Positions 1 through 64,000 of a DNA stretch of 64,000 bases are shown here, one piece after another. The stretch's first letter is position 1; each line of letters begins with the position of its first letter. This stretch comes from Patescibacteria group bacterium (lineage in GTDB: Bacteria > Patescibacteriota > UBA1384 > JBAYJO01), in the NCBI GenBank assembly GCA_041665085.1, contig JBAYJO010000001.1, positions 40,671 to 104,670 on the forward strand, in the 5' to 3' direction. The translations under genes were made by a program, and so were the position numbers. The notes beneath the pieces are model-generated. The model was not told where the DNA came from. It did not search any database and was given only the letters and a program-made list of their open reading frames with translations.

Positions 1-1
1 A

Positions 2-1795
2 AATGCGTTTTATTTTATAATTATTCTTCTGCTTGCTTTAGGAGTGTATAGTTTTTTTAGTTCTCCATCTAAAGCACCGAAAGATGTTGCTTTGTCTGAA
101 ATTTCACAAGATGTCAAAGAAGATAAAGTTAAAAGCATTCAAGTTAATCAAGATAAAATTATTGCAACATTAAAAGATGGCAATAAGATACAATCATATA
201 AAGAATCCGGAGTAGGCCTTTCAGAATATGGCATTACATCGGATAAAGTTGCGATTAATGTATCAAATCCAGATAAGAGCAATTGGGTTGTTTTATTACT
301 GACCGGTGTTTTACCGATTGTTTTGATTATCGGTTTCTTTTATTTCATGATGAGACAAGCTCAAGGTGGAAATTCTAAAGCAATGTCATTTGGTAAATCA
401 ACAGCAAGACTAACCGGTCCGAGCAAAAAAACTACTTTTAATGATGTAGCTGGACTTGAAGAAGCTAAGCAAGAATTAAGCGAGATTGTTGATTTTTTGA
501 AAAAGCCGGAAAAATACAAAAAACTTGGGGCAGAGATTCCAAAAGGTGTCTTGCTTTTTGGCCCTCCGGGAGTTGGTAAAACTCTTCTTGCAAAAGCAGT
601 TGCCGGTGAAGCTGGCGTGCCATTTTTTAGCATTTCAGCTTCAGAATTTGTTGAAATGTTTGTTGGAGTTGGAGCTTCCAGAGTTAGAGATTTATTTCAA
701 AAAGCCAAGAGAAATGCACCATGTGTAATTTTTATTGATGAACTTGATGCTGTTGGACGACAAAGAGGTACCGGGCTGGGCGGATCTCATGATGAACGCG
801 AGCAAACATTAAATCAAATCTTGGTTGAAATGGATGGATTTGAAACCGATGACCGTGTTATCGTGCTTGCTGCAACAAATCGACCTGATGTACTTGATAA
901 GGCTTTGCTTCGACCGGGCAGATTTGATCGTAGAGTTACACTTGATTTGCCTGATCGAAAAGACAGAGAACAAATTTTGGCAATTTATGCAAAAAACAAA
1001 CCTTTAGATAAAAAAATTAATCTAAATACAGTAGCAGGTAGAACCATTGGTTTTTCCGGGGCTGATCTTCGAAATGTGTTGAATGAATCTGCGATTCTTG
1101 CAGCAAGAGATAACTCAAATACAGTGTCTCAACTGCATCTTAATGAAGCTGTTGAAAAAGTAATCATGGGGCCGGAAAAGAAGTCGCAAATTCTATCAGA
1201 TCAGGAAAAACAAATTGCTGCATTTCATGAAGGCGGACATGCAATTATTGGGGCACTGCTTCCTTATTGCAATCCTGTTCATAAAGTATCAGTAGTATCT
1301 CGCGGAATGGCACTTGGTTATACTATGAGTTTGCCGAATGAAGATACACATTTGAAATCAAAATCAGAATTTATAGATGATATTACCCAGCTTTTAGGTG
1401 GACGAGCTGCTGAAGAATTGATTTTTGATGAGCAAACAACAGGTGCGCAGAATGATCTTAAAGTTGCAACTAAAATTGCCAAAGAGATGGTCATGGTTTA
1501 TGGCATGAGTGAAGTTGGTCCTATTTCACTTGGTGAGCGAGAAGAAGTAGTTTTTCTTGGGCGTGAATTAGGAGAAAGACAACATTTCAGCGAACAAAAA
1601 GGTGCTGAAATTGATAAGGCTATTTCAGGAATTATTTTCAATGCTGAAGATCGAGCCAAGAAAATTCTAAAAGAACATAAAAAAGAGTTAGAGAAAATAT
1701 CCGAAGTTTTAGTTAAAGAAGAAAGCTTAGAGGGCGAAAGATTGGATAATCTATTACCTAAAAAGCAAGAGATCAAAATTATTAAAAAAGCTTAA
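2..1795 (+). CDS. ftsH: ATP-dependent zinc metalloprotease FtsH (5' end lies upstream of the window)
   Basis: The reading frame is open from base 2 and the N-terminal TM helix is encoded before the called Met. Walker [12 protein letters not shown] region, zinc motif HEGGHA. Confidence 0.9.
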
Positions 1796-1796
1796 G

Positions 1797-2888
1797 ATGA
1801 AACTAAAACTACTTGAAGTTGTGGCCGATTCAAGCTTGAGCGGTGCTCCAAAGCATGTATTAATTTTGTCTAAAAATCTTAATTCAACAGAATTTGATCC
1901 TATTGTTGTTTGTCCATCAGGTTGGCTTTCGGCTGAATGCAAGAAAAATAAAATAAAAACTAAAAATATTAATCTTAGAGGTTTTCTTGATTTCAAATCT
2001 ATGAAAAATCTAAGAAAATTTGTTCAGCAAGAAAAGCCGGATTTAATTCATTTGCATGGAATTAGAGCGGGTTTTATCGGAGTGATGGCTCTTGTCGGAC
2101 TTAATCAAAAGATAATTTACACTGAACATCTCTATACGGCAACTTATCATTTAAAAAGTAAAACTCGAGAAATTATTCAACTTTTTGGATTGATATTTAT
2201 TAATCTTTTTACAAAAATGATTATTACTCCTTCGATTGCAGTTAGAAAATTTTTGGTTGAGCGTATTTGGGTGAAGCCGACAAAAATTCAGGTTATTCCA
2301 AATGGTCTTGAAGATTTTAAGATTAAAAATGAATCATCTGAAATGAAGATTGGTTTCATTGGCTCGGTTAATCAACAAAAAGGTATAGCCGAATTAATTG
2401 CAGTTATGGAAGAACTTGAAACAGAATTTCCTGAACTTGTGCTTGAAATTCTTGGAGATGGACCGCTTAAAGAACAGTTAGAGCAAAAATATAAAAATAA
2501 AAAAGAAATAAGTTTCTTGGGAATCAAAGAAGATATTAAGAATTTTATTGCGAAATGGAAAATGGTTGTTATTCCTTCAATTTCAGAATCTTTCGGTCAA
2601 GTTGCGATTGAAGCGGGGATTGCTTCAAAACCGGTAGTTGCAACGACAGTCGGCGGGTTGCCGGAAGTGGTAATTGATGAGACATCCGGAGTTTTGGTTA
2701 GGCCGTCAGATAAAGAAGATTTGAAAAAAGGTATTTCATTTTTGCTTCGAAATCCTGAAGCTGCCGAGAGAATGGGTAAAAATGGAAGAAAAATTTTTGA
2801 GAAGTTTTTTACAGCCAAGAAAATGACTGCTAAAATTGAGAAAGTTTATAAAATAATTGCAGGTATTGATGAATCTAAAAAAAATTAA
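1797..2888 (+). CDS. Glycosyltransferase family 1 (GT4-like)
   Basis: GT-B C-terminal domain with a GGLPEVV-type motif and E-x7-E region. Start is 2 nt after the ftsH stop. Confidence 0.7.
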   Translation: MKLKLLEVVADSSLSGAPKHVLILSKNLNSTEFDPIVVCPSGWLSAECKKNKIKTKNINLRGFLDFKSMKNLRKFVQQEKPDLIHLHGIRAGFIGVMALVGLNQKIIYTEHLYTATYHLKSKTREIIQLFGLIFINLFTKMIITPSIAVRKFLVERIWVKPTKIQVIPNGLEDFKIKNESSEMKIGFIGSVNQQKGIAELIAVMEELETEFPELVLEILGDGPLKEQLEQKYKNKKEISFLGIKEDIKNFIAKWKMVVIPSISESFGQVAIEAGIASKPVVATTVGGLPEVVIDETSGVLVRPSDKEDLKKGISFLLRNPEAAERMGKNGRKIFEKFFTAKKMTAKIEKVYKIIAGIDESKKN

Positions 2889-3678
2889 AGAAAACTTATT
2901 ACATTTAAATAACTTAAGAAAGTTTATTGGTTATGAAATTTTTCGCGAAGCGATGAATTCTGAAACTAAGCTTCAAATTTTAGATACGCCGCCAAGCGGG
3001 AGGGTTTTGGTTTTAGCACCTCATCCAGATGATGATGTGATAGGGTGCGGAGGTACGATTAAAAAACATATTGATAATGGCGATAGTGTAAAAGTTGTTT
3101 TTTTAACAGATGGGTCAGGCGGAGTTGCTAAGAAGCGCCATATTACCACTGTTAAAGAGAGAAAGGATTTAACTGGCGAAAGAGAAAGCGAAGCCAAAAC
3201 TGCGGCATTGATTCTTGGAGTAACAGAAACGGCTTTTTGGAGATATCATGATGGTTCCCTTCTTTTAAATAATACTTCTATGAAGTTGCTTGATACCTTA
3301 TTTTCTGATTTTAAACCTAATATTATTTATGCGCCTTCTTTTTTAGATCCTCATCCGGATCATTTTGAAACAGCAAAAATATTAGCAGCATTCTTAGAAA
3401 AAAAGAATAATTTTACTGGAACAATTTTTAGCTATGAAGTGTGGTCGCCAATCTACGCGAATAGGCTTGTGAGGCTCGACGATGTGGCAGAATTTAAAAA
3501 ACAAGCCTTGCTTGCACATAAGTCCCAAATTGAATCACGGAGCTATGAGCAGGCGATTATGGGTCTTGCAAAATATCGTGCCGGAATGCATGATGCAGGG
3601 GAATATGCAGAAGCATTTTTTGCTTGCAATATGAAGTTGTATGTTCAGCTTTTTAATTTATTGAGTTTAAAGAAATAA
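2857..3678 (+). CDS. PIG-L/LmbE family N-acetylglucosaminyl deacetylase
   Basis: N-terminal LAPHPDDDVIGCGGT motif diagnostic of the LmbE/PIG-L fold. Overlaps the upstream GT, so likely the same operon. Confidence 0.7.
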   Translation: MQVLMNLKKIKENLLHLNNLRKFIGYEIFREAMNSETKLQILDTPPSGRVLVLAPHPDDDVIGCGGTIKKHIDNGDSVKVVFLTDGSGGVAKKRHITTVKERKDLTGERESEAKTAALILGVTETAFWRYHDGSLLLNNTSMKLLDTLFSDFKPNIIYAPSFLDPHPDHFETAKILAAFLEKKNNFTGTIFSYEVWSPIYANRLVRLDDVAEFKKQALLAHKSQIESRSYEQAIMGLAKYRAGMHDAGEYAEAFFACNMKLYVQLFNLLSLKK

Positions 3679-3751
3679 TTATTGCCAAAGAGCAGGGGGT
3701 TCTTTTCGATGTCGCCCCCTAGCCCTCTGGCGACTCCTTACCCCTACACGA

Positions 3752-3778
3752 CCTGCCTCGCCGGCAGGCGGGTTTTTC
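3752..3778 (+). terminator. Rho-independent terminator after the deacetylase gene
   Basis: Stem CCTGCC/GGCAGG with loop TCGCC, followed by CGGGTTTTT. Confidence 0.5.
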
Positions 3779-4012
3779 AAGGAGCATTCAAAATCACTTT
3801 CTTTCTAAAAGACACTTTGATGTCCTATCCTGTTTCACAGGCAGGCACAGTTTCTTTTGGAGCGAAACTGATTTTTCATTTCCTTGAAAAAAGAGGAAAA
3901 ATAGACAGGATCTTCACTTTTTTCTGGTTTTAATATAATATAAGGGTGGTTTTGGGCAGAGAACCGAACATAGCCGACGGCGTAAAAGGTCTAGGCAACT
4001 GGGAGGTCTCGA

Positions 4013-4657
4013 ATGTTTGATTTGGTTTCCGATGATGTATACGGGAATTGGCTGACAGCAGCGAGTGAAAAGGTGATCGTCAGGGCACATGAGATAGTGC
4101 ATCAGGAAGTAGATTACTTCACATCGCTGACTGAAATCCACATGTTTACATTGGTGGATCCGACTTGTGTGGTCTGTGCTCATGGTGATACTAATGGGAT
4201 GTTGCTTCCGTTCGTCAATATCTGGCAAGATGACGAGAGTGATACCTTTCGCGGGCAGATTGAGCTGATCTTTGGCACAGGCTTCATACATCGCGGGTTT
4301 TTGGGTCACGGAGTTGATACGGCGAGTGGCTGGACTATCGGTAGGTGGCAATCTGTTGAGCAGGTGCTTTTCGCAAAAGGATCGCCATCTTATTCGGTAA
4401 ACAGTGGTTCGTCTATTCGAGAGAATAACCACTGGGAGCTCTGTGATCCTACTAAGCTGTCAATCTTTCTGCAGGATCTGGCTCGCTTCGAAATGTTTTT
4501 GAGAATGAGCCCAGATCATTTGGTTGGAGGAAATGGTAAGTCTGAACGAAGTTCTGACAAAGAGAAGATCAAGATGCTGTGTCAGCGTTTGTTAGGGTTA
4601 CTGAAGTCCTTGAACGCTGGAGTCGATAGCTCTTGGATGAAACTTGTCAGACAGTGA
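4013..4657 (+). CDS. Hypothetical protein in a GC-rich, probably horizontally acquired segment
   Basis: RBS GGGAGG 6 nt upstream of ATG. Possible TTGAAA...TATAAT promoter near 3885-3938. GC content is far above the flanks. A hairpin AACCTGCC/GGCAGGTT sits directly after the stop. Confidence 0.45.
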   Translation: MFDLVSDDVYGNWLTAASEKVIVRAHEIVHQEVDYFTSLTEIHMFTLVDPTCVVCAHGDTNGMLLPFVNIWQDDESDTFRGQIELIFGTGFIHRGFLGHGVDTASGWTIGRWQSVEQVLFAKGSPSYSVNSGSSIRENNHWELCDPTKLSIFLQDLARFEMFLRMSPDHLVGGNGKSERSSDKEKIKMLCQRLLGLLKSLNAGVDSSWMKLVRQ

Positions 4658-4715
4658 GTTTGACCCAACCTGCCGCTGCCCCGGCAGGTTGAACCTTAAA
4701 AATTATTTTGAATAT

Positions 4716-4790
4716 TGCCGGGTCGTCTAGTGGTAGGACGTCTGCCTCTGGAGCAGAAGATCGTAGGTTCGAATCCTACCCCGGCAGCCA
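4716..4790 (+). tRNA. tRNA-Gln (anticodon CUG)
   Basis: Cloverleaf by eye: acceptor TGCCGGG/CCCGGCA, anticodon stem TCTGC/GCAGA with loop CTCTGGA, T-arm GTAGG-TTCGAAT-CCTAC, encoded CCA. Confidence 0.8.
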
Positions 4791-4801
4791 AATAAAAAAT
4801 T

Positions 4802-4825
4802 AAAGACCATGAATGGTCTTTTTTG
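4802..4825 (+). terminator. Rho-independent terminator after tRNA-Gln
   Basis: AAAGACCA-TGAA-TGGTCTTT followed by TTTTG. Confidence 0.6.
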
Positions 4826-4849
4826 ATATATTTATGTTAAAGTAAATTT

Positions 4850-5650
4850 ATGGAAAAGTTTGATTCAATAAAACATAAGCATTTATTTAAAGATTTGCCT
4901 TTTTCTTATTTTTCAACTGCATATTATTTAGATTATTGTGGTTATGTTTTTGAAAATAATGGTGAAGATTTAATTGTTTGGCAAGATATGTTGTATGTTC
5001 ATGATTTTCCCTCAATCTATTTGCCGAAAGAACAAAAAAATTGGGAGCGTGCATCTATTGCTTTTGCAACGCCAGAAGATATTTTAAAGGTTAAAAATGC
5101 CGGAATTCAAATAACCCTTGATAATCCAATCGAATCGGAATTTTATTACAAGACTGCTGATTTTATTAATCCAAAAAACAAAAATGCTGAACGAGTTAGA
5201 CAATTTGAAAAAAATTATACTTTTAATATTTTAAATGAATATCCAAAGCAAAAAATTATTGATTTTTATAATCAATGGAAAGATCAAAGAGTACACGAGT
5301 CGCTTACTTTTGAAGATGCTGAACAATCATTCTTTTTTTGCTTAGACAATTTAGGAAAATATAATGTTAAACAGGTTTATATTGAATCAGATGATAAATT
5401 AATTGGATTTGCCTGGGGGGTTGAACATCAAAGCGGTAATTGGATTGGGCTTCATTTGAAAGTGAATTATTCATTTAAAGGTTTGAGTAGATTTTTACAT
5501 CATAAACGAGCCGAGCTTTTTGCTGACAAGGAATATTTTTCTTTGGGAACCGGTTCTCATGATTCGGGAATTACGCAATATAAAGAGGAGCTGGGCCCGG
5601 ATTATAAATTGGAATATCATTATCTTTTAACTGGTGAGAAAGATAGCTAA
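4850..5650 (+). CDS. Hypothetical protein (possible GNAT-fold/DUF2156-like)
   Basis: Long ORF with host-like AT-rich codon usage. No decisive motif. Confidence 0.5.
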   Translation: MEKFDSIKHKHLFKDLPFSYFSTAYYLDYCGYVFENNGEDLIVWQDMLYVHDFPSIYLPKEQKNWERASIAFATPEDILKVKNAGIQITLDNPIESEFYYKTADFINPKNKNAERVRQFEKNYTFNILNEYPKQKIIDFYNQWKDQRVHESLTFEDAEQSFFFCLDNLGKYNVKQVYIESDDKLIGFAWGVEHQSGNWIGLHLKVNYSFKGLSRFLHHKRAELFADKEYFSLGTGSHDSGITQYKEELGPDYKLEYHYLLTGEKDS

Positions 5651-5652
5651 AT

Positions 5653-6558
5653 ATGGAAAATGAGCTTGGGATAGTTAATAGTCGTGAAATTGAATCTTTG
5701 GAAAAAGTAAGGTTGGAAAGAATTAAGCAGAATCTTGAAGTAGTATCAGATATTGAAAGTTTGTCTGGTGAGGAAGATAAAATTAGACAATATCTTCAAA
5801 GTAAAGCATTAGAGTTTGGGATTGAGACAGATATTGATAGAGCAGGAAATGTATGGTTTTTGTCTGATAGTCCTGAAGGAGAAGTGTTGTTAAATGCTCA
5901 TATGGATAAAGTTGGTGGTACTTCGCGAGCTATTGAATCTAATGGAAAAATTAATGGAAGGCTGGATAATTCTCTTGGAATTAGTGTTATTTTAGGTTTA
6001 CTACAAGAGGAAATTCGACCTTCAGTTGTATTCACAGTTGAAGAAGAATCAGAGCGTGAAAAAATTTCTGAAAGTGGAGAAAGAAGCTTTGTGAAAAGAG
6101 ATCTAAGAGAAGGAAAATATAATTTTGGTGCTAGAACTGCGGCCGAGGAAATTTATGAAGGAAAATACAAAAAACCAAAACTTGCAATTACTGTCGATGT
6201 TTCAGCTGCCGGAATGCTTGGGAACGGCCCGTTGGTTTACATGAGCTCATCTGTGTTCCGTTTTCCTAATGAAGGAGTTAAATTTATTTCCAAATTGGTA
6301 TCTCAAAATAAGCTCCATGCGCAATTTTTAAATGGACCGGCAAACGATTCGATTGAGTTTAGCTTTTTGAGAAAAAGCGGAACACTTGCTATTGAAATTC
6401 CAGTTGAAAATCTTCATACTGATAGCGAAAGATCTGATGTGGCAGATATTAAAGAGGCAGCTGAATTATTAAGTTTAGTTATTAAAAATCATGATATGAT
6501 TCCAGAAATGATTGATGAACCGACGCATAGAGAGTTTTCTGACATAACATCAATTTAG
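5653..6558 (+). CDS. M42-family (FrvX-like) peptidase-related protein
   Basis: Pattern SGEED...DRAGNVW...LLNAHMDKVG resembles the M42 aminopeptidase N-terminus. Confidence 0.45.
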   Translation: MENELGIVNSREIESLEKVRLERIKQNLEVVSDIESLSGEEDKIRQYLQSKALEFGIETDIDRAGNVWFLSDSPEGEVLLNAHMDKVGGTSRAIESNGKINGRLDNSLGISVILGLLQEEIRPSVVFTVEEESEREKISESGERSFVKRDLREGKYNFGARTAAEEIYEGKYKKPKLAITVDVSAAGMLGNGPLVYMSSSVFRFPNEGVKFISKLVSQNKLHAQFLNGPANDSIEFSFLRKSGTLAIEIPVENLHTDSERSDVADIKEAAELLSLVIKNHDMIPEMIDEPTHREFSDITSI

Positions 6559-6570
6559 TACAGGAGGAAG

Positions 6571-7443
6571 ATGGCTACAATCGAGGTTAAAAATTTAAAG
6601 AAACATTTTGGAAATATTAAAGCAGTTGATGGAATTTCATTTTCAGTTGAAGAAGGTGAAATTTTTGGTTTTTTGGGACCAAATGGAGCGGGAAAAACAA
6701 CTACAATCAGATGTATGACTGATTTTATTCGTCCAGATGATGGAAAAATTATGATACTCGGTAAAGATGTTGCAGGCGAAATTGTTGAAATTAAAAAAGA
6801 TATGACTTATCTTCCTGCTAGTGCTCAATTTTATGGCAACTGGACAGGTAAAGAACATTTGGATTTGATAAAAGCAATTAGACATGGCGATGGTGAGATT
6901 GAAGAATATGCAAAAAGGTTAGATTTTAATCCTAATTTAAGAGCAAAAACGTTATCGACCGGTAATAAACAAAAATTAGGTATTTTGCTTGCTCTGGTGA
7001 ATAAGCCAAAGGTGATTATTTTAGATGAGCCTACTTCCGGGCTTGATCCTTTGCTTCAAAATACATTTAATAAAATATTGAAGGATTTATCAGCTCAAGG
7101 TACAACGATTTTTATGTCAAGCCATAATTTGCATGAGGTTGAAGAAATTTGCGGGCGCGTCGCAATTATTAAAGATGGAAAATTAATGGCAGTTGAAAGC
7201 ATCAGAGATTTGAAACAAAAAAGAATTTACAGAGTTACTGTATCGTTTGAAAAAGATGTTCCGGACTTGTCTAAAGTTATAGATAAGATTGAGGAGAAAA
7301 AAGACGGTGGAATAGTTGCGATTGTAAAAGGCGATATTAATCCTTTTATTACAGAATTGTCGAGTCATAAAGTTAAAAGTTTAGAAATAATACAAGCACC
7401 GCTTGATGAAATATTTTTGGAATTTTATGGGAAGGAGAAATAA
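6571..7443 (+). CDS. ABC transporter ATP-binding protein
   Basis: Walker A GPNGAGKTTT, ABC signature LSTGNKQK, Walker B ILDEPTSGLD. Confidence 0.9.
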   Translation: MATIEVKNLKKHFGNIKAVDGISFSVEEGEIFGFLGPNGAGKTTTIRCMTDFIRPDDGKIMILGKDVAGEIVEIKKDMTYLPASAQFYGNWTGKEHLDLIKAIRHGDGEIEEYAKRLDFNPNLRAKTLSTGNKQKLGILLALVNKPKVIILDEPTSGLDPLLQNTFNKILKDLSAQGTTIFMSSHNLHEVEEICGRVAIIKDGKLMAVESIRDLKQKRIYRVTVSFEKDVPDLSKVIDKIEEKKDGGIVAIVKGDINPFITELSSHKVKSLEIIQAPLDEIFLEFYGKEK

Positions 7444-8252
7444 TGATGAAAATTGCTCTTAAGCTATTAAAAGATAATAAGTTATCACTTATAGTTTATA
7501 CTATTGCATCTCTTTTGTTTGCTTTGATGTATGTTTCGATGTTTCCTTCAATGGCAAAACAATCAGAACAATTTATGGAAGCATTTAAAAATTATCCAAA
7601 GGATATGATGGAAGCATTCGGAATTGAAATTTCACAGCTTTCATTTTCAAATGTGCAATCTTTCTTGGCAATGGAAAATTTTAGTTTGATGTGGCCAATT
7701 ATGGTTTTTGCAATGTCGATTTCGCTAGCTTCAAGTGCGATTGCGGGTGACATAGAAAAAGGGACGATGTCAATTTTTCTAAGTCAGCCAATATCTCGAG
7801 TTAAATTATATTATTCTAAGGTTTTATCAGGCTTCTTGTTTATTTCAATATTTGTTGTTTTGTCTGTCTTTTTAATTCCGATTATTATTGCTTTACAAAA
7901 TATTGATTTTAAATTTAATGGATTTGTGATGATGGCAATTATTGGTTGGTTTTTTAGTATGGCGATTTATGGGGTTATGATGTTTTTATCTTCAATTTTT
8001 TCGGAGAAGGGCAAAGTGATGTTTATGGGTGTTGGACTTATAGTTTTGATGTATGCAATTAATGTTGTGGCAAACCTAAAGGATAGCTTAGATAAATTAA
8101 AATATCTTTCCTTTTTTCATTACTTTGACCAACAAAATGCGCTTGTGAATGCAAAAATTGATTGGCATTCAATTGTTGTTTTTACTTTGGTTGCAGTGGT
8201 TTGCATTATTTCGGGATCAGTAATTTTTAAAAAGAGAGATATTATTGTTTAG
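7443..8252 (+). CDS. ABC-2 type transporter permease
   Basis: Six predicted TM segments. Start overlaps the ATPase stop (ATGA). Confidence 0.6.
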   Translation: MMKIALKLLKDNKLSLIVYTIASLLFALMYVSMFPSMAKQSEQFMEAFKNYPKDMMEAFGIEISQLSFSNVQSFLAMENFSLMWPIMVFAMSISLASSAIAGDIEKGTMSIFLSQPISRVKLYYSKVLSGFLFISIFVVLSVFLIPIIIALQNIDFKFNGFVMMAIIGWFFSMAIYGVMMFLSSIFSEKGKVMFMGVGLIVLMYAINVVANLKDSLDKLKYLSFFHYFDQQNALVNAKIDWHSIVVFTLVAVVCIISGSVIFKKRDIIV

Positions 8253-8428
8253 AGAAGCATAGAGAATAATCAAAAACGCCAGCATGGCCGGCGTAATTGG
8301 GGTAAAATGATTTGCCCCTAACTATATTCAACTTAACATGTGTGTAAATTAATTCAATATAGTTTTCAACATATTTCGTGATTATTTTTGATGATGCCTG
8401 ATAATTTAAAAAGTGGTAAGATAATATC

Positions 8429-8947
8429 ATGAAGAGAATTGCTTTAGTTGTGGCGCAAAATGAATTTAATGAACAAGAGTATGAAGATGTTTTTGATGCG
8501 TTTGAAGCAGAGGATTTTAATATATCGGTTGTTTCAGAAAGCGTGGGGCAAGCAGTTGGCAAAAATGGAAAAATTATAAATGCCGATTTCTCGCTTGGTT
8601 CAATAATAGTTGGTAATTATGATGCAATTGTTTTTATTGGCGGACATGGTGCGCGTGAGTTAGTTCATAATTCTAGTGCTATGCATTTAATTAAAGATGC
8701 CTATTCTCAAAATAAGATTGTGGCTGCAATTTGTATTGCACCGATTATTTTGGCATTTGCCGGGATATTAGAGGGGAAGAAAGCCACTGTTTCGTCTGGC
8801 GGAGTTGATATTTTAGTAAATAAAGGCGCAGAATATGTTGACAGAGATGTTGTGGTTGATGGGAATATTATTACCGGTTCCGGTCCAGATGCATCAATTG
8901 ATTTTGCAAATAAAATAATCGAGGAACTTCAAAATGGTGAATCATAA
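8429..8947 (+). CDS. DJ-1/PfpI family protein
   Basis: AAICIAP nucleophile elbow. Size and layout match the DJ-1/PfpI family. Confidence 0.7.
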   Translation: MKRIALVVAQNEFNEQEYEDVFDAFEAEDFNISVVSESVGQAVGKNGKIINADFSLGSIIVGNYDAIVFIGGHGARELVHNSSAMHLIKDAYSQNKIVAAICIAPIILAFAGILEGKKATVSSGGVDILVNKGAEYVDRDVVVDGNIITGSGPDASIDFANKIIEELQNGES

Positions 8948-9332
8948 AAGACTTCTAGTTGTTGAAGATGATTATATTTTAGCTCACATGTATAAGGAGC
9001 GATTTGGTGCTGAAGGATATGAGGTGGTGTCAGCTGACAATGGTGAAGACGGGATTGATGAAGCATTGGCAGGAAATTTTGACTTGGTTATTCTGGATCT
9101 GATGCTTCCTAAAAGAGGTGGTTTGTCGGTTCTTCAGATTTTGCGTTCAAGACCGGAGACTGAAAAGATTCCTGTAATTATTATTACTAATCATCCGGAT
9201 GACAGGTATCGAGAAATTGCTGAAAAATATGGGATCGAGGATTTTGTGTTTAAAGCCGAAATAATGCCCAAAGATGTGATCGATCGAATTAATAAAATTA
9301 TAAAAAAATACGATGCGTCCGCTTTTGAATAG
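8934..9332 (+). CDS. Single-domain response regulator (REC only)
   Basis: LLVVEDD, phospho-acceptor region LVILDLMLP, and K near the C-terminus. Confidence 0.85.
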   Translation: MVNHKRLLVVEDDYILAHMYKERFGAEGYEVVSADNGEDGIDEALAGNFDLVILDLMLPKRGGLSVLQILRSRPETEKIPVIIITNHPDDRYREIAEKYGIEDFVFKAEIMPKDVIDRINKIIKKYDASAFE

Positions 9333-9381
9333 TATTGAACTAAAGGTGTTTTTCGAGTAAAATAATAGGGTAATACATCAT

Positions 9382-9456
9382 GGCGCCATCGTATAGAGGT
9401 TAGTACGCCGCCCTCTCACGGCGGTAACAGGGGTTCGATTCCCCTTGGCGCTGCCA
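9382..9456 (+). tRNA. tRNA-Glu (anticodon CUC)
   Basis: Acceptor GGCGCCA/TGGCGCT, anticodon stem CCGCC/GGCGG with loop CTCTCAC, T-arm AGGGG-TTCGATT-CCCCT, encoded CCA. Confidence 0.8.
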
Positions 9457-9538
9457 ACAGGTTAAAAATAGTTCATTTCTTCATAGTTTCGAACTTTTTT
9501 AGTTATCATGTTAAAATAAAGAAAAATAAGGAGATGAA

Positions 9539-9853
9539 ATGATAGAAAAAGAGGAGATTAAAAATCGTTTGATAAAAAAATATAATTATCCTGATGAAGG
9601 AGCAGAACTTGTAGCATCAAAACTACTAGGCTTAGATGAAAAATTAGTGACAGAATTTGTTAAATGGTGGGAAACTGATCAACTGCCTATGATTGAAATA
9701 GAAGGATATTCGATAGAAAAATTCATTAGTGAATATGATTCTACACCACCAGCTGCATTTCTAAATATGAACTGGTTGATTAAAAATCCAGAGGAAGCAA
9801 AAAAGGCCTTTAGCAAAGGTTATGATAATGTAATTGTAAAGAAAAATGAGTGA
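9539..9853 (+). CDS. Hypothetical protein (islet A)
   Basis: RBS AAGGAG upstream. No recognised motif. Confidence 0.5.
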   Translation: MIEKEEIKNRLIKKYNYPDEGAELVASKLLGLDEKLVTEFVKWWETDQLPMIEIEGYSIEKFISEYDSTPPAAFLNMNWLIKNPEEAKKAFSKGYDNVIVKKNE

Positions 9854-10703
9854 ATTACTTGGTTCTGCATTTAAAAACGAAACAGTTCAGCCAGTGAGTA
9901 ATTTCGTTAGAATTACAGAAGAAATAGACCAACTTTTGTCGGAAGATACACCTGATAATCAGAAAGCATTAGAGGCTTTTGTTCTAAAACGTACTTCAGA
10001 ATTGACGGCAACTGCACCAGAAACTGAATATATTACATACAAAAAAGAAAAGCCACACAATGGTTTCATATCACCTAAAACTGAAGTTAAAGGCAAAATT
10101 ATGTATGATGGATTTCATTTAGATGATCCTGATTTATATCCTGCATTACTAAATGGATTAAAAGAATTAAAGTCAACTCCTGGATGGAAAGAAATGAGCA
10201 TAAAAGCTTTAGCAGTTCCAGCCGTAAACTATGCTGTATCAAAGTACTTTGGTAGTTATAAAATATCAGATGAACAAGAAAAACAAAATGCAGCTCATTA
10301 TATGAATCTTGGAGCTCCTTGTTCTATTAAAGAAATGAAGGGTAAAGGTATTGCTGTTTGTGCCGAAAAAGCAGCTGCCGCTCAAAATCTATTAACCTTT
10401 TTGGGGCTTGATTCAGAACTAGCAATGGCGGATTGCAAGCTTGATCCAAATCAAGAAGAAGGACCACATGCTTATAATATTGTTACGGGCCCAAATGGTC
10501 ATTTTATTTTTGATCCTACAAATCCTATTGTAAATGATAGTGCAGAGGGGCAACCGAATTATTTGCCAGCCACATATAAAATTTCAGATGAGCAATATGA
10601 ATCGCTGCAAAACCATCAAGCTGTTGAAGTAGCTCACACAAATACTAAGATTGTTGATGGGGAACAAGAAGCAGAAACAAATGCTAGAGTTTATAATGCT
10701 TAA
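9846..10703 (+). CDS. Hypothetical protein with possible transglutaminase-like Cys-His-Asp core
   Basis: GIAVCAEKAAAAQNLL ... GPHAYNIV ... FIFDPT resembles the transglutaminase-like cysteine peptidase core. Confidence 0.4.
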   Translation: MSELLGSAFKNETVQPVSNFVRITEEIDQLLSEDTPDNQKALEAFVLKRTSELTATAPETEYITYKKEKPHNGFISPKTEVKGKIMYDGFHLDDPDLYPALLNGLKELKSTPGWKEMSIKALAVPAVNYAVSKYFGSYKISDEQEKQNAAHYMNLGAPCSIKEMKGKGIAVCAEKAAAAQNLLTFLGLDSELAMADCKLDPNQEEGPHAYNIVTGPNGHFIFDPTNPIVNDSAEGQPNYLPATYKISDEQYESLQNHQAVEVAHTNTKIVDGEQEAETNARVYNA

Positions 10704-10762
10704 TTTTAAAAATTAGCTAAACCAAAATCTGGCAAAATAATATTATTTTCCTGCATGAAATA

Positions 10763-10835
10763 GATTCGAACGTCGTTTCCCTTGGCGCTGCCAAAAAAAT
10801 CACGAACTTTTGTTCGCGATTTTTTTGTAGTGCGG
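10763..10835 (+). repeat. Partial copy of the tRNA-Glu 3' end (att-like) plus a hairpin terminator
   Basis: CCCTTGGCGCTGCCA (10782-10796) repeats the tRNA 3' end at 9442-9456. Followed by ATCACGAAC-TTTT-GTTCGCGAT and a T7 run. Confidence 0.6.
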
Positions 10836-10946
10836 GGATGAGATTTTTGTATGGTGGACTATGCAAAACTTGATTATACGACCTATAGTGTGTTAATATT
10901 TTGGCAATTAGGATTAGCGAAAGTCCTGATCAAGGAGGAGGCAACG

Positions 10947-11453
10947 ATGATCACACGAATAATGCTGTCGGTCGTCATCGTTATACTGGCAGTGTGTTTC
11001 CTGCCAGTTCCAGTGAGGAGTCAGACTGTCTCCCTCTGGACTGAATCCAGTAGTGACTATACCACATACAATTGGGCGGTAGATTGGTATGGTTTGACTT
11101 TCTTCTCCGTACTGATACCGGAGAATGCTCACTTCGCAAGTTTGTATTGCCCGTGTGGGTGGGCATTCGATCTCTCTAGATATGGGAACATATGGGAAAG
11201 ATATTTGGAGTCCCCACCCTCTGATTATATGTGGGCGTATTATTGTCGGACTGCGCCCGGTACACCTCCCAGTGTATTGACATTCGCACTGACAACCAGT
11301 GCGTATTACGAGACCGGAATTGCCCTGTATGGTGTTGCAAATGGTTCTGGCACATCGTACGGCCCAACAATGGGGCCAATTGTGCCGGAACTGCCGTCTA
11401 TGATAGTGTTGATGCTAGGAGCTCTCGGTATTGTCGCTCGTAGGTGGCATTAG
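10947..11453 (+). CDS. Secreted protein with PEP-CTERM-like sorting signal, GC-rich
   Basis: RBS AAGGAGGAGG before ATG 10947. N-terminal signal peptide. C-terminus VPELPSMIVLMLGALGIVARRWH (PE-P motif, TM helix, basic tail). Confidence 0.5.
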   Translation: MITRIMLSVVIVILAVCFLPVPVRSQTVSLWTESSSDYTTYNWAVDWYGLTFFSVLIPENAHFASLYCPCGWAFDLSRYGNIWERYLESPPSDYMWAYYCRTAPGTPPSVLTFALTTSAYYETGIALYGVANGSGTSYGPTMGPIVPELPSMIVLMLGALGIVARRWH

Positions 11454-11667
11454 CCAGAGTTTGTCTTTTCTCGGCCTGGCCCTTACTCGGGGCTAGGCCA
11501 TATTTTATTTCATTTTACGCTTATTAATATTAAATTACGAATTATCAGGTTATTTGAGAACCATTCCTTGATTTTAATTAGATAATCTTCAAAAGTTAAT
11601 TCTAGTTGATTTTGGTTAATCAAATATTTATTATACTCTTAAATGATAAAGGATTAATTTTGTAGTT

Positions 11668-12660
11668 ATGAATCATACATTTAGGACGCTAAAATGGAAA
11701 CGCCATTCTACAGCAATAGCAAGAAAGCGTTTAAGACGACAGAGAAGAAAAAAAGGTCAGACACTTTTTAATTCTCCGAAGTATTTTAAGAAAATTTCTG
11801 CCCCTGCTTATTTTAGTATGATTAAAAATCCTGAAGGTATGGTTAGATTTTATCATGATTTTGAAAACGTTGTTAGCACAGGTGCGGGTGTTGATTTTGA
11901 TTTATCTCAAATAAAAGTGATGACGGTAGATGCTGTATTGTATACTCTTTATTTCTTTGATTATTTGAAATCTAAAAGAGTGTATTATTTTGTCAGAGGA
12001 AATGAGCCTAAGGATCAAGAATGCAAAAGGATTTTTCAAGAATCAGGGTTTTATAAATATGTTCAATCTTCTCAACTTAACAAAACGAGTTATAATATAT
12101 TTCCAATAGAATCAGGAACTTCTGTAGATCCTACCTTGGCTGAAAAAATAATTGATTTTACACGAGATAGATTACTTTATCCGAAATCGAAAAAAATAGA
12201 AGGTGTTTTTATAACTTTAGTTGAGTGTATGACAAATACTATTCAATGGGCTTATGAAAAAAATTATTCCCTTAATAAATGGTGGGTGGCAGCTTATTAT
12301 GACAAAAACCAAAACAAGATCTTTTATATTTTTTTAGACAACGGGCAAGGAATACCATCAACTGTGAGTAAAAGATTTCCAGAACGTGTCGCAGCGATAT
12401 TTAAAAAGATCACAAAGCAGCAACTCGATACAACTTTAATTAAATCTGCATTAAAAGGAGAATTTAGAACTCGAACTAAACAATCAAGTAGAGGAAAAGG
12501 ACTACCACAGATTTATAGTTTTGCTAAAGAGGGAAAGATATCTGATTTGCGAATAATGTCCAACAGAGGTTATATTGATACTGTGGATCCTAATAATTGT
12601 GAGGAGCTAAGCCGCAAATTCATAGGTACTCTGTTTAGTTGGAGTTACTCAACTAAATGA
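11668..12660 (+). CDS. GHKL-type (histidine kinase-like) ATPase protein without HisKA domain
   Basis: N-box-like VECMTNTIQWA, G1 box FLDNGQGIP, G2 box SRGKGLPQI. Basic N-terminal tail. Confidence 0.55.
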   Translation: MNHTFRTLKWKRHSTAIARKRLRRQRRKKGQTLFNSPKYFKKISAPAYFSMIKNPEGMVRFYHDFENVVSTGAGVDFDLSQIKVMTVDAVLYTLYFFDYLKSKRVYYFVRGNEPKDQECKRIFQESGFYKYVQSSQLNKTSYNIFPIESGTSVDPTLAEKIIDFTRDRLLYPKSKKIEGVFITLVECMTNTIQWAYEKNYSLNKWWVAAYYDKNQNKIFYIFLDNGQGIPSTVSKRFPERVAAIFKKITKQQLDTTLIKSALKGEFRTRTKQSSRGKGLPQIYSFAKEGKISDLRIMSNRGYIDTVDPNNCEELSRKFIGTLFSWSYSTK

Positions 12661-12689
12661 TCTATAATTTAAATTGATAAGGAGCCAAA

Positions 12690-12995
12690 ATGGATATATA
12701 TATAAAAAATTTTTCTACTGCCCTTGGCGGCAGATTTAAAAAAGAAGGTAATTTTTCGGGAGAAGAGTTTAGAGAAAAATATTTAGAACCTTTATTCAAT
12801 GGGAAAAAGACCGATCAGATCAATATCTATCTTGATGGTACCGAAGGATACCCAAGTTCTTTTTTAGAAGAAGCATTTGGCGGATTGGTTCGTTTATTAA
12901 ATGATAAGGAAATTGTAAAAAAACGATTGCGCTTGGTTACAAGTGATTCAATGTTGGAAAAAGAAATATTAAATTATATTGAAAATGCCCTATGA
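12690..12995 (+). CDS. Small STAS-like (DUF4325-like) protein
   Basis: 101 aa. The IYLDGTEGYPSSFLEEAFGGLV core matches my recollection of the DUF4325/STAS-like family that partners GHKL ATPases. Confidence 0.4.
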   Translation: MDIYIKNFSTALGGRFKKEGNFSGEEFREKYLEPLFNGKKTDQINIYLDGTEGYPSSFLEEAFGGLVRLLNDKEIVKKRLRLVTSDSMLEKEILNYIENAL

Positions 12996-13567
12996 AAATT
13001 TGGTTTAAAGAAAAGTATATTTTCATTACTCTGTTTATCCCCCTTTTGGTGGGAATAATAATTGTGTATTTAAAATGGGCAGATATTAGAGATGATTTTT
13101 TTAAAATTAATTTCGCTGATGTGTTCCAAGTCATTGCCACATGGATTATTGCTTTATTTGTAACCTCATATGTCGGTGAAAAAACAGGTAACAGCAATAA
13201 GAGGAAAGAAATTATTTTAAAAATCTTGGATGAATTTAGAGATAGGATATCCGAGATGTTTAATCTATCCACTACTTATATGGAAAATTCTGACAAAAGT
13301 CTCGAGAAATCAATCTTAGCCTGCAGTGAAAAAGCTAATTATCAGCTTAATAGTCTTATAGAATTAAAAAAGAATGGGATTTTAAATTGTTTAAATTTTG
13401 GCGATGATCTTGAAAATTGTTGTTTAAAGTTTAAAATTGCCGTTACTGAATCACCTTTTCGTACTAATAATGTTGTATATGATGAAACAAAAAAGAATAA
13501 AGTCTATACTAGTTTTTATGAGTTAATAAAAAAAATTGATACTATTAGGTATAGACTTTATAAGTAA
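12992..13567 (+). CDS. Membrane protein (two N-terminal TM helices plus cytoplasmic domain)
   Basis: Start overlaps the previous stop (ATGA), so translationally coupled. No known motif. Confidence 0.5.
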   Translation: MKIWFKEKYIFITLFIPLLVGIIIVYLKWADIRDDFFKINFADVFQVIATWIIALFVTSYVGEKTGNSNKRKEIILKILDEFRDRISEMFNLSTTYMENSDKSLEKSILACSEKANYQLNSLIELKKNGILNCLNFGDDLENCCLKFKIAVTESPFRTNNVVYDETKKNKVYTSFYELIKKIDTIRYRLYK

Positions 13568-13598
13568 ATTTATTTACACATACCCAGAAAGAAACAAT

Positions 13599-13763
13599 AT
13601 GGCCAACACAAAAGGAAAAGTTACATTTAGAGCTAATAAAACCATTACCAAACCAGTAAAGGTTGAATTTACAAATCGTAGGGGAGAAAGAGTGTCTTTT
13701 ACAACACATGAGAAAGTGATTAAGCCTGTAAAAGTTGAATTTTATGTTAGAAGAAAAAAATAA
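13599..13763 (+). CDS. Small basic protein with internal KPVKVEF repeat, putative antitoxin partner of the PIN protein
   Basis: ATG at 13599. Motif TKPVKVEF...IKPVKVEF duplicated. Overlaps the PIN gene start. Confidence 0.35.
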   Translation: MANTKGKVTFRANKTITKPVKVEFTNRRGERVSFTTHEKVIKPVKVEFYVRRKK

Positions 13764-14388
13764 AGTTTTTTATATCGATACTAATATAGCTTTGGATTGT
13801 GCTACTAATAGAAATATACATACTATTCTTTTAATTGAGAGGATTAAAGAGCAGAATTGGAAATGTGTTAGCTCAGCTTTTCTCGCCATGGAAATGGCTG
13901 ATTATAAAAAAGATAGTCTTTTTATTACAGATAGAATTATAAATAAAAAATGGGAAACAAGAAAAGTGCTAAGGGAAGTATATAAAAAAACCTTGCGAGA
14001 GAGCGATTATGAAGAATTATCAGAGTGGCTAAAAGAATTTAATCAAAGATACAAAATTGAGATGTATGACTTTTTAAGTGAGGCTAAAGGTTGGGATTTG
14101 GCACAACAAATTAGTAATAAATATTCAATTACTGCTGCAGACTCTATTCATTTAGCATCGGCTGTGTTAGGATCATTGAGCCAAGGGATTGAAATTTTTA
14201 TAACAGAAGATAAAGATTTAAAACAAATAACTTATCAGATAGTAAAGGATTTAAAAGTTGAAAATCCAGAGCTAAGTCTTCAACCTATGAATGTTGAAGA
14301 AGTGAAGAAAAGTTATTTCCAACCATTATCTATTCAAGTTGATAAAAAAGTGGACGTAGCAGAAAGGACAGTGTCTGAAAGATGGTGA
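13735..14388 (+). CDS. PIN-domain (VapC-like) nuclease
   Basis: Acidic residues in FYIDTNIALD, AADSIHLASAV and FITEDKDL match the PIN catalytic motifs. Confidence 0.7.
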   Translation: MNFMLEEKNKVFYIDTNIALDCATNRNIHTILLIERIKEQNWKCVSSAFLAMEMADYKKDSLFITDRIINKKWETRKVLREVYKKTLRESDYEELSEWLKEFNQRYKIEMYDFLSEAKGWDLAQQISNKYSITAADSIHLASAVLGSLSQGIEIFITEDKDLKQITYQIVKDLKVENPELSLQPMNVEEVKKSYFQPLSIQVDKKVDVAERTVSERW

Positions 14389-14500
14389 TTAAATATAGTT
14401 CTACTAAAGGATGGTAGTATTCAAGCTAAGTCCCAACTCTAGAAAATTCAGCTTCAGAGAAGATACTCCGGAGTTGTTTTAATTCATTGATCAGTTGATT

Positions 14501-14560
14501 CCAAAAAAAATTTGGCTGTCTGTCAAAAAAATCACAAACTTTTGTTCGTGATTTTTTTTG
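14501..14560 (+). repeat. Second copy of the att-like tRNA-fragment plus hairpin repeat
   Basis: TTGGCTGTCTGTCAAAAAAATCACAAACTTTTGTTCGTGATTTTTTTTG is near-identical to 10783-10835. Confidence 0.6.
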
Positions 14561-14656
14561 TGTTATAGCATTTATTTGCTATAGTTTATTTGTATTACAG
14601 GTGGAAGGTTGGAAGTTTCTGGATTTTTTTAATTAATAGTTTCAGGAGGTGTCAAA

Positions 14657-15442
14657 ATGAGAGAATTAGTGGTTGCTGTTAACAATGAAAATATAAATTT
14701 GAAACCCTTTGAAACTATAAAGGTGATAAAAGAAGCTGGATTTCAGAATGTATTTATCTATTGGCTTAACAAAAAATGGGAATGTTCTCAAGAAAAGCAG
14801 CTGAAGTATATAAGAGATTTAGGATTAAATGTAATTTTTGCTCATCTTGGTTATCAAGAAATAAATTCATTGTGGGAAACGGGAGAAAAAGGTCAATTAT
14901 TGGCTGAAAGATATAAAAATGATTTAGAAGTTTGCAAGAAGAATGATATCTCAATGGTTGTAATGCACTTGACTAGTAAAACCATAGCTCCGAAATACGG
15001 TGAAATTGGATTAAATCGAATAAGAGAGATTGTAAATTATGCAAAAGAACTTGATATTAAAGTTGCTTTTGAAAATAATAAAATTAAAGGGTATTTAGAT
15101 TATGTTTTGTCAAATATAGATCAAGACAATGTTGGCGCTTGCTTTGACTCGGGGCATTGCCATGCACATTTTGATGATGATTTTAATTTTGAATTGTTTA
15201 AAAATCGTATTTTTGCCCTACATTTGCATGATAATGATAAAACAGGAGATTTACATTTACTACCATTTGACGGAACTGTCGATTGGAATTGGTTAATAAA
15301 AAAATTGAAATATTGTAATTACAATGGTCCGGTAACATTAGAACCGCGTTATAGTGATTATTATTTAAATATGTCTCCATTAGAGTTTTATAAAAAAGGT
15401 TTTGAAATCGCAAAAGAAATATCTGATAGGTTTGCGAAGTAA
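14657..15442 (+). CDS. Sugar phosphate isomerase/epimerase (xylose isomerase-like TIM barrel)
   Basis: HLHDNDKTGDLHLLPFDGTVDW metal-binding region. Confidence 0.65.
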   Translation: MRELVVAVNNENINLKPFETIKVIKEAGFQNVFIYWLNKKWECSQEKQLKYIRDLGLNVIFAHLGYQEINSLWETGEKGQLLAERYKNDLEVCKKNDISMVVMHLTSKTIAPKYGEIGLNRIREIVNYAKELDIKVAFENNKIKGYLDYVLSNIDQDNVGACFDSGHCHAHFDDDFNFELFKNRIFALHLHDNDKTGDLHLLPFDGTVDWNWLIKKLKYCNYNGPVTLEPRYSDYYLNMSPLEFYKKGFEIAKEISDRFAK

Positions 15443-15464
15443 ATAGATAAGTTAGGGATGAAAC

Positions 15465-15963
15465 TTATTTGTATCTGATTCTATATCCTAAAATTCCAAG
15501 AGAAGTAGCAACATTTAATGATTTGCCTTTGCCAAGCATTGGTATTTCAACTACTAAATCTGATTGATCGATAATTTCTTGATCAAGTCCTTCTCGTTCG
15601 TGTCCAATAACTATTGCCAGAGGAAATTTATAATTCGCTTCAATATAATTTAAGCTTTTTGTTGTTTGCTCCAGAGCGATAATCGATACATCTTGGGTTT
15701 TGAGTTTTTTGATTAATTCTAGGGCTGATTCTTGGCATTCCCACGCAACATTTGCATAACCTTCAAGAGCGGTTTTTTTAATTATTTTGTCAGCGCGATC
15801 TGATACTTCGAATCTTCTTGGGTCGTCGGGTAATTTTGGATAACCGGTTAATCCGCAAAGATAAAGTTTTTTAACTCCGAGAGCGTCGCAAGTTCTAAAA
15901 ATTGTGCCGACATTTATAAGAGACCTGATGTTGTTGCAAATTACATAAATTTCTTGGTTCATT
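15465..15963 (-). CDS. SpoU/TrmH family RNA 2'-O-methyltransferase
   Basis: NIGTIFRTCDALG, GHEREGL, SLNVATS. Real start is MNQEIYV at 15963, abutting the stop of the upstream gene. Confidence 0.75.
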
Positions 15964-16569
15964 TTAAAGTGGAATATCGAGATCAGCTGTTGGATTAGAA
16001 TTAGTACTTGGAATTGTAGATGTGGAAGATGCAGGAATAATTGATTCTGCTGGCGAGAAAGGTGAGAGCGGTGCCGGTTCAATTGATGGTGCGGGTGCTG
16101 GTTTGGCGACCGGTTGCTCTGATAATTGCGGAGTGGTTTCTTTTATATCGGTTTGTAGAGTATTGGTTGCATCAGAAGGTTGTTGTTGTGTGGGTGGTGC
16201 AGCAAATGTTTCTGTGGACTTAATTTCAGGCGTTTTAGGAGCATAAGAAGTCTGTGAGGAATTATTATTTATTGGATTTGAAGGTGTATTGTTTTCTGAT
16301 GTGCTAGGTGTTGTATTTGTAGTTTGAGGCTTTGCTGACTCTATGTTCATTGGTTTTTTGACAGGGATTCTTTCTTTACCTGTGATTTTTTTCAAATAAT
16401 TAATGTTAATTAAAGCTGCGGCAGGTTGGGATTCATTATCCAAAAAAACATACAGGTTTTCCGGATGCGCTGAATTTTGGACATCGGTTATTATTTTTTC
16501 AGTATTGTTTTTTAGTTCGCTAACAGGCATTATTTTATCAATTTCGACTTCAGGCATTTGTTCCTCCAA
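15964..16569 (-). CDS. Protein with Phd/YefM-like N-terminal domain fused to a long Pro/Thr/Ser/Gln-rich low-complexity tail
   Basis: N-terminus IMPVSELKNNTEKIITDVQNS...LYVFLDNESQPAAALININ resembles the Phd/YefM fold. The rest is PTS-rich. Confidence 0.4.
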   Translation of the reverse strand: MEEQMPEVEIDKIMPVSELKNNTEKIITDVQNSAHPENLYVFLDNESQPAAALININYLKKITGKERIPVKKPMNIESAKPQTTNTTPSTSENNTPSNPINNNSSQTSYAPKTPEIKSTETFAAPPTQQQPSDATNTLQTDIKETTPQLSEQPVAKPAPAPSIEPAPLSPFSPAESIIPASSTSTIPSTNSNPTADLDIPL

Positions 16570-16939
16570 GTTCTTTAGCTAATATTTGTGCAATTTTATC
16601 CGGTTCATTGTAGGCTTTAACATAATATTCTTTAGCGCCCATTTTCATTGCTTTTTCTTTGGCTGATTCTTCAGGTAAATTGGTTAAACAATAAATTGGG
16701 ATTTTATTTCCATTTGAGTCTTTTTTGATTTGATCTAAAATATCAAGGCCATTGGTGTGAGGCAATAATATATCTAGGAGAATTGCATCAGGTTGAAATT
16801 TTGGAATTAGTTCCACCCCTTGTTCTCCGCTTTGAGTAATTTCAACTTCAAAGCCTGATTTTATCAATGCATCTTTATACATTGTTAAGATATCAATTTC
16901 ATCATCTATGATTAAGATTTTTTTCTTTTGAGTTATCAT
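16550..16939 (-). CDS. Single-domain response regulator (REC only)
   Basis: ILIIDDE, DAILLDILLP, K103 region. Immediately downstream of the histidine kinase. Confidence 0.85.
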   Translation of the reverse strand: MITQKKKILIIDDEIDILTMYKDALIKSGFEVEITQSGEQGVELIPKFQPDAILLDILLPHTNGLDILDQIKKDSNGNKIPIYCLTNLPEESAKEKAMKMGAKEYYVKAYNEPDKIAQILAKELGGTNA

Positions 16940-16953
16940 AGGCTAATTATACA

Positions 16954-18225
16954 TCATTGCTTTGCAATAGGAAGCGACAAATAAAATGTGGTTCCTTTAC
17001 CTTCTTTTGATTCAAACCAAATTTTACCGTTTTGTTTATTTACAAGCGCTTTTACGATAAAAAGTCCAAGTCCGTTTCCTTTATTTCTGTTGTTTGAGCC
17101 ATGAAAAAACTCTTTAAATACATTTTGTTGTTCGTTTTGAGGAATGCCTTGTCCAAAATCTTTTACAGATATGATTAAATCATTTGAGAATTCATTTTTG
17201 CCTTGTTCTGCATTTATTACAACTTTTTTTCCTTTGGAATATCTGATTGCGTTATCGAGTAAATTATAAAGTGATTCGGTTATTTTTACAGGATCGATAA
17301 AAACTTTTGGTAATTTTTGTGGGATAAATTGTATTGGAATTTTTTTGTATTCGGACTCAAGACTGATATGCTCTATTGCAAGTTTTATTACCTCATTAAT
17401 ATCGGCAGGTTCAAGTGATATTATTATTTTTTTTGATTCTATATGAGTAATGTTTAAAAGATTGCTTACAATATCAACCATATTTGTGGTTGATATATGA
17501 ATTGAGTTTAGATATTTTTCCTGATCTTTGTTTAATTTGCCTAAATGACCGGACAAAAGGTTTGAGCAATAGCCTCGGATTATTGAAAGCGGGGTAAATA
17601 ACTGGTGCGAGGTCATGGAAATAAATTCTTTTTCTCTGGTTTCGATTGATTTCATTGCTTCATCTGCTTTTTGGAGTTTTGTTTCTGCCAGTTCGCGTAG
17701 TTCTTTTTCATGCCTTAAATTCATGGCAAGAGTTCGGCAAAACAAAGTAATAAAGAGTAGAAAAATTATTTGAAGGGGACCGGTGAAAAATAAGTTTTCG
17801 CCGGAGTAGCTATAGACACTGTTATTAATTAAAAATTCTGCGCCAAGCATCAGAGAAACAAAGGCGGCCATGAGCAGGCTATTTATTAGATTTAGAGTCA
17901 TTGCAACTGAAGCAACCGGGATAAAATATAGGACATAAAAATATTGACCATAATCTTTAATCAGATGAATTAATATTCCAATAAAAATTACATCAATGAT
18001 ACTTTTGAGCCAGATTCTTTTGGTTTTGTTGAGCCAGTTGAACAGGACAAGGTAATAGAGAAGGGCAAAAGAGATTATTGCGCCTATAAAATAAAAAATT
18101 TCATCGTTGTTGATTAAGTTTTGAGGTAGAAATTTAACAAAAATCAAAGCAATAATTACGATTGCCCATGTGATTCCTTCGTAGATTTTCTCTAAATGGT
18201 GTGATTTTTGAAGTGCGATCGGCAT
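16954..18225 (-). CDS. Sensor histidine kinase with polytopic membrane N-terminus
   Basis: H-box FISMTSHQLFTPLS, N-box LLDNAIRYS, G1 VKDFGQGIP, G2 GNGLGLFIV. Confidence 0.85.
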   Translation of the reverse strand: MPIALQKSHHLEKIYEGITWAIVIIALIFVKFLPQNLINNDEIFYFIGAIISFALLYYLVLFNWLNKTKRIWLKSIIDVIFIGILIHLIKDYGQYFYVLYFIPVASVAMTLNLINSLLMAAFVSLMLGAEFLINNSVYSYSGENLFFTGPLQIIFLLFITLFCRTLAMNLRHEKELRELAETKLQKADEAMKSIETREKEFISMTSHQLFTPLSIIRGYCSNLLSGHLGKLNKDQEKYLNSIHISTTNMVDIVSNLLNITHIESKKIIISLEPADINEVIKLAIEHISLESEYKKIPIQFIPQKLPKVFIDPVKITESLYNLLDNAIRYSKGKKVVINAEQGKNEFSNDLIISVKDFGQGIPQNEQQNVFKEFFHGSNNRNKGNGLGLFIVKALVNKQNGKIWFESKEGKGTTFYLSLPIAKQ

Positions 18226-18328
18226 TTCCCTCCGTTCCGTTTGCCTTTGGTAGGCAGAAACCCCGCCTTAGCTCGCACTGAAAGTAGAGAATGCAATTCC
18301 TTTTTCAGTAAGAGCGTAGGTTGGGTAC

Positions 18329-19621
18329 CTAATTTTTTATTGATTGAACGATTTTTTCAATATCAAGTGTAATTTCTTTTTGCTCGCCCGAATCCATATC
18401 TTTGATTTTTACAATATTTTTTTCAAGTTCGGGCTTTTCAAATATGATGACGGTAGAGATCTTTTTTTTGTCGGCATATTTTATTTTTTTACCTAGATCA
18501 GATTCGTTTAGATATATTTCAGTTGTGATTTCATTTTTTCTTAATTCTTCAATAATTGGAAAAGACTTTTCTTGAGTTTCAGCATCAAATATAAATAATA
18601 TTTTTGATTTTTTATCTTGCAATGGAATGTTTAATGCCTTTAGGGCTTCAATAATTCTATCGATTCCAAATGAAAATCCGACACATTCAAAATCTTCATT
18701 GCTAAACATGTTGGTCAATTGATCGTATCTTCCGCCGCCGATTACAGATCCAAATTCTCGAGCTTGATTTAGCTTGAATTCAAAAATAAATCCAGTGTAA
18801 TAATCAAGTCCGCGAGCTAGAGCTGGATCAATTTTAATATTTTCTTCGGTAATACCATAATCTTTTAAAATTTGAAGAAGGTTTTCAAGTTTTTCGAATT
18901 CATTTGGGTCTATTTCTTTAAGCTCGATTTTAGCTTCATCATTGTTTGTTGTATTTAATAATTTCTTGATTTGATCTATGGTGTCATTTGAAAGTTCTAA
19001 TTTGGAAAGCTCTTGAATTACATCATCAGCACCGATTTTGTCGAGTTTATCAATTATCTGTAGAATACGATTTTGATCTTCTAATTTGATATTGTTTTTG
19101 GAAAAAAATGACATAAAAAATTTTCTTGAATTTAGAAAAATTGTGAAATCATCGATACCGAGTTCTTTTAAAACTTTAAAACCAAGATAAATAATTTCTG
19201 CTTCTGACTGAACAGAACTTGTGCCGACAATATCAGCGTCAAATTGGCAGAATTCTCTAAATCTGCCTTTTTGAGGTTTTTCAGCACGCCAAACTTGTCC
19301 GATTTGATATCTTTTGAAAGGTAGTGCAAGCTCGCGATAGTTCATAGCAATATATCTTGCTAGCGGAACGGTTAGATCGTATCTTAAAGCAATTTCTCGC
19401 TCGCCTAAATCTTTGAATTTATAGATTAATTTTTCGCCTTCAGAGCCGTATTTTCCAAGTAAAATGTCAGAATATTCCAGTGCTGGAGTTTCAAGTGGAG
19501 AAAAGCCAAAAAGACGGCATATTTTTTCTATCCTACGAGTTAAATTTATTTTGTCTTCAGCCTGTTCAGTTGGAAGGTCGCGAAATCCTTGCAGGATCCG
19601 CGGTTCAATTTTTTTGTCCAT
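18329..19621 (-). CDS. hisS: Histidine--tRNA ligase
   Basis: Class II motifs including RGLDYYTGFIFE and GGGRYD. Confidence 0.9.
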   Translation of the reverse strand: MDKKIEPRILQGFRDLPTEQAEDKINLTRRIEKICRLFGFSPLETPALEYSDILLGKYGSEGEKLIYKFKDLGEREIALRYDLTVPLARYIAMNYRELALPFKRYQIGQVWRAEKPQKGRFREFCQFDADIVGTSSVQSEAEIIYLGFKVLKELGIDDFTIFLNSRKFFMSFFSKNNIKLEDQNRILQIIDKLDKIGADDVIQELSKLELSNDTIDQIKKLLNTTNNDEAKIELKEIDPNEFEKLENLLQILKDYGITEENIKIDPALARGLDYYTGFIFEFKLNQAREFGSVIGGGRYDQLTNMFSNEDFECVGFSFGIDRIIEALKALNIPLQDKKSKILFIFDAETQEKSFPIIEELRKNEITTEIYLNESDLGKKIKYADKKKISTVIIFEKPELEKNIVKIKDMDSGEQKEITLDIEKIVQSIKN

Positions 19622-19834
19622 GGATCTATTCTAGCAAATTCTGATGTTTTATCAACTCGATTTGACAAATGTTTTAAAATCTTTAATACTTTACATGTTG
19701 GATGTTAAAATAATAATTAAATTTAGTTATAATTTAACTTTGTCCAGCCTCCATCTTTACTGAAAAAAAGATTGTTTTCAGTGCAGATTACGGCGGACTT
19801 CCTGTCCACTCAAGGTGGACGGAGTGGAGGTAAT

Positions 19835-20212
19835 ATGGCGGGGAAAGCAAAAATATTAGTAGCTGATGACGATGTTGTTTTAAGAGATATGTACAAGGCA
19901 AGACTTGAAGATTCCGGATATGAAATTATTACAGCGTCCAATGGCGAAGAAGCAATGGCGCGAGCAACAGATTCAAGTCCTGATTTGATTTTGCTTGATG
20001 TGATGATGCCGAAGGTTAATGGTTTTGATTGTTTGGATATGTTAAAAAGTACTGCCGAAACTAAGAAAATTCCAGTTGTGATTTTAACTGCTTTGGTTCA
20101 GGATTCTGATCGTGAAAGAGGGGTAAAAGGCGGAGCTGATGATTATATTGTGAAATCAGAGACAATGCCCGGTGAAATTATTGAAAAAATTGAAAAATTA
20201 GTCAAAAAGTAA
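19835..20212 (+). CDS. Single-domain response regulator (REC only)
   Basis: RBS GGAGTGGAGG then ATG 19835. ILVADDD, LILLDVMMP, DDYIVKS. Confidence 0.85.
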   Translation: MAGKAKILVADDDVVLRDMYKARLEDSGYEIITASNGEEAMARATDSSPDLILLDVMMPKVNGFDCLDMLKSTAETKKIPVVILTALVQDSDRERGVKGGADDYIVKSETMPGEIIEKIEKLVKK

Positions 20213-20327
20213 TTTTTATAACTTAGGTTTGTCATTTAGACCGAGCTAGCAAGCGAGCGGAGGAATATTGCATTATAAATTAGATCTCTCGACAAGCTCG
20301 AGATGACAGTTTTATTTTTTAAAAGGA

Positions 20328-20846
20328 ATGTGTATGGAAGATAAGCTTATTTTAGTTAATGAGCAGGATGAAGAGGTTGGAACCGAAGTTAAACTTGAGG
20401 TTCACGAAAAAGGCGCATTACATCGTGCTTTTTCTATTTTGGTTTTCGATTCATCGAAAAAGTTGATTATACAAAAACGGGCGGAAGGGAAGTATCATTC
20501 CGGTGGGCTTTGGGCAAATACTTGCTGCTCTCATCCTAGAGAGGGTGAAAAACTCGATGTGGCTATTCACAGGAGATTAAAAGAAGAAATGGGTTTTGAT
20601 TGTCAGTTGGAAGAAAAATTTTCATTTATATATGAAGTGAAATTAAATGATCTCAAAGAGCATGAATTTGATCATGTTTTTTTTGGTAATTATGATGGTG
20701 AAATTGAGCCTAATCCTAAAGAAGTTTCCGAAATAAAACGGGTGAGCTGGAGCGAATTAAGTCAGGATGTAGAAAAAAACCCAGATCAATATGCATATTG
20801 GTTTAAGATTATTGTTCGAGAGATAAATCAAAGAAAATTTATTTAA
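20328..20846 (+). CDS. idi: Isopentenyl-diphosphate delta-isomerase, type 1 (Nudix fold)
   Basis: WANTCCSHP and RRLKEEMG motifs. Confidence 0.8.
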   Translation: MCMEDKLILVNEQDEEVGTEVKLEVHEKGALHRAFSILVFDSSKKLIIQKRAEGKYHSGGLWANTCCSHPREGEKLDVAIHRRLKEEMGFDCQLEEKFSFIYEVKLNDLKEHEFDHVFFGNYDGEIEPNPKEVSEIKRVSWSELSQDVEKNPDQYAYWFKIIVREINQRKFI

Positions 20847-20860
20847 AAATAATTAATTAA

Positions 20861-20983
20861 TAATTTCTAATTTCTAATTTCTAATTAATTTCCAATATTT
20901 TAAATGTTTAATGTTAAATCCTTGATTATCCTTTGATCATTTATTAATTAGGATTTATTTAGTAATTAGTAATTAGAAATTTT
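20861..20983. repeat. TIR-bounded AT-rich element, copy A
   Basis: 5' (TAATTTC)n TAATTAATTTCCAAT and 3' TAGTAATTAGTAATTAGAAATT inverted ends. Lies between convergent genes. Confidence 0.55.
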
Positions 20984-20993
20984 GTAATTTTAG

Positions 20994-22076
20994 CTAGTAT
21001 TCTCGATATATCATATAGTGAGCAATGCCAAGCAGGAAGTCTTTTCCTTCTGAATTGAGTTCTATTTTTTCTAATGCATCGATTGCCTCATCAACTAATT
21101 TTTTGGCAAAATCCCTAGATTTATCCAATGCTCCGGTTTCAATAATTATTTTTTTTACATCTTCATGGTCTTCATTTGTGATATTTTTATTACCTAGATT
21201 TCTATTTATTATTTCTTTTTGAGCAGGCGAAGCCGATTCAAGAGCGTCAAAAATTAAAAGAGTTTTTTTGCCTTCCCTAATATCTGAAATAACAGGTTTG
21301 CCTATTTTTTCTTCAGAACCAAACATCCCAATTATGTCATCTTGAATTTGAAAAGCGGTGCCCATTGGTATGGTGTATTTTTCAAGATTTGTGATTTGTT
21401 CTTCTGTTGCGCCGGCAAGGATTGCCCCAAGTTTTACCGGTGTGTCAAAGGTATAAGGAGCTGTTTTTAATTCTTGAATCAAAATAATATCTTTTTTTGT
21501 AATATTTTCAGTGATTTGCGTAATTAAATCTAACGCTTCTCCGTAAATTTCTCGTTCATAAGTTTTGTTTAGCTCGGCAATTGCTTTTGATTGATTTTGA
21601 ATGTCAAAATTTGATGTAACTATGATTTCATTTGAATAAGCACAGGCTAAATCGCCAGCTAAAATTGCAATTGAAGTGCCGAAGTGGCGAGGATCAATTT
21701 TATTTTTGTATTTTTCATTGGCAATTTTCTCATAATCAGCGTGAATTGTTGTTTTGCCTCGTCTTAGTGAATCGTTGTCGATAATATCGTCATGAATTAA
21801 GAGAAAAGTTTGAGAGATTTCCATTGCCATTGATGCGTTTAAAGCGGATTTAGTATCTATTCCATCGTGAGCAAGATAACTGTAGTAGGCAAGTGCGGCG
21901 CGAATTCTTTTGCCTCCTCGAAGCGTCATATCTTTCACATGTTCGGCCAGTGCTTCGGCGTGAGGTGAGATATTTTTGGCATTTTCCACTTTTTGAGATA
22001 AAAATTTATCTAATTCAAGATCAATTTTAAGTTTAAAGTCTTGCAGTTGATTTATTGCTGTATTTATCTCGACCAT
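20994..22076 (-). CDS. Polyprenyl diphosphate synthase (FPP/GGPP synthase family)
   Basis: First Asp-rich motif LIHDDIIDND and second FQIQDDIIG. Confidence 0.85.
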   Translation of the reverse strand: MVEINTAINQLQDFKLKIDLELDKFLSQKVENAKNISPHAEALAEHVKDMTLRGGKRIRAALAYYSYLAHDGIDTKSALNASMAMEISQTFLLIHDDIIDNDSLRRGKTTIHADYEKIANEKYKNKIDPRHFGTSIAILAGDLACAYSNEIIVTSNFDIQNQSKAIAELNKTYEREIYGEALDLITQITENITKKDIILIQELKTAPYTFDTPVKLGAILAGATEEQITNLEKYTIPMGTAFQIQDDIIGMFGSEEKIGKPVISDIREGKKTLLIFDALESASPAQKEIINRNLGNKNITNEDHEDVKKIIIETGALDKSRDFAKKLVDEAIDALEKIELNSEGKDFLLGIAHYMIYREY

Positions 22077-22085
22077 ATTTTCCTT

Positions 22086-23864
22086 TTAAATTATTTCTAA
22101 TACTTTTTTGCAAATTCCATTAGCTGTTAAGCCATATTTTTCTCTAAGTTCGTTAATTTCTCCGTGTTCGATGAAATCTTCAATTCCAATTCTTACAACT
22201 TGAGTGTCTTGAATGTTTTGTTTTTGAAGCTCTTCCAAAATTGCGGAGCCAAAACCACCATCTAAAATATTTTCCTCAACAGTGATTATTTTACCGGTTT
22301 TTGCGGCATTTTTTACCATTTCCGAATCAATCGGTTTTACTGACCTGGCGTTATATACTGTTGCGTGGATATCATTCTTTTTAAGTAGATTTGATGCCTC
22401 AATAGCGGGATAGACCATGGATCCGATGGCTAAAATTGCAGCGTTGTTTCCTCGTCTTAACTTTTCTGCTTTTCCGATCTCGAGTTTTTCAAGAGTTCGG
22501 TTCATTGCGCTTCCGATGCCTGTCCCGCGAGGATAGCGAATGGCAATTGGACCTTCAGTGTATTGGGTGGCAGTGTAAAGCATATGCTGGAGTTCGTTTT
22601 CATCTTTTGGCGCCAAAATTATCATATGCGGGATATTTCTTAAATATGACAGGTCAAAAGCTCCGTGATGAGTTGGTCCATCGGATCCAACAAGGCCGGC
22701 TCGGTCAATCGCAAAAATTACTGGAATTTTTTGCAAAGCAACATCATGTAAGATTTGGTCGTAACTTCTTTGAAGAAAAGTGGAGTAAATGGCAACAACC
22801 GGTTTAAATCCTTCAAGCGCCAGGGCGGATGCAAATACAACAGCGTGTTCTTCAGCAATACCAGTATCGAAGAATCTCTCGGGGAATTCAAGAGCGAATT
22901 TATCGATTCCTGTTCCCGCAGGCATGGCTGCGGTTATGGCTATGATTTTTTTATCTTTTTTTGCCAGCTTAATTAAGGTATTGCCAAAGACTTTAGTGTA
23001 GGTTAGTTTTTTGGTGTCTTTGGATGTTTTTCCTGATTCCAAAATAAATGGGCTGGTTGAGTGAAATGCAGGGGGATTGTGTTCGGAGTAGTAATATCCA
23101 AGACCTTTTTTTGTTTCAATATGAATCAGTTTTGGTCCTGGTGTTTCTTGGGCAAGATTAAACACATCAATTAATTGTTTAATGTCGTGCCCATCGATGG
23201 GACCGAAATATTTAAATCCAAGAGAATGAAATATTGATTCAATATCGGTGTGAGGCTCTCCATTCATATGAATAGAGGAAAGTTTTTCCAGATAATTGGC
23301 TATGCCTCCGGTATTTTTTGAGATGGAAAATTTATTATCATTTAAAATTACTGTAAGATCGGTTTCTGTTGAACCAACATTATTTATACCTTCAAAAGTT
23401 AAGCCATTTGTTAGGCTGCCATCCCCGATAATTGCAACAACATGATTTTTTTCTTTTTTTAGATCGCGAGCTTGAGCAAAACCTAGCGCAGCCGAAACAG
23501 CCGTTCCGACATGACCGGCTCCATAGCAGTCGTGCTCGCTTTCTTCTCTTTTCAAATATCCACTTAGCCCGTCTTTTAATCTTAATGTTGAAAATTTTTC
23601 ATATCTTCCGGTGAGTAGTTTGTGTGTGTATGCCTGATGTCCGACATCCCAGACGATTTTATCTTCAGGGGAATTATATGAGTAGTGAAGTGCGATTGTG
23701 AGTTCGACTGTTCCCAAGTTTGGGGCTAAATGGCCACCGTTTTTTGCAACGGTTTTAATAAGGACTGTTCTGATTTCTTCAGATAGTTTTTTTAGCTGGG
23801 TAATCGGTAGCTTCTTTAAGTTTTTCGGACCTTTAATTTTTTTGAGTAAAGATTTTTTAAACAT
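22086..23864 (-). CDS. dxs: 1-deoxy-D-xylulose-5-phosphate synthase
   Basis: TPP-binding GDG region, DVGHQAYTHK, transketolase-like C-terminal domains. Confidence 0.9.
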   Translation of the reverse strand: MFKKSLLKKIKGPKNLKKLPITQLKKLSEEIRTVLIKTVAKNGGHLAPNLGTVELTIALHYSYNSPEDKIVWDVGHQAYTHKLLTGRYEKFSTLRLKDGLSGYLKREESEHDCYGAGHVGTAVSAALGFAQARDLKKEKNHVVAIIGDGSLTNGLTFEGINNVGSTETDLTVILNDNKFSISKNTGGIANYLEKLSSIHMNGEPHTDIESIFHSLGFKYFGPIDGHDIKQLIDVFNLAQETPGPKLIHIETKKGLGYYYSEHNPPAFHSTSPFILESGKTSKDTKKLTYTKVFGNTLIKLAKKDKKIIAITAAMPAGTGIDKFALEFPERFFDTGIAEEHAVVFASALALEGFKPVVAIYSTFLQRSYDQILHDVALQKIPVIFAIDRAGLVGSDGPTHHGAFDLSYLRNIPHMIILAPKDENELQHMLYTATQYTEGPIAIRYPRGTGIGSAMNRTLEKLEIGKAEKLRRGNNAAILAIGSMVYPAIEASNLLKKNDIHATVYNARSVKPIDSEMVKNAAKTGKIITVEENILDGGFGSAILEELQKQNIQDTQVVRIGIEDFIEHGEINELREKYGLTANGICKKVLEII

Positions 23865-24359
23865 CAGATTTATTTAATTGCTAATATTCGAATACTCTGT
23901 GGCTTGTCACAGAGATGAAGAATACTAAGATAGTACTTGTCGGACTTCGACGAGCTCAGTCGAGTCGCGGAGCCGACTTCCTCTGCAACGCACCCACCAT
24001 GATATCCTGCCAAAGCGGGGTTGGGTTCATTGATATTCTTAATATAGCAGGATTATGCAAAAATACTCAAGATCCGATTGATTTATCGTTGTTTGAGATG
24101 GTACATTGTGTTTAAATACAATTATGGCAAGTGAAAGAGAAATTAGGAAATTTGGTTTTTTCAAACTAACAGAGATTATTTTGGGTCGCTCCGAAGCGAA
24201 GCGGTAGTTATTTAATGCATTTTTTTAGAATACTTTTATATTATTTATCAGTCAGAAAACAAAACCCCCAGGTCCTTTGACAGAACTGGGGGGATTTAGC
24301 TTATTAACATGATCAGCGTGGGTGGTTATCAAAAGAAAAGTGATGTGTCCTCTAAGCTC

Positions 24360-24704
24360 CTATAGCAATTTACGAAGTTGGTTTGCCAGCTCTGGGAGAT
24401 CTTCTTCAACAACTTTCCAAACCTCATCAACATTCACATAATCGTATTCATGGACTAAGAGATTGCGCATCCCAATTGCTTCCTTAATGGGGAGATCGGG
24501 ATTTTTTTCTCTTAAATCGGTAGATAATTTTTTTGCTGCTTCACCTAAAATTTCCAAATTTCTCATAACAGCGTCTTGTATGAGCTTAGTGTTGGCGAAT
24601 TTTATGTAATCATAACCTTTACAGTATTCAAGAATCTGATCCGTAGCATCTAGCATATCTTTAAGATAAACTTCATCTTTTTTCATATAGAACTTTCGTA
24701 TCAT
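24360..24704 (-). CDS. HepT (HEPN-domain) toxin
   Basis: R-x4-HxY motif RNLLVHEY. Confidence 0.75.
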   Translation of the reverse strand: MIRKFYMKKDEVYLKDMLDATDQILEYCKGYDYIKFANTKLIQDAVMRNLEILGEAAKKLSTDLREKNPDLPIKEAIGMRNLLVHEYDYVNVDEVWKVVEEDLPELANQLRKLL

Positions 24705-24972
24705 TCAAAATATTTTTTTTGATACTTGGTTTAATGTTTTTTCTAGAGACCAGATCGACTGGTCGACCGAGCATTTCCTCTAAATCATATTGGATGCCCC
24801 CAATTTTCATAAGTGATTTAGTTTCTTCGAAATCAACCATTATATCAATATCGCTATCATCTTTCTCTTCTCCACGAGCAAAAGAACCAAAAATTCCAAA
24901 GTAATTAATTTGGTTTTTTTGGCAGTAGTCTTGAAGCTCAATTTTATTGTCGATTAGGAGTTGTTTTTTCAT
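24673..24972 (-). CDS. MntA minimal nucleotidyltransferase antitoxin
   Basis: GSFARGE...SDIDI (GS-x9-13-DxD). Overlaps HepT by 32 nt. Confidence 0.75.
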   Translation of the reverse strand: MKKQLLIDNKIELQDYCQKNQINYFGIFGSFARGEEKDDSDIDIMVDFEETKSLMKIGGIQYDLEEMLGRPVDLVSRKNIKPSIKKNILNDTKVLYEKR

Positions 24973-25101
24973 AACTTAATTTTATCAAATATTGCTCATT
25001 TTGCATATAGTAGAATTCATTAGCGTTCTAGTATGTTGTGGGTTTAAAATGTTTTTTTGAGGTAATATATAAATTAGATATTGAATCTATTTAGGAGGGA
25101 A

Positions 25102-25551
25102 GTGAAAAAAGTTTCACAGGCAATTTGGCTTGATTCTAAAAAAATTGAAAAACCTGTGAATTTAAGAAAAAAAACTTGGGCTTTTTTAATTTTTGAGCTT
25201 GAAAAAATGGATTATGATGATTTAATACAGCATTTAGGGGATTTGGGTTATGGTAATGCTAAAAAATTAGATAAATTCAAAGCATTGAAAATAATTGCTG
25301 ATTGCCCAGCGCCTTTTCTTTTGAGAATTGGAATTTTAAATTTTGCTGATTTGATGAGTAATACAGTTATTTCTTTAGACGAAGGTGTTGAATATATTAT
25401 TGATAAAAAAGCGGCAGATGAATTAAAATCAAGTACGCAATCTGTTGATCTAATTAGACTTTACGATAATAAATTAAAAAGGTTTGATCGAAAAGAAATT
25501 ATCCAATCAATATTTTCAGAAAAAGTTTTTGACCAACTATCTGAAAATTAA
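25102..25551 (+). CDS. Hypothetical protein (GTG start after RBS AGGAGGG)
   Basis: Its 5' region is duplicated at 26571-26668 and 27751-27840. Confidence 0.45.
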   Translation: MKKVSQAIWLDSKKIEKPVNLRKKTWAFLIFELEKMDYDDLIQHLGDLGYGNAKKLDKFKALKIIADCPAPFLLRIGILNFADLMSNTVISLDEGVEYIIDKKAADELKSSTQSVDLIRLYDNKLKRFDRKEIIQSIFSEKVFDQLSEN

Positions 25552-25564
25552 TAATTATTAGAAT

Positions 25565-25897
25565 TTATTTAAAATATTTTTTTTCCCAATCTTTAAAAAT
25601 GGCAATAAATTCTTGCCAAAGTTTTTCAGGATCGCCAGGAATGTGATGATCAGGAAGTTCCAAATCTCCCGCGACTGTTGCTATGTCAAACATTTCTTCG
25701 TCTTTTTCTATTTCCGGATCGAACATAAGTTCGGCAATTTGATAAGCAGTTTCTTTTCTGTCGATTTCTTTTTTCTCTAGTTTATCTAAAACTTTATTAA
25801 CAAAATCAACGAATTTTTTTCGTTCTTTGAATTTCTTTTTTTCTTCTTCAGGCGATAAATTTGTTTGTTCTGAAAAGATTTTCATAAAGTGTTTCAT
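25565..25897 (-). CDS. Hypothetical protein
   Basis: ORF only. Confidence 0.4.
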   Translation of the reverse strand: MKHFMKIFSEQTNLSPEEEKKKFKERKKFVDFVNKVLDKLEKKEIDRKETAYQIAELMFDPEIEKDEEMFDIATVAGDLELPDHHIPGDPEKLWQEFIAIFKDWEKKYFK

Positions 25898-25900
25898 ATT

Positions 25901-26113
25901 TTATTTTGAAGAAGTAATATCATTAAATGCTTTTATTACATCTTCCTTCTCAAATTCATCAAGAGCTAGAATATAATCGATTTCTCTGATTTTTTCTGGT
26001 TCACAATAAAAAACTAATCCAACTTTATCGGCAATGAATTTCAATTGATTTTTAGAGAGTTTAACTAATTTTTTTTTGAAATTTTCAAATTCTTTTTTAG
26101 TAAATTCAGACAT
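25901..26113 (-). CDS. Hypothetical protein
   Basis: ORF only. Forms a tight pair with 25565-25897. Confidence 0.4.
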   Translation of the reverse strand: MSEFTKKEFENFKKKLVKLSKNQLKFIADKVGLVFYCEPEKIREIDYILALDEFEKEDVIKAFNDITSSK

Positions 26114-26172
26114 ATTTGCTCCTATTAATCTTATTTATTGAGTGAGAGGACGAATGCCCTCTCACTCAGAGC

Positions 26173-26457
26173 TCATTGTTTGTTGACGGGTATGTCAACG
26201 GGCTGGCTGTTGTATCCTGGCGTGTCGTAGTTGTGGCCAACCTTTTCTGTATCACAACCACGGTTACTCACTGTTCTCTGGGTGTCTGTGTGGATGACTC
26301 CAGTTTTGTCTGGATGTTCTGGTGAAAACCTGATTCTTGTTTCTTTCGAGCTTCCGCCTGAGCCGCCACTACTCCCAGAGCTTTTATCACCTCCCGACGA
26401 GCCGGATTCGCCGCCCGATGACGGGCTAGTTCCGAAAATGGCATCCCATAAACCCAT
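26173..26457 (-). CDS. Hypothetical Gly/Ser-rich protein, GC-rich
   Basis: RBS AGGTG before ATG at 26457. A perfect 11-bp hairpin lies downstream (26128-26157). Confidence 0.4.
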   Translation of the reverse strand: MGLWDAIFGTSPSSGGESGSSGGDKSSGSSGGSGGSSKETRIRFSPEHPDKTGVIHTDTQRTVSNRGCDTEKVGHNYDTPGYNSQPVDIPVNKQ

Positions 26458-26673
26458 TACTGCACCTCTATTTGTGTGCGAATGCATGTGTTCTTATTGC
26501 TAAGTATATGTTGTTTTATCAAGCTGTCAAGAGTTCATTACTTTTTTTATGGATTAAAATATTGTATTCAAATGTTTTTTTGAGGTAATATATAAATTAG
26601 AGATAGAATCTATTTAGGAGGGAAGTGAATAAAGTTTTGAGGGCAATTTGGAATGAATTTATTGTCTAAAAAT

Positions 26674-27639
26674 TTACTTCTCTATGATTTGTAGTTTTAG
26701 TTCCAAAAAATTTGTATCTAGTTCTAAGATTTGTTCTTCTTTGTCTTTTATTTTTAGCCAATCTTCAATTAAATGGCATTTTTCTCCTAGAATTTCTTTT
26801 GCGATTTGATACCCCGAAGCGCATGCCGGATACATTCCTTTTCCAGTAAGTCCGGAGGCTAATCCCGCGGCATCACCTGCAAGATAAATATTATCAAATT
26901 TGTATCCTTGATAATCATAGTTTATTATTGACCCAGCGAATTTTCCTTTTGAAATATCAATATTATTTTTTTCAATCCATCTTTTCAAATTTTGAGTTAG
27001 CAATGGTAGGTTGGGGGATTTGTAATCAACTGCTGCTCCGACAGAAGTAAATTTATTATTTGGAAATATCCAAGCATAACCTTTATCAAATAATTGTTCA
27101 TCAACAAACATTTCGAAATCAGGATAAACCTTGGGAATGGTGTAATGGACAGCAGCTATAAATTTTTTTGTTTCGAGGCCAAGGAATTTTCGAACTATTG
27201 AAAATGAGCCGTCAGCACCAATTAAATATTTGAAATTTATTTCTAATCCATTAGCGGTTAGTTTATTTTTTTCAATATTTGTTATTTTTTGACCTAATTT
27301 AATATCAATATTCTTAAATTCAGAAAGTTCGTTTTTAAGTTTATTTAAAAAATCAGGCCTGCAAATTGAAGAGATCAAGCTCTGGTTAGTTGGCATTCTG
27401 TGTTTTTTATTTTTAGTTACGATTACTAGAGGTTTAAGGGAAAAGTTCATGCTTGATTCAGGAATAAATTGTATATCTTCGTCTTCTACGCCATAACCGC
27501 AGGGTTTTAATCCCAGTTCATTATTTTTTTCTAAAACCAAAACGTTTATGTTAGAATTTCCTAGCGCTTTTGCACAGTTTAATCCTGCAAAGCTTGCACC
27601 GATTATTACAATGTCATAAAAGTTTATTATCTTTTGCAT
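26674..27639 (-). CDS. Geranylgeranyl reductase family FAD-dependent oxidoreductase
   Basis: N-terminal FAD fold DIVIIGASFAGLNCA, LVLEKN, GDAAG. Confidence 0.7.
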   Translation of the reverse strand: MQKIINFYDIVIIGASFAGLNCAKALGNSNINVLVLEKNNELGLKPCGYGVEDEDIQFIPESSMNFSLKPLVIVTKNKKHRMPTNQSLISSICRPDFLNKLKNELSEFKNIDIKLGQKITNIEKNKLTANGLEINFKYLIGADGSFSIVRKFLGLETKKFIAAVHYTIPKVYPDFEMFVDEQLFDKGYAWIFPNNKFTSVGAAVDYKSPNLPLLTQNLKRWIEKNNIDISKGKFAGSIINYDYQGYKFDNIYLAGDAAGLASGLTGKGMYPACASGYQIAKEILGEKCHLIEDWLKIKDKEEQILELDTNFLELKLQIIEK

Positions 27640-27750
27640 GAGTTAATTTTATTTTAATAAATTGATTTTTGCAATAAATTTTCTTTTGTTATTTGAGTTG
27701 ATTTAATTAATAAATCGAGCTAATTTAGAGTTAATGAAAAATCAAATAAT

Positions 27751-27840
27751 AAAAATTGGAAAACCTGTAAATTTAAAAAAAAGACTTGGATTTTTTTAAT
27801 TTCTGGGCTTGAAAAAATTGATTATAGTAATTTATTACGG
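27751..27840 (+). pseudogene. Degraded fragment homologous to codons ~13-45 of the 25102 gene
   Basis: ~80% nucleotide identity to 25139-25228, with a frame disruption. Confidence 0.5.
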
Positions 27841-27912
27841 TAATCATCAGGTTAAAATCGTTCACGGAACAGAAATATTTCGTTAATAAATTCTTTTGTC
27901 ATCGATATTAAT

Positions 27913-28620
27913 CTATTTAGTCTTTGATTCATTCTCGATCAAAAATGGGTTGAAATTTGTTTTGTCATCAAAAGCGTCTTCCTTTTCCTCTTTTTTCAAA
28001 AAGCTTACAACTCGATAAGTCAAGGGGGTCATGATAACTTCTACACCCGTTTTGAATAAATAATTTGAAATAATAATTGTCAAGACAATGCCTGGGTTAA
28101 GGATTCCAATAAACGCAATACTAACAAAGAGTACAGAATCAACAAGTTCCCCCACTAAAGTCGATCCTATCGTCCTAGTCCATAACCATTTTCCCTTTGT
28201 AAAGACCTTCATCTTCGCCAAAATGTAGCTATTTGTAAATTCTCCAGCCCAGTATGCTATTAATGATGCTAGCACAATACGAGGAACTAAACTGAACAAG
28301 GCTTTAAATGCATCATTCCACTGCCAACTTTCATTTGGCGGAATTGCCGCCACAATAGCAAGCGTAATAGCCATAAGTATTGCCGAGATAAAACCGGTCC
28401 AGATAACCTTGCGTGATCCCGAATATCCGTACACCTCAGTTAATATATCGCCAAAGATATAGGAGAGAGGGAATAGTAATGTGCCACCATCAAATACAAA
28501 AGGGCCAATATTAATAATTTTGGTTGAGGCAATATTGCTGATTAACAGAACAGCTACAAAAAGGCCGGTGATTATAGGAAACCATTTATAATTTTCTAAT
28601 TTTCTTTCAGAGTTCTTCAT
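27913..28620 (-). CDS. Queuosine precursor transporter, YhhQ/COG1738 family
   Basis: Signature FPLSYIFGDILTEVYGY. Polytopic membrane protein. Confidence 0.75.
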   Translation of the reverse strand: MKNSERKLENYKWFPIITGLFVAVLLISNIASTKIINIGPFVFDGGTLLFPLSYIFGDILTEVYGYSGSRKVIWTGFISAILMAITLAIVAAIPPNESWQWNDAFKALFSLVPRIVLASLIAYWAGEFTNSYILAKMKVFTKGKWLWTRTIGSTLVGELVDSVLFVSIAFIGILNPGIVLTIIISNYLFKTGVEVIMTPLTYRVVSFLKKEEKEDAFDDKTNFNPFLIENESKTK

Positions 28621-28689
28621 AATTCATACATTTAATAATTAATATTGTTTAATTTGTATAATCTGGTAGGCTGTTCTAACACGAACAGC

Positions 28690-29385
28690 CTACCATGGAG
28701 ATAGTGGGGAGATGAAGCTCATCGCTTTTTGGACCGTTTCATCGATAGGTTTCTCATTGCACAGAACTATCCAATGAATTGGCTTCACAGAGAACGTTTC
28801 TATTAGTCGATCGAAGCACTCTTTATCGGCAACGTTTTTCTCAGCCATTCCTAGTTGAGTGTTGTCGAAATCAAGTAGGGCTGTTTCTCTGTTCGAGAAC
28901 CTTTCAATCGCCACTTCTGGAGAAGTTTCTAGATATATCAACTTCAAATCAGTGTAGCGGTTCAGTATCCCTAGTAATCTTGGATCCAGATCAGGAACAA
29001 ACTTTCCATTAACAAGCCCTGCTGATTTGCGAAGTGCTTTGGTCCGTCTAATGGAGAAATGTCCGTCAATAAGCAGTAGCTCGCTCTTTGATGCTAAAAA
29101 ACGCATCAGCACGAGCCAAGCGGCTCGTTCAATAAAGTCGTCGTGGTAAGGACCAATCTGATCCCAACCTGAGAGTCCCTCTGTTCCCCCAATCTCGACT
29201 ACGAGTTGACGTTGCTTGGCTGTTAGGCAGCCAGTCATACTTTGTATGACCGAGCATAGTGTTGTTTTGCCGGCACCATGATTACCTCCCACTACTGCTA
29301 CCTGTTTCACGCACAGCACCTCCTTATCTGTGAATACTCCATCTAATATACTAGATACCGAACTTTTGTCAATACAAATCGACAA
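28690..29385 (-). CDS. P-loop NTPase / predicted kinase (AAA_33-like), GC-rich
   Basis: Walker A GGNHGAGKTT. A perfect 12-bp hairpin lies downstream (28654-28684). Confidence 0.5.
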   Translation of the reverse strand: MSICIDKSSVSSILDGVFTDKEVLCVKQVAVVGGNHGAGKTTLCSVIQSMTGCLTAKQRQLVVEIGGTEGLSGWDQIGPYHDDFIERAAWLVLMRFLASKSELLLIDGHFSIRRTKALRKSAGLVNGKFVPDLDPRLLGILNRYTDLKLIYLETSPEVAIERFSNRETALLDFDNTQLGMAEKNVADKECFDRLIETFSVKPIHWIVLCNEKPIDETVQKAMSFISPLSPW

Positions 29386-29395
29386 GCCCTACTTC

Positions 29396-30643
29396 TTATC
29401 TTGAAATGATAATCTCACTAAATCCAGATATATAATTTTTTTCTATATTATACGATGACAGTACCTTGACTTTTTCTTTCTTTTTGACCTCCACAGCTTT
29501 GTTTTTATTGTTCATTATTAATTCGATAAGTTTAATTAGTTCTTTTGTATTGTGTTTACACAAAAAACCATTTTGCCAGTTTTGAATTATGCTTGTGAAG
29601 CATTGGATGTTGCTGTTGATAGTATATAAATCTTTATGAGAAATTAGTACTGCTTCGTTTGGAACAATTGGACTGAAATCTCTAAGTGGCATATTAATCA
29701 AAAATTTTGTGTTAGAGTATCTTAATAGATACTTTGGAAGGTCTGGCTCATAATCAAAAAATAAATAAATTTGTGAATTATCTTTTGCAATTTCTGCAAG
29801 ATTGTTTTGAATTTTTTCAATAAATGCTTCATCGCTAAAACTAGAAGCAATTAAAATTCCTATAAAATCGTCGTGCTTCTTGCAAAACTGAATCATACAA
29901 TTTAAAGAAAAATCCAGTCCTTTATATTCGTCAGCCCTTGCGTATGAAAAAATGATTTTTTTATCGAGAGGGATCTTTTTTTTGGCTAGAAACAATTTAA
30001 TTTGTTGTTTAGTTAATCTGGTGTATTTTTTAAGTTCATTAAAATTTAGACCATTCCTAAACTGAATCACCTTGTTATTGGGGATTGCAAGCTTCTTCTT
30101 TATTATTTCATCAACTGACTTAGATATTGATCCCAGAAAATAATTTGGTAATTTTTTTATTTTTGAGATTGCTTGATCCTCCCAACTACGAAGATCTTTT
30201 TCGTTACAATAACTTTGTTTGTGTACGCCAGCTAAGCTATGAGGAATCCAAACATTAATTAGATTCTTTTGATCCGTTAGAACTCCTGCAAAAATTGAGT
30301 CATTGGCTAAAACTATATTTTCGCCGGAATTATTATCCGAAATATGATGAATAATGCCAATAGCTTCTTTGTTATATTCTTTCCACAAAACCAGATCAAA
30401 ATAAGAGTTATTGAGAGATTTACGTCTTTTAATATAGAAATTATTACTCGAATTTCTTTTTGTGTCAGACAGAGATATTACAAACAAACTCAATAATATT
30501 CCTCGTTTAGCAAAGTAGGCTCTAACGTTAGACCATGACTTTGCAAAGTTTTGCGCAATTGTACCTACCCCGCAACGAGTTTCGGTTATTCCATCTTCGG
30601 TTAGATAGATAATATTAAATAATTTTTTTGAGTTCATCTTCAA
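29396..30643 (-). CDS. GT-B fold glycosyltransferase-like protein
   Basis: C-terminal domain pattern YARADEYKG ... PIVPNEAV is weakly GT4-like. Confidence 0.35.
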   Translation of the reverse strand: MKMNSKKLFNIIYLTEDGITETRCGVGTIAQNFAKSWSNVRAYFAKRGILLSLFVISLSDTKRNSSNNFYIKRRKSLNNSYFDLVLWKEYNKEAIGIIHHISDNNSGENIVLANDSIFAGVLTDQKNLINVWIPHSLAGVHKQSYCNEKDLRSWEDQAISKIKKLPNYFLGSISKSVDEIIKKKLAIPNNKVIQFRNGLNFNELKKYTRLTKQQIKLFLAKKKIPLDKKIIFSYARADEYKGLDFSLNCMIQFCKKHDDFIGILIASSFSDEAFIEKIQNNLAEIAKDNSQIYLFFDYEPDLPKYLLRYSNTKFLINMPLRDFSPIVPNEAVLISHKDLYTINSNIQCFTSIIQNWQNGFLCKHNTKELIKLIELIMNNKNKAVEVKKKEKVKVLSSYNIEKNYISGFSEIIISR

Positions 30644-31175
30644 CTTTTTCTAGTAAATTCACTTTGTCATGTCCTGAGGTAATATAAATAACATTTTTTT
30701 TATTTTTAAAAAATAATTTATAAAAATCACTGCAATGTTTCATTCCTTCTGAACCACTCCATACATCCTCAATTATAGTTTTTCTTGGACGATTAATAAG
30801 GCTGAATTCTGGAGTTTGATTCAAATAAATATAATAATCTGGTTCATATAACTTATGTTCTTTTAGGGCGGTTGCAACCCATTTTTTCTTCTCCTTAAAA
30901 TTTCTGGCCAATTTAAATTTTTCTGCCACATAATCCCAAGCCAACATAGACGGGTACCCTCTATCAATAACTGAATTTTTTCTACTTCTTTGGGCTAGAT
31001 AATATTTTTCCTTTGTTTCTTCAAATATTTTTTCTTGACTATCAGAGATAGCAGACTCGTCTAAATGTCCCAATGACTCATTTACTTTTTCAAAATTAAA
31101 TCGGTCTCGTAGCAAATCTGCAACTGTGGTTTTACCACTAGCCGGAAGACCTTCAATTACGAATATCTTTTTCAT
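30615..31175 (-). CDS. P-loop nucleoside/nucleotide kinase-like protein
   Basis: VIEGLPASGKTT Walker A. Deoxynucleoside-kinase-like layout. Confidence 0.5.
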   Translation of the reverse strand: MKKIFVIEGLPASGKTTVADLLRDRFNFEKVNESLGHLDESAISDSQEKIFEETKEKYYLAQRSRKNSVIDRGYPSMLAWDYVAEKFKLARNFKEKKKWVATALKEHKLYEPDYYIYLNQTPEFSLINRPRKTIIEDVWSGSEGMKHCSDFYKLFFKNKKNVIYITSGHDKVNLLEKVEDELKKII

Positions 31176-31710
31176 TTAGTTGAAGCTCCTTTTCTCCCTT
31201 AACCCTTTTTTCCCAAGGGAATCTAATCCATTTTAAGTGGGGGCAAATAAAAGCCACATAAAGACTAACGCCATAATTTGAAGAAGACATATCAAACTTT
31301 TCGTCAATAACAATGGAGCAGATACCAGTGAGAGTGGATCCGCCTTTCTTAATCTTGGCAATTGCCCCGTCTATTGTCACCCCTTTAAAAATAATATCTT
31401 CTACAATGAGATAACGTTTACCTTTTTTAATTTTTGAGCTCATCCCAGTTTCCACAAACTCGCAGTAATCATGCGGAGTGTTTGAGGCAGTTCTTTTGCC
31501 TTGATAGAAAGATAAATCGCGCTTGACAGTATGATGAGAGATGATTGCAGCGGGAACCATGCCTCCTCGAGCCATAACTAAAATCTCATCAAAAGAAGAA
31601 GCATCAAGAGACTCAATACTCTTCAATACGCCATTAAAAATATTGTCCCAGGAGAGGCAAATCACTTTTGACTTATTGCTCATTAATTTTGGCTTATTTG
31701 CAAATTTCAT
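31153..31710 (-). CDS. Purine phosphoribosyltransferase (type I PRTase)
   Basis: ARGGMVPAAI and PRPP-binding YLIVEDIIFKGVT. Confidence 0.7.
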   Translation of the reverse strand: MKFANKPKLMSNKSKVICLSWDNIFNGVLKSIESLDASSFDEILVMARGGMVPAAIISHHTVKRDLSFYQGKRTASNTPHDYCEFVETGMSSKIKKGKRYLIVEDIIFKGVTIDGAIAKIKKGGSTLTGICSIVIDEKFDMSSSNYGVSLYVAFICPHLKWIRFPWEKRVKGEKELQLNEKDIRN

Positions 31711-32390
31711 TTGTTGATTACTACAAATGCATCAAAACTACCTTTGAAAATGGATACTTTTTTGATGTTATATGTGGCACCTAATTTTTTAATCTTACCC
31801 AAAATATTAATTAGTTTTTTTTCCTCAATGCTAGTGATTTTTCCAACTTTTCTGGTTTTATTAACACCAAAATAGTCATCTTTAGTTTCAACAATAATAT
31901 TAAATAATATGTATTTTTTGCTCATTGAATACATCTTAAAAATATTGTATTCCAAATATTTTTGGAAAAATCTTGTTTTCGAATTTAATCCACCTAAATT
32001 AATTACTAGGTCGTATTGAGCTTTAGGGTTGAAGGAAAGAAAATTTTCCGTTTTAACATCTAGTGAATTATTCTTATTCTTGACATAATTAATAAACTCT
32101 GGCACAATATCAATTCCAGTATACTGAACTTTTTTGTTACATTTGTCTTTATAAAAATAATAGAAATTGCCAGTTCCGCAACCAACATCAAAAATAGAGA
32201 AAACTTTTGCGCAATCAATTATGCCAATTGAGTAATTGAAAAATTTTAGACTGCCCTCCTTATCTCTCCAGTCTAAAGACTTTTCCGAGATGCCTGATTT
32301 TTTTATTCTTGCTTGATAGTAAGAAATTATCTTGTTTGAATCAAGTTGCCATTTTTCTAACAGAATTTTTTTATTCAAATTTTGATTCAT
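31707..32390 (-). CDS. Class I SAM-dependent methyltransferase
   Basis: Motif I DVGCGTGNF. Confidence 0.7.
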   Translation of the reverse strand: MNQNLNKKILLEKWQLDSNKIISYYQARIKKSGISEKSLDWRDKEGSLKFFNYSIGIIDCAKVFSIFDVGCGTGNFYYFYKDKCNKKVQYTGIDIVPEFINYVKNKNNSLDVKTENFLSFNPKAQYDLVINLGGLNSKTRFFQKYLEYNIFKMYSMSKKYILFNIIVETKDDYFGVNKTRKVGKITSIEEKKLINILGKIKKLGATYNIKKVSIFKGSFDAFVVINK

Positions 32391-32513
32391 ATATTAGGAT
32401 TCATATTTTAGTTATTTATACAACAATTAGGGGACTTCGTCAAAGAATTGGAAAACTCTATTTTATTCTTAGCCTTGAAAATGCTATATTGAGATTAAAG
32501 ACAGAATGATTAA

Positions 32514-33635
32514 TTGTTATTTATTATATTTCCAATGAAAAAAGTTAAATCTATATCGGCAGGTGGACTTATCTCTAGAAATTTTCAGGACAGGTTAGAA
32601 CTTCTTTTAATTACAACTCTTGATGGCAAATTGACGATTCCAAAGGGTCACATAATTGGAACTGAGACATTTGAAGAAACTGCTGTCAGAGAAATCAAGG
32701 AAGAAATTGGGCTGAAAGAAGCTGCTGTTACCGGTTCTTTGGGAGATATAACTCGAGATGGTATGGAACCTAGCGGGGAATCCTCATTAAAAGAAATCCA
32801 TTTTTTTCTTATGAAAGGATCTGGTTATACTTATCTTCATGAAGAAGATTATGTTTGGATAGAGTTTGATCGTGCGTTGAAACTTATGCAATGGAAAGAA
32901 GAAAAAGAACTGATTGAAGAGAATAAAAAGAAAATTGCCAAGAATGTCTCTGACTATTTTTCCAAAAGCGATTTATCATTACTGTGGGATAATCAATACG
33001 CCAATTATCAAAAAAGAGATGAATTCGCGTTGAAGCCATATAATATAATAGAAGAAACGCTAAGCAAGCTCACACCTAGCGCTACTATCTTTGAGTTGGG
33101 AACGGCCACAGGGAGAGATGCCCTAACTTTCGCCAAAGCTAAAAAATCTAAAATTTTTGGTATCGATATATCCTTGCACGCCATTTGTAAAATGTGTGAA
33201 AACTTTATGTCTTTTGAGCTAGATCACCTGTTAACAACAAAAGTAATGGATGCAGGAAACATTATTGAATCTGATTTACCAAAAAAAATAGATATATTTT
33301 TTGCCAGATTTGCCTTGAATCTTTCTGATATGAAAACTTTTTTTCTCATCAATGAAATTATAAAAAAAATGCCCATTGGAGGATATGTAATTATTGAGGG
33401 CAAAACCAAACAAGACTATGGTATCCTAGAGGGCAAAAAATTAGGACCAAATGTTTATAGAGATAAACACGGCTTCAATATCAGAACATGGGACGAATCA
33501 TATGTTAATGAATATTTTGTGAAGAAACTCAAGCTAAAATTAGTAAAATATAAAAAAGCTAGCTTTTTATGGGGACAGAACAGGGCCAATGTCGCCTATT
33601 TTGTTCTGCAAAAAACCAGAGAATATTGTTATTGA
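32514..33635 (+). CDS. Nudix hydrolase fused to SAM-dependent methyltransferase
   Basis: Nudix box GHIIGTETFEETAVREIKEEIGL in the N-terminal half. MTase motif I FELGTATG in the C-terminal half. Confidence 0.6.
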   Translation: MLFIIFPMKKVKSISAGGLISRNFQDRLELLLITTLDGKLTIPKGHIIGTETFEETAVREIKEEIGLKEAAVTGSLGDITRDGMEPSGESSLKEIHFFLMKGSGYTYLHEEDYVWIEFDRALKLMQWKEEKELIEENKKKIAKNVSDYFSKSDLSLLWDNQYANYQKRDEFALKPYNIIEETLSKLTPSATIFELGTATGRDALTFAKAKKSKIFGIDISLHAICKMCENFMSFELDHLLTTKVMDAGNIIESDLPKKIDIFFARFALNLSDMKTFFLINEIIKKMPIGGYVIIEGKTKQDYGILEGKKLGPNVYRDKHGFNIRTWDESYVNEYFVKKLKLKLVKYKKASFLWGQNRANVAYFVLQKTREYCY

Positions 33636-33667
33636 GAGAAATTATTAATTAATGTTAAAATAAAAAT

Positions 33668-34516
33668 ATGAAGAAAGTTTTGAAAGTGATTTGGAATGAG
33701 TTTATTTATGGGGGGCATTTGCTTGCTCTGGGACCAGTAGCCATTAATTTATCTGTGATGACTGCTTTAAAATTACCTATCAATTTTTTTATTTTAGTTG
33801 GAGTATATCTTCTATCATATATTGTTTATTTTTTCGATCGAATTCAGGATTATGATTTAGAATCATCTCAATTAAGAAAGGATTTGTATAAATTTCATTT
33901 TAAATATCGTATTTATATTTCTGTAACAGTAGTTATTGCCTTATTATTATCAATGTATGCAGCCAGCATGCAAAGTTTTTATTTGTCTTTACTATTTATT
34001 ATTTTAGGTTTTTTCTACGGTATTTTTTTTAAAAAATTAACTCATATTATAATTGGATTTAAAAGTTTTTTTGTCGCAATTCTTTATTCTGGCACGATTT
34101 TGTTTACTCTTTCAGTCATCCCAACCGTTAATAGTTTTGGGTTAAAGCTGATTCTGATTTTATTCTTTTTTTATTTTATGCGATGGTTTATTAATACATC
34201 TTTTTGTGATGTTAAGGACAGGGAAGTGGACAAGAAAATTGGTTATAAGACTTTGGCTGCAGTTTTAACCAACAGAGTTTTTTTAATAACAATTCATATA
34301 ATTAATCTTTTTTCATTAATGTTTTTAGTTATAATGATTTATTATTTTAAATTACCTTATTATTTATTTGGGTTATCTTTAGTTTTTCCTTTCACTGTCT
34401 TGTATTTAAATTTATATCAAAAACAGTATGATTTACAGAAATTAACAAATATATGGGCTGACGCAGAAGTTATAATTTGGTTATTTGTATCAATAGGAGG
34501 GTTTAAATGGGTTTAA
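33668..34516 (+). CDS. UbiA-family prenyltransferase
   Basis: Polytopic. Asp-rich motifs FFDRIQDYD and DVKDREVDKKIG. Confidence 0.6.
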   Translation: MKKVLKVIWNEFIYGGHLLALGPVAINLSVMTALKLPINFFILVGVYLLSYIVYFFDRIQDYDLESSQLRKDLYKFHFKYRIYISVTVVIALLLSMYAASMQSFYLSLLFIILGFFYGIFFKKLTHIIIGFKSFFVAILYSGTILFTLSVIPTVNSFGLKLILILFFFYFMRWFINTSFCDVKDREVDKKIGYKTLAAVLTNRVFLITIHIINLFSLMFLVIMIYYFKLPYYLFGLSLVFPFTVLYLNLYQKQYDLQKLTNIWADAEVIIWLFVSIGGFKWV

Positions 34517-36243
34517 TAGGGTTAGTTTTATTAGTGATAATAATTTTAACTGGTGGAATTTTAGGAATAGCTGTTTATAGCAGCAATAAAAAATCGATTG
34601 TTGGCAAATTTTTTCTATTAACATCCATTAGCATTCTTTTGTGGAATATTTTTGGTTATTTAGGATATTGGACAAGTTCAGATCAATATATAACTATTTT
34701 TTTTAAATTAAATTACTCAGCAGTTGCACTCTGTTTTTTGTCATTTTATTATTTTTCTGTGCACTTCCCAATCGAATTAAAAGAACGAAAACTAATCGAT
34801 TTTTCTATATATTTTTTAGGATTTGTTTTTTTAATTTTATCAATATCAAGTAATTGGATTATTAAAGATGTAAATCTTCTGAGTGATGGTTCTATCAAAA
34901 TGCAAACTGGATTTCTAGGGAATTATTTTTATCTTTACACTTTTATAGTGACTATTAATATTATTTACTCATATTTTAAAAGATATTCTTCATTAGATAG
35001 TGATATAAAATTAAAAGTGAAGTTTTTTATAATAGGAACTTCTTTGTGGGCTTTATTTAATGTAATTTTTAATATTATTGTTTCGGTTTTTGGAAATAAT
35101 TATCGCTATACCCAGCTTGGTGATTTTTCAGCAATATTTTTTATTGGCTTCACGGCTTATGCGATTTTGAAGCATCAATTATTTAATATCAAAGTCATTG
35201 CAACTGAAACTATTGTCGTTTTATTATCGATTGGCTTATTAGTAGAAACTTTTTTGTCCAATACTGTTGGGGAGGGTCTTATTAAAGCGGTGGTGTGGAT
35301 TCTTGCGACTTACGGGGGATATAGATTAATTAAAAGTGTTAAATTGGAGATTCAGCAGGCAGAAGATTTAAGAGCAGTTACTAAAAAGTTAGAAAGTACA
35401 AATAAAGATCTAAATGTTGCCAATGAAGAACTCAAAAAACTTGATAAAACTAAAGATGAGTTTATTTCAGTTGCAAGCCACGAATTAAATACTCCGCTTG
35501 CGGCTATAGAAGGTTATTTATCGATGATATTGGATGAACATATGGCTAAGGTAGATACGAAGGCAAAAGAGTATTTGAAACGCGCTTATCAATCGTCAAA
35601 ACGTCTTGCAGCACTTATTATGGACCTGCTTAATGTATCGCGTATTGAACAGGGAAGAATTCATCTTCAATATGTGGAAACTAATATCTGCGATTTAATT
35701 GAAGAAGTTGTTCATGAGCTTGAAATCAAAGCTGACCAAAAGAAAATTAAAATTAGTTTTGCCTGCCCTGCAAAAGAAATTCCAAAAACATGGCTTGATC
35801 AAGCTAGATTTCATGAAATTATTACAAATTTAACCGGAAATGCAATTAAATTTACTGAAAAGGGAGGCGTGGTTGTTTCTGCAAGCATGAAAGATGATAA
35901 GGTTACAATATGTATTAAAGATAATGGTATTGGAATTGCAAAAGAAAATTTAGAAAAATTGTTTCATAAATTTAGCCAAGTTAATCGAGAAGAATATGAA
36001 AAGCAGGGTTCCGGGCTTGGGCTGTATATTTCCAGAAGCTATGTAGAACTTATGAATGGTAGAATTTGGGCAGAAAGTGAAGGAGAAGGAAAGGGTACTT
36101 CATTTTTTGTCGAAATACCAATTCTAAAAAAGAAACCTTTTGACCCTAACGAAGGTGAAGGATCGGTTATAAGATCAACTCCTGATCAGGAAGTGATGAA
36201 ACAAGTAATGCAAATATCAGAGAAGCATGCGATAAAAGAATAA
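34507..36243 (+). CDS. Sensor histidine kinase with multi-TM N-terminal domain
   Basis: H-box VASHELNTPL, N-box LTGNAIKFT, G1 IKDNGIGI, G2 GSGLGLYIS. Confidence 0.85.
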   Translation: MGLIGLVLLVIIILTGGILGIAVYSSNKKSIVGKFFLLTSISILLWNIFGYLGYWTSSDQYITIFFKLNYSAVALCFLSFYYFSVHFPIELKERKLIDFSIYFLGFVFLILSISSNWIIKDVNLLSDGSIKMQTGFLGNYFYLYTFIVTINIIYSYFKRYSSLDSDIKLKVKFFIIGTSLWALFNVIFNIIVSVFGNNYRYTQLGDFSAIFFIGFTAYAILKHQLFNIKVIATETIVVLLSIGLLVETFLSNTVGEGLIKAVVWILATYGGYRLIKSVKLEIQQAEDLRAVTKKLESTNKDLNVANEELKKLDKTKDEFISVASHELNTPLAAIEGYLSMILDEHMAKVDTKAKEYLKRAYQSSKRLAALIMDLLNVSRIEQGRIHLQYVETNICDLIEEVVHELEIKADQKKIKISFACPAKEIPKTWLDQARFHEIITNLTGNAIKFTEKGGVVVSASMKDDKVTICIKDNGIGIAKENLEKLFHKFSQVNREEYEKQGSGLGLYISRSYVELMNGRIWAESEGEGKGTSFFVEIPILKKKPFDPNEGEGSVIRSTPDQEVMKQVMQISEKHAIKE

Positions 36244-36373
36244 AAATAGTTTTTAAAGTTCATAAAGTCTATAAAGTCGAAAGGGAAAAAGATTACTTCG
36301 TTTTGCTCGCAATGATAAAGGATATGGTAATGCCTAGAGCTAATCACTCTAGGCATTTATGTCTTATGTGAGG

Positions 36374-37342
36374 CTAGTCGTAGATTGACCAGCCGAGTTG
36401 TTTGATAGTGTCGGCAGAGATGCTGAGCTTGACGAGCTCGTTCTTACTGATTTTAGCGTCCCCTCCCCAGTCGATGACTTTCCAGCTATCTTTTGCTTTC
36501 TTCAGAAGATATGTCGTATCACCACCATACTGATGTTCTCGGGCGTCAACTACATAGTTTGTAATAGCGGCATAGTCGCCCGCGATCTTCTTCTGTCTGA
36601 ACCGATCTTTGTATGGCGGCGGCGTAATGCTAAACGGTGGAGTACATATGTTGTAGTATTCGACCGTTTCCTCAATCGTGAGTATTCTCTTGCTCTTCAG
36701 CAGTTTGATCCTTGATTGTTCCCAAAGCCGTTCGGATCTTTCGAGAATCTTCACACCACAGGGGTTGGAAAATGCCATATCTTTAGGGTGTATAATAGGT
36801 ATTTCCCAACTACGGGAGCCGTAGACATCGGTTATGTAGTATCGCATTGCTTGTGCTGAAGCTATTTCCGATTCAAGAATCCATTTACCATCAGATGATA
36901 CTTTGTTCACGATGTCGGTGTTAGCATTGATCATTTTCCGTAGCGATGTATAAGATATGCTCAATCCTTTGATCTTTGGTGAAGCATTACCGCACTCTAT
37001 TTCCCAGCAGTTGTCGGCGACCTGCTTCATGTTTGTTCCGTCGATATTGACCGCATAGAGATATCTCTGGCGGCTGTTAACTTCGGAGATGAAGTAAATC
37101 GACTTATTGTCTGGTGAGAAAACAGCTGATTCAATGAGGCAGATTGGACCGGGAAATTTGCCGGTGCAAATGAGCTTGTTGTTTCTGCCGTCTAGGTTAG
37201 AAACTTGCAATTCATCTTTCTGCCACCCAATATCAGGGCTTGAAGTTCTCACGATGTACAGCATTTTTGGGTTTGTTGCATTGGTTGATGATGTTGCGAC
37301 GAGCAATACCAAAGTGACAAAAAACAGGATTCTTTTATTCAA
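36374..37342 (-). CDS. Secreted beta-propeller-like protein (paralog 1), GC-rich
   Basis: Signal peptide. SPDNKSIYFIS and SSDGKW PD40-like repeats. C-terminus LGWSIYD. Confidence 0.55.
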   Translation of the reverse strand: MNKRILFFVTLVLLVATSSTNATNPKMLYIVRTSSPDIGWQKDELQVSNLDGRNNKLICTGKFPGPICLIESAVFSPDNKSIYFISEVNSRQRYLYAVNIDGTNMKQVADNCWEIECGNASPKIKGLSISYTSLRKMINANTDIVNKVSSDGKWILESEIASAQAMRYYITDVYGSRSWEIPIIHPKDMAFSNPCGVKILERSERLWEQSRIKLLKSKRILTIEETVEYYNICTPPFSITPPPYKDRFRQKKIAGDYAAITNYVVDAREHQYGGDTTYLLKKAKDSWKVIDWGGDAKISKNELVKLSISADTIKQLGWSIYD

Positions 37343-37739
37343 GGAACGGTACCTCCGCGAAGTGATGAGTAGATTATATAACTGAATTGTTTATTTTTCA
37401 ATAGGTTGGATTGGTTGTTGGAATGACAAATAGGGTTAAAATGATTGCTATATTTCGTTCGAATGATAATTAGTGTTATTATAAAATTAAGTCTAATACG
37501 GAATAGTATTAAGTATTAAAAAATAGTTTTTAAAATCTATAAAGTCAGAAAGTAACTGGATTCCAGCTTTCCGCCTAGGTTCGGTGAGATTGGTCACTGT
37601 AATGACAGAAGGGAAAAGATTGCCACGGATGACCTCGCAATGACAGAGGGGACTAAAATGGCAAATGAGTTGGAATGTGATAAGAAAATGGTAAGGCCTG
37701 AAGCGGGGAGCTTCAGGCCTTTGGTTTTGTGCGAGCCGG

Positions 37740-38687
37740 CTAGTCGTTGATTGACCAGCCGAGTCGCTTGGCGGTATTGGCAGTGATGTTGAGCTTGCCG
37801 AGCTTCCTCTTGTCGATCCCTGACTCATCGGAGAAGTAAACGACTTTCCAGCTACCCTGTGTTTTCTTGAGCAGGAAAGTCTCTTCTTCACCGATTCGAT
37901 TCCCTCGTGAATCGACCTCCATTCGAGTTATGCTCGCGACATTACCGATCGATTCGCTTTCTTTGAATTCTTCCCTGTTGGGAGAAAGCGGAATCCCGAG
38001 CGCGGATTTGAGAAGGCAGTAGTATTCGACTGCCTCCTCAATGCTGTACGATTTCTTCTTGAGAAGGTAATCGATCTTGGACTTAAGTTGCGCTATGTGC
38101 AACTTGTCCAACGCCTTCTTTCCGCAGGGGTTGAAGAAGCCGATATCTTGCGTCCTCGTTGCGACCGATAGCCATGTCAGTGAACCATTGGTGGCACTGA
38201 CATAATATCGGAGTTGCCCTTTTGGATCGGTCCATTGTTCAGCCATCCAACATCCATCGGGGCTGACCTTGTTCTCGATCCTCGAGCCGACTACCAGCAT
38301 CTTCTGAAGTGAAGCGTAGCTGATAGTTAGACCCTTGATCTTTTGCGGGGAATTTCCCGCTTCGATCTCCCAGCAATTCGCTATCTTTTTCAGCTTCTTG
38401 CCATCAAGTGTTGAGCTGTAGAGGTACTTTTGTCTACTGTTCACGAAGTAGATGAAGTATATCTCTTTGTTGCTAGGCGAAAAAGTGGCTGCTTCAACGT
38501 ATCCCTTTTCGCCATATAACTTGTTTCCGCAGATCGGAAACCAGTTGGTTCCGTCTGGGTTGCATACGACCAGTCTGGTATTATCCCAGCCGGTCCTTTC
38601 GATGAAGAACATCTTCGGCTGGCAGAGCGCTGACCCTGATATAACTATGGTCAGCAGAATGATGAAAAACGTGACTTTTCTGTTCAA
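37740..38687 (-). CDS. Secreted beta-propeller-like protein (paralog 2), GC-rich
   Basis: ~40% identity to 36374-37342 across the full length. C-terminus LGWSIND. Confidence 0.55.
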   Translation of the reverse strand: MNRKVTFFIILLTIVISGSALCQPKMFFIERTGWDNTRLVVCNPDGTNWFPICGNKLYGEKGYVEAATFSPSNKEIYFIYFVNSRQKYLYSSTLDGKKLKKIANCWEIEAGNSPQKIKGLTISYASLQKMLVVGSRIENKVSPDGCWMAEQWTDPKGQLRYYVSATNGSLTWLSVATRTQDIGFFNPCGKKALDKLHIAQLKSKIDYLLKKKSYSIEEAVEYYCLLKSALGIPLSPNREEFKESESIGNVASITRMEVDSRGNRIGEEETFLLKKTQGSWKVVYFSDESGIDKRKLGKLNITANTAKRLGWSIND

Positions 38688-38996
38688 GATACGCCTCCGT
38701 CAAGTAGTGGGTAGATTATACAATAAAAGAGATAATATTTCAATATCTAAGTGAATTTATTTTGATTTTTAAAATTAATGATATGATAGACTTAAGTTTA
38801 TAAAGTTAAAAGATGAATATTAGTTGGATTCCATCCGCCAGCTGGCGGACTGTCTGGAATGACAAAAGAAAAGATTGCTTCGAATGGATCGCAATGATAC
38901 GAAAAAATAAAGTTTAAATTTTTAAATTATGACATTGAAAATTGAATTTAAATTTTAAATTAGTAAATTTTAAATTAATTATAAATAAGGAGGTAG

Positions 38997-39374
38997 ATGT
39001 ATAAAATTATGTTGGTTGAAGATGATAAAATACTTCAGGAAATGTATAATGCCAGACTTGAAGCAGAGAGCTTTGAAGTCAAAGTGGCTGAAAATGGAAG
39101 AGAAGCAATAAATCAATTAAAGGATTGGCATCCTGATTTAATTTTGCTTGATATTATGATGCCTGAAATGAATGGAATGGAAGTTTTACATTATTTAAAG
39201 TCTGAACCAAAAACAGAAAAGATCCCGGTATTTATTTTGACTGCACTCGGACAATCAAAAGACCGTGAAGCAGGTCTTAAAGCAGGAGCAGATGATTATA
39301 TCGTTAAGTCCGATCTAATGCCAAAAGAAGTGGTGGAGAAGATTAATCAAGTTCTTAAAGTTAAAAGTTCATAA
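38997..39374 (+). CDS. Single-domain response regulator (REC only)
   Basis: IMLVEDD, LILLDIMMP, DDYIVKS. Confidence 0.85.
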   Translation: MYKIMLVEDDKILQEMYNARLEAESFEVKVAENGREAINQLKDWHPDLILLDIMMPEMNGMEVLHYLKSEPKTEKIPVFILTALGQSKDREAGLKAGADDYIVKSDLMPKEVVEKINQVLKVKSS

Positions 39375-39392
39375 AGTTTGTAAAGTCTAAAA

Positions 39393-39737
39393 ATGAAAAT
39401 AAATAGATTTGAGGAAATTATTGCTTGGCAGAAAGCCAGAGAGTTAGTTTTAGATTGTTATGAAACTTTTAATAGTTGTCGAGATTTTAGTTTTTGCGAT
39501 CAACTTAAAAGAGCAGTTGTATCGATAATGAACAATATTGCTGAAGGATTTGAAAGAAAAAGTAATAAAGAATTTAAACAGTTTTTATTTATTTCTAAAG
39601 GTTCATGTGGAGAAGTAAGATCAATGTTAGATTTAGCCATTTCTTTAAACTATATTACTGAAGAAAAATTTGATAAATTGTCTGAACAATCTACTGAAAT
39701 ATCAAAAATTTTATCAGGATTCATAAAAACTCTGTAA
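39393..39737 (+). CDS. Four-helix-bundle protein (23S rRNA intervening-sequence protein family)
   Basis: EIIAWQKARELV ... IMNNIAEGFER ... SKGSCGEV, characteristic of TIGR02436. Confidence 0.75.
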   Translation: MKINRFEEIIAWQKARELVLDCYETFNSCRDFSFCDQLKRAVVSIMNNIAEGFERKSNKEFKQFLFISKGSCGEVRSMLDLAISLNYITEEKFDKLSEQSTEISKILSGFIKTL

Positions 39738-39781
39738 TTTTTCAAGTTTTCTTACTTTATAAACTTTTAACTTTAAGAACT

Positions 39782-40525
39782 TTATGGACTTATTGCAGCG
39801 AAGGGATTATCACGGCCGTCAGAGCCCACTGATGATGGTGTGACGAATTTTTTATATTCAATTAGACTTTGTATAGCTTTTAGCTTATCGATATCAAATT
39901 TAGCGTTTTCAGCGTCACTACTTAAATAATAAACCGTTCCATTTAGAGCAACTGAAACTTTGCCGTCTGAAGGCGAAAGGCTAAGTGATGGCAGGCTGTT
40001 AAATCTTTTGCTTGATTCGAGTTTACAGAGAAAGTCTAAAAAATCTGTGTAAGAACCGCTGACAGTTGCTTGATAACCAACAGCAGTTGCATTGATTGTT
40101 GATGCGTCAGCTGCTTTAGCGGTTGGTATTAATTGATTGTTTTTTGTTACCGGTTCTTCGGTTTTTGTGGCAGGTGCAGGCTCTGATTTTATTTCTGCAT
40201 CAAAGGAGATTGTAGGAATTGCTAGATTGGAGCTTTTTGCCAAGTAATCAAGCTCAAGCATAAATGAACTGTTATCTGATTCATCGGGCATTAGATTATC
40301 TGCTAAAACTCCCAATTTTAATACTTCGTCTTTGTTTTCAATCAGTTTGTTTATTTCATCATATTTTGTTTGCGTTATCTCCAATTCGGAAGATGTGCTG
40401 TCAGATTTATTTTGCCTGTTTGTTAAATTGCTGATTTGAGGAACAATGAAAATAATAATAATTGCTAGCTCAATTAAACTTGAAATAACAAGAATTAATA
40501 TTAATAGTTTATTTTTTATTTTCAT
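39782..40525 (-). CDS. pilO: Pilus assembly protein PilO-like
   Basis: N-terminal TM plus periplasmic domain. Position after pilM-pilN. Confidence 0.5.
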   Translation of the reverse strand: MKIKNKLLILILVISSLIELAIIIIFIVPQISNLTNRQNKSDSTSSELEITQTKYDEINKLIENKDEVLKLGVLADNLMPDESDNSSFMLELDYLAKSSNLAIPTISFDAEIKSEPAPATKTEEPVTKNNQLIPTAKAADASTINATAVGYQATVSGSYTDFLDFLCKLESSKRFNSLPSLSLSPSDGKVSVALNGTVYYLSSDAENAKFDIDKLKAIQSLIEYKKFVTPSSVGSDGRDNPFAAISP

Positions 40526-41078
40526 TTGCCTCTTTTTTTGTTTGATCTTCCCATAAAAATGTCATATTAAATGAAACAGTTGTTAGAGTTTCTGTTTGCG
40601 TTTCAGTAGTTGAACTATATGATGCTTTTTCGAAATAAGGAGAATCGTCGATTCTTTTTTTAAAGTTTTCTACATCCGGTCTGGTTTTTGTGGTTGCTGT
40701 AATAGTAAAAACAAGAGGAGTCCCTGTGATGCTTAAACTATTTATTTGAACATTTTGTGGAACTGTTTTTGAAAATTCTGATATTACTTGAGACCAGAGG
40801 ATGCGAGAACTTTTTAATTCGGTCAGTGAATCACTTTTATTAAAAATTTTACTTAAATCATTTTTTATCTTTTGTTGATTTTCAATTTTAACATTTAATT
40901 GTTCGATTTCTTTAGTGTTATTTATATCTCTCATTTCGTAAACTTCGTTAATATTTTTAAGGATAAACCAAGCAATAAAACTGATTAAAAAAACCGAAAG
41001 AGAAATTATAACAATAGCAAAATTTTGTTGTTTATGTTTTATTTTTAATTTTTCCGGTTCAGGCAGTAAATTTATCAT
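40509..41078 (-). CDS. pilN: Pilus assembly protein PilN
   Basis: MINLLPEPEK start. Single TM. Confidence 0.6.
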   Translation of the reverse strand: MINLLPEPEKLKIKHKQQNFAIVIISLSVFLISFIAWFILKNINEVYEMRDINNTKEIEQLNVKIENQQKIKNDLSKIFNKSDSLTELKSSRILWSQVISEFSKTVPQNVQINSLSITGTPLVFTITATTKTRPDVENFKKRIDDSPYFEKASYSSTTETQTETLTTVSFNMTFLWEDQTKKEANENKK

Positions 41079-41079
41079 T

Positions 41080-42123
41080 TTACTTTATGTTAATTTTTCT
41101 TAAGCTCAAACCAATTGCAACACTGTATTTTAATAAGCTGGGTGACAGGATCTCTTTTGGGCATGAAGTTATATTAAGAAGAGGGTTTGAAATAATTGTT
41201 GGAATTTTTGTCATTTCTTGAAAATAATTCGCAACATTAGTAATTTGTGATCCGCCGCCGCAAAGCCTAATTTCTTTTACTACGCCAGAGGATTCAACTC
41301 TACTTTGATAATATTTAACCAATTTTATAACCTCATCAACTATTGGTTTTAAACCGTTTGTAATAATATTATTTACATCTTTTGTTTGACCTTCTTGAAC
41401 TAAGTTGTTTGCAGAAGCTGTAGTATTTTTTTCAGTTGCTTTAATAGCATCGATAATATTTTGAGCGCCGATTGTCAGAGTGCTTGTGGCTTTTACATTT
41501 CCTCTATGGGTGATACTAATACCTGTTGCGTCAGATCCGATATCAACTATAGCAATTGGATTTTCTTCACTGGCATTGGTTATTGAACGAGCTAAAGAAA
41601 TTGGTTTTATTTCAATAAATTGAAGTTTTAATCCAGCAGCTGCAAAAACAAGTGCCAGATCATTTACTAGCGCTTTTGGGGCTGCGATAATTAATATATC
41701 CATCTCTTTTTCAATGTGGTTTTGGCTAATTATTTGCCAGTCTAAAACTACTTGATCGATGGGAATTGGAAGAAAATCTTCAGCTTGCCTAGGAATTGAT
41801 TTTTCTAGATTTTTAATATCGGTGATTAATGGTTGAGTTATCAGTTTAGTAAAAACCAAAGAAGAGGGAAGCGAAGTGCCTGTAATAATTGATGAGATCG
41901 GATGTGGTTTTGCGGTTTGCAGAGCCTGCCTGATATTTGTAATCAATGTGTTTTTATCGGATATGCCTTCTTTAGACATGGGTACATTTTTAACTGGAAT
42001 CTCGTTTATTGAAAGTAATTGAGCTTTTTTCCCTTTTCTTAATACAAAAGCGATCTTGATCGATGAATGACCAATATCAATACCAATAACGGGTTTGTTA
42101 TTATTGAAAAAGTTCTCGAACAA
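41080..42123 (-). CDS. pilM: Type IV pilus assembly ATPase-like protein PilM
   Basis: Actin-like IGIDIGHSSIKIA N-terminus. Confidence 0.8.
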   Translation of the reverse strand: MFENFFNNNKPVIGIDIGHSSIKIAFVLRKGKKAQLLSINEIPVKNVPMSKEGISDKNTLITNIRQALQTAKPHPISSIITGTSLPSSLVFTKLITQPLITDIKNLEKSIPRQAEDFLPIPIDQVVLDWQIISQNHIEKEMDILIIAAPKALVNDLALVFAAAGLKLQFIEIKPISLARSITNASEENPIAIVDIGSDATGISITHRGNVKATSTLTIGAQNIIDAIKATEKNTTASANNLVQEGQTKDVNNIITNGLKPIVDEVIKLVKYYQSRVESSGVVKEIRLCGGGSQITNVANYFQEMTKIPTIISNPLLNITSCPKEILSPSLLKYSVAIGLSLRKINIK

Positions 42124-42330
42124 AACCCCTCCTTGCTAAGTTAAAAGTTGAAAGTCTGTAAAGTTCATAAAGTTCAATGAATAGAAAATCTTTAAGACTA
42201 GAAATCAAAGTTTTTAACTTCAAACTTAATCCAATTCTATTCTACTATGATTTGTCAAAAAAAAGAATAAATTCATATTCTGACCATCTTAACTTTATAA
42301 ACTTTTAACTTTATGAACTTTATGAACTAA

Positions 42331-43536
42331 TTAGTATTCTTCTTCCCAATGGTTGAGAATTATTACAGGTGTGTCATTGGTTGAAGGAGATAGCGCTTCG
42401 TTAATTAAATTAGCATCGAAATAAATATCAAGTTGTCTATAATTTAAATAAAAATCTCGGGAAAGAATTCCGCCGGTTATGGTCATAGGAAATCCTGTTG
42501 AAATATCGACTCTGCTACCAGCATAAACAAGACCGGTGATGTTTGCGCTTCCAAATCGATCAATAGTAATCTTGGACATTGAGGCTATTCCGGAAGGTTT
42601 GCCGTCAACATGATTGATATTTACTGTTCCGAGTATTGTCGGTGTGCCAATATTAATATTTCCTTCGGCAATAAGCATACCGTTGATGGTTAATGTTTTG
42701 GCTAAATCAACATCGATTCCTCCTGTTACATAAACCACACCGCTTAAAGTCTGGTTGCCACTTTTGAGAAGATTTTTAAATGCTTGTTGGGTATAAAGTT
42801 GGTTTTGTGATTGAGCAAGATTTTTATATGAGTTTACATCAACTGAATTAAAATCGAGTGTTGGCATTGCATTTGAAGCCATGCCTGTTTCGCGAACTCC
42901 ACCATAAGAAAGGCTGCTTAATGGTCCAATATCAATATTTCTGACTGCTTTTATGTCTTTATCAATATTTACATCAGAAAGAAATTTAATGCTAATATCT
43001 CGATTGCTAATGATTGATGAATTGTGAATGTTTAGAATTGATCCCCAAATGTTGATATCTTGTTCAGAGCTGGCTTGACCGCCACCGGTATAAATTGCCC
43101 CGTCTTTGTTATAAGGTGGTGGATCAATGGCTTTAGCGACTTGGATTTTTATTTTTCTATTTGAAGTTTTATTTGGTCCGAACTCAAAAGTTCCATTTGA
43201 TGTAATGGTTGCTACACCTTTGGCACTGTTTTGAATTACAACGCTATATGAGCCATTTGCAGTTAAATTAGTATTTCGAGTGAAGGTGGTTTGACCGTCA
43301 GTTGAATTTAAAAAAGTTGCTTTTGCAGTCTCGTCATTTTTAATCATCCAAATGGCTTCATTTGCACCGGCTTCTGCTAAATAAAAACATTTTGTAGCTG
43401 ATGAAGTATTTTTGGATAGTTTAAATTCTTGATTTATGGTGTTTACCAAATAAAAACCAATCAGACTTAAGGCCGCTGTAAATAATATGACTAAAGGCAA
43501 GACAAATGATTTGTTGACAGACCAATTCTTTTTCAT
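42331..43536 (-). CDS. Large pilus-associated protein (PilX/tip-adhesin-like), N-terminal TM
   Basis: Context only. Confidence 0.4.
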   Translation of the reverse strand: MKKNWSVNKSFVLPLVILFTAALSLIGFYLVNTINQEFKLSKNTSSATKCFYLAEAGANEAIWMIKNDETAKATFLNSTDGQTTFTRNTNLTANGSYSVVIQNSAKGVATITSNGTFEFGPNKTSNRKIKIQVAKAIDPPPYNKDGAIYTGGGQASSEQDINIWGSILNIHNSSIISNRDISIKFLSDVNIDKDIKAVRNIDIGPLSSLSYGGVRETGMASNAMPTLDFNSVDVNSYKNLAQSQNQLYTQQAFKNLLKSGNQTLSGVVYVTGGIDVDLAKTLTINGMLIAEGNINIGTPTILGTVNINHVDGKPSGIASMSKITIDRFGSANITGLVYAGSRVDISTGFPMTITGGILSRDFYLNYRQLDIYFDANLINEALSPSTNDTPVIILNHWEEEY

Positions 43537-44087
43537 AAAATATTTCTGCTCATTACTGTTGTTTCATAATCTTCTTGATAATTTCCTTTTGAAACCAGAA
43601 GAGATATGTTGATAGCGTCGCTGCCCCAGAAATCAAGTGATTTGATATTTAATGCAACGATTTCACTCGAATCTGTTGTTTCGCTTGGACTATTTCCGCT
43701 GCCATCTTTTGTGTCGCTGAAAACCCAAGTTAATGGGTCAGAGATAAAACTATAATGAGAATATTTTTTAATTAAGTTTTCTTGATCAAGACTGTAGGTA
43801 ATGTATTGAATTTTATTTATAGTGTGTCCATCTTGAAATTTTATTTCATTTGCAGGAGTGTCTTTTGTTTCCGGGATATTATTGATTATTTTTACTGATT
43901 GTCTAATGTCTCGACTCATTCTTTCGATTGCGATTCTTGCATTTTGACGAACTTCAAATCTGGCATTTGTTTTAGACCAAGCGATGCTTGCTAAATCGAA
44001 AAGTTCATAAGCTGACACCAGTATAACCATACCAATTGTTATGGCTGCCAAAATTTCGATTAAGCTAAAACCTTTTTGTTTTTTCAT
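43533..44087 (-). CDS. Prepilin-type minor pilin
   Basis: GFSLIEILAAITIG N-terminal methylation motif. Confidence 0.7.
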   Translation of the reverse strand: MKKQKGFSLIEILAAITIGMVILVSAYELFDLASIAWSKTNARFEVRQNARIAIERMSRDIRQSVKIINNIPETKDTPANEIKFQDGHTINKIQYITYSLDQENLIKKYSHYSFISDPLTWVFSDTKDGSGNSPSETTDSSEIVALNIKSLDFWGSDAINISLLVSKGNYQEDYETTVMSRNIL

Positions 44088-44500
44088 TTTCTTGCCACAG
44101 TTGTAAATAATTCATAATTTTTATTCTGACTACCTTGTTGCCATGAGATTATAACTTTAACGCTTTTAAGGCCTGTGTCTGTTGGTGTGGAGATAAAGTC
44201 TGTATTAATATTTTGAATAATGGTTTGAGATTTAAATTTATAATAAGGGCTAGTAGTGTCTGCTTCGTAATCTACTATTCCGGTATCGCCGGGCGTGATT
44301 GTGTCGTAGTTTTGATTTATTTTATTGTCCATAACTGATTGAGCAAGTCCAATGGCAACAGTTGTATTTTCAGTTTGAGCAGATATTTTTGTGCTAAGTG
44401 GAATCAAAGCAAAAGCCGAAAGAATTCCAAAAGTGAAGATTCCAATTGCAAGCAAGACTTCGATTAATGAGAATGACTTTAGGACAGATCCTTGTTTCAT
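44084..44500 (-). CDS. Prepilin-type pilin/pseudopilin
   Basis: SFSLIEVLLAIGIF. Confidence 0.7.
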   Translation of the reverse strand: MKQGSVLKSFSLIEVLLAIGIFTFGILSAFALIPLSTKISAQTENTTVAIGLAQSVMDNKINQNYDTITPGDTGIVDYEADTTSPYYKFKSQTIIQNINTDFISTPTDTGLKSVKVIISWQQGSQNKNYELFTTVARK

Positions 44501-44943
44501 TGTTGCCTAATTGTTCCTATAGGGTTAATAACTATTGTTTTTGTGATTCCTGTTGGGCTATTTAAAGTTATATTGCCAGAATGAATTGGAGTTGAATCAG
44601 ATTTGAAAACAAATTGATTGTTGATGACATTTATCTCTACTTTTAGATTTGTTTCGATATCTTGAGTCCGAATAATTGTTTCAGTGCTATCATCATTTAT
44701 TTTAATAAGTGAATAAGAGGTTGGATTTGATGCTTGGTTAAAACGAATACAGTGGAGTAGTTGAGAAGTGGTTGCATCAGATTGAGCGTTTCTTAAGTCG
44801 CCGATTAGGTTATTGGAGGTCCCTCTGATGTCAAGTTGTGATTTGATATTGGAATAAGATGGAACTGAAATAACAGTAACTATTGAAATAATGGCAACCA
44901 CGGTAATGATTTCAAGCAATGAAAAAGCCTTAGTCGGTTTCAC
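44497..44943 (-). CDS. Prepilin-type pilin
   Basis: AFSLLEIITVVAIISI. Confidence 0.7.
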   Translation of the reverse strand: MKPTKAFSLLEIITVVAIISIVTVISVPSYSNIKSQLDIRGTSNNLIGDLRNAQSDATTSQLLHCIRFNQASNPTSYSLIKINDDSTETIIRTQDIETNLKVEINVINNQFVFKSDSTPIHSGNITLNSPTGITKTIVINPIGTIRQQ

Positions 44944-46142
44944 ATTGCTCCTACTAAACCATATATTGGCATTAAAACTGAAATTATAACAAAGCCAACT
45001 CCAATGCCTAAAACAATCATAATTACAGGTTCAATTATTGAAGATAAATTTGAAGTAACTATGTCAACTTCGCTTTCATAATAGTCAGATAAAGTTTCAA
45101 GAACATAGTCTGTTTTACCTGATTTTTCACCGACTTTAAGAAGCGAAGGAACGAGATGAGGAAAAAGTTTGTTTTCCTCAAATATTGCTGAAAGAGGCCG
45201 ACCGGCTTTAATTTCTTCGCAGGTTTTATCTAATTTTGTTGCATATATCGAATTATCAATTACCTGACCAACAGTTGTAAAAATTTGATTAATTGGAACT
45301 CCTGATGAAATTAAAGTATATGCGCTTCTAGCAAATCTAGCAGCATAAATTTTTTGAAAAATTCCGCCAAGAATTGGAGCTTTAATTTTAAATAAGTCAA
45401 AATAATGACGGCCCGAGTTTGTTTTAATAAATTTCATAAATCCAATTGACAGGGCGATAACTGCAACCAAGAGAATATACCAATATTTTACTAAAAATCT
45501 GCTTGTTCCAAGCAATATTCTAGTAATCATCGGTAGTTTTACCCCAGTATCATTAAAAACTTTCTCAAGTTGGGGCATTACGAAAATCATTATTAATGTT
45601 GCAACAACAAGTAAAGTAACAAAAATTAAGGCCGGATATGTCATAGCGCTTTTTACTTTAGCTGTTAGCTTATAGTTTTTATCAAGTTGTTCTGACAGGT
45701 TGAGCAAGACTATGTCAAGTTTTCCCGATTCTTCACCTGATTTTATTATACTGGTGTAAAGGGGCGGAAAAACATCCGGATGCTTGGCTAAGCTTTTGGA
45801 AAAACTTTGTCCTCCTTTAATATCGTTTGCAATTTCACCAATAATTTTTTTAAATTTAGGTTTTTCAAACTCATCGGCAATTGAACTTAGTGCATCAACA
45901 ACGGAAAGTCCGGATTTAATCATTATTGCTAGCTCTTTTGTGAAAATGATTTTATCTCGCATGCTGACTTTGTTGAAAAAAGGTAAATTAAGTCCATTTT
46001 TAGTTTCTTTTTTCTCGGTAATATCTGCAACCACAAGTTTTTTTTCTTTTAAAATCACTGCAGCGCTTTTTTCATCTGTTGCATCAATAATACCTTTTTT
46101 GATTTCGCCTAATTTATCGTAAGCAATATATTTAAAGATCAT
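44940..46142 (-). CDS. pilC: Type IV pilus inner-membrane platform protein PilC (GspF family)
   Basis: Two T2SS-F domains. Confidence 0.85.
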   Translation of the reverse strand: MIFKYIAYDKLGEIKKGIIDATDEKSAAVILKEKKLVVADITEKKETKNGLNLPFFNKVSMRDKIIFTKELAIMIKSGLSVVDALSSIADEFEKPKFKKIIGEIANDIKGGQSFSKSLAKHPDVFPPLYTSIIKSGEESGKLDIVLLNLSEQLDKNYKLTAKVKSAMTYPALIFVTLLVVATLIMIFVMPQLEKVFNDTGVKLPMITRILLGTSRFLVKYWYILLVAVIALSIGFMKFIKTNSGRHYFDLFKIKAPILGGIFQKIYAARFARSAYTLISSGVPINQIFTTVGQVIDNSIYATKLDKTCEEIKAGRPLSAIFEENKLFPHLVPSLLKVGEKSGKTDYVLETLSDYYESEVDIVTSNLSSIIEPVIMIVLGIGVGFVIISVLMPIYGLVGAM

Positions 46143-46150
46143 ATTGTGAA

Positions 46151-46185
46151 ATTCCTAATTTCTAATTCCTAATTTCTAATTAACT
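46151..46185. repeat. Partial copy (5' heptamer array only) of the same element
   Basis: AATTCCTAATTTCTAATTCCTAATTTCTAATTAAC between pilC and pilB. Confidence 0.4.
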
Positions 46186-46197
46186 TTAAATTTCGGA

Positions 46198-48018
46198 TTA
46201 ATCCTTTGTTACTCGCCAGACTTCTTCAAGAGTTGTATCGCCACTTATGACTTTTGTTATTCCATCAAGAAATAGTGTTGACATTCCTTGTTTTATTGCC
46301 AATTCTTTGATTTTATCAATTGACACATCTCGCGTGATAATTGATTTAATTTCCGGTGATAATGGAAGCACTTCAAATACTCCAATTCGACCGTGATAAC
46401 CGGTTGAATTACAGGATGGGCATCCAGCTCCTTTGTAAAGTTTTGTTGGCATCTCGATATTATAAATTGAACCAAGTTGAGCTTTGATTTCATCGATTTG
46501 TTGCAGTGTTATGGCTATTTCTTGTTTGCATGATTTACAGATCTGCCGACAAAGTCGTTGAGCAATAATTACATTTATTGACGAGTTGATCAGAAAAGGC
46601 TCGATGCCCATATCAATAAGTCTTGGAATAGCTCCGCTGGCATCGTTTGTGTGAAGAGTTGATAATACAATGTGTCCGGTAAGAGCTGATTGAACTGCCA
46701 TTTCCGCTGTTTCCTTGTCGCGAATTTCCCCAAGCATGATGACATTTGGGTCTTGCCTTAAAATAGTTCGGAGTCCGCTGGCAAAAGTATAGCCGATTTC
46801 TGAATTTACTTGGCTTTGATTGATTCCATTCATTCGATATTCTACTGGATCTTCAAGAGTAACAATGTTTATATCGTCGCTTTTTATCTGATCAATAATT
46901 GCATAGAGCGTGGTTGTTTTACCTGAACCGGTTGGACCGGTAATTAAAACCATACCATGCGGTTTTTTGATATCCGAATCTAAAATTTCATAACCCCTGT
47001 CGCGCAAGCCCAAATCTTTAAGAGTTAATACTCCGCTTGTTTTGTCTAAAATTCTCATTACGATTTTCTCGCCATTCACAGTTGGCAAGGTAGAAACGCG
47101 AAAATCTATTTCTTTTTCATCAAGAATTGTTTGGAATCTGCCGTCTTGAGGCATTCTTTGTTCGTCGATTTTCATATTGCAAAGAATTTTAATACGAGAA
47201 ATAACGGCCGGTTGAATTTCTTTTGGCAAGGTTAAAACTTTACGTAGGATTCCGTCTAGTCGATATCTTACTTCAAGGTTTTCTTCGTTTGGTTCAATAT
47301 GAATATCTGATGTTTGTTCGCGAACCGCTTGTTTTATGATTGAGCTGACAATTTTTGATGCAGGTGCTGATTCGCTTAATTCTTCATTTAGTGGTTTTTT
47401 GATATGCTCTTTTTTTGGTTCTTCGACTTTGACAATTTCTTCAAGTTCTTCTTTATCGCCGGAGTATTGGTTTAAAACATGGTTTAGATCATTTTTTGTG
47501 CAAATATTTGGAATAATTTCATATCCGGTTGATTTTCTGAAAAGTTCAAGTGTTTCGGCATCTTCCGGATCAATCATAGCAACAGTTAGTATTTTGTTTT
47601 CAAGTTTAATCGGAACGGCTTGATATTTTTGAGCAATTTTTTCCGGAATTATTTTTAGAATTTCAGGTGGAATTATGGCATTAGTCAGGTCGATATATGG
47701 TATTGTGTTTGACGGGCCGGAGAAAGATGGTTTTTGGGTAATTTCGGGAGTGGAATTGATCGAATTTTCGATTATTTGTGGTTTTTCATTTTGTTTAATA
47801 TTTGAAAATGAAACAATTTTACCATCCAGAGTAATTTGTTGATTGCCTTGTCTGTCCGGCATTAATTTTAAGATACCTAAATTGCCAAGATCAATTTGAC
47901 CTGATTTATTTAGAATTGCTCGAATCGATTTTACTAAAAAATCCACATCAATCATGGCTTGATTGGGAGTAATACCAGTTTTTTGAGCCAAGAGATTTAT
48001 AAAATCGCGATAAAGCAC
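46198..48018 (-). CDS. pilB: Type IV pilus assembly ATPase PilB (GspE family)
   Basis: Walker A TGPTGSGKTTT. C-terminal Cys cluster CPSC. Confidence 0.9.
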   Translation of the reverse strand: MLYRDFINLLAQKTGITPNQAMIDVDFLVKSIRAILNKSGQIDLGNLGILKLMPDRQGNQQITLDGKIVSFSNIKQNEKPQIIENSINSTPEITQKPSFSGPSNTIPYIDLTNAIIPPEILKIIPEKIAQKYQAVPIKLENKILTVAMIDPEDAETLELFRKSTGYEIIPNICTKNDLNHVLNQYSGDKEELEEIVKVEEPKKEHIKKPLNEELSESAPASKIVSSIIKQAVREQTSDIHIEPNEENLEVRYRLDGILRKVLTLPKEIQPAVISRIKILCNMKIDEQRMPQDGRFQTILDEKEIDFRVSTLPTVNGEKIVMRILDKTSGVLTLKDLGLRDRGYEILDSDIKKPHGMVLITGPTGSGKTTTLYAIIDQIKSDDINIVTLEDPVEYRMNGINQSQVNSEIGYTFASGLRTILRQDPNVIMLGEIRDKETAEMAVQSALTGHIVLSTLHTNDASGAIPRLIDMGIEPFLINSSINVIIAQRLCRQICKSCKQEIAITLQQIDEIKAQLGSIYNIEMPTKLYKGAGCPSCNSTGYHGRIGVFEVLPLSPEIKSIITRDVSIDKIKELAIKQGMSTLFLDGITKVISGDTTLEEVWRVTKD

Positions 48019-48310
48019 AGCCCTCCTTGCTAAGTTAAAAGTTGAAAGTCTGTAAAGTCCATAAAGTTCAATAAGCAGAATATCAGAAGATTTTATAAGT
48101 TAAAAGTTGAAAGTCAGTAAAGTCTTGAATATGTTCGGTGTTATTAAAAATTACTTAGCACCGGCGGACCTATATGCGTAATTTTCAACAACACCTCATA
48201 TTTAGAGATTATAAAGTTAAAAATTGGAATTTTTAACTTAAAATTTCTTCTGACTTTATTTTACTATGATTTGTCAAAAAAAAGAATGACGACTAAACTA
48301 AGAAAGTAAA

Positions 48311-48446
48311 TATCTAATTTCTAATTTCTAATTTTTAATTAATTCTCCAATGATCAAATTATTAGAATGTTTTTAAAGAAAGTTAGAAATTTATATTCTT
48401 ATTTATTCAATTTATTTTAGAAATTAGTTATTAGTAATTAGAAAAT
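48311..48446. repeat. TIR-bounded AT-rich element, copy B
   Basis: Same ends: ATCTAATTTCTAATTTCTAATT...CTCCAATG ... TTAGAAATTAGTTATTAGTAATTAGAAAATT. Confidence 0.55.
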
Positions 48447-48453
48447 TATATTT

Positions 48454-49989
48454 ATGGCTTTATATCAAAAATTTCGTCCGCAAAAATTTAATGATGTTGT
48501 TGGACAAGATCATATTGTTTATTCTCTGTCAGGTGCAATTTTATCTGATAGGATTTCTCATGCTTATTTATTTACCGGTCCAAGAGGACTTGGAAAAACT
48601 ACTCTGGCTAGACTCATGGCTAAGGCAATTAATTGCCAAAATAGAAAAAGTGATGAGAATGAGCCATGTGGAAAATGTCAAAGCTGCCTTGAAATTTCAA
48701 ATGGTTCTTCCTTGAATGTAATTGAAATTGATGCCGCTTCAAATAGGGGTATTGATGAGATTCGGGATTTAAAAGAGAAAATTAGATATTTACCATCTGG
48801 CGCAAAGTTTAAGATATATATTATTGATGAGGTTCATATGTTGACTGAACCTGCTTTTAATGCACTTCTTAAAACTATTGAGGAGCCGCCAGCTCATGCG
48901 ATTTTTATTTTAGCAACAACCGATTTACATAAAGTTCCTTTAACAATTGTTTCAAGATGCCAGAAATTTGATTTTCATCGAGCCGGTCCTCAAACAGTAA
49001 AGAGTAAATTAGATAAAATTGTTAAATTAGAAAAATTTGATATTACACCTGATGGAATTGACTTGATTTCGAGATTAGCTGAAGGGTCGTTTCGCGATGG
49101 GGAGTCTATTTTAGAACAAATTAGTTCTGTTAGTGATGGCCAGCAAATTACATCTCAAAAAATTGAAAATTTACTTGGTATTTCACCGAAAGTTTTCCGT
49201 TTGAATCTTTTGAAATTAATCAATACGGGAAAAATTCGCGAAACTATTACTCTTATTGAGCAAGAAAATAGTCGGGGATGCGATATGAAGCAGCTTAACA
49301 TCGATTTGATCGAAACGCTTAGACAGTTTTTACTTGCAAAAGTCGGAGTTTTGGATATTGATTCTGAAGAAAAAGAAGTTGCAGATATGTTGAGCATTGA
49401 ACAAATCACATATTTGATTGAAAGACTAATTCAGTGCGGAAGAGATTTAAAAAATGATTTAATGTCGCAGCTGCCGCTTGAAATGGCTTTGATTGAATTT
49501 ATTAATAAATATAAAAAAGATGAAGTTCAAGAAGATGAAATAAAGAGAGAAATTTCTGCTCCAAAAATTAAAGAAGTTGAAGCTGTGAAGAAAGTTGAAG
49601 CTAAAAACAATTTAGATGTTACAGACGAGATATCAAAAAAAACCGTTGAACCAATAGTTGATGGGTTGATTGATAAAGAGAAATGGTTAGAACTGCTTGA
49701 GGCTCTTAAGCCTTTAAATCATTCTTTGTACACGATTGTTAGTGATTCAAATGTGATTGGTGTAAATGATGGAGTAATAAAAATTGAAGTTAAATTTAAA
49801 TTTCATGCCGATAGAGTAAATGATAAAAATTTAAAAAAAGATTTTGATGCGGTTACAGAAAAAATTTTTGGTCGTCCGATGAGAATTCAGGCTGAAGTCG
49901 CGGCAAAAGTTAAAAAAGAAGAACTAAACGAAAGAAAAGAGGATGAAATTCTTGGTGATGTAGCTGAAGTTTTTGGAGTTGATCTTTGA
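48454..49989 (+). CDS. dnaX: DNA polymerase III subunit gamma/tau
   Basis: GPRGLGKTT and zinc module CGKCQSC. Confidence 0.9.
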   Translation: MALYQKFRPQKFNDVVGQDHIVYSLSGAILSDRISHAYLFTGPRGLGKTTLARLMAKAINCQNRKSDENEPCGKCQSCLEISNGSSLNVIEIDAASNRGIDEIRDLKEKIRYLPSGAKFKIYIIDEVHMLTEPAFNALLKTIEEPPAHAIFILATTDLHKVPLTIVSRCQKFDFHRAGPQTVKSKLDKIVKLEKFDITPDGIDLISRLAEGSFRDGESILEQISSVSDGQQITSQKIENLLGISPKVFRLNLLKLINTGKIRETITLIEQENSRGCDMKQLNIDLIETLRQFLLAKVGVLDIDSEEKEVADMLSIEQITYLIERLIQCGRDLKNDLMSQLPLEMALIEFINKYKKDEVQEDEIKREISAPKIKEVEAVKKVEAKNNLDVTDEISKKTVEPIVDGLIDKEKWLELLEALKPLNHSLYTIVSDSNVIGVNDGVIKIEVKFKFHADRVNDKNLKKDFDAVTEKIFGRPMRIQAEVAAKVKKEELNERKEDEILGDVAEVFGVDL

Positions 49990-50023
49990 TGTTGTTATTT
50001 TAAATTTAAAAAGGTTTACCCGG

Positions 50024-50052
50024 CGCGGATGCGCCGGGTTTGGTCCAGCAGT
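50024..50052 (+). terminator. Terminator hairpin after dnaX
   Basis: ACCCGGCGC-GGAT-GCGCCGGGT followed by TTTGG. Confidence 0.5.
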
Positions 50053-50274
50053 AGAAGAATTCAGTCCTCCCCCCGTTTGTACGTCCTTACCATTTAAGAG
50101 GCAGGTGCACGGGGGGAATCAGCATTTTATGACGTTATGCAATGTTTTCTCCTTTCCTCTACAAATTTGGAGACCTATGTATTGTATATTTATTTTGTCT
50201 CTTTGTCAATAATTAACACAATTCACCTAATTCACAAGTTTGACGATTTAAGACAATCAAACTAAGTTAAGATT

Positions 50275-52908
50275 ATGGCGCGAAAAGATGAAAAACTGAA
50301 TCAACTAAAATTGCCTCCTCAAAACATTGAGGCAGAAAAGAGTATTTTAGGTTCTATTCTTTTGGATAAAGATGCGATTTTGAAGATTGTTGATTTTTTA
50401 ACAGAAGATGATTTTTATTTGACCGAACATAAACTTATTTATGGTGCAATGGTTAAATTATTTGAAAAAAGATCTCCAATTGATCTGGTAACGCTATCTG
50501 ATGTTTTAGAATCTGAAAAACATTTAGACAGGGTTGGGGGCGCAGATTTTTTAAGCTCGCTTGTAAATGTGGTGCCAACAGCAGCTCATGTGATTGATTA
50601 TGCAAGAATCGTTTCAGATAAATCATCAAGGCAAAGGCTTATTTCTGCCGGTACTAAAATTGTTGAAATGGCATATAATGAAGAGATTGAAACTGCCGAG
50701 GTGATGGATAAATCAGAGCAGCAATTATTTAATGTGAGCCAAAAACAGGTTAAAGATAAATTTATTCCGATTAAAGATGTTTTAGTTGATAGTTTTAATA
50801 GATTGGATAAAATTCATAAGGAAAAAGGGACTTTAAGAGGAGTGCCATCGGGTTATAAGGATTTGGATAATTTACTTTCCGGTTTTCAGCCGTCAGATTT
50901 GTTAATTTTAGCAGCTCGTCCTTCAATGGGTAAAACATCTTTTGCTTTATCGATAGCGCAGCATGCAACAATTGATGAAAAAGTCGGAGTTGGTATTTTT
51001 TCTCTTGAAATGAGCAAGGAGCAGTTGGTTGATCGTTTGATTTGTTCTCAAGCCGGAGTTGATTCGTGGAAGCTTCGAAATGGACATTTGAGTGATGATG
51101 ATTTTAGAAATGTAGGTTATGCAATGGGGCATTTATCTGAAGCGCCTTTGTATATTGATGATTCGCCAATGCTTACAGTGTTAGATATTAGAACCAAAGC
51201 TAGAAGGTTGATGATGGAACAACCGCTTGGGTTAATTATTATTGATTATTTGCAGCTTATTTCAGGTTCATTTAAAAGTGATGGAAACAGAGTTCAAGAG
51301 ATTTCAGAGATTTCTCGAGCATTGAAAGGTTTAGCAAGAGAATTAAATGTGCCGGTGATGGCTCTTTCACAGCTTTCGCGTGCGGTTGAACATCGTGATA
51401 AAAAAGTGCCGCAGCTTTCTGATCTTCGTGAATCGGGCTGTTTAGCTGGCGATACTTTAATTTACAATGCTAAAACCGGACAAAATGAACAGATTAAAAA
51501 TTTGGTTGGAAAGGAATATGTTTGTTTGTCTCTTAATGATAAGAATAAATTAGTAAATACAAAATCTAGTAGGATTTTTTCAACTGGTAGAAAACAAATT
51601 TATGAATTAGTAATGGCTAGTGGTAAGCGAATCAAGGCGACTGCAAATCATAAGTTTTTGAAATTTTATGAGTGGGTTAGGTTAGATCGGTTGAGTGTTG
51701 GTGATTTTTTGGCGACTCCTCGGGAAATAAGATTTTCAGATTCAACTCAAGATATTTCTGATAATAAAATTATTTTATTAGCTCATTTAATTGGTGATGG
51801 CTGTTATTTGTCGCATCAACCTTTGCATTATACTAATGCTGATCCGCAATGTCTTAAAATTGTTGACGAGGTTTCTTATGATGAGTTTAAAACCAAAAAC
51901 AGATTAGTTAAGCAACAGAATTGGTTTCATTTGTATTTATCCGCACCAATTAAATTAGCACGAGGCAGAAAAAACCCTATTATAAAATGGTTAGATGAAG
52001 ATTTGAATATTTTTAATCAACGATCTGGAGAAAAAAGAATTCCAAAAATAGTTTTCTCTCTTGATAATAAAAAAGTATCTTTATTTATTAGTCATTTATT
52101 TGCAACTGATGGAGGATTAACAAAATCATCTGGAATTTGGAGGCTTCACTATGCTTCAAAAAGTAGAAGGCTGATCGAAGATTTGCAGCATTTATTGTTG
52201 AGATTTGAGATTCTTTCAAGAATTAAAGAAAATAAGAAAAAAGGATATGCAATTGTCTATGATTTAGTAATTTCGGGATCAGATAACCAGCTAAGTTTTT
52301 TGATAAATATCGGAATATTCGGAGAGAAGGAAAAAAATGTTAAACTTGCTATTGCTGAATTAAGAATGATTAATTCTAATACAAATGTTGATATTATACC
52401 ATCTGAAGTGTGGCAGAAAATTAAAGATGGCTTTATGAAACTAAATTGGTCTGCGCGGAAGTTTCATCAAGAAATGAATTGGGCTTATAGCGGCACGCAA
52501 AGATATAAAAATGGCTTATCCAGAGATCGTTTGGACAAAATTGCCGAGGTTCTTAAAAATAATGAATTAAAACAAATTGCTGATTCCGATATATTTTGGG
52601 ATCAAATTAAAGAAATAAATAAGCTGGGTGTTGAAGATGTTTATGATATAACAATTCCTGATAGTCATAATTTTATTGCAAATGATATGATCGTTCATAA
52701 TTCGATTGAGCAAGATGCAGATGTAGTGATGTTTATTTACCGAGAAGATTATTACGAGGCTGATACCGAAAGAAAAGGTATTACTGATATTTTAATTAGA
52801 AAACATAGAAACGGTCCCATTGGATCAGTTGAACTATTTTTTGTACCGGAACAGATGACGTTTAGATCAATTGATAAAAAAAGATCAGTGCCGAGTGAGA
52901 TAGAATAG
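50275..52908 (+). CDS. dnaB: Replicative DNA helicase DnaB interrupted by an intein
   Basis: DnaB N- and C-terminal domains. The extein sequence resumes at SIEQDADVVMFIYRE. Confidence 0.9.
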   Translation: MARKDEKLNQLKLPPQNIEAEKSILGSILLDKDAILKIVDFLTEDDFYLTEHKLIYGAMVKLFEKRSPIDLVTLSDVLESEKHLDRVGGADFLSSLVNVVPTAAHVIDYARIVSDKSSRQRLISAGTKIVEMAYNEEIETAEVMDKSEQQLFNVSQKQVKDKFIPIKDVLVDSFNRLDKIHKEKGTLRGVPSGYKDLDNLLSGFQPSDLLILAARPSMGKTSFALSIAQHATIDEKVGVGIFSLEMSKEQLVDRLICSQAGVDSWKLRNGHLSDDDFRNVGYAMGHLSEAPLYIDDSPMLTVLDIRTKARRLMMEQPLGLIIIDYLQLISGSFKSDGNRVQEISEISRALKGLARELNVPVMALSQLSRAVEHRDKKVPQLSDLRESGCLAGDTLIYNAKTGQNEQIKNLVGKEYVCLSLNDKNKLVNTKSSRIFSTGRKQIYELVMASGKRIKATANHKFLKFYEWVRLDRLSVGDFLATPREIRFSDSTQDISDNKIILLAHLIGDGCYLSHQPLHYTNADPQCLKIVDEVSYDEFKTKNRLVKQQNWFHLYLSAPIKLARGRKNPIIKWLDEDLNIFNQRSGEKRIPKIVFSLDNKKVSLFISHLFATDGGLTKSSGIWRLHYASKSRRLIEDLQHLLLRFEILSRIKENKKKGYAIVYDLVISGSDNQLSFLINIGIFGEKEKNVKLAIAELRMINSNTNVDIIPSEVWQKIKDGFMKLNWSARKFHQEMNWAYSGTQRYKNGLSRDRLDKIAEVLKNNELKQIADSDIFWDQIKEINKLGVEDVYDITIPDSHNFIANDMIVHNSIEQDADVVMFIYREDYYEADTERKGITDILIRKHRNGPIGSVELFFVPEQMTFRSIDKKRSVPSEIE
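51439..52701 (+). mobile_element. Intein (421 aa) with LAGLIDADG homing-endonuclease domain inside DnaB
   Basis: Begins CLAGDTLI (block A) and ends VHN with a +1 Ser. LAGLIDADG motifs LLAHLIGDGCY and LFISHLFATDGGL. Confidence 0.85.
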
Positions 52909-53051
52909 GTTTTTTTAAAAGGGACAAGAATTAATAATTGGAATGTAAAAGCCTGTGGATAACTCAAAAATTATTGCTCAATTATTTGTGGAAAAATGAG
53001 AGATTTTTTTTGTTTTAAACCTGTTGTTTAGATTGATTGCTACCTAAACCC

Positions 53052-53080
53052 TTGACAAATATTGCTAAGCGTATCATAAT
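53052..53080 (+). promoter_or_regulatory. Sigma70-like promoter TTGACA-N17-CATAAT
   Basis: Consensus -35 at 53052-53057 and -10 CATAAT at 53075-53080 with 17-nt spacing. Confidence 0.5.
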
Positions 53081-53087
53081 GATTAGA

Positions 53088-53397
53088 TTTGATGAAAAGC
53101 ACATTGAAAGACAAATTCAAGTTCACCAAGGAAATATTGCTTCAGGACGGTCGGAATCAATATTTCCTTGCAAGACTCTAGAGGGAAAGCAGAGAATGCA
53201 AAGAGTCTCAAAACAAGTGAGCAAGGAAAATATACTTAAAGGAAGAGAACAAACGTTTCTTACGCGAACCAAAATGGACGGGTAGGATGCGAAAGTAATC
53301 TATCCTAACATCTAAGGCGCGAAAGAAGCGGTCAATAATATAAGAACTATAGGCTGAATACTTCAATATAAATCGCGCCTTTTTCTATTTTTTTACA
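53088..53397 (+). ncRNA. Candidate ~300-nt structured ncRNA of unknown class
   Basis: No credible ORF. Perfect helices: GGAAATATTG/CAATATTTCC, GACTCT/AGAGTC, TAGGAT/ATCCTA. Terminal GGCGCGA/TCGCGCC stem followed by TTTTTCTATTTTTTT. Confidence 0.35.
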
Positions 53398-53500
53398 AAG
53401 TTGAATAATTGTTAATCTTAAAAAGAGATTGAGCACATGACGTTTTATTGTCTTGTGCTCGAGTATCTTGTTTGTAAATTCTCAAACAAGTAAAGCTGAT

Positions 53501-53740
53501 TCATAGGATGCTCCATGGTCCGGAACCTGCTAGAGGAGATGCTGACCTGCAGGACATGGCACATGTTGCTTCGTATGGTCCGAAGCATATTGCCTGTCGG
53601 CAGGGGCTTTGCGGGTCGCAGCTGGATAGGCATTCCTTGCACTTGCATTTTACGCATTCCGTTTGTGTTGCGTGTTCGCGGCATGCTTCTGTCTGTTGTC
53701 CGCCATGTTTGCGTGGTTGAGACATTGCTTCAGTTAGCAC
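53501..53740 (-). CDS. Possible small Cys-rich protein (10 Cys in 79 aa) in a GC-rich segment
   Basis: GGAGGT RBS 6 nt upstream of a GTG start. Every frame is open here, so coding status is uncertain. Confidence 0.3.
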   Translation of the reverse strand: MLTEAMSQPRKHGGQQTEACREHATQTECVKCKCKECLSSCDPQSPCRQAICFGPYEATCAMSCRSASPLAGSGPWSIL

Positions 53741-53863
53741 AACCTTACCTCCACGGTGAAGTGCTTGTAGTTTATATTTTATTTATAACTAACTTTAAAT
53801 ATTATTACAAATCGAATTGCTTAAAGGCTTGTTCTGGAACGATACTATGAGTAGAATGAAAAA

Positions 53864-55867
53864 GTGTCTAATATAGATTTACTTGAAGGTTTAAATGAAA
53901 GACAAAAAGAAGCGGTGCTTTTAACAGAAGGTCCGCTCCTTGTTATTGCCGGGGCTGGATCAGGAAAAACCAAGGTTTTGACGCATAGATTAGCCCATTT
54001 AATTCTTGATAAAAATATTAGTCCATATAGTATTTTGGCAGTTACATTTACAAATAAAGCAGCAGGGGAAATGGGTCAGCGAATGCATTCGCTACTCATT
54101 TCAAATTCCAAATATCAAATTCCAAATCCCAAAAAAAATCAAAATTCCGAACATACTGCCGACTTTATGAACTTTCAACTCGCCTCTTCGGCGAGCGCCG
54201 ATAAGGCGCTTTATGAACTTTCGACTAAATTGCCATGGCTTGGAACTTTTCACTCTATTTGCGTTAGGATTTTAAGAAAAGAAATTCAAAATATTGGCTA
54301 TGAGCGAAATTTTGTTATCTATGATTCAGATGATTCACTTTCTTGTATTAAAAAAATTATTAGGGAATTAAAATGGGATCCGAAGGAGATTAATCCAAAT
54401 TCTGTCAGAAATATGATTTCAAGTGCTAAGAGCGAATTTATTGACCCTAATACTTACGCGAAATATGCTGATGGATATTTTCAGGAAAAAGTAACGGAAA
54501 TTTATAAAAGATATCAAGATTTTTTGAGAAGATCTAATGCCCTTGATTTTGATGATTTGCTTAACCAGACATTAGTTTTATTTGAAGAAAAGCCGGAGAT
54601 TTTGTTTAAATATCAGGATTTATTTAAATATATTTTGATTGATGAGTATCAAGATACAAATCAAGCCCAGTATTTGCTGGCGAAAAAATTATCAGATAAA
54701 CACAAAAATATTTGCGTGGTTGGCGATGATTATCAAGCAATTTATTCTTGGCGTGGGGCAAATTTTAAAAATATTTTAAATTTTGAGCGAGATTATCCAA
54801 AGGCTAAAGTAGTAAAATTGGAACAAAATTATCGAAATAGTCAAAATATTATTCAAGCGTCAGAAAATGTGATTAAGAAAAATACTTTGCGTACAGATAA
54901 AAATATGTGGACGAAAAATGAAGAAGGGGCGCCGATTACGATTTATAAGGCAGCAGATGAGAGCGATGAGGCTGATTTTATTGTTGGTGAAATTGTAACT
55001 CTTAAAAAAGCAGGTGAAAGTTTAAATTCAATGGCGATTTTGTATCGAACAAATGCTCAATCAAGATCTCTTGAAGAAGCATTTTTGAATTATGGCATTC
55101 CATATCGGGTTATTGGTTCCTTGAAGTTTTATGAAAGACGAGAAATTAAAGATATAATTTCTTATTTGCGTTTAATAGTAAATCCGTCTGATTTTATTGC
55201 TTTTGAACGAGCGGTATCAGTACCTCCTCGAGGCATTGGCGATAAAACAATAGAACAGTTAGTAAAAATTCCAAATTACAAATCCCAAATTACAAATAAA
55301 TCTCAAATCCTAAATCTCAATATTCAAAAAAAAATGCAGGATTTTTTGATTATGATTGAAGATTTAAGAAATATGGCGGCGGAGAATTTACCGGCAGATT
55401 TTATTGATATTTTAACTGCCCGAACTAATTATCGAAGTTATTTGGTTGATGGGACTATTGAAGGGGAAGCAAGATGGGAAAATGTTGAGGAGCTTAAAAC
55501 AGTAGCGCAGAATTTTGATAGTCTAGAATCTTTTTTGGAAAATATTGCTTTGATGACTGATCTTGATGAATATGATGAAGCTAAAGAATCTGTGACTTTA
55601 ATGACAATGCATTGTGCTAAAGGTCTTGAGTTTGAAACGGTTTTTATTGCAGGAATGGAAGAAGGCCTTTTTCCTCATTCAAGATCAATTAGCGAGCCGA
55701 ACGAAATGGAAGAGGAGAGACGGCTTTGTTATGTCGGGATGACTCGAGCCAAAATGAGGCTTTATATGATTTATGCGGGTTCCAGAACAGTTTTTGGACG
55801 AACTCAAATGGGAATTAAATCGCGTTTTTTAAACGAGATTCCAGAGTGGTTGTGCGAGGAGATTTAG
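53864..55867 (+). CDS. UvrD/PcrA-family ATP-dependent DNA helicase
   Basis: Walker A AGAGSGKT, motif II DEYQDTN, motif III GDDYQAIYSWRGA, NYRN. Contains in-frame repeat-derived insertions. Confidence 0.9.
   Translation: MSNIDLLEGLNERQKEAVLLTEGPLLVIAGAGSGKTKVLTHRLAHLILDKNISPYSILAVTFTNKAAGEMGQRMHSLLISNSKYQIPNPKKNQNSEHTADFMNFQLASSASADKALYELSTKLPWLGTFHSICVRILRKEIQNIGYERNFVIYDSDDSLSCIKKIIRELKWDPKEINPNSVRNMISSAKSEFIDPNTYAKYADGYFQEKVTEIYKRYQDFLRRSNALDFDDLLNQTLVLFEEKPEILFKYQDLFKYILIDEYQDTNQAQYLLAKKLSDKHKNICVVGDDYQAIYSWRGANFKNILNFERDYPKAKVVKLEQNYRNSQNIIQASENVIKKNTLRTDKNMWTKNEEGAPITIYKAADESDEADFIVGEIVTLKKAGESLNSMAILYRTNAQSRSLEEAFLNYGIPYRVIGSLKFYERREIKDIISYLRLIVNPSDFIAFERAVSVPPRGIGDKTIEQLVKIPNYKSQITNKSQILNLNIQKKMQDFLIMIEDLRNMAAENLPADFIDILTARTNYRSYLVDGTIEGEARWENVEELKTVAQNFDSLESFLENIALMTDLDEYDEAKESVTLMTMHCAKGLEFETVFIAGMEEGLFPHSRSISEPNEMEEERRLCYVGMTRAKMRLYMIYAGSRTVFGRTQMGIKSRFLNEIPEWLCEEI
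54164..54232 (+). repeat. RPE-like palindromic element inserted in-frame in the helicase gene
   Basis: CTCGCC-TCTTC-GGCGAG and GCGCC-GATAA-GGCGC hairpins, flanked by direct repeats CTTTATGAACTTTC(A/G)ACT. Confidence 0.6.
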
Positions 55868-55959
55868 AATAGTATTGAGTATAGAGTATTGGGTATTGGG
55901 TATCGGGTATCGGGAAAATAGAGATTGTTTCGTCGGGACTCCTCGCAATGACAAAGGAG

Positions 55960-56022
55960 TCGAAAGTTTATAAAGCGCCTCATTGGCGCTCGCCGAAGAG
56001 GCGAGTTGAAAGTTCGTAAAGT
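55960..56022 (+). repeat. RPE-like palindromic element, intergenic copy (inverse orientation)
   Basis: ~90% identical to the reverse complement of 54164-54232. Confidence 0.6.
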
Positions 56023-56151
56023 ATTTTTAAATTTTAAAATTCAAAACAATAAATTATTTTTTACACTTATAATTTAGTAAAAATTGAAAAAGAAAATTGT
56101 AATAAAACAAATGGTCGGAGAACGAGTCTCCGACCGAGTTGTGCCAGGATA

Positions 56152-57192
56152 TTATCTCGACACTCGATCTATTGCTTTGTTGATCAGATCAGCGACTTCT
56201 TCGTGCTTGATCTTATCGCGCTGGTTGAACAGAACCGCGAAGTTGATACCATCTGTTCTCTGACAGGCGATAGCGGTAGTGCCAGGAAGGCTGCCGTAAA
56301 ACATGTAGCTATAGCCGGTTGTGCTGTTGCGACTATCTCCGCTGATCCAGTACTTGTCCAGGAACCGACAGAGTTCGACAGTTGAGATTGCAAAACAGTC
56401 GAAATAAGCCGGACTTTCTGGCTCGTACCAGATTTCACTTTCATCGCGACTTTCCTTGGGTAAAGTGAGTGCGATGTTGGTTATACCGGCTCTTTTGCAG
56501 ATAGAGCCGACAAGAAAGTCGTAGTAGGGCATGCCAGCGGCTTTTTCGACTGCCCTTCTCAAAACCACCGAACCGAAGTTGGAATAGACTTCTTTGGTGC
56601 CGGGGTCATAATCCAGTGGGCGAGTCAGCATGTATGCGATAATGTTTCGCATTGTTGGTTCGGTCTTCTGACCACTCTTGGCCATGAGTTGCCTCACCGC
56701 TTCCGAGCTCTTGGGTGAAAAGCCGTCGTTTTCGGCTGACCAGCCAAGTTTGTGGTCGATCACATTTTGGATTGTGATCTGGTTGACTCTTGCGTCAGCT
56801 ATGCTGCCATAAGGCTGAACGCCAAGGAGCGGAAATACTGCTGTATTTGCTTTCAGAATCCCTTGTTGAATCAGTTCTTTGGCACAGGCATTACCAAAGC
56901 ATTTGTCGATACTGGCAATGCGCATGCGAGTTTCTGGATTGATTGGTTTGGTTTGGCTCTTGTCTTGCCAGCCATAACCGCGAATCATCCAAAATTTGCC
57001 TCTGTAGGCAACTGCGATAGTAGCGGCTTTGTAGCCTGTTTGTTTCATAATGGAACACATGACTTGATCAACCGCTTCCATCCTCCTAGTATAGATACCA
57101 GTGGATGGCAGCATTTCTGCTGCAAAGATGAACCGGGGAATTGCGATCAGTATGATCGCAAAAACTGAAGATCTGCATTTCATCGAAATCAT
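56152..57192 (-). CDS. Beta-lactamase-family serine hydrolase (PBP/esterase type), secreted, GC-rich
   Basis: Signal peptide. SIDK (SxxK) and YSN (YxN) motifs. Confidence 0.65.
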   Translation of the reverse strand: MISMKCRSSVFAIILIAIPRFIFAAEMLPSTGIYTRRMEAVDQVMCSIMKQTGYKAATIAVAYRGKFWMIRGYGWQDKSQTKPINPETRMRIASIDKCFGNACAKELIQQGILKANTAVFPLLGVQPYGSIADARVNQITIQNVIDHKLGWSAENDGFSPKSSEAVRQLMAKSGQKTEPTMRNIIAYMLTRPLDYDPGTKEVYSNFGSVVLRRAVEKAAGMPYYDFLVGSICKRAGITNIALTLPKESRDESEIWYEPESPAYFDCFAISTVELCRFLDKYWISGDSRNSTTGYSYMFYGSLPGTTAIACQRTDGINFAVLFNQRDKIKHEEVADLINKAIDRVSR

Positions 57193-57390
57193 CCTTTCCT
57201 CGAGTTCTAGAACGCTAATTCTATCGGCATAAGTATAATACTTTTTTTAAAAAAATCAATAGATAAATACTTCATTGGGTTTGAGGATCTGACGAAAAAT
57301 ACCATTTTCGCTTCAAAAGCGCATTTGTCGATAGACCCTTGACCGTATAGCGGTGTGTTGTTATGATATTTTTGCAACCCGAAAATATAA

Positions 57391-58446
57391 TTGAGGGGAA
57401 AGCCGTGTATCAATAAGATATGTGGCAGAGGAGGAATTATATCACGCTCTTCCTTACCAGCTTCAAGCGCGCTTATAATTTTAGCAATATTGGTTACAAT
57501 TTTTTCCGGCGCAAATGAGAAAACCGAGTCAGCCGGCAAAGTTAAAGGAGAGGCGACCATTGCCCCCCTTTTTATGAGCGATAAAATCGATACTTTTTAT
57601 GGACCTCGCGGTCTTTTTACTTATGAAGAAATGTTTAAATCAATTAAGGCAACAATTTATCCGGAAGATAAATACATTGGTTTCCCTCCGCCGGAGTTAG
57701 GTGAGGGATCGGTAATTAGTGTTTATCGCGCGATGTCGGTTAATTTAACTGATGCAAATGAAAAACAAATATATCGAACTTGGCAAACATCAGTTATTGA
57801 TTTGCTTACTGAAAAGAAAATAATTTTAGGTAATCAAGATACTATTTTGCCTGATAAAAATTCAATTTTGTTTCGAGATATGAATATTGTAATTACTCGT
57901 GTTTCTGAAACTGATATTGATGAATTTGAGCCGATCAAATATAAAACTGTTACAAAGCAAACGAAAGATATGGAAAAAGGAACCCAGAGTCTGGAGCAAA
58001 AGGGAAAAAATGGAAAGCTCAAAAAAACTTATCATGTTAGAAGAGAGAATAATAAAGAAGTTTCTCGAAAATTAATCAATAAGGAAGTTGTTGTAGAATC
58101 TGTTGATGAAATTATTCTTATTGGAACCGGACCAAAACTTGCCAAATCCGGCCCATACTTAACTGAAATTAATTCGGCTGCAAAGCAATATGATATAAAT
58201 GGAACAGCTTTAAGCTGTCTTATGATGATTGAATCAGGTGGTACGGCTAATACCGGTTTTCCAGATGCCCAATATAATGGTTTATTTCAGTATGAAGAAG
58301 GTTTTTGGGCTGATATTAGCAAAAAAGCAGGTTATGGCGGATCAAGCATTTATAACGGCCCTGCTCAAATCTATACAACAGCTTATGCCTTAACTCATGG
58401 TTTTGCGACTCGTTGGCCTCCGTGGAAGAGATGTAGTGATAAATAA
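57391..58446 (+). CDS. Cell-wall protein with G5 domain and Rpf-like transglycosylase C-terminal domain
   Basis: VVESVDEIILIGTG (G5-like). C-terminal region MMIESGG...NGLFQY is lysozyme-like. Confidence 0.5.
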   Translation: MRGKPCINKICGRGGIISRSSLPASSALIILAILVTIFSGANEKTESAGKVKGEATIAPLFMSDKIDTFYGPRGLFTYEEMFKSIKATIYPEDKYIGFPPPELGEGSVISVYRAMSVNLTDANEKQIYRTWQTSVIDLLTEKKIILGNQDTILPDKNSILFRDMNIVITRVSETDIDEFEPIKYKTVTKQTKDMEKGTQSLEQKGKNGKLKKTYHVRRENNKEVSRKLINKEVVVESVDEIILIGTGPKLAKSGPYLTEINSAAKQYDINGTALSCLMMIESGGTANTGFPDAQYNGLFQYEEGFWADISKKAGYGGSSIYNGPAQIYTTAYALTHGFATRWPPWKRCSDK

Positions 58447-58457
58447 GTATTAATTAA

Positions 58458-58606
58458 GAATTTCTAATTTCTAATTTCTAAATAAAATCCAATGTTTAAA
58501 AAAATAAATTATAGAGTAATTTATTCGAAAAATGTTATAATAACTAGGTTAGCCATTATTAATTTAGTCATTAGTTAGGAATTAGTAATTAAATATTAGA
58601 AATTTT
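58458..58606. repeat. TIR-bounded AT-rich element, copy C
   Basis: GAATTTCTAATTTCTAATTTCTAA...ATCCAATG ... TTAGGAATTAGTAATTAAATATTAGAAATTTT. Confidence 0.55.
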
Positions 58607-58612
58607 ATAAAT

Positions 58613-59476
58613 ATGATTGATTTAACAAATATTTCTTTAATTAAAAGTTTACTCAAGATTGATAATTCATCTCCTGACAGAAGGATGGGTCAAAACTTTT
58701 TGATTAGCAGCAAAAGCTTGGAAAGAATTTCCAACTCAACTGAACTTGAGGGTCAGACTGTTTTAGAGATTGGAACCGGTCTTGGCGTATTGACTCAAGA
58801 GCTTTGTAAAAAAGCTAAAAGAGTTATATCGGTTGAAAAAGACGAGCGAATGTATAATATTGCAAAAGACGTTTTAATTTTTGACAATTTAACTCTTTTG
58901 AATGAAGACATTTTGGATTTTGAAGTTGAAAAATATATTTCGGGTGAGTTTAAGATCGTAGCGAATATTCCTTATCAAATTACTTCTCCGATAATCAGAA
59001 AATTTCTGCCCAATAAAAATCTTACAGAGATGATTTTATTGATGCAAAAAGAGGTAGCAGAGCGTATTTGCGCAAAACCAGGTAGCAGCAAGCGAGGATA
59101 TTTGACGCTTGTTTGTGAATTTTATAGTGATCCGTCGATTCTTTTCGGCATATCAAAAAATTGTTTTTGGCCAAGCCCGAAAGTTGATAGCTCGGTAGTA
59201 AAGTTTAAAGTGCCTCTTCGGCAATCGCCGGAGAGGCGAGTTTATGAAGATATTAATGCCCATAAAGTTGATGAAAAAGAACTATTTAGGATAGTACAGG
59301 CTGGTTTTTCATCAAAAAGAAAACAACTTTTGAATTCATTATCAGCTGGATTGAGATGTGATAAATCCGAAATCGAAAATATTTTAAATAAAGTTAATAT
59401 TATTCCGACACGACGAGCTGAAACTTTGACGCTTGAGGAATGGTGCTTAATTACCAAAAAAATACCAGTCAATTAA
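58613..59476 (+). CDS. rsmA: 16S rRNA (adenine1518/1519-N6)-dimethyltransferase
   Basis: GQNFL, VLEIGTGLG, NIPYQITSP. Confidence 0.85.
   Translation: MIDLTNISLIKSLLKIDNSSPDRRMGQNFLISSKSLERISNSTELEGQTVLEIGTGLGVLTQELCKKAKRVISVEKDERMYNIAKDVLIFDNLTLLNEDILDFEVEKYISGEFKIVANIPYQITSPIIRKFLPNKNLTEMILLMQKEVAERICAKPGSSKRGYLTLVCEFYSDPSILFGISKNCFWPSPKVDSSVVKFKVPLRQSPERRVYEDINAHKVDEKELFRIVQAGFSSKRKQLLNSLSAGLRCDKSEIENILNKVNIIPTRRAETLTLEEWCLITKKIPVN
59196..59249 (+). repeat. RPE-like palindromic element inserted in-frame in rsmA
   Basis: AAAGTGCCTCTTCGGCAATCGCCGGAGAGGCGAGTTTATGAAG aligns with the 55960-56022 copy. It encodes KVPLRQSPERRVYE. Confidence 0.55.
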
Positions 59477-59659
59477 TTGATTACCAAGAAACAATCATCA
59501 ATAATCAGTTAATAACCAATTATTCAATTATCAATTTTCAAACAATTTTCTATTCTATTTGGCTATTGGTTATTGATTATTACTTATGTGGTTATTGGTT
59601 TTCATGTGATTTTGTTTATTTATTTGAGTATTTATCATTTATTTTGTTATTATTAGATT

Positions 59660-61009
59660 ATGCAAGAAGATATAAAAAAAATCGAAGTTGATATTGCAGA
59701 AGCAGCTGGAAAAATTGCCGAGGATGTTAGTGAAATTGGAAAAGATGCTGTTAAAGCTGTTAAATCTGATGTGAAGGTTTTAGGGCCAGGACTTATTACC
59801 GGTGGTGCTGATGATGATTCGTCTGGAGTTGTAACATATTCTCAAGTTGGAGCTCAATTTGGGTATCGCATGAACTGGCTTTGCTTGATTTCGCTTCCGC
59901 TTATGACAGCAGTTCAGGAAATGTGTGCCAGAATCGGTATTGTTACCGGAAAAGGTCTTGCCGGAGTAATAAGAAATCATTATTCAAAATGGGTTTTATA
60001 TTTTGCAGTAACATTACTTTTGATCGCAAACGGAATAAATATTGGGGCAGATCTAGGTGCCATGGCAGCGGTTACAAAATTGGTTTTTGGCGGGAATTTT
60101 TATATTTTAGTAATCATGTTTACTATAATTACCTTATTTTTAGAGATATTCGTTTCTTATAAAGTTTATTCAAAATATTTAAAATGGTTAGCTTTTTCAC
60201 TTTTGTCATATTTTGTAACGGCACTAATTGTTCATCAGGATTGGACTCAAATTATAAAATCAATTGCAGTGCCTTCAATGCCTTTTACAACCCCTGCTTT
60301 AATGGCATTGGTAGGATTTTTAGGTACAACAATTTCTCCTTATCTTTTTTTCTGGCAGGCAGCTGAAGAAGTTGAAGAAGAGGTAAAAGAAAAAAGAATA
60401 TTTGCTTTTGGGTGGGGTTTGCCAAGATTTACATGGAGGCATATTAAAGCAATGAGAAAAGATAATGCTTTTGGTATGATTTTTTCGAATATTGTAGCTT
60501 TGTTTATTATGCTAACTGCTGCTGCAACCTTAAACCGAAATGGCGTTCAGATTACTGATGCTGCTTCTGCTGCCGGAGCATTAAGACCGCTTGCAGGAGA
60601 TTTCGCATTTTCGTTATTTGCAATTGGAATTATTGGTACCGGACTTCTTGGCGTGCCGGTGCTTGCAGGATCAGCTGCTTATGCCGTAAGCGAGTCTTTT
60701 CATTGGAAAACCGGACTTTATCGAAAGTTTAATCAAGCTCATGGTTTTTATGGGATTATTACTTTGGCGACTTTGGCAGGGCTTTGTATTAATTTTATAG
60801 GCATTGATCCAATGAAAGCTTTGTATTATGCCGCAATAGTAAATGGAATCGCGGCGCCTTTCTTGATTTTGATTATTTTGTTTATTGGAAATAATAAGAA
60901 AATTATGGGTAACAAATCTAATGGCCCTTGGTCAAATTTTTTCGGAGTTATTGCATTTCTTTTGATGTCTTTAGCAGTAGCTGCACTTTTCATTTTCTGG
61001 GGGAAGTAA
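59660..61009 (+). CDS. mntH: Nramp-family divalent metal transporter
   Basis: GPGLITGGADDD motif. ~11 TM helices. Confidence 0.8.
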   Translation: MQEDIKKIEVDIAEAAGKIAEDVSEIGKDAVKAVKSDVKVLGPGLITGGADDDSSGVVTYSQVGAQFGYRMNWLCLISLPLMTAVQEMCARIGIVTGKGLAGVIRNHYSKWVLYFAVTLLLIANGINIGADLGAMAAVTKLVFGGNFYILVIMFTIITLFLEIFVSYKVYSKYLKWLAFSLLSYFVTALIVHQDWTQIIKSIAVPSMPFTTPALMALVGFLGTTISPYLFFWQAAEEVEEEVKEKRIFAFGWGLPRFTWRHIKAMRKDNAFGMIFSNIVALFIMLTAAATLNRNGVQITDAASAAGALRPLAGDFAFSLFAIGIIGTGLLGVPVLAGSAAYAVSESFHWKTGLYRKFNQAHGFYGIITLATLAGLCINFIGIDPMKALYYAAIVNGIAAPFLILIILFIGNNKKIMGNKSNGPWSNFFGVIAFLLMSLAVAALFIFWGK

Positions 61010-61141
61010 GATAGTTAGTAAAGTTCGTAAAGTCGAAAGTTTATAAAGTTTATAAAGTTGAAGGTCTAGATAAATAAAATTTTTAATAATTGCAAAACTG
61101 CCCAAAGAATCTTTGGGCAGTTTAGTCAATGTGTTAAGACG

Positions 61142-61531
61142 TTAGCGCCGGCCGTACTTATCCGGATGCAGCTTGCGAATAGCCGCATCAATTCTGACGT
61201 CTCTAAGATAATCTTGGTAAGTGCGATTGAGATCGTCCCGAGCTTCTGTTTCGGCTCCGTTGGAAACTAGGAGATTCACGATCTCATCTCTGCCGCGCTC
61301 GGCAGCCATATGCAGAGGTGTCTTCTGTCTTCTGCTCTGGGCGTTGATGTTTGCATTATGTTCCAAGAGATCGGCAGCTATTTCTGCTTGACCGTTTGCG
61401 CATGCAAGATGAAGCAAGCTCATGCCGTACTCACTAGTCATATCGGGATTACCTCCATTTCGGAGATAAGAGTTGGCAATGTCTCTGTTGCCGTTTTGTG
61501 CGGCTAACAGTATTTCATTATCGTTCATCAC
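61142..61531 (-). CDS. Ankyrin-repeat protein, GC-rich
   Basis: Three ANK repeats (LHLACANGQAEIAADLL, TPLHMAAERGRDEIVNLL). Confidence 0.75.
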   Translation of the reverse strand: MMNDNEILLAAQNGNRDIANSYLRNGGNPDMTSEYGMSLLHLACANGQAEIAADLLEHNANINAQSRRQKTPLHMAAERGRDEIVNLLVSNGAETEARDDLNRTYQDYLRDVRIDAAIRKLHPDKYGRR

Positions 61532-61657
61532 AACATTCCCCTCTCGTTTGATGAGAGTATATTAGCATATAAATATCTTGTTTGTCAAGGTGCTATATTT
61601 GACTTTTGGTTGGTTTTAGTTTAAAATTACAATTATCTTGAGGTGGAGGATGTTCTT

Positions 61658-62296
61658 ATGAGCACTGATTTTCAGGATTTGCGAGAGACACTGGCTTCAG
61701 GAATCGCCAAGGTTCAGGAGACTCTGAAAGATGTTGCCGGCATCATGGGCAAAATGGCACTAATGTGTGGCTATGTAGGGCTTTGGGTTTATATCGGTCT
61801 TTTTCTCAAAGCGCTTCCGGTTTGCATGTTGATGATGGTTGCTATGGTCTATGCGTATCTTGGCCTATATCCGCTTAGGAGTTTTGATCGTGAAGTGGAT
61901 GCTTGGGCTCGAGCGACAGGCAACGACAGAATGAAAGCCCTGTTTGGCATTATGAAGCAGATGGCTTATCTGCAAAGCCGTGCTTGGTTCTATGCTTCTG
62001 CCTTCCTGCTGATACTTATATTGTCATTCGTTATTCTCGGACAGACAGAGAACATGAAGTATTGGGCAGGGATCTATGCAGTATTCGGACTTGTGTGGCT
62101 GTCTTGTAGATTCTACTTCTACACGATGGAGCAGGCAATGATCAAGTCAGTAAGAGCAAAGATGAATTGTCTTGATAGACAAGTACTGGCGGAGATGAAA
62201 GGGAGATTGTCGGGCCCGTACGATCCCTGTTACGGTTATTTCAAGGGTGAGCCGCAACTGTTCCGACTGGTCGATACTTTGGCCAGGACGGAATAG
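61658..62296 (+). CDS. Hypothetical membrane protein, GC-rich
   Basis: RBS GAGGTGGAGG. Four TM helices. Confidence 0.4.
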   Translation: MSTDFQDLRETLASGIAKVQETLKDVAGIMGKMALMCGYVGLWVYIGLFLKALPVCMLMMVAMVYAYLGLYPLRSFDREVDAWARATGNDRMKALFGIMKQMAYLQSRAWFYASAFLLILILSFVILGQTENMKYWAGIYAVFGLVWLSCRFYFYTMEQAMIKSVRAKMNCLDRQVLAEMKGRLSGPYDPCYGYFKGEPQLFRLVDTLARTE

Positions 62297-62404
62297 TAGC
62301 GAAACCAGTTGCCTTGGAAAAGACGAATCTCGGGAGCAGCCACAAGCTGTTCCTGTTTCTTTTCTATAGAATAAAATTAAAATTAAGTGTAAAATTTAAA
62401 TACT

Positions 62405-63121
62405 ATGAAAAATATTGGAAAATTATTTATTGTCGCCACTCCGATTGGTAACCTTGAAGATATAACTTTCAGAGCAATTCGTGTACTAAAAGAAGTCGAT
62501 ATGATCGCTTGTGAGGATACACGACACTCGCGCGTCTTGTTTGACAGATACGAGATAAAAACACCAACCGTGAGCTATTTTGAGGCAAATAGGGCTAAGG
62601 TATTAAGCAAGATTGCTTATATAATTTCCCAAATTCAAAAAGGGAAAAATATTGCTCTTGTAACTGATGCCGGTACTCCTGGAATTTCAGATCCGGGGCA
62701 GTTTCTGATTCAAAAAGCAACCGAGGCTGAAATTGAAATTAGTCCAATTCCAGGACCAAGCGCATTTGTTTCTGCCTTATCAATTTTCGGTTTTAATGAC
62801 GGAAGTTATTTATTTATACCTTTTCTGCCCAAGAAAAAAGGTCGTCAAACCTTACTTAAAAAAATTTGCAGGATGGATTCAGCAATCGTTTTTTATGAAT
62901 CGCCTCATCGAGTTATTAAAACCTTGGAAGATTTAGCGATGTATTTTTCTGCCGAAAGACCTATTGTTATCTGTAGGGAGCTAACCAAACAGTTTGAGGA
63001 AATTTTTAGAGGAACAATTGAAGAAGCACAGAAATATTTTAATGAATCAAAAATTAGAGGAGAATTTGTATTTGTGGTTAAAGGAAGTAATAATGTAAAT
63101 AATAGCTCTCTGAAAGATTAA
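62405..63121 (+). CDS. rsmI: 16S rRNA (cytidine1402-2'-O)-methyltransferase
   Basis: TPIGNLEDITFRAIRVLKEVDMIACEDTRHS. Confidence 0.85.
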   Translation: MKNIGKLFIVATPIGNLEDITFRAIRVLKEVDMIACEDTRHSRVLFDRYEIKTPTVSYFEANRAKVLSKIAYIISQIQKGKNIALVTDAGTPGISDPGQFLIQKATEAEIEISPIPGPSAFVSALSIFGFNDGSYLFIPFLPKKKGRQTLLKKICRMDSAIVFYESPHRVIKTLEDLAMYFSAERPIVICRELTKQFEEIFRGTIEEAQKYFNESKIRGEFVFVVKGSNNVNNSSLKD

Positions 63122-63285
63122 AGGAAATATGGCAAAAGATAAAATTATTCATACTAATAAAAAGAAAAAACCGAATAAGAGGATTCAGAAAAAGCTTCAA
63201 AAAGCGACTGACAAATTAATTGATCAGTATGGGGATGTTTTAAAGAAATTAGGAAAGACCTGATGCAAAATGACAGAATTACTAA

Positions 63286-63386
63286 TTATTCTAATTTCTA
63301 ATTAATTTTCAATGAATAAATTATTAAAAATCATACTTAAATCATTGGTTGTTGTTAATTGTTTAGAAATTAAAAATTAGAAATTT
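63286..63386. repeat. TIR-bounded AT-rich element, copy D
   Basis: TTATTCTAATTTCTAATTAATTTTCAATG ... TTAGAAATTAAAAATTAGAAATTT. Confidence 0.5.
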
Positions 63387-63403
63387 ATTAATTGAGTTAT
63401 GAT

Positions 63404-64000
63404 ATGATTTATTTGAATGAGCAATTAATGGAGGAGATGTGTCACCGCCTAGCGGCGACTTTTTTTAACAAAATTAAAGAACCTATACCTGATTTTTCTA
63501 ATGTTGATAAACCTCTTCTTAAGTCTGCTATTAATTTGCCTCGAGCAACCTATGCAAAACATGAGCTTTATCCAACGCTTTTTGAGAAAGGCGCAATTTT
63601 GTTTTATACTTTAATTAAGAATCATCCATTTCCAAATGGAAATAAAAGAATTGCAACAGCTTCTCTATTGGTTTTTTTGTATCTGAATGATTATTGGATG
63701 GAGACGCCGAAAGGAGTGCTGTACAAAAAAGCGATTAAAATTGCTGAATCTAAAGCAAGTGAAAGAGATGTAATTTTAAAAGAATTGCAGGATTGGATCA
63801 GGGAGGAGATTTCAAAAGAATCAGATGAGGGAAGGTTAAGGCGGCTTCTCATAGGTTTCTGGAGAGCAATTCTTGAGAAAATGACTTTTAAACGCAGAAA
63901 GCTTGATATAGTAAAAGTACCTGTTGTTAAAATGTCTTCAAAGAGAAATCTATTTTTTGGTAGAAAAAAGAAAGAAAATATTACTGTTCAGAAAAAGGGT
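63404..64000 (+). CDS. Fic/Doc-family protein (3' end lies beyond the window)
   Basis: Fic motif HPFPNGNKRIA. No stop before the window end. Confidence 0.65.
   Translation, partial: MIYLNEQLMEEMCHRLAATFFNKIKEPIPDFSNVDKPLLKSAINLPRATYAKHELYPTLFEKGAILFYTLIKNHPFPNGNKRIATASLLVFLYLNDYWMETPKGVLYKKAIKIAESKASERDVILKELQDWIREEISKESDEGRLRRLLIGFWRAILEKMTFKRRKLDIVKVPVVKMSSKRNLFFGRKKKENITVQKKG

Follow-up and report, generated by a model that had tools for sequence, protein, structure and literature searches.

The closest described relatives of the elements considered here are the intervening sequences (IVSs) of 23S rRNA genes. The IVS of Coxiella lies in helix 45 and contains an S23p ORF whose start codon is directly preceded by 2-3 tandem heptamers; the number of heptamers varies among strains, and a mapped RNase III cut falls at the first heptamer (PMC4990558). 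Short, uncharacterised ORF-less insertions have been reported at helices 25 and 45 of CPR 23S genes in a survey of CPR rRNA insertions that makes no mention of repeats (Tsurumaki et al. 2024). Heptamer SSRs are over-represented in many bacteria, for which slippage is a proposed explanation (Mrazek 2007, as cited in PMC4692102), and each Xanthomonas genome holds 70-75 convergent (inverted) array pairs, of a length that varies between species (PMC4692102). Heptamer arrays adjoining start codons have been proposed to act as translational regulators in Beggiatoaceae (PMC4679880), and reporter expression is affected by heptamer arrays in Nostoc (bioRxiv 2022.06.06.494920).

We describe here a family of elements at five loci in the window, by which we mean the whole 64-kb stretch of DNA that was analysed. 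We consider it probable (at roughly two chances in three) that these loci are ORF-less, internally deleted copies, four of them foldbacks and one a solo arm, of a selfish IVS-type PF05635 cassette that is co-transcribed with host genes. The limits of the elements, refined using nhmmer arm profiles and repeat finding, are as follows.

20854..20989, + strand: full ORF-less copy 1 (MFE -25.9, z -4.5); 5' arm 20854-20897, (TAATTTC)3 TAATTAATTTCCAATA; core 20898-20945; 3' arm 20946-20989, TTAGTAA TTAGTAA TTAGAAA
46144..46186, strand ambiguous: solo arm, (AATTCCT/AATTTCT)x4
48271-48299, + strand: promoter-like site TTGTCA-N17-TAAACT, upstream of copy 2 and outside the element
48309..48447, + strand: full ORF-less copy 2, in the probable 5' leader of dnaX; 5' arm 48309-48354, ending CTCCAATG; 3' arm 48413-48447
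58452..58610, + strand: full ORF-less copy 3 (MFE -26.8, z -3.5); 5' arm 58452-58496, ending ATCCAATG; 3' arm about 58569-58610
63274..63394, + strand: full ORF-less copy 4, flanked by a 44-aa ORF (stop 63263) and a Fic-family gene (ATG 63404); 5' arm 63274-63315, ending TTTTCAATG; 3' arm 63352-63394

All five loci lie where the preliminary description had placed them (starts at 20861, 46151, 48311, 58458 and 63286). The 81 kb of the contig that were analysed contain only the four full copies and the solo arm; the arm profiles detect no further copies in the 64-kb window, and there are none in 17 kb more of the contig. The full copies are short (121-159 bp), AT-rich, non-coding and dispersed, and share a layout in which a 5' arm of (TAATTTC)2-3 that ends in YCAATG is followed by a variable core and then by an inverted 3' arm of (TTAGWAA)n. 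Arm-profile E-values range from 1e-9 to 1e-5. The sequence TAATTTCTAATTTC, allowing at most 1 mismatch, is present in 9 places where 0.28 would be expected, a count reached in 0 of 100 shuffles. Period-7 arrays are similarly in excess (12 vs 0.6 expected), as are period-9 arrays (4 vs 0.2 expected), and there is no enrichment of arrays with periods of 5, 6, 8 or 10-12. The elements are thus also heptamer SSRs of the STRR type, being tandem 7-nt units that are intergenic and commoner than those of other periods.

The inverted relationship of the two ends that had been proposed is borne out: positions 20862-20896 and 20947-20981, for example, are 83% complementary over 35 nt. Arm complementarity is 74-85% among the window copies and about 79% overall across 37 related elements. 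In predicted folds of both strands the arms are paired into an extended stem-loop, at -16 to -29 kcal/mol and with z-scores of -1.1 to -5.2, and in copy 4 the pairing continues inwards as CAATGA...TCATTG. Sequence conservation lies in the arms. The cores are weakly conserved (67% mean column identity), and are too short and too AT-rich to yield any convincing coding remnant. The number of heptamer units and the unit variants differ among copies. A non-repetitive inner motif, TAATTAATT-YCAATG, is nonetheless common to all four copies, as is an asymmetry between the arms, TTTC marking the 5' arm and GWAA the 3' arm. The shared CAATG ending of the 5' arm that had been described fails for the copy at 20861, whose 5' arm ends in CCAATA. 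The elements match no curated covariance model, the only hits in the window at Rfam gathering thresholds being two tRNAs. REP/BIME repeats were considered and set aside, since these are G+C-rich imperfect palindromes of 20-40 nt linked to RAYT transposases, whereas the present elements are AT-rich, 121-159 bp long and array-based; no RAYT is present among the window ORFs scanned. Other repeat families in the window sit in-frame inside uvrD.

The elements are tightly fitted between genes. Copy 1 lies between convergent genes, as had been noted, with its ends 8 nt from the stop codon of a NUDIX gene (20846) and 4 nt from that of a polyprenyl synthase gene (20994). The description of the other three copies as immediately upstream of start codons is likewise accurate, since only 2-9 nt separate their ends from the ATG of dnaX, rsmA and the Fic gene. 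Copy 2 takes up the stretch from 10 nt past the promoter-like -10 hexamer to 6 nt short of the dnaX start codon (ATG 48454), and copy 3 fills the spacer from a G5-domain gene (stop 58446) to rsmA (ATG 58613). The solo arm makes up most of the 55-nt pilB-pilC spacer; its orientation is ambiguous because both profiles hit it, that of the 5' arm on the + strand (E 1.3e-5) and that of the 3' arm on the - strand (E 1.5e-4). Several spacers and the dnaX leader consist mostly of insert sequence.

What these elements may derive from is suggested by longer relatives in public sequences. An ORF of 113-125 aa lies between a (TAATTTC)n 5' arm and a (TTAGAAA)n 3' arm at four metagenome loci (L149, L157, L166, L229) and in a GTDB Bacteroidetes MAG (L068). 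The ORF is degenerate in L149, and the four intact ORFs match PF05635 with E-values of 5e-11 to 1e-16; the ORFs of L157 and L229 start at the ATG of YCAATG. The window copies align with the 5' and 3' ends of these ORF-bearing loci and keep the YCAATG start context in the absence of the ORF. Since the pattern used to find the metagenome loci included the 5' arm and YCAATR, likeness in this part is by construction; the 3' arm and the ORF lay outside the search pattern. PF05635 is the only cargo we found between such arms. ORF-less relatives are also present inside 23S rRNA genes, as identified by Rfam LSU matches, at about positions 530-560 (helix 25) and 1160-1190 (helix 45) in E. coli numbering in L201, and at helix 25 in L228 and L030. 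Helices 25 and 45 are classical IVS locations, and within 23S rRNA an element of this kind is termed an IVS. The same AT-rich design is found in contigs of 61-63% GC, with one copy in an rpoB-rpoC spacer (63% GC contig) and one directly after a 16S 3' end. ORF-less and ORF-bearing forms therefore have termini in common, and both ORF-bearing and rRNA-borne relatives exist.

The window itself contains one intact ORF-bearing form of this element class.

39343..39785, + strand: intact sister cassette, a PF05635/TIGR02436 gene within inverted arrays of ~9-nt units
39343-39397: 5' array of the sister cassette, (AAGTTCATA)n, with a complementary 3' array at 39737-39785 (84% over 49 nt)
39393-39737, + strand: PF05635/TIGR02436 gene of the sister cassette (Pfam E 3e-36)

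The 5' array of this cassette overlaps the last codons of a response-regulator gene. PF05635 genes picked by protein similarity alone, in Patescibacteria, Nostocales and other groups, are likewise framed by inverted arrays of short repeats. Four distinct loci with homologues of the window protein have the gene co-oriented in operon spacers that include pheS-pheT, PrgI-TraC and ABC ATPase-permease, and inverted AAAGTT-type arrays frame the gene at 4/4 of them. Among plasmid loci of cultured Nostocales and Planktothrix, five of six have inverted heptamer arrays of locus-specific sequence. Within 130 nt of these PF05635 genes, arrays make up 23% of the bases, as against 2.4% in the remainder of the loci. 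Repeat unit and protein clade go together, 7-mer arms being found with clade A and ~9-mer arms with clade B; proteins of the same clade are 45-72% identical, and those of different clades 13-27%. The 81 kb of contig contain no intact cassette of clade A (7-mer-armed), and the link between parent and miniature therefore rests on the similarity of the termini to those of elements in other organisms. Because longer elements with the same termini exist, such a parent-and-miniature relationship is plausible on sequence grounds.

Comparison with the two nearest relatives (L122 and L123), which have the gene order and the promoter-like dnaX site in common with the window, bears on whether the elements were inserted. 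DnaX of these relatives is 55% and 53% identical to that of the window. The geometry of the promoter-like site is kept in both, and ~60 nt separate the -35 hexamer from the dnaX ATG in both, vs 183 nt here, the element being absent. The pilB-pilC spacer is 10 nt in L122, the sole relative contig covering the site, vs 55 nt here, and the 9-mer PF05635 cassette is also absent from the syntenic site in L122. Two orthologous sites thus lack the element in the nearest relatives, and here it almost wholly occupies spacers that are otherwise very short. The relatives are distant (DnaX 55%), and loss in them, as opposed to insertion here, may also account for the pattern. The window PF05635 protein has more than 100 homologue clusters at 64-72% identity, whereas DnaX has two above 50%; we read this contrast, like the AT-rich copies in GC-rich contigs, as a sign of foreign origin.

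How a cassette of this type might be tolerated is suggested by the rRNA-borne IVSs. The copies would be transcribed as part of host transcripts; at dnaX, the element starts ~10 nt downstream of the conserved promoter-like -10 hexamer. The two arms would then pair into an AU-rich stem of 25-35 bp, which RNase III may cut by analogy with the IVSs of Coxiella, Leptospira and Salmonella, which have been studied experimentally. Such cleavage, without religation, would remove the insert from the RNA, making insertion tolerable in rRNA helices and operon spacers, and the number of heptamers would drift by slippage. Arm mismatches on the probable transcribed strand are divided almost equally between G-U-type (84) and A-C-type (87; p = 0.88), with no strand-specific G-U bias, and this test gives no sign of selection for an RNA stem.

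An alternative that we regard as improbable is that the elements are host cis-regulatory modules selected at these genes, whether as arrays binding a regulator or nucleoid protein, as promoters or UP elements, as AU-rich translation enhancers adjoining start codons, or as mRNA-stabilising or processing hairpins. The start codons that follow three copies and the solo arm by 1-9 nt lack a clear Shine-Dalgarno sequence, which would suit such a role, as would the translational function proposed for start-codon arrays in Beggiatoaceae and the altered reporter expression in Nostoc. However, copy 1 has no downstream gene, the genes downstream of the others (dnaX, rsmA, Fic, pilC) are functionally unrelated, and dnaX of the relatives manages without the element. 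The earlier suggestion of promoter- or UP-element-bearing repeats finds no support, in that sigma-70 consensus matches within the elements do not exceed shuffle expectation: there are no + strand sites (-35/-10 consensus, 16-18 nt spacing) inside copies 1, 3 and 4, the only one near copy 2 is upstream of the element, and copy 3 has a lone TGTTATAAT without a -35. Terminator matches are likewise at or below expectation, with no terminator-like site (G+C-rich stem and U-tract) in any of the four copy regions. The near equality of G-U and A-C mismatches in the arms also argues against the regulatory reading. Across 56 related elements the ends adjoin gene stops about as often as starts (32 vs 36 times), as is expected of fillers of short spacers; the closeness to start codons arises because the elements fill very short spacers.

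We think it quite unlikely that the elements are classical MITEs, that is, non-autonomous deletion derivatives of an IS mobilised in trans by a transposase that binds heptamer-array TIRs. They are small, AT-rich, dispersed, non-coding and multi-copy with imperfect TIRs, and they are absent from two orthologous sites (in relatives with DnaX identities of 53-55%). Multiple subterminal repeats are also known binding sites in some transposons. To this extent the MITE-like label of the preliminary description is apt: the elements are miniature, TIR-bearing and probably inserted. The label does not extend to a classical MITE, since the parent carries a PF05635 gene in place of a transposase and target-site duplications are not discernible. 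No transposase is present among the Pfam-scanned window ORFs, a minority of the total that includes every gene flanking a copy, and PF05635 is the arms' sole cargo in related loci. We see no consistent direct repeats at the ends of the window copies, where the flanks are AT-rich and of low complexity; in GC-rich hosts, where the elements have sharp ends, the two flanks are related by extended inverted complementarity and not by direct repeats.

The notion that the arrays are locally born SSRs, generated by slippage in AT-rich spacers and template switching with neither common origin nor mobility, would fit the variation in unit number and sequence among copies, the general over-representation of bacterial heptamer SSRs for which slippage has been proposed, and the occurrence of the 17-mer as arrays in many phyla, but is very unlikely given the inner motif and arm asymmetry common to all four copies, the same AT-rich design in 61-63% GC contigs, and the framing of a conserved gene by that design.

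A far broader proposal is one that we consider doubtful but worth stating. A single, very widespread class of selfish PF05635 cassette might be the source of most of the 7-mer (and 8-9-mer) arrays that are over-represented in many bacterial genomes, the arrays being its termini, its solo arms and what is left of it in ORF-less form. It would be a cassette whose pentameric protein would recognise its cognate array, which would colonise spacers and rRNA helix tips, and whose insertions RNase III cleavage would render harmless. The proposal would extend to cyanobacterial STRRs, to the Xanthomonas array pairs, to start-codon arrays, and to the short ORF-less insertions in CPR rRNA. The abundance of heptamers, the role of the PF05635/S23p 'IVS protein' and the CPR insertions may then be one thing, and the reading of intergenic repeats in streamlined CPR genomes would change. 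For annotation, there is a practical risk that such arrays are taken for regulatory motifs or CRISPR-like repeats; PF05635 genes have previously been counted as cas-associated.

Among known systems, the eukaryotic Foldback (FB) transposons have long inverted termini made of tandem short subrepeats in variable number, and many copies are, as here, little more than two arms. They belong to another domain of life and differ in size and presumed enzymology, so that the analogy is one of architecture only. Rickettsia palindromic elements (RPE) are palindromic repeats of ~100-150 bp that are tolerated in unusual places in a reduced genome. The present family resembles them in size and palindromic form, and has relatives inside rRNA genes; unlike RPEs, its TAATTTC copies in the window are all intergenic, and RPEs lack heptamer arrays and an ORF-bearing form. 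Heptamer SSRs (cyanobacterial STRR, Xanthomonas GGGAATC, Beggiatoaceae TAACTGA) likewise consist of tandem 7-nt intergenic units, often by start codons. The window arrays differ in bounding, on both sides, a defined element that has a conserved inner motif, whereas reports on heptamer SSRs treat arrays as SSRs, G-quadruplex or regulatory motifs and draw no link to PF05635 or IVSs. Bacterial MITEs (Correia/NEMIS, RUP/BOX-type) are, like these elements, ~100-160 bp, AT-rich, dispersed between genes and often co-transcribed, with imperfect TIRs and a miniature form set against a longer parent. In contrast to MITEs, the window elements show neither a transposase parent nor a discernible target-site duplication, their termini are tandem arrays and not a unique TIR, and their longer relative carries a four-helix-bundle gene. 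The 23S IVSs of Coxiella burnetii, Leptospira and Salmonella and the CPR 23S insertions differ in that the window copies lie outside rRNA, in the mRNA leaders and spacers of protein-coding genes and not at the tips of helices 25 and 45 as in L201, L228 and L030, and in that the unit repeated in both arms is a different one (TAATTTC). In other respects the correspondence is close. Both have inverted termini that form a stem, with an optional PF05635/S23p ORF in the loop that the window copies lack; both have ORF-less forms of ~100-200 nt, and relatives of the window elements occupy helices 25 and 45. In Coxiella, as in the family here, tandem heptamers directly precede the ORF start, in strain-variable number (PMC4990558), and 23S IVSs are regarded as selfish and horizontally spread. 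The closest described relatives of these elements are 23S rRNA intervening sequences, not MITE families.

The TAATTTC loci of the window comprise four full elements of common design and one lone arm, as the preliminary description had it, and an arm-profile search of the window recovers just these five (E 1e-9 to 1e-5). Either strand of an element reads (TAATTTC)n...(GAAATTA)n, so that orientation is not reliably scorable.

TAATTTC elements and related features of the window
20854-20989: copy 1, ORF-less foldback between convergent genes, 8 nt from the NUDIX stop and 4 nt from the polyprenyl-synthase stop
48309-48447: copy 2, ORF-less foldback ending 6 nt before the ATG of dnaX
58452-58610: copy 3, ORF-less foldback ending 2 nt before the ATG of rsmA
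63274-63394: copy 4, ORF-less foldback ending 9 nt before the ATG of a Fic-family gene
46144-46186: lone arm, occupying most of the 55-nt pilB-pilC spacer
48271-48299, + strand: promoter-like site TTGTCA-N17-TAAACT just upstream of copy 2
39343-39785: cassette holding an intact PF05635/TIGR02436 'four helix bundle' gene at 39393-39737

Each full copy opens with a 5' arm in which 2-3 TAATTTC units lead into TAATTAATT-YCAATG, passes through an AT-rich, little conserved core of ~40-80 nt, and closes with a 3' arm of TTAG(A/T)AA units terminating in AATTAGAAATT. As originally claimed, the full elements end in the inverted complement of their 5' arm; the CAATG ending attributed to the 5' arm is found in copies 2-4 but not in copy 1, which has CCAATA. 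Predicted folds pair the arms on either strand (-16 to -29 kcal/mol; z -1.1 to -5.2). The frequency of the family in the window, whose G+C content is ~34%, far exceeds chance: the 14-mer, allowing one mismatch at most, is present 9 times where 0.28 are expected, and there are 12 period-7 arrays against 0.6 expected, with no enrichment in the window of periods 5, 6, 8 or 10-12. Rfam holds no family matching the TAATTTC elements of the window, and arm profiles detected no further copy or intact 7-mer cassette in an additional 17 kb of the contig.

Three copies do lie directly upstream of start codons, but this does not amount to a preference for starts: the ends of 56 related foldbacks abut 36 starts and 32 stops, usually in the order stop-element-start with 5-15 nt on either side. 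The closeness to start codons therefore arises because the elements fill very short spacers, in which starts and stops are equally abutted. Nor is the proposal of promoter-bearing repeats supported, as sigma-70 consensus matches inside the elements do not exceed shuffle expectation; a terminator consensus scan inside them likewise gave nothing beyond it. On the + strand near copy 2, the sole good promoter-like site is the one just upstream of the element, which would place copy 2 within the dnaX 5' leader. Copy 4 separates the Fic-family gene from a 44-aa lysine-rich ORF (63129-63263) directly 5' of that gene, possibly its antitoxin partner.

The closest DnaX homologues in the protein database, from two relatives here called L122 and L123, are 55% and 53% identical to the window protein, and the L122 contig is syntenic with the window across the pil operon, dnaX, dnaB and uvrD. 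Both relatives keep the promoter-like geometry ahead of dnaX (TTGTTA-N16-TAAATT and TTGTCA-N17-TATATT), yet the -35 hexamer lies ~60 nt from the dnaX ATG in either, compared with 183 nt in the window, and in L122 pilB and pilC are separated by 10 nt. Copy 2 is thus missing at dnaX in both relatives and the lone arm is missing in L122, as the orthologous-spacer comparison proposed at the outset could reveal. Relative to these contigs, copy 2 and the lone arm are therefore either insertions here or losses there. That status, like the filling of entire spacers by the elements, is shown by the sequences compared. The window DnaB (50275-52908, 877 aa) contains an intein with a LAGLIDADG domain, and the L122 orthologue, of 457 aa, is intein-free.

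Elements of the same design occur in other genomes. A scan of GTDB genomes (596 Gb) with the bare 17-mer TAATTTCTAATTTCTAA, which is unspecific (~70 chance matches estimated), yielded arrays in many phyla among the matches listed, of which those with a partner arm in inverted orientation no more than 300 nt away are almost all from Patescibacteria. The matches outside the CPR, L010, L035, L086, L088, L115 and L119 among them, include single (TAATTTC)n arrays, from Bacteroidota, Gammaproteobacteria and other groups, that lack an inverted partner and stop a few nt short of start codons. A second, more specific scan of metagenome contigs, using the 5' arm plus YCAATR, returned many complete foldbacks, some in contigs of 61-63% G+C. 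Two such AT-rich TAATTTC foldbacks in GC-rich contigs (L152, ~224-320; L210, reverse strand) lie one in an rpoB-rpoC spacer (63% GC) and one directly past the 16S rRNA 3' end GGATCACCTCCTTA (61% GC). Foldbacks in such contigs are hard to reconcile with local birth from AT-rich drift. In a Berkelbacteria locus, L102, a solo heptamer array sits between two copies of a ~30-nt segment (GCGCCGATGGAGCAGACTAAAGCGGTGACA, GCCCCTATGGAGCAGACCAAAGCGGTGACA) at what by eye is the putative 5' end of an M16-type peptidase gene, whose apparent start codon falls within the TTCAAATG motif of the element.

Five loci carry longer forms, in which (TAATTTC)n 5' and (TTAGAAA)n 3' arms frame an ORF of 113-125 aa: the metagenome loci L149, L157, L166 and L229, and L068, a Bacteroidetes MAG locus obtained, like L030 and L111, from the 17-mer scan. 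Since the metagenome pattern contained the 5' arm and motif, the independent observations are the ORF and the 3' arm. The ORF is degenerate in L149 and in the four intact cases matches PF05635, the '23S rRNA IVS protein' (S23p) family named after intervening sequences in 23S rRNA (E 5e-11 to 1e-16). Its start codon is the ATG of the YCAATG motif in L157 and L229, and several ORF-less copies retain CCAATG ACTCAATTTC, similar to the opening codons of the L229 ORF. The window copies can be aligned with both termini of the ORF-bearing elements. A tblastn search of all fetched loci with the window PF05635 protein returned only itself, because the PF05635 clades are too divergent, and was replaced by a motif and HMM search.

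The association also appears when loci are chosen by protein. Inverted arrays of a ~9-nt unit (AAGTTCATA; 84% complementary over 49 nt) flank the PF05635 gene of the window, the 5' array overlapping the final codons of a response-regulator gene; the cassette is missing from the syntenic L122 site, where the neighbouring response regulator shows 76% identity. The protein has >100 homologue clusters at 64-72% identity, and is far closer to database homologues than are housekeeping proteins of the same genome. We fetched four distinct homologue loci regardless of repeats: in all four, inverted AAAGTT-type arrays frame the PF05635 gene, which is co-oriented within operons such as pheS-pheT, PrgI-TraC and ABC ATPase-permease. 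When a protein of the clade with 7-mer arms was searched by tblastn against plasmids of cultured bacteria, the matches were mostly from Nostocales, and five of the six plasmid loci fetched carry inverted arrays of a heptamer of their own (GTAATTC / GAATTAC; GTCGGAG / CTCCGAC; AATCCCC and AATCGTA / TACGATT and GGGATTT; GTAAAAA / CTTTTNN in two loci); in the sixth the arrays are direct. In the loci sampled, 23% of the bases up to 130 nt from the PF05635 gene belong to arrays, compared with 2.4% in the rest of those loci, and the type of repeat unit tracks the protein clade. In Nostoc and Anabaena plasmids (L259, L262) cas2 and cas1 have an array-framed PF05635 gene between them, encoded on the opposite strand, a placement consistent with an earlier report of the family in cas loci (PMC3936711).

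ORF-less relatives also lie inside 23S rRNA genes, as identified by Rfam LSU matches and blastn mapping to E. coli rrlH. In rrlH numbering, L201 has copies after nt ~530-560 and after nt ~1160-1190, and L228 and L030 have copies at nt ~540-548. In the established numbering of 23S rRNA these places correspond to helices 25 and 45, the classical IVS sites. Further copies are found at nt ~1855-1888 in L228, its second, and in the 2082-2223 region in L111. Many short, ORF-less, uncharacterised insertions at known IVS sites have been described in CPR 23S genes, with PF05635 ORFs in some rRNA insertions; repeats go unmentioned there (Tsurumaki et al. 2024, PMC11270868).

The common architecture and termini, and the existence of ORF-bearing and rRNA-borne relatives, are established by these comparisons. 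The reading they support best makes the window elements part of a family of IVS-type cassettes bounded by inverted heptamer arrays, within which they would be internally deleted forms that lack the ORF. A transposase-driven MITE, one form of the MITE-like reading in the preliminary description, would call for a transposase-bearing partner, and none was seen among the window ORFs scanned with Pfam, every gene flanking a copy included; no target-site duplication is discernible by eye at the window copies or at related copies in GC-rich contigs. Selected regulatory modules are difficult to reconcile with copy 1, which has no downstream gene, with downstream genes that are unrelated to each other, and with the absence of the element from relatives. 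Independent slippage is contradicted by the non-repetitive motif and arm asymmetry common to the copies and by the presence of elements in GC-rich hosts.

Several array families are present in this genome. Arrays of the ~9-nt AAGTT type, the unit of the 39343-39785 cassette, occur at 36242-36294, 37519-37562, 42127-42190, 42272-42329, 48021-48124 and 61007-61075, some in inverted pairs (e.g. 42162-42195 with 42295-42328), and probably represent solo arms of the 9-mer cassette family or derivatives of it that lack the ORF. Heptamer arrays of other units (GTATTGG/GTATCGG, TTGGTTA, AAATTAC/AAATCCC, ATTCCAA) lie at 55872-55914, 59559-59600, 55266-55320 and 54098-54133. A GC-rich hairpin repeat (AACTCGCCTCTTCGGCGAGCGCCGATAAGGCGCTTTA) is found at 54162-54244, 55940-56022 and 59206-59242; the first two show 87% complementarity across 83 nt and enclose most of uvrD, and the third is within the rsmA ORF. 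The uvrD ORF (53864-55867) itself holds two in-frame repeat-containing segments (54098-54244 and 55266-55330), one with CAAATYC heptamers and, between TTTATGAAC units, a GC-rich double hairpin; the segments lengthen the protein by 34 and 10 residues compared with the L122 orthologue (69% identical) and are reminiscent of Rickettsia palindromic elements. Regions 42127-42268 and 48021-48287 are duplicated upstream regions of two pilus genes (92% and 80% identity) that include a leader with an SD (CCCTCCTTGC in - strand reading) and a promoter-like box (TTGTCAAAAAAAAGAAT) also found ahead of dnaX. Repeats of ~90 nt (25044-25228, 26567-26661, 27747-27838; 75-87% identity) take in a strong SD (TAGGAGGG) together with the opening codons of small genes, and are duplicated gene starts or leaders. 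A GC-richer stretch (42%) encodes paralogous ~320-aa ORFs on the - strand (36374-37342 and 37740-38687) with no significant Pfam domain.

Parts of this picture have already been described piecewise: over-representation of heptamer simple sequence repeats, paired arrays in Xanthomonas (PMC4692102), heptamers near start codons (PMC4679880; also a Nostoc preprint) and heptamers in the Coxiella IVS. In the open-access literature we found no paper tying array pairs generally to PF05635 cassettes and no account of ORF-less IVS-type elements dispersed in CPR mRNA spacers. The elements would be co-transcribed with their host genes and their arms would form a stem in the RNA. As the test of G-U against A-C arm mismatches was null, G-U-compatible changes not being in excess on the strand presumed to be transcribed (84 vs 87, p = 0.88), there is no sequence evidence for selection on an RNA stem rather than on DNA-level inverted termini. 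By analogy with the IVSs of Coxiella, Leptospira and Salmonella, RNase III might cleave such a stem. The Coxiella burnetii IVS lies in helix 45 with an S23p (PF05635) ORF, carries 2-3 tandem GACAGAT heptamers, strain-variable in number, directly 5' of the start codon; RNase III excises it, cutting on the 5' side at the first heptamer (PMC4990558).

Follow-up and report, generated by a model that had tools for sequence, protein, structure and literature searches.

Organization of the locus

Within a 64-kb stretch of a Patescibacteria genome (the whole of which is referred to here as the window), an interval bordered by a toxin–antitoxin pair and a transporter gene contains a small gene, gene 25102, together with a second, broken copy of its upstream region and 5′ coding end. 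The two halves of this second copy (copy A and copy B) bracket an oppositely oriented gene resembling geranylgeranyl reductase (GGR), and a short part of the cassette is shared with the 5′ end of a UbiA prenyltransferase gene elsewhere in the window. The features are as follows:

24360-24972: MNT/HepT toxin–antitoxin pair, one border of the interval
25044..25101, plus strand: P, upstream part of cassette copy 1 (55/58 nt identical to 26567-26624)
25102..25551, plus strand: gene 25102, chimeric, 149 aa (14-aa captured N-terminal extension joined to a member of protein family Y)
25102..25137, plus strand: N1, codons 1–12 of gene 25102 (MKKVSQAIWLDS), copied from the UbiA 5′ coding end and since diverged
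25137..25146, plus strand: fusion joint J (TAAAAAAATT), where the match to copy A gives way to that to copy B
25565..26487, minus strand: three small ORFs of 110, 70 and 104 aa, filling out the 1523-nt unit between the cassette copies
26567..26674, plus strand: copy A, comprising P′ (26567-26624), a 14-codon remnant ORF (26625-26669) and the left TAAAAATT (26667-26674)
26674-27639, minus strand: GGR-like FAD oxidoreductase ORF, with Pfam and NCBIfam matches
26675..27749, minus strand: segment between the halves, 1075 nt (the complete GGR-like ORF plus 110 nt upstream)
27747..27838, plus strand: copy B, the remains of a second, now pseudogenized family-Y gene (codons 15-43), which contain the right TAAAAATT (27750-27757)
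27913-28620: Vut_1 transporter gene, the other border of the interval
33668..33706, plus strand: native UbiA 5′ end, 84 % identical to 26626-26663, the source type of N1
33668-34516, plus strand: UbiA prenyltransferase gene (Pfam PF01040, 42.1 bits against a cutoff of 34.2)

P is AT-rich, contains the hexamers TTGAGG ... T(T/A)GAAT and ends in a Shine–Dalgarno (SD) sequence, AGGAGGG, directly 5′ of the GTG start of gene 25102. From its position, P may act as the promoter of this gene; a promoter hexamer scan of P gave no excess over shuffled controls. Its counterpart P′ differs at 3/58 nt, retains an intact SD and start, and has a better −10-like box (TAGAAT). The two cassette units lie 1523 nt apart, measured start to start (25044 and 26567). 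None of the three minus-strand ORFs that make up the rest of this unit received a family assignment; the 104-aa ORF is GC-rich.

The cassette duplication is genuine

The first-pass annotation of this DNA had proposed that the promoter, ribosome-binding site and 5′ coding part of gene 25102 were duplicated, and blastn within the window, together with shuffled nulls, placed this duplication far above chance. Positions 25044-25128 match 26567-26651 at 90.6 % over 85 nt (E 3e-29), including a 32-nt exact repeat (25047-25078 and 26570-26601), and 25137-25228 match 27747-27838 at ~85 % (blastn core 25140-25228/27751-27838, 85.4 % over 89 nt with one gap, E 3e-23). A third match, of 84 % over 38 nt (E 1e-6), links 26626-26663 to the UbiA 5′ end at 33669-33706. 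The local-alignment scores of these three matches were 130, 112 and 46, compared with ~20–23 (sd ~3) for shuffled nulls, and a repeat search of the window concurred (families D4, D7 and D10). In both cassette copies the left edges and the joint are in the same register. No homology was found past the repeat edges (25229 onward, 27839 onward, 26480-26566 and 24965-25043), nor were there more cassette copies in the window or in a viral collection; a 21-mer scan of a metagenome collection for the cassette returned a single chance match, in an unrelated cytochrome bd gene.

The two halves bracket the GGR-like gene as described in that annotation, and the first encodes the 14-aa remnant it had noted, which runs from GTG at 26625 to TAA at 26667-26669 (peptide MNKVLRAIWNEFIV, then stop). 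Copy B keeps the frame of gene 25102 across codons 15–43 (IGKPVNLKK-TWIFLISGLEKIDYSNLLR) save for a 1-nt deletion in an A-run, so that the similarity goes beyond AT-rich low complexity; these 29 codons are all that remains of the second family-Y copy, which leaves no complete, uninterrupted paralogue at the locus. By sequence inspection, only one of its 12 substitutions over 91 nt is synonymous. An in-frame ATG is located at 27734, seven codons 5′ of copy B. Divergence is uneven along the cassette, at 3/58 in P, 9/36 in N1 and 12/91 in N2 (P versus N1, Fisher p = 0.009), with small counts behind the comparison.

The low GC content (25–30 %) and metagenomic origin of the assembly would favour an artefact, either a chance resemblance between AT-rich sequences or an assembly that joined strain variants into a chimera. 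We regard this as the least credible explanation considered here, given E-values of 1e-23 to 1e-29, scores >25 sd above the shuffled nulls and the preserved reading frame. Moreover, an independent Logan assembly of SRR6484324 is 100 % identical through both GGR junctions (contig L002, window 26572-37639), and breaks only at the 32-nt exact repeat (contig L004, 25049-26599). One further contig is reported by look-up to share its gene order with the window; the sole near-identical strain contig ends at 26317.

The shared peptide derives from UbiA

The gene-start motif MxKVxxxIW occurs three times, and the presence of a related peptide at three gene starts, as first annotated, was upheld. Its interpretation as a shared leader or signal was not: in UbiA the peptide belongs to the native N-terminus, and in gene 25102 it is a 14-aa appendage. 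Both Asp-rich motifs of the UbiA product are visible in alignment (FFDRIQDYD and CDVKDREVDKK), and within its subfamily 16 homologues all share the residues E11-F12-I13-Y14-G15-G16-H17. In the AlphaFold model a helix spans residues 2–14, followed by a GG break and then by the first membrane helix. As judged from these homologues and this model, MKKVLxxIWNEF is the native, family-invariant N-terminus of the UbiA subfamily and a predicted structured helix, not a common leader. Using tblastn, UbiA residues 1–13 match 26625-26663, and N1 is a 38-nt UbiA island, the flanks of which are unrelated to UbiA on both sides.

The suggestion that this N-terminus, or the 5′ sequence, is a selected functional module of three genes (a signal or anchor, a leader peptide or an RNA element) could draw on the recurrence of the motif and on the nearly unchanged P′ with its perfect SD and start. 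It is largely refuted, and we give it very little credence: the UbiA motif runs directly into the invariant EFIYGGH and belongs to the fold, copy A ends after 14 codons, and family Y lacks the segment. The extension of gene 25102 has lost its hydrophobic and NEF residues (L5S, N10L, and F12S or deleted); it is hydrophilic, absent from homologues and not of the character of an autonomous targeting signal. At the RNA level, Rfam gave no match at E ≤ 1 across 24900-28000 and no stable fold was found (fold z-scores −0.68, −0.61 and +0.19).

The origin of P lies elsewhere. UbiA genes in four genomes have a −10-like box 6–7 nt 5′ of the ATG and lack an SD. We considered P as the native UbiA promoter and dropped this idea, as P and the UbiA upstream region are not alike (22 versus 20) and UbiA genes lack an SD; the origin of the cassette is therefore not explained by UbiA.

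Gene 25102 is a chimera

A word-index protein search with the gene 25102 product returned only the self match, and none of Pfam, NCBIfam or PHROG contained a family matching it. It nevertheless belongs to family Y, a conserved soluble family of ~135 aa, with 64 homologues at E ≤ 1e-3. In full-length matches (~130–140 aa), query residues 15/16–147 align to the homologue's own residues 1/2–133, such that codon 15 of gene 25102 (ATT, 25144-25146) aligns with the family-Y start methionine. The AF2 model is confident overall (pLDDT 93, pTM 0.85), with a pLDDT of 59 for the first 10 residues. Since family-Y homologues begin at residue 15, and the start of the extension is of low confidence whilst the fold is confident, gene 25102 is a chimera, the SD, GTG and first 12–14 codons of which come from a cassette holding 38 nt copied from UbiA. 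The gene reads in frame from the captured GTG and has lost its own family start; no alternative SD or start is present near the family Met position. The captured extension adds no domain, and its role seems confined to starting translation and acting as a spacer. Several family-Y members carry comparable short N-terminal extensions, and the genomic context of the homologues is unrelated to GGR or UbiA.

N1 matches copy A at 27/36 nt. When the nine differences are polarized by UbiA, six are derived in gene 25102 and one in copy A; as such, copy A retains the UbiA state at 6/9 differing sites, and its codons 1–13 are nearer to UbiA than to gene 25102.

The GGR-like gene is displaced relative to related genomes

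The product of the GGR-like gene matches TIGR02032 (GG-red-SF) with E 1.7e-31 and 110 bits, below the cutoff of 158.8, and PF22578 (GGR_cat) with 19.9 bits, below the cutoff of 27. In three relatives within the Patescibacteria (L084, L010 and L085), GGR adjoins UbiA divergently across 79–83 nt, so that UbiA faces the 5′ end of GGR, not its 3′ end, and GGR is followed by a gene for a 458–461-aa membrane protein. The window GGR is 52–75 % identical to theirs, the closest being that of L084 (75 % over 318 aa, end to end), a 2.9-kb contig with the same UbiA–GGR arrangement. The window resembles these loci in its UbiA–histidine kinase pair and in having a GGR-like gene, and differs in the position of GGR, which is 6 kb distant and flanked by the two cassette halves, and in the absence of the membrane protein gene from all 64 kb. 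The conserved linkage to UbiA in relatives supports a putative isoprenoid role for the GGR-like protein. A scan of metagenome contigs for GGR found nothing, and GTDB genomes scanned for Vut_1 contained no close relative, the best hits being ≤ 68 % identical and from other phyla.

An 8-bp direct repeat, TAAAAATT, which had escaped the first-pass annotation, is present at both junctions of the GGR segment (26667-26674 and 27750-27757), its sole two occurrences in 24–29 kb. The end of the segment coincides exactly with a stop codon, and a promoter-like site lies 5′ of GGR (TTGCAA-17-TAAAAT, 27674-27646). Apart from the GGR-like gene, the segment contains no ORF of ≥ 60 aa; we found no transposase, integrase or attC-like site within it, no recombinase match among neighbouring genes, and no terminal inverted repeats pairing 26675 and 27749, only weak AT-rich pairs (~74 %). 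GGR is single-copy in the window, the segment itself having no second copy, and joining the two halves without GGR restores no open reading frame. The segment sits within ~10 nt of the joint (25137-25146) at which, in gene 25102, the part from UbiA meets the part from family Y.

Two candidate origins were rejected along the way. The last 16 nt of the GGR upstream region match the UbiA start at 9/16 positions by sequence inspection (TTGTTATTGAG/ATGAA), as might be expected had the segment carried the ancestral GGR–UbiA intergenic region and UbiA start; when the 110 nt 5′ of GGR were compared with the UbiA upstream region, 28 of 75 control upstream regions scored as well. A tandem duplication of GGR, intergenic region and UbiA as the origin of copy A was likewise discarded, P′ being unlike the present GGR upstream region (19 versus a null of 22).

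Origin of the arrangement

It seems somewhat probable that the arrangement with GGR in the middle is the older, and that a deletion fused the cassette to the small gene after a local duplication, the other copy having since decayed. The ancestral order would have been cassette, GGR, small gene; a local, probably tandem, segmental duplication would have been followed by loss of redundant parts. Slipped or illegitimate recombination between two TAAAAATT microhomologies would then have removed GGR and its upstream region from one duplicate, taking with it the small gene's own start and leaving the gene dependent on the captured promoter, SD and start codon, whilst the other duplicate would have retained GGR and lost its redundant small gene past codon 43. 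This direction is favoured because TAAAAATT flanks a segment that lacks inverted ends, a recombinase and a second copy, and because GGR adjoins a fragment of UbiA, its neighbour in the three relatives. If the joint is a deletion scar, its proximity to the GGR segment is expected; GGR inserting into the ~185 nt of an already fused gene would strike the joint by an estimated ~5 % coincidence. The in-frame ATG at 27734 fits a former native start of the copy B gene, given the similar extensions of several family-Y members. In bacteria, promoter capture through deletions at microhomologies of 3–12 bp is common, and in most prokaryotes deletions are about tenfold commoner than insertions (PMC6614815). 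Against a deletion stand the larger number of steps compared with a single insertion, the presence of the ancestral state in no close relative or strain variant, and the need for an earlier, unexplained event that brought a piece of the UbiA 5′ end to the 3′ side of GGR. Furthermore, were the present repeats simply to recombine with loss of what lies between them, an in-frame TAA would remain and the frame would be offset by 5 nt, so that further indels must be assumed; the same holds under insertion.

That the locus records a rearrangement, as the first-pass annotation stated, is well founded; the direction it assumed, GGR insertion, is questionable given the position at the joint, the lack of transposon ends or a recombinase and the failure of the halves to restore an ORF, and the 8-bp repeat is accounted for no less well by the loss of GGR from a duplicate. 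On that account, a fused cassette–N1–family-Y gene arose first and was duplicated, after which the 1075-nt segment with GGR and its promoter moved from beside UbiA into the second copy, generating an 8–10-bp target-site duplication and killing that copy. We consider this possible but rather unlikely. A single event would explain both new flanks, the direct repeat bounds exactly one gene plus its upstream region, and the three relatives that keep GGR beside UbiA and the membrane protein gene imply that it was GGR that moved in this lineage. One alignment also gives the live copy an in-frame 6-nt deletion and the dead halves frameshifts, the pattern of gene versus pseudogene. Nevertheless, the insertion would have to strike the existing joint within ~10 nt by chance and also land beside a fragment of GGR's ancestral neighbour, with no inverted repeats, transposase, integrase or attC-like site to mediate it; its 110-nt upstream region is not detectably related to that of present-day UbiA, and the empty site, once reconstructed, does not read as an open frame. 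The TAAAAATT flanks fit a target-site duplication, but microhomology deletion predicts the same pattern, and in prokaryotes deletions far outnumber insertions of non-mobile DNA (PMC6614815). The 5-nt frame difference was dropped as evidence of direction, two equally good alignments giving opposite readings. A series of separate small events, for example 38 nt of UbiA filler DNA at a breakpoint, independent copying of the cassette or gene conversion among the three N1 copies, is improbable in our view: it would accommodate the UbiA island between unrelated flanks, the uneven divergence and the greater closeness of copy A to UbiA than to gene 25102, but the numbers are small, the edges and joint are in register as one duplicated unit predicts, and, beyond the chance 21-mer match, the window and the collections searched contain no more cassette copies.

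Relation to known systems and significance

The locus is an ordinary rearrangement scar and no new kind of system. It shares a discrete, one-gene segment of 1075 nt, an 8-bp direct repeat and an interrupted, recognizable sequence with insertions of transposable elements or gene cassettes, and differs from them in having no inverted repeats, transposase or integrase, attC-like site or other copies, and in carrying only a housekeeping-type gene. As in chimeric genes formed by partial duplication and fusion, UbiA codons 1–13 became the start of an unrelated gene and then underwent rapid non-synonymous change; here, however, no more than 38 nt were donated, and they bring no domain.

The closest likeness under a deletion history is to promoter and start capture. 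The activation events described in PMC6614815 are examples, and the rnk-citT duplication in the E. coli long-term evolution experiment is reportedly another. As in such cases, a foreign upstream region is acquired via local rearrangement with short repeats at the breakpoint (8 bp here, 3–12 bp in PMC6614815) and a duplication that provides a spare copy; at our locus a duplicated segment, both arrangements and microhomology at the novel joint are all present. In contrast to those cases, the capture here extends to the SD, the start codon and ~13 foreign codons, giving an N-terminally extended chimeric protein, and the derived and presumed parental arrangements lie side by side, the direction between them being a reconstruction.

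A further idea is that copy A could still fire, translate a 14-aa UbiA-like peptide and drive antisense transcription into the convergent GGR or, more generally, that this lineage could be reusing the cassette as a portable unit of promoter and start codon. We view this as a long shot; if true, a live copy A would be a new regulatory link between two lipid genes.

For annotation, this corrects a trap: gene 25102 should not be listed as an orphan, nor its shared peptide as a signal. Related genomes keep the two lipid genes UbiA and GGR together; here they have been separated. These findings offer what would be a clean natural example from a reduced Patescibacteria genome: local duplication and short-repeat recombination would have equipped a gene with a new promoter, ribosome-binding site and start codon and lengthened its N-terminus, and the presumed intermediate still lies beside the product.

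Structure of the split repeat

We inspected positions 24800–28300 as sequence, listing ORFs, and searched the window against itself with blastn and a repeat finder. By blastn, 25044–25128 matched 26567–26651 (90.6 % over 85 nt, E = 3e-29), 25140–25228 matched 27751–27838 (85.4 % over 89 nt, one gap, E = 3e-23), and the start of the UbiA prenyltransferase gene (33669–33706) matched 26626–26663 (84 % over 38 nt, E = 1e-6). Pairwise alignment of the three regions gave local-alignment scores of 130, 112 and 46, against ∼20–23 (SD ∼3) for shuffled nulls; the similarity reported in the first-pass annotation was thus borne out by repeat finder, blastn and alignment scores alike. The homology edges were sharp on both sides, and alignment of the flanking sequence revealed no similarity past them.

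The left half of the repeat, copy A (26567–26674), reads as an ORF with the product MNKVLRAIWNEFIV*, whilst the right half, copy B (27747–27838), is in frame with codons 15–43 of gene 25102 (25102–25551, + strand, 149 aa), except for one nucleotide lost from an A-run. The 1075 nt between them (26675–27749) hold a complete minus-strand geranylgeranyl reductase (GGR)-like ORF plus 110 nt upstream. At both segment junctions stands TAAAAATT, which has no other occurrence in 24–29 kb; two random 8-mers would agree throughout with a probability of 7e-5 to 3e-4. The window belongs to an ENA metagenome contig of 147.8 kb whose source is a Patescibacteria bacterium, and an independent Logan assembly from another run was 100 % identical across both GGR junctions, breaking solely at a 32-nt exact repeat. 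The repeat/GGR structure is real and not an assembly product.

Chimeric origin of gene 25102

A word-index protein search with gene 25102 returned the self match alone, and an exhaustive HMMER scan detected 64 homologues at E ≤ 1e-3 (here family Y). Full-length homologues are 130–140 aa, and query residues 15/16–147 align with their residues 1/2–133; for 14 of the 19 closest, the M(K/E/Q)KP start coincides with residue 15 of gene 25102. As the homologues begin at this residue, gene 25102 is a chimera, in which the cassette's upstream part (P, 25044–25101), a Shine–Dalgarno sequence (SD), GTG and 12–14 UbiA-like codons are fused onto a family-Y start. Gene 25102 and copy B share ATT as codon 15. 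The latter preserves another family-Y copy over its first 29 family codons; it is truncated at 27838 and frameshifted, has 11 of its 12 substitutions non-synonymous, and is a pseudogene. No Pfam, NCBIfam or PHROG model matches family Y, whose motifs include MxKPxxLRxxTWxF ... FDQL (25102–25551 and homologues P0138–P0200); a very confident AlphaFold model (pLDDT 93) shows a helical, SAP-like part together with an SH3-like barrel. The homologues lie in unrelated gene contexts.

At present, the cassette is predicted to drive transcription of gene 25102, with translation starting from the SD and GTG at 25102; no alternative start exists near the family's Met position. The hexamers TTGAGG ... TTGAAT in P and TTGAGG-18-TAGAAT in its copy A counterpart (P', 26567–26624) are plausible as promoters, though the number of such sites in the region equals the shuffled expectation. 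P' is oriented antisense into GGR. The GGR gene has a promoter-like site (27674–27646) inside the 110 nt upstream and is co-oriented with three small ORFs downstream of it.

The shared N-terminal peptide and UbiA

Sixteen UbiA homologues (29–42 % identity, plus the window's own gene) were aligned. The N-terminal motif was present in all, with E11 F12 I13 Y14 G15 G16 H17 invariant, and UbiA of the closest relative (L084) begins MNKFLKVVWDEFIYGGHLVAL. An AlphaFold model of UbiA (pLDDT 88) places a helix at residues 2–14, with a GG break before the first membrane helix. Given the invariant motif and this predicted helix, MKKVLKVIWNEF is the native start of the UbiA enzyme subfamily and not a detachable leader; the proposal of a leader or signal shared by three genes is therefore not upheld. 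In the leader regions, neither an Rfam family nor a stable fold was detected. At sites differing between copy A and gene 25102, copy A agrees with UbiA at six of nine and gene 25102 at one of nine, which indicates a derivation order from UbiA through a copy A-like sequence to gene 25102.

A UbiA origin for P was also considered and rejected, as the cassette has AGGAGGG and GTG and the UbiA genes of the window and three relatives have no SD. In these (window 33620–33667; L084 64–143; L010 6251–6333; L085 3942–4020) a TAAAAT/TATAAT box ends 6–7 nt before the ATG, and box position and missing SD suggest leaderless UbiA mRNAs. About 44 % of the window's long ORFs are without SD.

Displacement of GGR

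In three relatives with both genes (GGR identity to the window 75 % in L084, 52 % in both L010 and L085), UbiA and then a histidine kinase are read in one direction and, across 79–83 nt, GGR and then a 458–461-aa membrane protein in the other. In the window, UbiA and the kinase occupy 33668–36243, GGR lies 6 kb off between the cassette halves, and the 64 kb hold no copy of the membrane protein gene. As GGR adjoins UbiA in these relatives and is 6 kb apart from it here, GGR has been displaced in the window's lineage. It is full length, aligning end-to-end with L084 GGR.

A 7TM-type histidine kinase (HisKA_7TM) always follows UbiA (window 33668–36243, L006, L010, L011, L085), with an overlap of ∼10 nt in the window, L006, L011 and L085 and a 32-nt gap in L010. 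The GGR-like gene and the conserved membrane protein (50–54 % identity) are divergent in L010, L085 and L084. Together, UbiA, kinase, GGR and membrane protein look like a four-gene module for isoprenoid lipids, conserved in Patescibacteria and so far undescribed. One further gene lies within the minus-strand block of nucleotide/sugar genes now parting GGR from UbiA:

28690–29385, − strand: P-loop kinase-like gene (AAA_18), GC 0.42–0.48, above background

Other features of the window

24360–24972, − strand: MNT nucleotidyltransferase/HepT ribonuclease toxin–antitoxin pair, directly left of the cassette
26173–26487, − strand: 104-aa Gly/Ser-rich ORF, GC ∼0.51 against a background of 0.25–0.30
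20831–20990, 46140–46199, 48299–48455, 58442–58612, 63289–63393: intergenic repeat family of TTCTAATTTCTAATTTCTAATTAATT units
36242–36294, 37519–37562, 39343–39403, 39737–39785, 42127–42190, 42272–42329, 48021–48124, 61007–61075: second repeat family, (A/G)TTCATAAAGT / TAAAGTC motifs, direct and inverted
54162–54244 and 55940–56022: 83-nt inverted repeat, 87 % complementary, flanking 1695 nt

The MNT/HepT pair, being left of the cassette, fits a variable island between the DXS gene (22086–23864) and the Vut_1 transporter gene (27913–28620). The 104-aa ORF looks foreign and matches no Pfam, NCBIfam or PHROG family; a strong promoter-like site (TTGACA-16-TATACT, 26530–26503) lies by it. The TTCTAATTTCTAATTTCTAATTAATT repeats, which have inverted partners (e.g. 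20862–20896 and 20947–20981), may be a terminator-like or REP-like element. In the second family, the pair at 42127 and 48021 is 92 % identical over 64 nt, and GC-rich paralogous stretches (36372–36526 versus 37738–37892, 71–81 %) adjoin its repeats. The 1695-nt segment may be a mobile element or invertible segment; a GC-rich copy related to its inverted repeat lies at 59206–59242.

Direction of the event

The 8-bp direct repeat is predicted equally by insertion and by deletion of GGR. We lean towards an older order of cassette, GGR and family Y that was duplicated, one duplicate then losing GGR, with capture of the cassette. A unit of cassette, N1 (the first 12 codons of gene 25102), GGR, upstream region, Y and three small ORFs would have been duplicated in tandem, and one deletion per copy would then have produced the present order and the common left edge (25044 and 26567). 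Deletion is favoured by the position of the GGR segment within ∼10 nt of the joint between UbiA-derived and family-derived sequence in gene 25102, a coincidence that we estimate at roughly 5 % under insertion (a 10-nt window in 185 nt), and by the UbiA fragment beside GGR, UbiA being the gene that GGR adjoins in relatives. It is further favoured by the segment itself, for which ORF list, repeat search and end comparison gave no inverted ends, recombinase or second copy; by an in-frame ATG (27734), a candidate for the native start once used by the second copy; and by a burst of non-synonymous N1 change that, after the split, fell on the lineage of gene 25102. As to the ATG, family-Y members with similar short N-terminal extensions exist, and an SD is missing from many genes here. 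Bacteria often undergo microhomology deletions that capture promoters, again favouring deletion, as does the statement in PMC6614815 that deletions are about ten times as numerous as insertions in most prokaryotes.

Against deletion and capture, more steps are needed than for a single insertion, an earlier unexplained event must have placed the UbiA fragment at the GGR 3' end, and further small indels are required because the collapsed repeats are 5 nt out of frame and retain a TAA in frame; no outgroup turned up in the searches. That GGR inserted into a gene already fused and duplicated seems less likely to us, and more piecemeal histories are quite improbable. Of the disruption or insertion event put forward in the first-pass annotation, the rearrangement accordingly stands, with insertion the less likely of the two directions. 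The finding is real, and the locus is an ordinary rearrangement scar with a chimeric gene that has captured a promoter and start codon.

Follow-up and report, generated by a model that had tools for sequence, protein, structure and literature searches.

The window analysed here, a 64,000-nucleotide stretch of a Patescibacteria (CPR) chromosome, contains a minus-strand operon that runs from a SAM methyltransferase (MT) through a phosphoribosyltransferase (PRT), a P-loop kinase (kin2) and a glycosyltransferase (GT) to a second P-loop kinase (kin1). A YhhQ-type transporter gene follows on the same strand, and a gene for a Nudix hydrolase fused to a methyltransferase-fold domain (NudMT) is transcribed divergently. 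All eight genes listed in the original prediction were recovered with the coordinates and domains given there. Neighbouring operon genes overlap by 4 nt (MT/PRT), 23 nt (PRT/kin2) and 23–29 nt (kin2/GT). The AT-rich divergent intergenic region (32391..32513) presumably holds the promoters of both the operon and NudMT, judging from its sequence; it matched nothing in Rfam up to E = 10, and a promoter scan of it performed no better than on shuffles.

PRT (31153..31710, minus strand) is a divergent type I purine-type phosphoribosyltransferase (Pribosyltran, 28.8 bits). The original prediction had left its class open between HPRT, XPRT and ToyH-like enzymes. The PRT family profile matches 1vdm over its full length at 4.9e-16, and by such profiles the enzyme belongs to the archaeal/Gpt/TubE-like (1vdm-like) superfamily and is neither a canonical HPRT (16 bits versus a family cutoff of 150) nor a canonical XPRT (34 bits versus 138). 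In 6-oxopurine PRTases, a catalytic Asp acts on N7 of the base; in PRT, Phe108 occupies this position. All nine PRT members have F or Y there, within a motif EDII[F/Y]xG that is likewise found in 9/9, and the C-terminal KWIRFPWE is conserved. MT (31707..32390, minus strand), the first gene of the operon, encodes a class I SAM methyltransferase (Methyltransf_25/31/12/11) with a motif I (DVGCGTG) and motif II (GID) that are invariant in four orthologues. Its 4-nt overlap couples it translationally to the PRTase, as is also the case in loci L004 and L019. The atypical active site of PRT, combined with its coupling to a bona fide SAM methyltransferase, points to a non-standard base.

The kinase kin2 (30615..31175, minus strand) is a nucleoside or nucleotide kinase of the TMK/dNK fold, with a P-loop, a DRGYPSxLAWDY motif and an RRPR lid. 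It shares its fold, P-loop, DR-x-Y-type motif and Arg-rich lid with thymidylate and deoxynucleoside kinases, and its structure model (pLDDT 90.5) matches only these two classes, at TM 0.68–0.78. Its profile scores are low: 27.0 bits for dNK, which is just at threshold, 22 bits for TMK, and 22.5 bits for the dTMP kinase family, whose cutoff is 83. The kin2 family, with ~48 clusters, is separate and tight, and always sits beside GT. The second kinase, kin1 (28690..29385, minus strand; AAA_18, 30.5 bits), is weakly similar to adenylate and dTMP kinases, as is its orthologue in L014, and is a distant paralogue of kin2 (hhalign 97%). Gene callers place its start at a GTG that yields 206 aa, and GTG at 29310 is its probable start. 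For both kinases, searches for solved-structure relatives returned nothing significant beyond the P-loop, so the housekeeping identity that would have weakened the original prediction was not found, and neither was a canonical HPRT, given the sub-cutoff scores of PRT.

GT (29396..30643, minus strand; probable start ATG at 30637, 413 aa) is a GT-B (GT4-like) glycosyltransferase, with Glycos_transf_1 on its C-terminal half and a two-domain GT-B AlphaFold model (pLDDT 83). The closest small-molecule GT-B enzymes are LmbT (the lincomycin S-glycosyltransferase), SPS, TreT, BshA, GlgM, OtsA and MshA, at only 10–15% sequence identity; the profile match to LmbT has an E of ~0.01, and the genomic partners of LmbT are entirely different. 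We predict that GT acts on a small soluble substrate.

NudMT (32514..33635, plus strand; probable start ATG at 32535) combines an Ap4A-hydrolase-type Nudix domain that has an intact Nudix box with a SAM-MTase-fold domain that has a G-x-G-x-G-type motif I. The best match of the Nudix profile is the Aquifex Ap4A hydrolase 3i7u (3.7e-22), followed by CT771, Ndx1 and NUDT2. NudMT is divergent in the window, and orthologues lie within the operon in L011, L013, L014, L019, L027 and L029. The Nudix stands alone in L004, L022 and L023 and is fused to GT in L015 and L026. MT is absent from type-B cassettes, in which the MTase-fold domain linked to the Nudix no longer carries the G-x-G-x-G motif.

These genes are part of a previously undescribed, conserved cassette of CPR (ultra-small) bacteria in which nucleotide kinases are combined with a sugar-transferring enzyme and a Nudix hydrolase. 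The core of kin2, the LmbT-like GT-B and kin1 is repeated in ~10 independently diverged loci; kin1 is found in nearly all cassettes, the Ap4A-hydrolase-type Nudix accompanies the core in nearly all loci, and the host genomes of the kin2-GT-(Nudix)-kin1 core span 33–52% GC. Because the same genes occur in the same order in independent genomes at 27–55% identity, the arrangement is far beyond chance. GT is always immediately downstream of kin2, the most conserved cassette gene, and in 9 of 11 loci the two reading frames share 1–23 nt, most commonly 4 nt. Rosetta-stone fusions join a kin2-like domain to GT (P0110, hhalign 99.5%), GT to Nudix (P0020, P0078-80, L026) and GT to NDK (P0171). PRT is not a core component: it is missing from most cassettes, and elsewhere an HD or HAD phosphohydrolase takes its place. 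There are three interchangeable upstream modules, namely PRTase plus MTase, a YedJ/YpgQ-type HD hydrolase (3.8e-46) and a YjjG-like HAD nucleotidase. The best named matches of the last are pyrimidine 5'-nucleotidase and the noncanonical pyrimidine nucleotidase YjjG rather than beta-PGM. Every component other than GT falls in a nucleotide-handling class. The minus-strand operon together with the divergent NudMT is one version of this self-contained cassette, which occurs mainly in Patescibacteria and also in DPANN.

The architecture is indeed uncommon, as had been proposed, with five loci among ~185,000 species genomes, five in a metagenome scan and none in the viral contigs scanned. Three different cassette lineages are flanked by transporter genes (YhhQ in the window, MFS in L019 and L029). 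The patchy, frequently IS-flanked distribution suggests an accessory trait. CPR bacteria depend on salvage, and a PRTase, two nucleotide kinases and house-cleaning hydrolases form a salvage-like set, which would suit plain purine or deoxynucleotide salvage in a nucleotide-auxotrophic symbiont, with GT and the MTases as unrelated passengers. We consider this highly improbable. A cassette this rare cannot be an essential salvage route, all components score far under housekeeping-family cutoffs, and GT is the most faithful partner of kin2, always adjacent, mostly overlapping and in P0110 fused. That the operon goes beyond plain purine salvage is borne out by the way its parts co-vary with, and are even fused to, GT and Nudix.

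Patchy, IS-flanked loci, some with TA or Abi-like genes nearby and one adjoined by a ribonucleotide reductase, could also reflect a function at the level of nucleic acids, either a modified (deoxy)nucleotide for DNA or RNA, glycosylated as in T-even phages, or anti-phage or antimetabolite defence through a toxic nucleotide analogue. The best sequence match of kin2 is a phage-type thymidylate kinase (PHROG, 50 bits, 5.6e-13), with a further match to PADLOC 'VakA' (4e-8), and PRT also matches a phage PRTase family. T-even phages resemble the cassette in encoding a nucleotide kinase together with a GT-B; T4, for example, has a dNMP kinase and GT-B DNA glucosyltransferases. We give this explanation a low probability.

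The transporter encoded by yhhQ (27913..28620, minus strand; COG1738; Vut_1, 187 bits) reaches 132 bits for TIGR00697, 'queuosine precursor transporter', where the cutoff is 51. The original prediction tied the operon to this gene and to 7-deazapurines. Only the window's own lineage (L001-3, plus L010 at 84–94% identity; GT identity at least 84%) has YhhQ next to the cassette. None of the ~10 diverged cassettes does, which leaves one of ~11 cassette lineages with this adjacency. It is therefore a lineage-specific neighbour and not a conserved cassette member, although in this lineage it may supply the PRTase with a base. A perfect 13-bp hairpin (28664..28695, minus strand) that overlaps the kin1 stop codon separates the cassette from yhhQ; the 86-nt spacer containing it has a folding energy of -26.6 kcal/mol (z = -6.15). 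The hairpin is conserved in L010, where an A>G change retains a G.U pair, and it is probably a terminator, attenuator or transcript-stabilising element.

A 7-deazapurine nucleotide pathway that bypasses TGT would have YhhQ import preQ0, preQ1 or another 7-deazaguanine, the PRTase convert it to a nucleotide as TubE or ToyH do, and the kinases, MTase and GT activate and decorate it. Known deazapurine pathways (tubercidin TubE/TubG/TubI, toyocamycin ToyH, huimycin HuiC/HuiG) do treat a purine-like scaffold with the enzyme classes seen here, namely a small 4Z1O/GpT-like PRTase, a Nudix phosphohydrolase, an MFS transporter, a SAM MTase and a GT4-type GT-B, with tubercidin tailored by PRTase and Nudix and huimycin by O-MTase and GT4. 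PRT resembles TubE, a CDG-specific PRTase that its authors aligned to 4Z1O, through common PDB neighbours (4Z1O/GpT-2, 1vdm) rather than by direct sequence comparison with TubE or ToyH, and its missing Asp is compatible with a base that lacks N7. However, this Asp is also missing from APRT, OPRT and UPRT, so that its loss does not single out deazapurines, and COG1738 is heterogeneous and possibly carries other purines (PMC5372724). The window has the transporter in common with YhhQ/TGT salvage of queuosine precursors, but no preQ1 riboswitch was found near yhhQ even at E<=10, and the 64-kb window has no TGT, QueA/F/G/H or CDG/preQ0 core genes. Known deazapurine clusters, all actinobacterial, carry the GTP-to-CDG/preQ0 core (GCH I, QueD, QueE, QueC), and the two invariant P-loop nucleotide kinases of the cassette are found in none of them. 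With most cassettes also lacking PRT, nothing ties the cassette specifically to 7-deazapurines, and we regard such a pathway as very unlikely; points in its favour include the TubE-like superfamily of PRT and its missing Asp. What survives of the original prediction is that the operon forms a genuine functional unit whose enzymes act on nucleotides, without the link to YhhQ and 7-deazapurines.

We tentatively hypothesize, at somewhat less than even confidence, that the cassette encodes a pathway in which a non-canonical purine-like nucleotide is built, phosphorylated and glycosylated, and in this genome also methylated. From the observed gene content, conservation, order, fusions, folds and catalytic motifs we infer the following substrates, steps and product. 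The divergent PRTase would use PRPP to turn a purine-like base, possibly imported by YhhQ in the window lineage, into a 5'-monophosphate, and the coupled MT would methylate the base or nucleotide. The TMK/dNK-fold kin2 and the adenylate-kinase-like kin1 would raise its phosphorylation state, and the LmbT-like GT-B, which has a physical coupling to kin2 and in some organisms forms a single protein with it, would put a sugar onto the nucleotide. The Ap4A-hydrolase-type Nudix could then cut a pyrophosphate linkage, releasing or recycling a monophosphate; in other genomes, the HD hydrolase or HAD nucleotidase may serve as the entry or exit enzyme in place of the PRTase. The product might be a glycosylated (here also methylated) nucleotide or nucleoside, e.g. 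an exported antimetabolite, signal or cofactor. One difficulty is that the cassette contains no sugar-activating nucleotidyltransferase, which leaves general metabolism as the source of the sugar donor.

Several observations agree with such a decoration pathway: the conserved core, the fusions, the nucleotide-class partners, the atypical PRT with its MTase, the transporters, and a repertoire like that of natural-product pathways. Tailoring of nucleoside natural products is described for TubE/TubG/TubI (PMC6112128), PenF (PMC11592144) and HuiC/HuiG (bioRxiv 10.64898/2026.04.15.718813). Pathways of this kind and the cassette have in common PRTase, Nudix, HD or HAD phosphatase, SAM-MTase, GT4-type GT and MFS transporter. 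Against the decoration pathway, methylation is not universal, given the type-B cassettes. Dedicated secondary metabolism is also unusual among CPR bacteria, whose genomes are small. We know of no glycosylated-nucleotide product of this kind from bacteria, and of no nucleoside natural-product cluster with two invariant kinases.

The fusions are equally explained if the nucleotide is the NDP cosubstrate of GT and not its acceptor. In this main alternative, which we consider unlikely, GT would operate in the manner of sucrose synthase, TreT or a reverse LmbT (glycoside + NDP -> NDP-sugar + aglycone), and the accessory enzymes would deliver or recycle NDP, through PRT then kin2 (base -> NMP -> NDP), through HD or Nudix then kin2 (NTP -> NMP -> NDP), or through NTP/NDP interconversion by NDK or kin1. 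An energy-poor symbiont could in this way make activated sugars from scavenged glycosides. However, the nucleotidase-like HAD partner (NMP -> nucleoside) would drain NDP, and the Nudix belongs with the ApnA hydrolases rather than with the NDP-sugar pyrophosphatases. CPR genomes normally encode housekeeping NMP kinases, which makes a private NDP source look redundant. Nor does this model account for the MT-PRT coupling, the atypical PRT active site or the adjacent transporters.

A parallel to the cassette may be seen in human thiopurine metabolism, in which HPRT, NMP/NDP kinases, TPMT and NUDT15 take part. Its proteins are unrelated to those of the cassette, form no gene cluster and include no glycosyltransferase, but by analogy one base analogue, with its nucleotides, is handled there by a PRTase, two successive kinases, a SAM MTase and a Nudix hydrolase.

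The cassette on the minus strand (28690-32390) encodes, in this order, a class I SAM methyltransferase (MT), a type I phosphoribosyltransferase (PRT), a P-loop kinase (kin2), a GT-B glycosyltransferase (GT) and a second P-loop kinase (kin1), with a Nudix-methyltransferase fusion (NudMT) divergent from it at 32514-33635 on the plus strand. The original prediction had placed the reading frames exactly, and domain searches upheld all of its domain calls, for YhhQ, kin1, GT, kin2, PRT, MT and NudMT. What it drew as an operon is indeed a conserved gene set, but of different composition, since PRT and MT are variable and the adjoining transporter YhhQ is not a member. In the window, successive genes from MT to GT overlap (MT/PRT, PRT/kin2, kin2/GT), each pair sharing 4 to 29 nt. 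Single-sequence searches recovered 8 relatives of PRT and, for GT, 12 relatives before scores fall from 244 to 52 bits; on the contigs of these relatives, gene content and gene order are the same, with identities of 27-55%. A scan of ~185,000 species genomes found 5 cassette loci, in Falkowbacteria, Parcubacteria, Uhrbacteria, an unclassified Patescibacterium and a contig binned as Gammaproteobacteria, and a metagenome scan found 5 more. No GT was found in a scan of viral contigs with the GT alignment.

All window proteins were compared by tblastn with all 31 loci (L001-L031). A small-molecule GT-B is obligately paired with a protein of nucleotide-kinase fold, and the two genes adjoin, overlap and are sometimes fused: kin2 and GT occur in every cassette locus, and their reading frames overlap in 9 of 11 loci (1-23 nt, most commonly 4 nt). 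Their further partners are a Nudix of ApnA type and another kinase (or NDK); kin1 and a Nudix are present in nearly all cassettes. The MT and PRT pair is limited to the window lineage, L004/L018, L019 and L015, and L019 has a single operon for all six functions (MT-PRT-NudMT-kin2-GT-kin1). In other cassettes the upstream position is taken by either an HD protein of the YedJ/YpgQ family (3gw7, 3.8e-46; L011, L013, L014 and L029, mutual identity 52-62%) or a HAD hydrolase (L023 and L026), the best named NCBIfam matches of which are the YjjG noncanonical pyrimidine nucleotidase and a pyrimidine 5'-nucleotidase. These variable partners, PRT, HD protein and YjjG-like HAD, all form or hydrolyze nucleotides.

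Cassette hosts span 33 to 52% GC, the composition of each cassette fits its host, and IS200- or rve-type transposases flank several copies. The contig binned as 'uncultured Gammaproteobacteria' (L014, identical to L020; CAZWTD010000027.1, 9.5 kb) carries a complete HD-NudMT-kin2-GT-kin1 cassette. It is probably mis-binned, because all other taxonomically named cassette loci are Patescibacteria; horizontal transfer is a possible alternative. In L011, L013 and L029, a Peptidase_C39_2 gene lies 5-8 kb upstream of HD-type cassettes whose HD proteins are ~55-62% identical. Just upstream in L029-31 are a radical-SAM/PqqD (SPASM-type) gene, a 54-aa open reading frame and an MFS transporter, a combination that resembles a small RiPP locus.

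The kin2 protein has the fold, P-loop, DR(Y)/ERS motif and Arg-rich lid of the thymidylate and deoxynucleoside kinases (TMK/dNK). Its AlphaFold model, built from a 49-sequence alignment, has a pLDDT of 90.5, and the top 50 Foldseek matches are all TMK, dNK or AK, with TM-scores up to 0.78 (M. mycoides dAK 0.78, Giardia dAK 0.77, TMKs ~0.7). The motif DRGYPSxLAWDY resembles the DR(Y)xxSxxAYQ of TMK, and the lid reads RRPR. The highest sequence score in any library was to a PHROG thymidylate kinase (50 bits, full length, 5.6e-13). The Pfam dNK domain matches at threshold. The protein scores far below the level of the housekeeping dTMP kinase (TIGR00041, 22.5 against a cutoff of 83), and profile searches of PDB sequences gave nothing significant for kin2 (best E 0.048) or for kin1. 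A profile search with kin2 delimits a family of ~48 clusters that score at least 209 bits, below which scores fall steeply. In L013 (GCA_040960375.1, 83-kb contig), the kin2 orthologue at 3804-4361 has an in-frame stop (...KKYS*VSHA...), although the other cassette genes are intact; pseudogenization, a sequencing error or recoding could explain the stop.

The second kinase, kin1, is a P-loop kinase (AAA_18) and a distant paralogue of kin2 (hhalign 97%). Its gene in the window (28690-29310) has a GC content of 45.6%, against ~30% for its cassette neighbors. Recent horizontal transfer, suspected from this difference, was rejected, as kin1 is GC-richer than its neighbors in every locus compared (the window, L004, L010, L011, L013, L014, L015, L019, L022, L023 and L026), by up to 16 points outside the window. 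High GC is a property of the kin1 family.

GT has two Rossmann-like domains, an Arg/Lys diphosphate motif and an E-x7-E-type acidic pair, as in GT-B (GT4-like) enzymes, with Glycos_transf_1 matching its C-terminal half; its neighbors are related at fold level, at 10-15% identity. Of 1.84 billion cluster representatives searched exhaustively with the GT HMM, 105 matched at E<=1e-30, a number that rises to 222 at E<=1e-10. Nearly all are about 430 aa long, and one belongs to a MAG of the Nanoarchaeota (DPANN). The GT of the window lineage (29396-30643, residues ~60-70) and a homolog, P0010, lack ~18 residues of the N-terminal domain, a segment (consensus S-x-G-x-R-x-D-L...C....G) present in every other close member.

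Family members also occur as fusions. P0110 joins a dNK/TMK-like kinase (hhalign 99.5% against the kin2 profile) to GT, P0171 joins GT to a nucleoside-diphosphate-kinase domain, and P0139 joins GT to an APH-type kinase; in L015 (P0020), L026 and P0078-80, a Nudix domain is attached to the GT C-terminus. Three independent kinds of fusion show that nucleotide kinase, GT and Nudix act on one metabolite. One account is that the nucleotide would serve as the NDP cosubstrate of a reversible, NDP-sugar-forming GT, by analogy with sucrose synthase, TreT or LmbT in reverse, with PRT plus kin2, HD or Nudix plus kin2, and NDK all converging on NDP. This would account neatly for the fusions, and some loci have sugar-phosphate neighbors (PGM/PMM in L015; a Cof-type phosphatase and an HldC-like adenylyltransferase in L028). 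However, it leaves the nucleotidase-like HAD, the ApnA-type Nudix, the MT-PRT pair and the transporters unexplained. The HAD partner had been considered as a sugar-phosphate enzyme backing this model, a role that was dropped given its proximity to YjjG-type nucleotidases, and the model was down-weighted for the same reason. We regard it as unlikely.

The cassette Nudix takes three forms: stand-alone in the operon (L004, L022, L023 and L025), on the GT C-terminus, and fused to a methyltransferase-fold domain, as in the window. All 11 cassette Nudix domains have an intact Nudix box (G-x5-E-x7-R-E-U-x-E-E-x-G-U). Full-length profile matches were led by Aquifex 3i7u (3.7e-22), followed by CT771, Ndx1, 1kt9 (C. 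elegans) and human NUDT2, with ADP-sugar pyrophosphatases scoring far below the Ap4A/ApnA hydrolases. By box and full-length similarity, the cassette Nudix domains are classified in the Ap4A/ApnA-hydrolase group. Another stand-alone Nudix gene lies at 20328-20846, ~7 kb from the cassette in the window, and a separate pair of TehB-like methyltransferase and Nudix genes is found ~7 kb upstream of the L004 cassette.

MT has canonical SAM motifs, with DVGCGTG (motif I) and GID, which supplies the acidic residue ending beta-2, invariant. The methyltransferase-fold domain of NudMT has the motif I sequence ELGTATG followed by GIDIS in the window, and its G-x-G-x-G is kept only in the window and L027. 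L019 and every type-B cassette (those without MT) have a degenerate motif I; methylation is therefore not a universal step.

Full-length similarity, an R-G-G loop and a C-terminal W-I-x-F-P-W-E place PRT with the archaeal/Gpt-like small purine PRTases, and the RGG loop and KWIRFPWE are invariant in the family. The PRT profile matched the P. horikoshii purine PRTase 1vdm over its full length (4.9e-16, 154 of 181 positions), followed by 7kl6 and Sulfolobus GpT-2 and GpT-1 (4z1o at 1.6e-7, 4trb at 6e-7); canonical HGPRT/XGPRT matched at the PRPP loop only (~3e-4). The enzyme scores far below the cutoffs of the canonical families, at 33.6 versus 138 for XPRT (NF006613) and 16.3 versus 150 for HGPRTase (TIGR01203). 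Plain purine salvage is hardly credible. The D-D-x-x-D-T-G motif is altered in PRT: the acidic pair is present (E104-D105), and the catalytic position, which aligns with the catalytic Asp of 1vdm (DDVSDTG) and GpT-1 (DDITDTG), is Phe108, with F or Y in 9 of 9 family members. In 6-oxopurine PRTases this Asp acts on purine N7; APRT, OPRT and UPRT also lack it. TubE of the tubercidin pathway is a characterized CDG-specific deazapurine PRTase and is aligned by its own authors to 4Z1O (GpT-2). Because 4Z1O is also among the top matches of PRT, TubE and PRT appear to share a superfamily neighborhood. The PRT family is not confined to the cassette, since a homolog 44% identical (P0004) occurs in another context at L007 (2818-8669) with neither kin2 nor GT. 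The genes that follow it there encode an HD protein, a 480-aa protein weakly matching Fic/DOC, another HD protein and an 812-aa protein without known family.

We tentatively favor, at somewhat less than even confidence, a pathway in which the nucleotide is the scaffold, because this accounts for an atypical PRT tightly coupled to a methyltransferase, for three kinds of nucleotide phosphohydrolase, for an LmbT-like GT with heterocycle-binding precedent, and for flanking transporters and a patchy, IS-associated distribution. All three hydrolase kinds have counterparts at terminal or trimming steps of nucleoside natural-product pathways. The HAD enzyme ToyI acts at such a step. So do the Nudix TubG (PMC6112128) and the YpgQ-like HD protein PenF (PMC11592144). 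The cassette proteins are divergent members of well-known superfamilies, and their logic resembles that of nucleoside-tailoring pathways. A more specific and rather speculative form of the scaffold reading is a compact mobile pathway in Patescibacteria, with GT relatives in DPANN, that would convert a scavenged non-standard purine-like base to a methylated, glycosylated nucleotide. As PRT lacks the N7-directed Asp, this base might be 7-substituted or 7-deaza.

The original prediction had raised a possible tie of the cassette to 7-deazapurine chemistry through YhhQ. This protein is a full-length member of its family (Pfam Vut_1, 187 bits, cutoff 27; TIGR00697, 132 bits, cutoff 51) and scores 54 bits against the E. 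coli-type equivalog PRK11212 (cutoff 252); COG1738/YhhQ is a heterogeneous family (PMC5372724). Among the 31 loci, adjacency of yhhQ to the cassette is confined to copies of the window's contig and L010 (84-94% identical). Neither TGT or Que Pfam domains nor core genes of CDG/preQ0 synthesis occur in the 64-kb window, and no preQ1 or other riboswitch was detected with Rfam (gathering threshold across the window; E<=10 on the yhhQ leader and divergent promoter). YhhQ may well supply a base to PRT in the window lineage, but nothing shows this base to be a 7-deazaguanine. The deazapurine version, a special case of the scaffold reading, is highly improbable; inferring the chemistry from YhhQ adjacency was an attractive but unsupported transfer of annotation, which we correct here. 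An MFS transporter lies near the cassette in two other lineages (L019 and L029). We rejected it as evidence of a conserved transport partner, since the mutual identity of 28% is the generic MFS level.

The 69-nt spacer between kin1 and yhhQ opens with a perfect 13-bp hairpin that overlaps the kin1 stop codon (28664-28695) and is followed by an AT-rich stretch. Taken as 86 nt, the spacer has a folding energy of -26.6 kcal/mol (z = -6.15), and the hairpin is kept in L010 through a G.U-preserving change. A scan for sigma-70 promoters and intrinsic terminators performed no better than on shuffled sequence and missed this hairpin, which has no T-tract.

A role in nucleic-acid modification or defense was also considered. 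The cassette has no PADLOC entry or system-level match, and the hits were generic (kin2 to VakA, 4e-8; the methyltransferases to mad2), with none for GT, PRT or YhhQ; the VakA match of kin2 was not traceable in the literature searched. Such a role is improbable and, like plain salvage, less likely than either the scaffold or the NDP-supply reading. In Pfam and NCBIfam only generic domains cover the GT, kinase and PRT subfamilies, and a search of the available literature library found no description of this gene combination. To our knowledge, Patescibacteria and DPANN are unable to make nucleotides, and the majority of their accessory genes lack an assignment. Either mechanism, a glycosylated nucleotide or a private NDP supply, would be new nucleotide or sugar metabolism in these ultra-small symbionts, and a scavenged-base pathway, if true, would imply that a kinase-GT core without characterized counterpart produces a novel class of nucleotide metabolite in bacteria. 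The gene set is defined, its families are sharply bounded (~48 kin2 clusters, ~105 GT representatives at E<=1e-30), and the proteins are small (all below 50 kDa in the window and in L019) and soluble, so that the mechanism is directly testable.

The window is part of a 148-kb contig of a Patescibacteria-group MAG, and the cassette lies in ordinary chromosome (FtsH, HisRS, DnaX, an intein-containing DnaB, UvrD, type IV pilus genes, DXS and polyprenyl synthase). Isoprenoid genes bracket it (20994-23864, 26674-27639 and 33668-34516): DXP synthase and polyprenyl synthase are encoded upstream, a geranylgeranyl-reductase-family protein adjoins yhhQ, and a UbiA-family prenyltransferase gene directly downstream of NudMT (33-nt gap) overlaps a histidine kinase gene. 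It is possible that the cassette was inserted among isoprenoid or lipid genes. The gene for the replicative helicase DnaB (50275-52908) includes an intein that contains a homing-endonuclease domain of the LAGLIDADG type (Pfam DnaB, DnaB_C, Intein_splicing, LAGLIDADG_3, DnaB_C). An overlapping nucleotidyltransferase/HepT-like (MNT-HEPN) toxin-antitoxin pair lies ~3 kb from yhhQ (24360-24972), followed by several small open reading frames without family match. Two tandem paralogs of ~315-322 aa, with N-terminal signal-like segments and no family (36374-37342 and 37740-38687), share long identical motifs such as NSRQ(R/K)YLY...CWEIE.GN..PKIKGL.ISY.SL., and the region has a GC content of 42%, well above the window mean of 34.5%.

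Follow-up and report, generated by a model that had tools for sequence, protein, structure and literature searches.

The element described here lies in a 955-bp gap between an intein-interrupted dnaB gene (50275–52908) and uvrD/pcrA (53864–55867), with dnaX located upstream. The 64-kb stretch of DNA that was analyzed (hereafter, the window) stems from a metagenome contig of ~150 kb belonging to the Patescibacteria (CPR), and its UvrD protein has its best named relatives among Berkelbacteria. The CPR account for a large share of bacterial diversity and possess tiny genomes, and their gene regulation has hardly been studied experimentally. Within the gap, positions 53087–53384 of the plus strand constitute a stand-alone gene for a predicted structured non-coding RNA of ~300 nt (Table 1). 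Its sigma-70-type promoter matches the consensus at 11 of 12 positions and is the top-scoring site within 52700–54000, and the predicted RNA is probably strongly expressed. All 11 promoters that were examined (the window and ten homologues) share a perfect TTGACA and a 17-nt spacer, as well as a second TATAAT-like −10 element two bases past the first one. At the other end of the gene, the stem formed by GGCGCGA and TCGCGCC (helix Pa) together with the U tract that follows it makes up a predicted intrinsic terminator. A simple terminator scan missed this site because the enclosed loop is long. When folded in silico, the plus strand had a minimum free energy (MFE) of −75.8 kcal/mol, compared with −56.3 ± 4.2 kcal/mol for dinucleotide shuffles (z = −4.6); for the minus strand, z was −3.3 relative to shuffles. 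The initial annotation of this DNA, made from the letters alone, had proposed a near-consensus TTGACA-17-CATAAT promoter, a highly structured RNA of ~300 nt and a GGCGCGA/TCGCGCC stem preceding a long T tract. Each of these elements was recovered by our analysis, the structured nature of the RNA being borne out both by its folding energy and by helices that covary among relatives (see below).

Table 1 Predicted features of the RNA gene and its upstream region in the window
Feature	Position	Strand	Description
DnaA box 1 (putative)	52954–52962	−	TTATCCACA; sole perfect TTATCCACA in the 64-kb window
DnaA box 2 (putative)	52987–52995	−	TTTTCCACA; 33 nt from box 1, start to start
Conserved upstream motif	53018–53025	+	AACCTGTT; 3′ of the DnaA boxes, 5′ of the −35 element; seen by eye
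ORF WCW17_00505	53037 or 53079 to 53285	+	82/68 aa; hypothetical protein (NCBI); called by two pipelines; the 82-aa form starts at an upstream TTG, the 68-aa form at 53079
Sigma-70-type promoter	53052–53080	+	TTGACA (53052–53057), 17-nt spacer, CATAAT (53075–53080)
Predicted RNA	53087–53384	+	~298 nt; ends predicted from the −10 position (5′) and the first U run (3′)
Hairpin H1 (helix A:M)	53127–53170	+	perfect 13 bp: CAAGGAAATATTG (strand A, 53127–53139) with CAATATTTCCTTG (strand M, 53158–53170)
H1 apical loop motif	53147–53154		ACGGTCGG (ACGGUGG motif); conserved; 3′ of the SD-like motif
Alternative helix M:B	53163–53229	+	TTTCCTTGC (53163–53171) with GCAAGGAAA (53221–53229); closes an A-rich linker
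Hairpin AGACTCT…AGAGTCT	53173–53208	+	window-specific; absent from L162
Hm hairpin	53258–53287	+	TCTTAC (53258–53263) with GTAGGA (53282–53287); inner stem-loop between
Hairpin GGGTAGG…CTATCC	53280–53305	+	GCGAAAG loop; common only with L162; overlaps the 3′ strand of Hm
3′ domain	53316–53379	+	three stacked helices; from covariance models R1 and R2 and covariation
Pa	53316–53322 with 53373–53379	+	GGCGCGA with TCGCGCC
Pb	53325–53328 with 53361–53364	+	
Pc	53329–53333 with 53352–53356	+	
Loop of the 3′ domain	53334–53351	+	starts with a CAAUAAUUAAA-like motif; conserved CAAUAAU/AAUAAUU motif
A-rich 4-nt bulge (3′ strand)	53357–53360	+	AAUA, ACAA or AUAA among members
U tract	53380–53394	+	TTTTTCTATTTTTTT; forms the intrinsic terminator with helix Pa

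Homologues were reached through synteny: contigs encoding the closest UvrD proteins (55–69% identity) were retrieved and then searched with covariance models and inspected, and the set of members is the one that this UvrD-anchored retrieval reached. All of the sequences compared are MAG or metagenome assemblies. On the contigs so retrieved, the dnaB–gap–uvrD order is conserved and each gap examined holds a related module. Searches with the window RNA alone (nhmmer, blastn) returned no match in any of 160 loci anchored on uvrD, nor did they reveal another copy within the 64-kb window. A phage BLAST gave no match either. When viral contigs were scanned with a conserved 17-mer, none of the eight matches fitted a two-sequence RNA profile (nhmmer), so that we treated them as chance hits. 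Including the window, the family comprises at least 15 members (that is, 14 homologues) in the dnaX–dnaB–uvrD neighborhood of uncultured Patescibacteria. A short type with two upstream putative DnaA boxes is represented by the window and by L162, L172, L175, L176, L177, L178, L180, and L003. Another three short-type members (L006, L007, and L082) have no perfect boxes in the available sequence, with L007 having lost its 5′ end and upstream region at a contig end, such that boxes are not scorable there. Finally, a long type of 400–650 nt (L004, L107, and L179) likewise lacks perfect DnaA boxes in the available sequence.

The 3′ domain was represented by two covariance models, R1 (from which L178 was omitted) and R2. 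R2 recovers six untrained members—L180 (39 bits), L179 (34 bits), L178 (32 bits), and, with weak scores that define membership only in combination with genomic context, L004 (26.2 bits), L107 (22.8 bits), and L003 (20.7 bits)—and each match is placed where the promoter, synteny, and the other motifs predict it. The position of the module relative to uvrD varies: in L177 and L178, the entire unit (boxes, promoter, RNA, and terminator) is opposite in strand to dnaB and uvrD, in L003 it is located after uvrD, and in L082, L179, and L180 it is set apart from uvrD by intervening genes. This inversion, relocation, and intervention of other genes argue for a stand-alone gene—as the initial annotation had supposed—rather than a uvrD leader. 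Taken together, the members delineate a previously uncatalogued family of predicted RNAs in Berkelbacteria-like Patescibacteria, which now provides a defined target for Rfam curation and the mining of metatranscriptomes.

The closest relative of the window, L162, aligns with it from just 5′ of the promoter through the terminator, and the two RNAs are 77% identical (211 of 275 aligned columns). In contrast, the 4-fold degenerate sites of the flanking uvrD and dnaB genes are 39% identical between the same two genomes, which amounts to saturation (chance, ~30%). Given that the annotated ORF is in addition broken by indels, this difference argues for strong purifying selection on a non-coding sequence. 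The initial annotation had seen no plausible ORF in the region. Strictly, this did not hold, as an ORF of 68 aa (or 82 aa from the upstream TTG) exists and is annotated at NCBI; its substance did, in that the ORF has no homologue but itself among 5.8 billion proteins, no Pfam match, and no stable reading frame. Indels of 1, 2, 4, 5, and 8 nt relative to L162 shift its frame, and no gene is called at the corresponding place in that relative. Furthermore, its ATG overlaps the −10 hexamer and consequently lies upstream of the likely transcription start, an SD sequence is absent, and the substitutions seen in the comparison of relatives keep base pairs rather than codons. A small protein-coding gene was hence rejected for want of a conserved frame, homologues, and a Pfam domain, and we consider it extremely improbable that the transcript serves as the mRNA of WCW17_00505, even though two pipelines call a gene here. 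In practical terms, one spurious ‘hypothetical protein’ can be removed from the annotation.

Covariation is seen in three structural elements, of which the 3′ domain is one. MAFFT combined with RNAalifold misaligned the helices of divergent members, and these alignments were replaced by N-padded hand alignments and model-based realignment. In a hand alignment of six sequences, 99% of the cells in this domain pair, with double-sided changes in 12 of 23 pairs; in a model-based alignment of 13 sequences, 88.5% of the cells are paired as opposed to 30–40% in slid controls, and 19 of 22 pairs underwent changes on both sides. The paired percentages are inflated, several alignments having been hand-adjusted to the helices or fitted to a model. 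The covariation score of the domain was 0.62 versus 0.18, and none of 500 shuffles reached the observed values. We rejected a plain intrinsic terminator as the sole description of this domain, for conservation extends to the AAUAAUU loop, the A-rich bulge, and the inner helices Pb and Pc. In L004 and L107, the domain is present without a U tract, and in L179 no U tract directly follows, a separate terminator being found downstream. Retention of the domain in the long type without a U tract implies that it is a functional part of the RNA and more than a terminator. In the short type it doubles as a predicted intrinsic terminator, and the version in the window very probably also terminates transcription.

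The 5′ half is built around a pyrimidine strand, M, that has two possible partners. Segment B is a near-copy of segment A, and the helices A:M and M:B, which have M in common, are mutually exclusive. Of the 63 cells scored for each helix across seven lineages, 56 are paired in A:M and 62 in M:B (60 of them Watson–Crick), and cross-species pairings average 5.2–5.4 of 9; these counts were done in Python, MAFFT having shifted some of the padded rows. The core of M differs by lineage (TTTCCTTGC, TGATCCTAC, GTCCTTACC, CCTTCTTGC, TTCCCTATC, and ATCTCTACT among the seven). By eye, M:B can also be discerned in L180 and in the long type, for example as GUUCUUAC/GUAAGAAC in L004. In all eight short RNAs that were folded, A:M is the MFE state and forcing M:B costs 0.5–13.8 kcal/mol. 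That the higher-energy M:B helix has nevertheless been kept almost perfectly by evolution suggests a conformational switch, and we propose that the RNA can alternate between the two conformations. The perfect helix that the initial annotation had singled out, GGAAATATTG/CAATATTTCC, belongs to the 13-bp hairpin A:M; the hairpin is thus present, but an alternative helix, even better conserved, competes with it. Strand A itself is the window version, CAAGGAAAT, of an SD-like sequence, CAAGGAGGG, which is found in or adjoining A; in primary sequence, no other motif of the 5′ half is as well conserved.

Downstream of M:B, the Hm hairpin joins a pyrimidine strand (CUCUUUCU in other members) to a purine strand (GGAAGGAG). 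In 12 sequences, 86.9% of the Hm cells are paired, to be read against 57–72% in slid controls, since purine and pyrimidine tracts pair promiscuously. Both sides have changed in six of the nine pairs, including a flip from U-A to A-U in the window. The conserved core of the predicted RNA consists of M:B, Hm, and the 3′ domain, with the purine-rich, SD-like segment A on its 5′ side.

Upstream of the promoter, the family exhibits a second recurrent feature. Nine members carry two perfect putative DnaA boxes (TTWTCCACA; TTATCCACA or TTTTCCACA) 11–91 nt 5′ of the −35 element, and perfect boxes are nearly absent elsewhere in the respective loci of 8–22 kb. In L177 and L178 the boxes are inverted along with the gene. 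Their spacing ranges from 1 to 31 nt, with 14–31 nt in the closer relatives and 1 nt in L003. The number of perfect boxes in the whole window, three against 2.1 expected, is not unusual; rather, the signal lies in their clustering and recurrence, because they reappear in nine diverged genomes, the flanking DNA of which cannot be aligned. The AACCTGTT motif, placed 3′ of the boxes and 5′ of the −35 element, was recognized by eye in the window, L162, L172, L175 (as CTCCTGTT), L176, L178, L180, and L003 (as AACCTGG). DnaA is known to bind box pairs outside the origin and to regulate genes for replication, repair, and RNA metabolism (PMC11317965), and consensus boxes near a promoter—the arrangement of a DnaA-regulated unit—are what we found in these nine members. 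DnaA may accordingly modulate the promoter via the putative boxes. DnaA-regulated promoters and box pairs outside oriC, as known from E. coli (ChIP-seq; PMC11317965) and from the intergenic regions bound by DnaA in B. subtilis (PMC2533591), similarly feature two close 9-mers 5′ of the promoter in a replication or repair neighborhood. The present case differs from them in that the controlled gene would be an ncRNA and in its box spacing of 14–31 nt (1 nt in L003), compared to the 2–3 bp preferred in E. coli (PMC11317965). An origin of replication is an unlikely description of the locus: GC skew is positive on both sides with no origin-type switch, only two boxes are present, and a dnaA signature was not found in the 64-kb window, for which reasons oriC was rejected as the main reading.

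Considered as a whole, these observations lead us to favor, with moderate confidence, a new family of structured ncRNAs that would act in trans, be linked to DnaA, and switch conformation. Under this proposal, the RNA would either have a regulatory function or form the RNA component of an RNP, and the two upstream DnaA boxes would couple its synthesis to the state of DnaA, the replication initiator. A partner—a pyrimidine-rich RNA, such as one resembling an anti-SD, or a protein—would engage segment A, whereupon M would re-pair with B to yield the second, covariation-supported conformation. That an RNA gene of 300–650 nt has been kept beside replication genes in reduced genomes points to a likely important role. 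Two features would set it apart. One is the link to DnaA boxes, which suggests a direct connection between the replication initiator and an RNA effector; no such connection is known to us from any other bacterium. The other is that evolution has maintained both of two alternative helices. It is conceivable, though we give this a small chance, that the RNA is a CPR-specific riboregulator coupling replication to translation, with DnaA setting its transcription and the toggle between A:M and M:B exposing or hiding SD-like (CAAGGAGGG, GGAAGGAG) and anti-SD-like (CUCUUUCUU) tracts that would engage ribosomes or mRNAs.

Could the element instead operate in cis, as a riboswitch or leader-peptide attenuator controlling the downstream uvrD/pcrA? 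Mutually exclusive helices in conjunction with a terminator would fit such a leader, as would the SD-like CAAGGAGGG followed by short ORFs of 6–21 codons across segment M, and in L175, L176, and L006 uvrD starts a mere 30–70 nt past the terminator. However, the gene arrangements described above contradict a cis-regulatory leader, both position and orientation being variable, and in the window, too, other genes intervene. The short ORFs are conserved neither in length nor in sequence, with none in L082, and we therefore read CAAGGAGGG as an RNA motif and not as the ribosome-binding site of a peptide. Moreover, neither of the alternative helices overlaps the terminator. A leader is thus very unlikely. 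Somewhat less remote, yet still improbable, is a role as an SD mimic or a CsrB/RsmZ-like sponge that would titrate an RNA-binding protein such as CsrA or the anti-SD of the 30S subunit via AAGGA/GGAGG repeats. Like CsrB, RsmY, and RsmZ, the RNA possesses several purine-rich segments of the AAGGA type—three are conserved, namely A, B, and the 3′ strand of Hm—and a terminator at its 3′ end, and AAGGA is ~3- to 6-fold enriched over mononucleotide shuffles in most members. Unlike in those RNAs, the motifs are few (2–5 ANGGA per RNA, with AAGGA absent in L177) and mostly buried within helices instead of being exposed in loops of short, repeated hairpins, and the unique, covarying domains are at odds with a repetitive design. 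A motif search for a CsrA-like ORF was negative in the window and 15 loci, which represent a small part of each genome.

A further alternative holds that we are looking at a lineage-specific, divergent version of a housekeeping RNA (SRP, 6S, RNase P, or tmRNA) that the Rfam models miss. A very strong, strictly conserved promoter and conservation reaching into loops are typical of RNP RNAs and of genes of the abundant type, the size comes close to that of a long SRP RNA, RNase P RNA, or tmRNA, and the 64-kb window is devoid of any universal RNA. In Bacillus subtilis, moreover, the SRP RNA gene scr is a neighbor of dnaX, and in some members a CCGGAAGGA string resembles the tetraloop region of SRP helix 8. 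Against this, Rfam 15 at gathering score detected two tRNAs in the window and none of the universal RNAs; at E ≤ 10, it returned nothing for 52850–53900 except hairpin-like miRNA/CRISPR noise far below the cut-offs; and no family was assigned at the RNA loci of L162, L172, L175–L178, L006, L007, and L003. The four housekeeping RNAs in particular had no match at E ≤ 10 in the window and L003, or at E ≤ 1 in six further loci. ARAGORN reported solely tRNA-Gln and tRNA-Glu in the window, and no tmRNA. These searches agree with the initial annotation, which had placed the RNA in an unknown class and had looked in vain for SRP domain IV, the RNase P P4 motif, and tmRNA ends. The individual candidates fail on architecture as well. 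For SRP RNA (RF00169, RF01854), which is marked by a helix 8 with a GNAR tetraloop and by conserved symmetric and asymmetric internal loops, the GGAAGG string belongs to the covarying Hm helix, of which it forms the 3′ strand, and not to a conserved tetraloop, and the tetraloop hairpin is missing in L177, L178, and L003. 6S RNA (RF00013, no match) is a single long hairpin of ~160–200 nt with a central bubble, as opposed to the multi-domain structure of 300–650 nt found here. RNase P RNA (RF00010/RF00011) would call for a P4 helix and CR-I to CR-V, but neither a P4 motif nor GAGGAAAGUCC or ACAGAA…GGCUUA was seen, and tmRNA would call for a tag reading frame and a tRNA-like end, the latter being absent. 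Hence, a disguised housekeeping RNA appears unlikely. Literature searches retrieved no description of the RNA.

The functional unit might, alternatively, be the DNA: a site at which DnaA is titrated or reactivated, or a (secondary) origin, with the promoter modulating its activity and the RNA being of secondary importance. Promoter-modulated origins are exemplified by mioC/gidA at the E. coli oriC and by primer RNA II of ColE1, whose alpha/beta/gamma pairing switch is called to mind by the one strand with two alternative partners in the present RNA. The locus is embedded among replication genes, the DNA behind the conserved pair of perfect boxes is AT-rich and in part repetitive (e.g., three copies of AATTTTC in L176), and a precedent for a regulatory ncRNA within an origin is provided by CcnA (PMC8959179). 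What speaks against a DNA element is that selection acts strongly on RNA sequence and pairing far from the boxes and that the RNA is kept in the six members with no perfect boxes in their available sequence. In addition, the skew and box number discussed above do not favor an origin, and the predicted transcription is directed away from the boxes and stops at a terminator. We therefore regard this option as improbable, and retain the trans-acting, DnaA-linked RNA as our preferred reading.

Among known systems, CcnA—an origin-embedded, cell-cycle-controlled ncRNA of Caulobacter crescentus (PMC8959179)—invites comparison. There, too, an ncRNA gene is linked to replication-control sites and governed by a regulator of the cell cycle or of replication, and the RNA acts on the ribosome-binding regions of mRNAs; the likeness consists in a link from replication to gene expression, which for the present RNA is a conjecture. 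CcnA differs in being 182 nt long, lying inside the origin, and being controlled through CtrA boxes, whereas the RNA described here measures ~300–650 nt and is accompanied by putative DnaA boxes at a locus with no skew switch, and the two share no homology.

In its general design, the RNA resembles orphan large ncRNAs such as the raiA motif RNA (ModT; PMC11706538) and OLE RNA. They, likewise, are a few hundred nucleotides long, possess a promoter and terminator of their own, combine several covarying helices with conserved loops, and are lineage-restricted, with a role that is not obvious from their sequence. There is, however, no match to either in sequence or structure (Rfam 15), and their hosts are Bacillota and Actinomycetota rather than Patescibacteria. 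The dnaX–dnaB–uvrD synteny and the DnaA boxes are, compared with the raiA motif and OLE RNAs, specific to the present family.

Upstream of the RNA promoter, sequence comparison revealed two perfect DnaA boxes, and this pair is kept in nine diverged genomes (the window and the homologous loci L162, L172, L175–L178, L180, and L003 of related Patescibacteria). The pair is followed by AT-rich DNA, repetitive in some members, and by a short motif (window position in the table below). At the promoter itself, a comparison of 11 sequences (the window and ten homologues) showed that almost all members carry a second −10-like element—TATAAT, often TATAATC—two bases past the −10 hexamer; the window copy is degenerate (GATTAGAT). 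This element could serve as a sigma-dependent pause or as an alternative −10.

The public annotation places an ORF over the RNA gene, a call that is very probably spurious. Covariance models of the three-helix 3′ domain of the RNA also returned two weak matches elsewhere in the window, both in AT-rich sequence, which probably reflect chance or ordinary terminators; the minus-strand match at 40985–41062 lies where a coding region ends. Sub-threshold matches to Rfam n00280 (‘C. difficile sRNA included into helicase gene’) fell within the uvrD coding sequence of three homologous loci and most likely stem from conserved helicase codons, not from an RNA.

Features in and around the RNA gene (window coordinates unless a locus is named)
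Feature	Position	Strand	Details
Weak 3′-domain match	10672–10753	+	20.4 bits
Weak 3′-domain match	40985–41062	−	25.7 bits
dnaB	50275–52908		877-aa product
DnaA-box pair	52954–52995		
AACCTGTT motif	53018–53025		
Second −10-like element	53075–53090 (region)		
WCW17_00505 (NCBI)	53079–53285		68 aa
Hairpin	53432–53461		GAGCACA.GAC...GTC..GTGCTC; L162 9376–9405
GC-rich island	53490–53745		52% GC
Cysteine-rich ORF	53501–53740	−	79 aa; GGAGG ribosome-binding site
n00280 match	L178 7803–7875		
n00280 match	L006 5802–5890		
n00280 match	L007 2364–2458		

Among the neighboring genes, the window dnaB is interrupted by an intein that includes a LAGLIDADG homing endonuclease; the DnaB proteins of relatives are intein-free and span 451–477 aa. 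On the other side of the RNA gene, a hairpin kept in L162, the closest relative, is followed by a T run when read on the minus strand, which points to a probable terminator of a convergent minus-strand gene. Further downstream lies a GC-rich island (compared with 34.5% GC window-wide) that harbors a cysteine-rich ORF, for which Pfam returned no match; L162 carries a shorter stretch resembling it (QSPCR..C.GPY..C), without a start codon.
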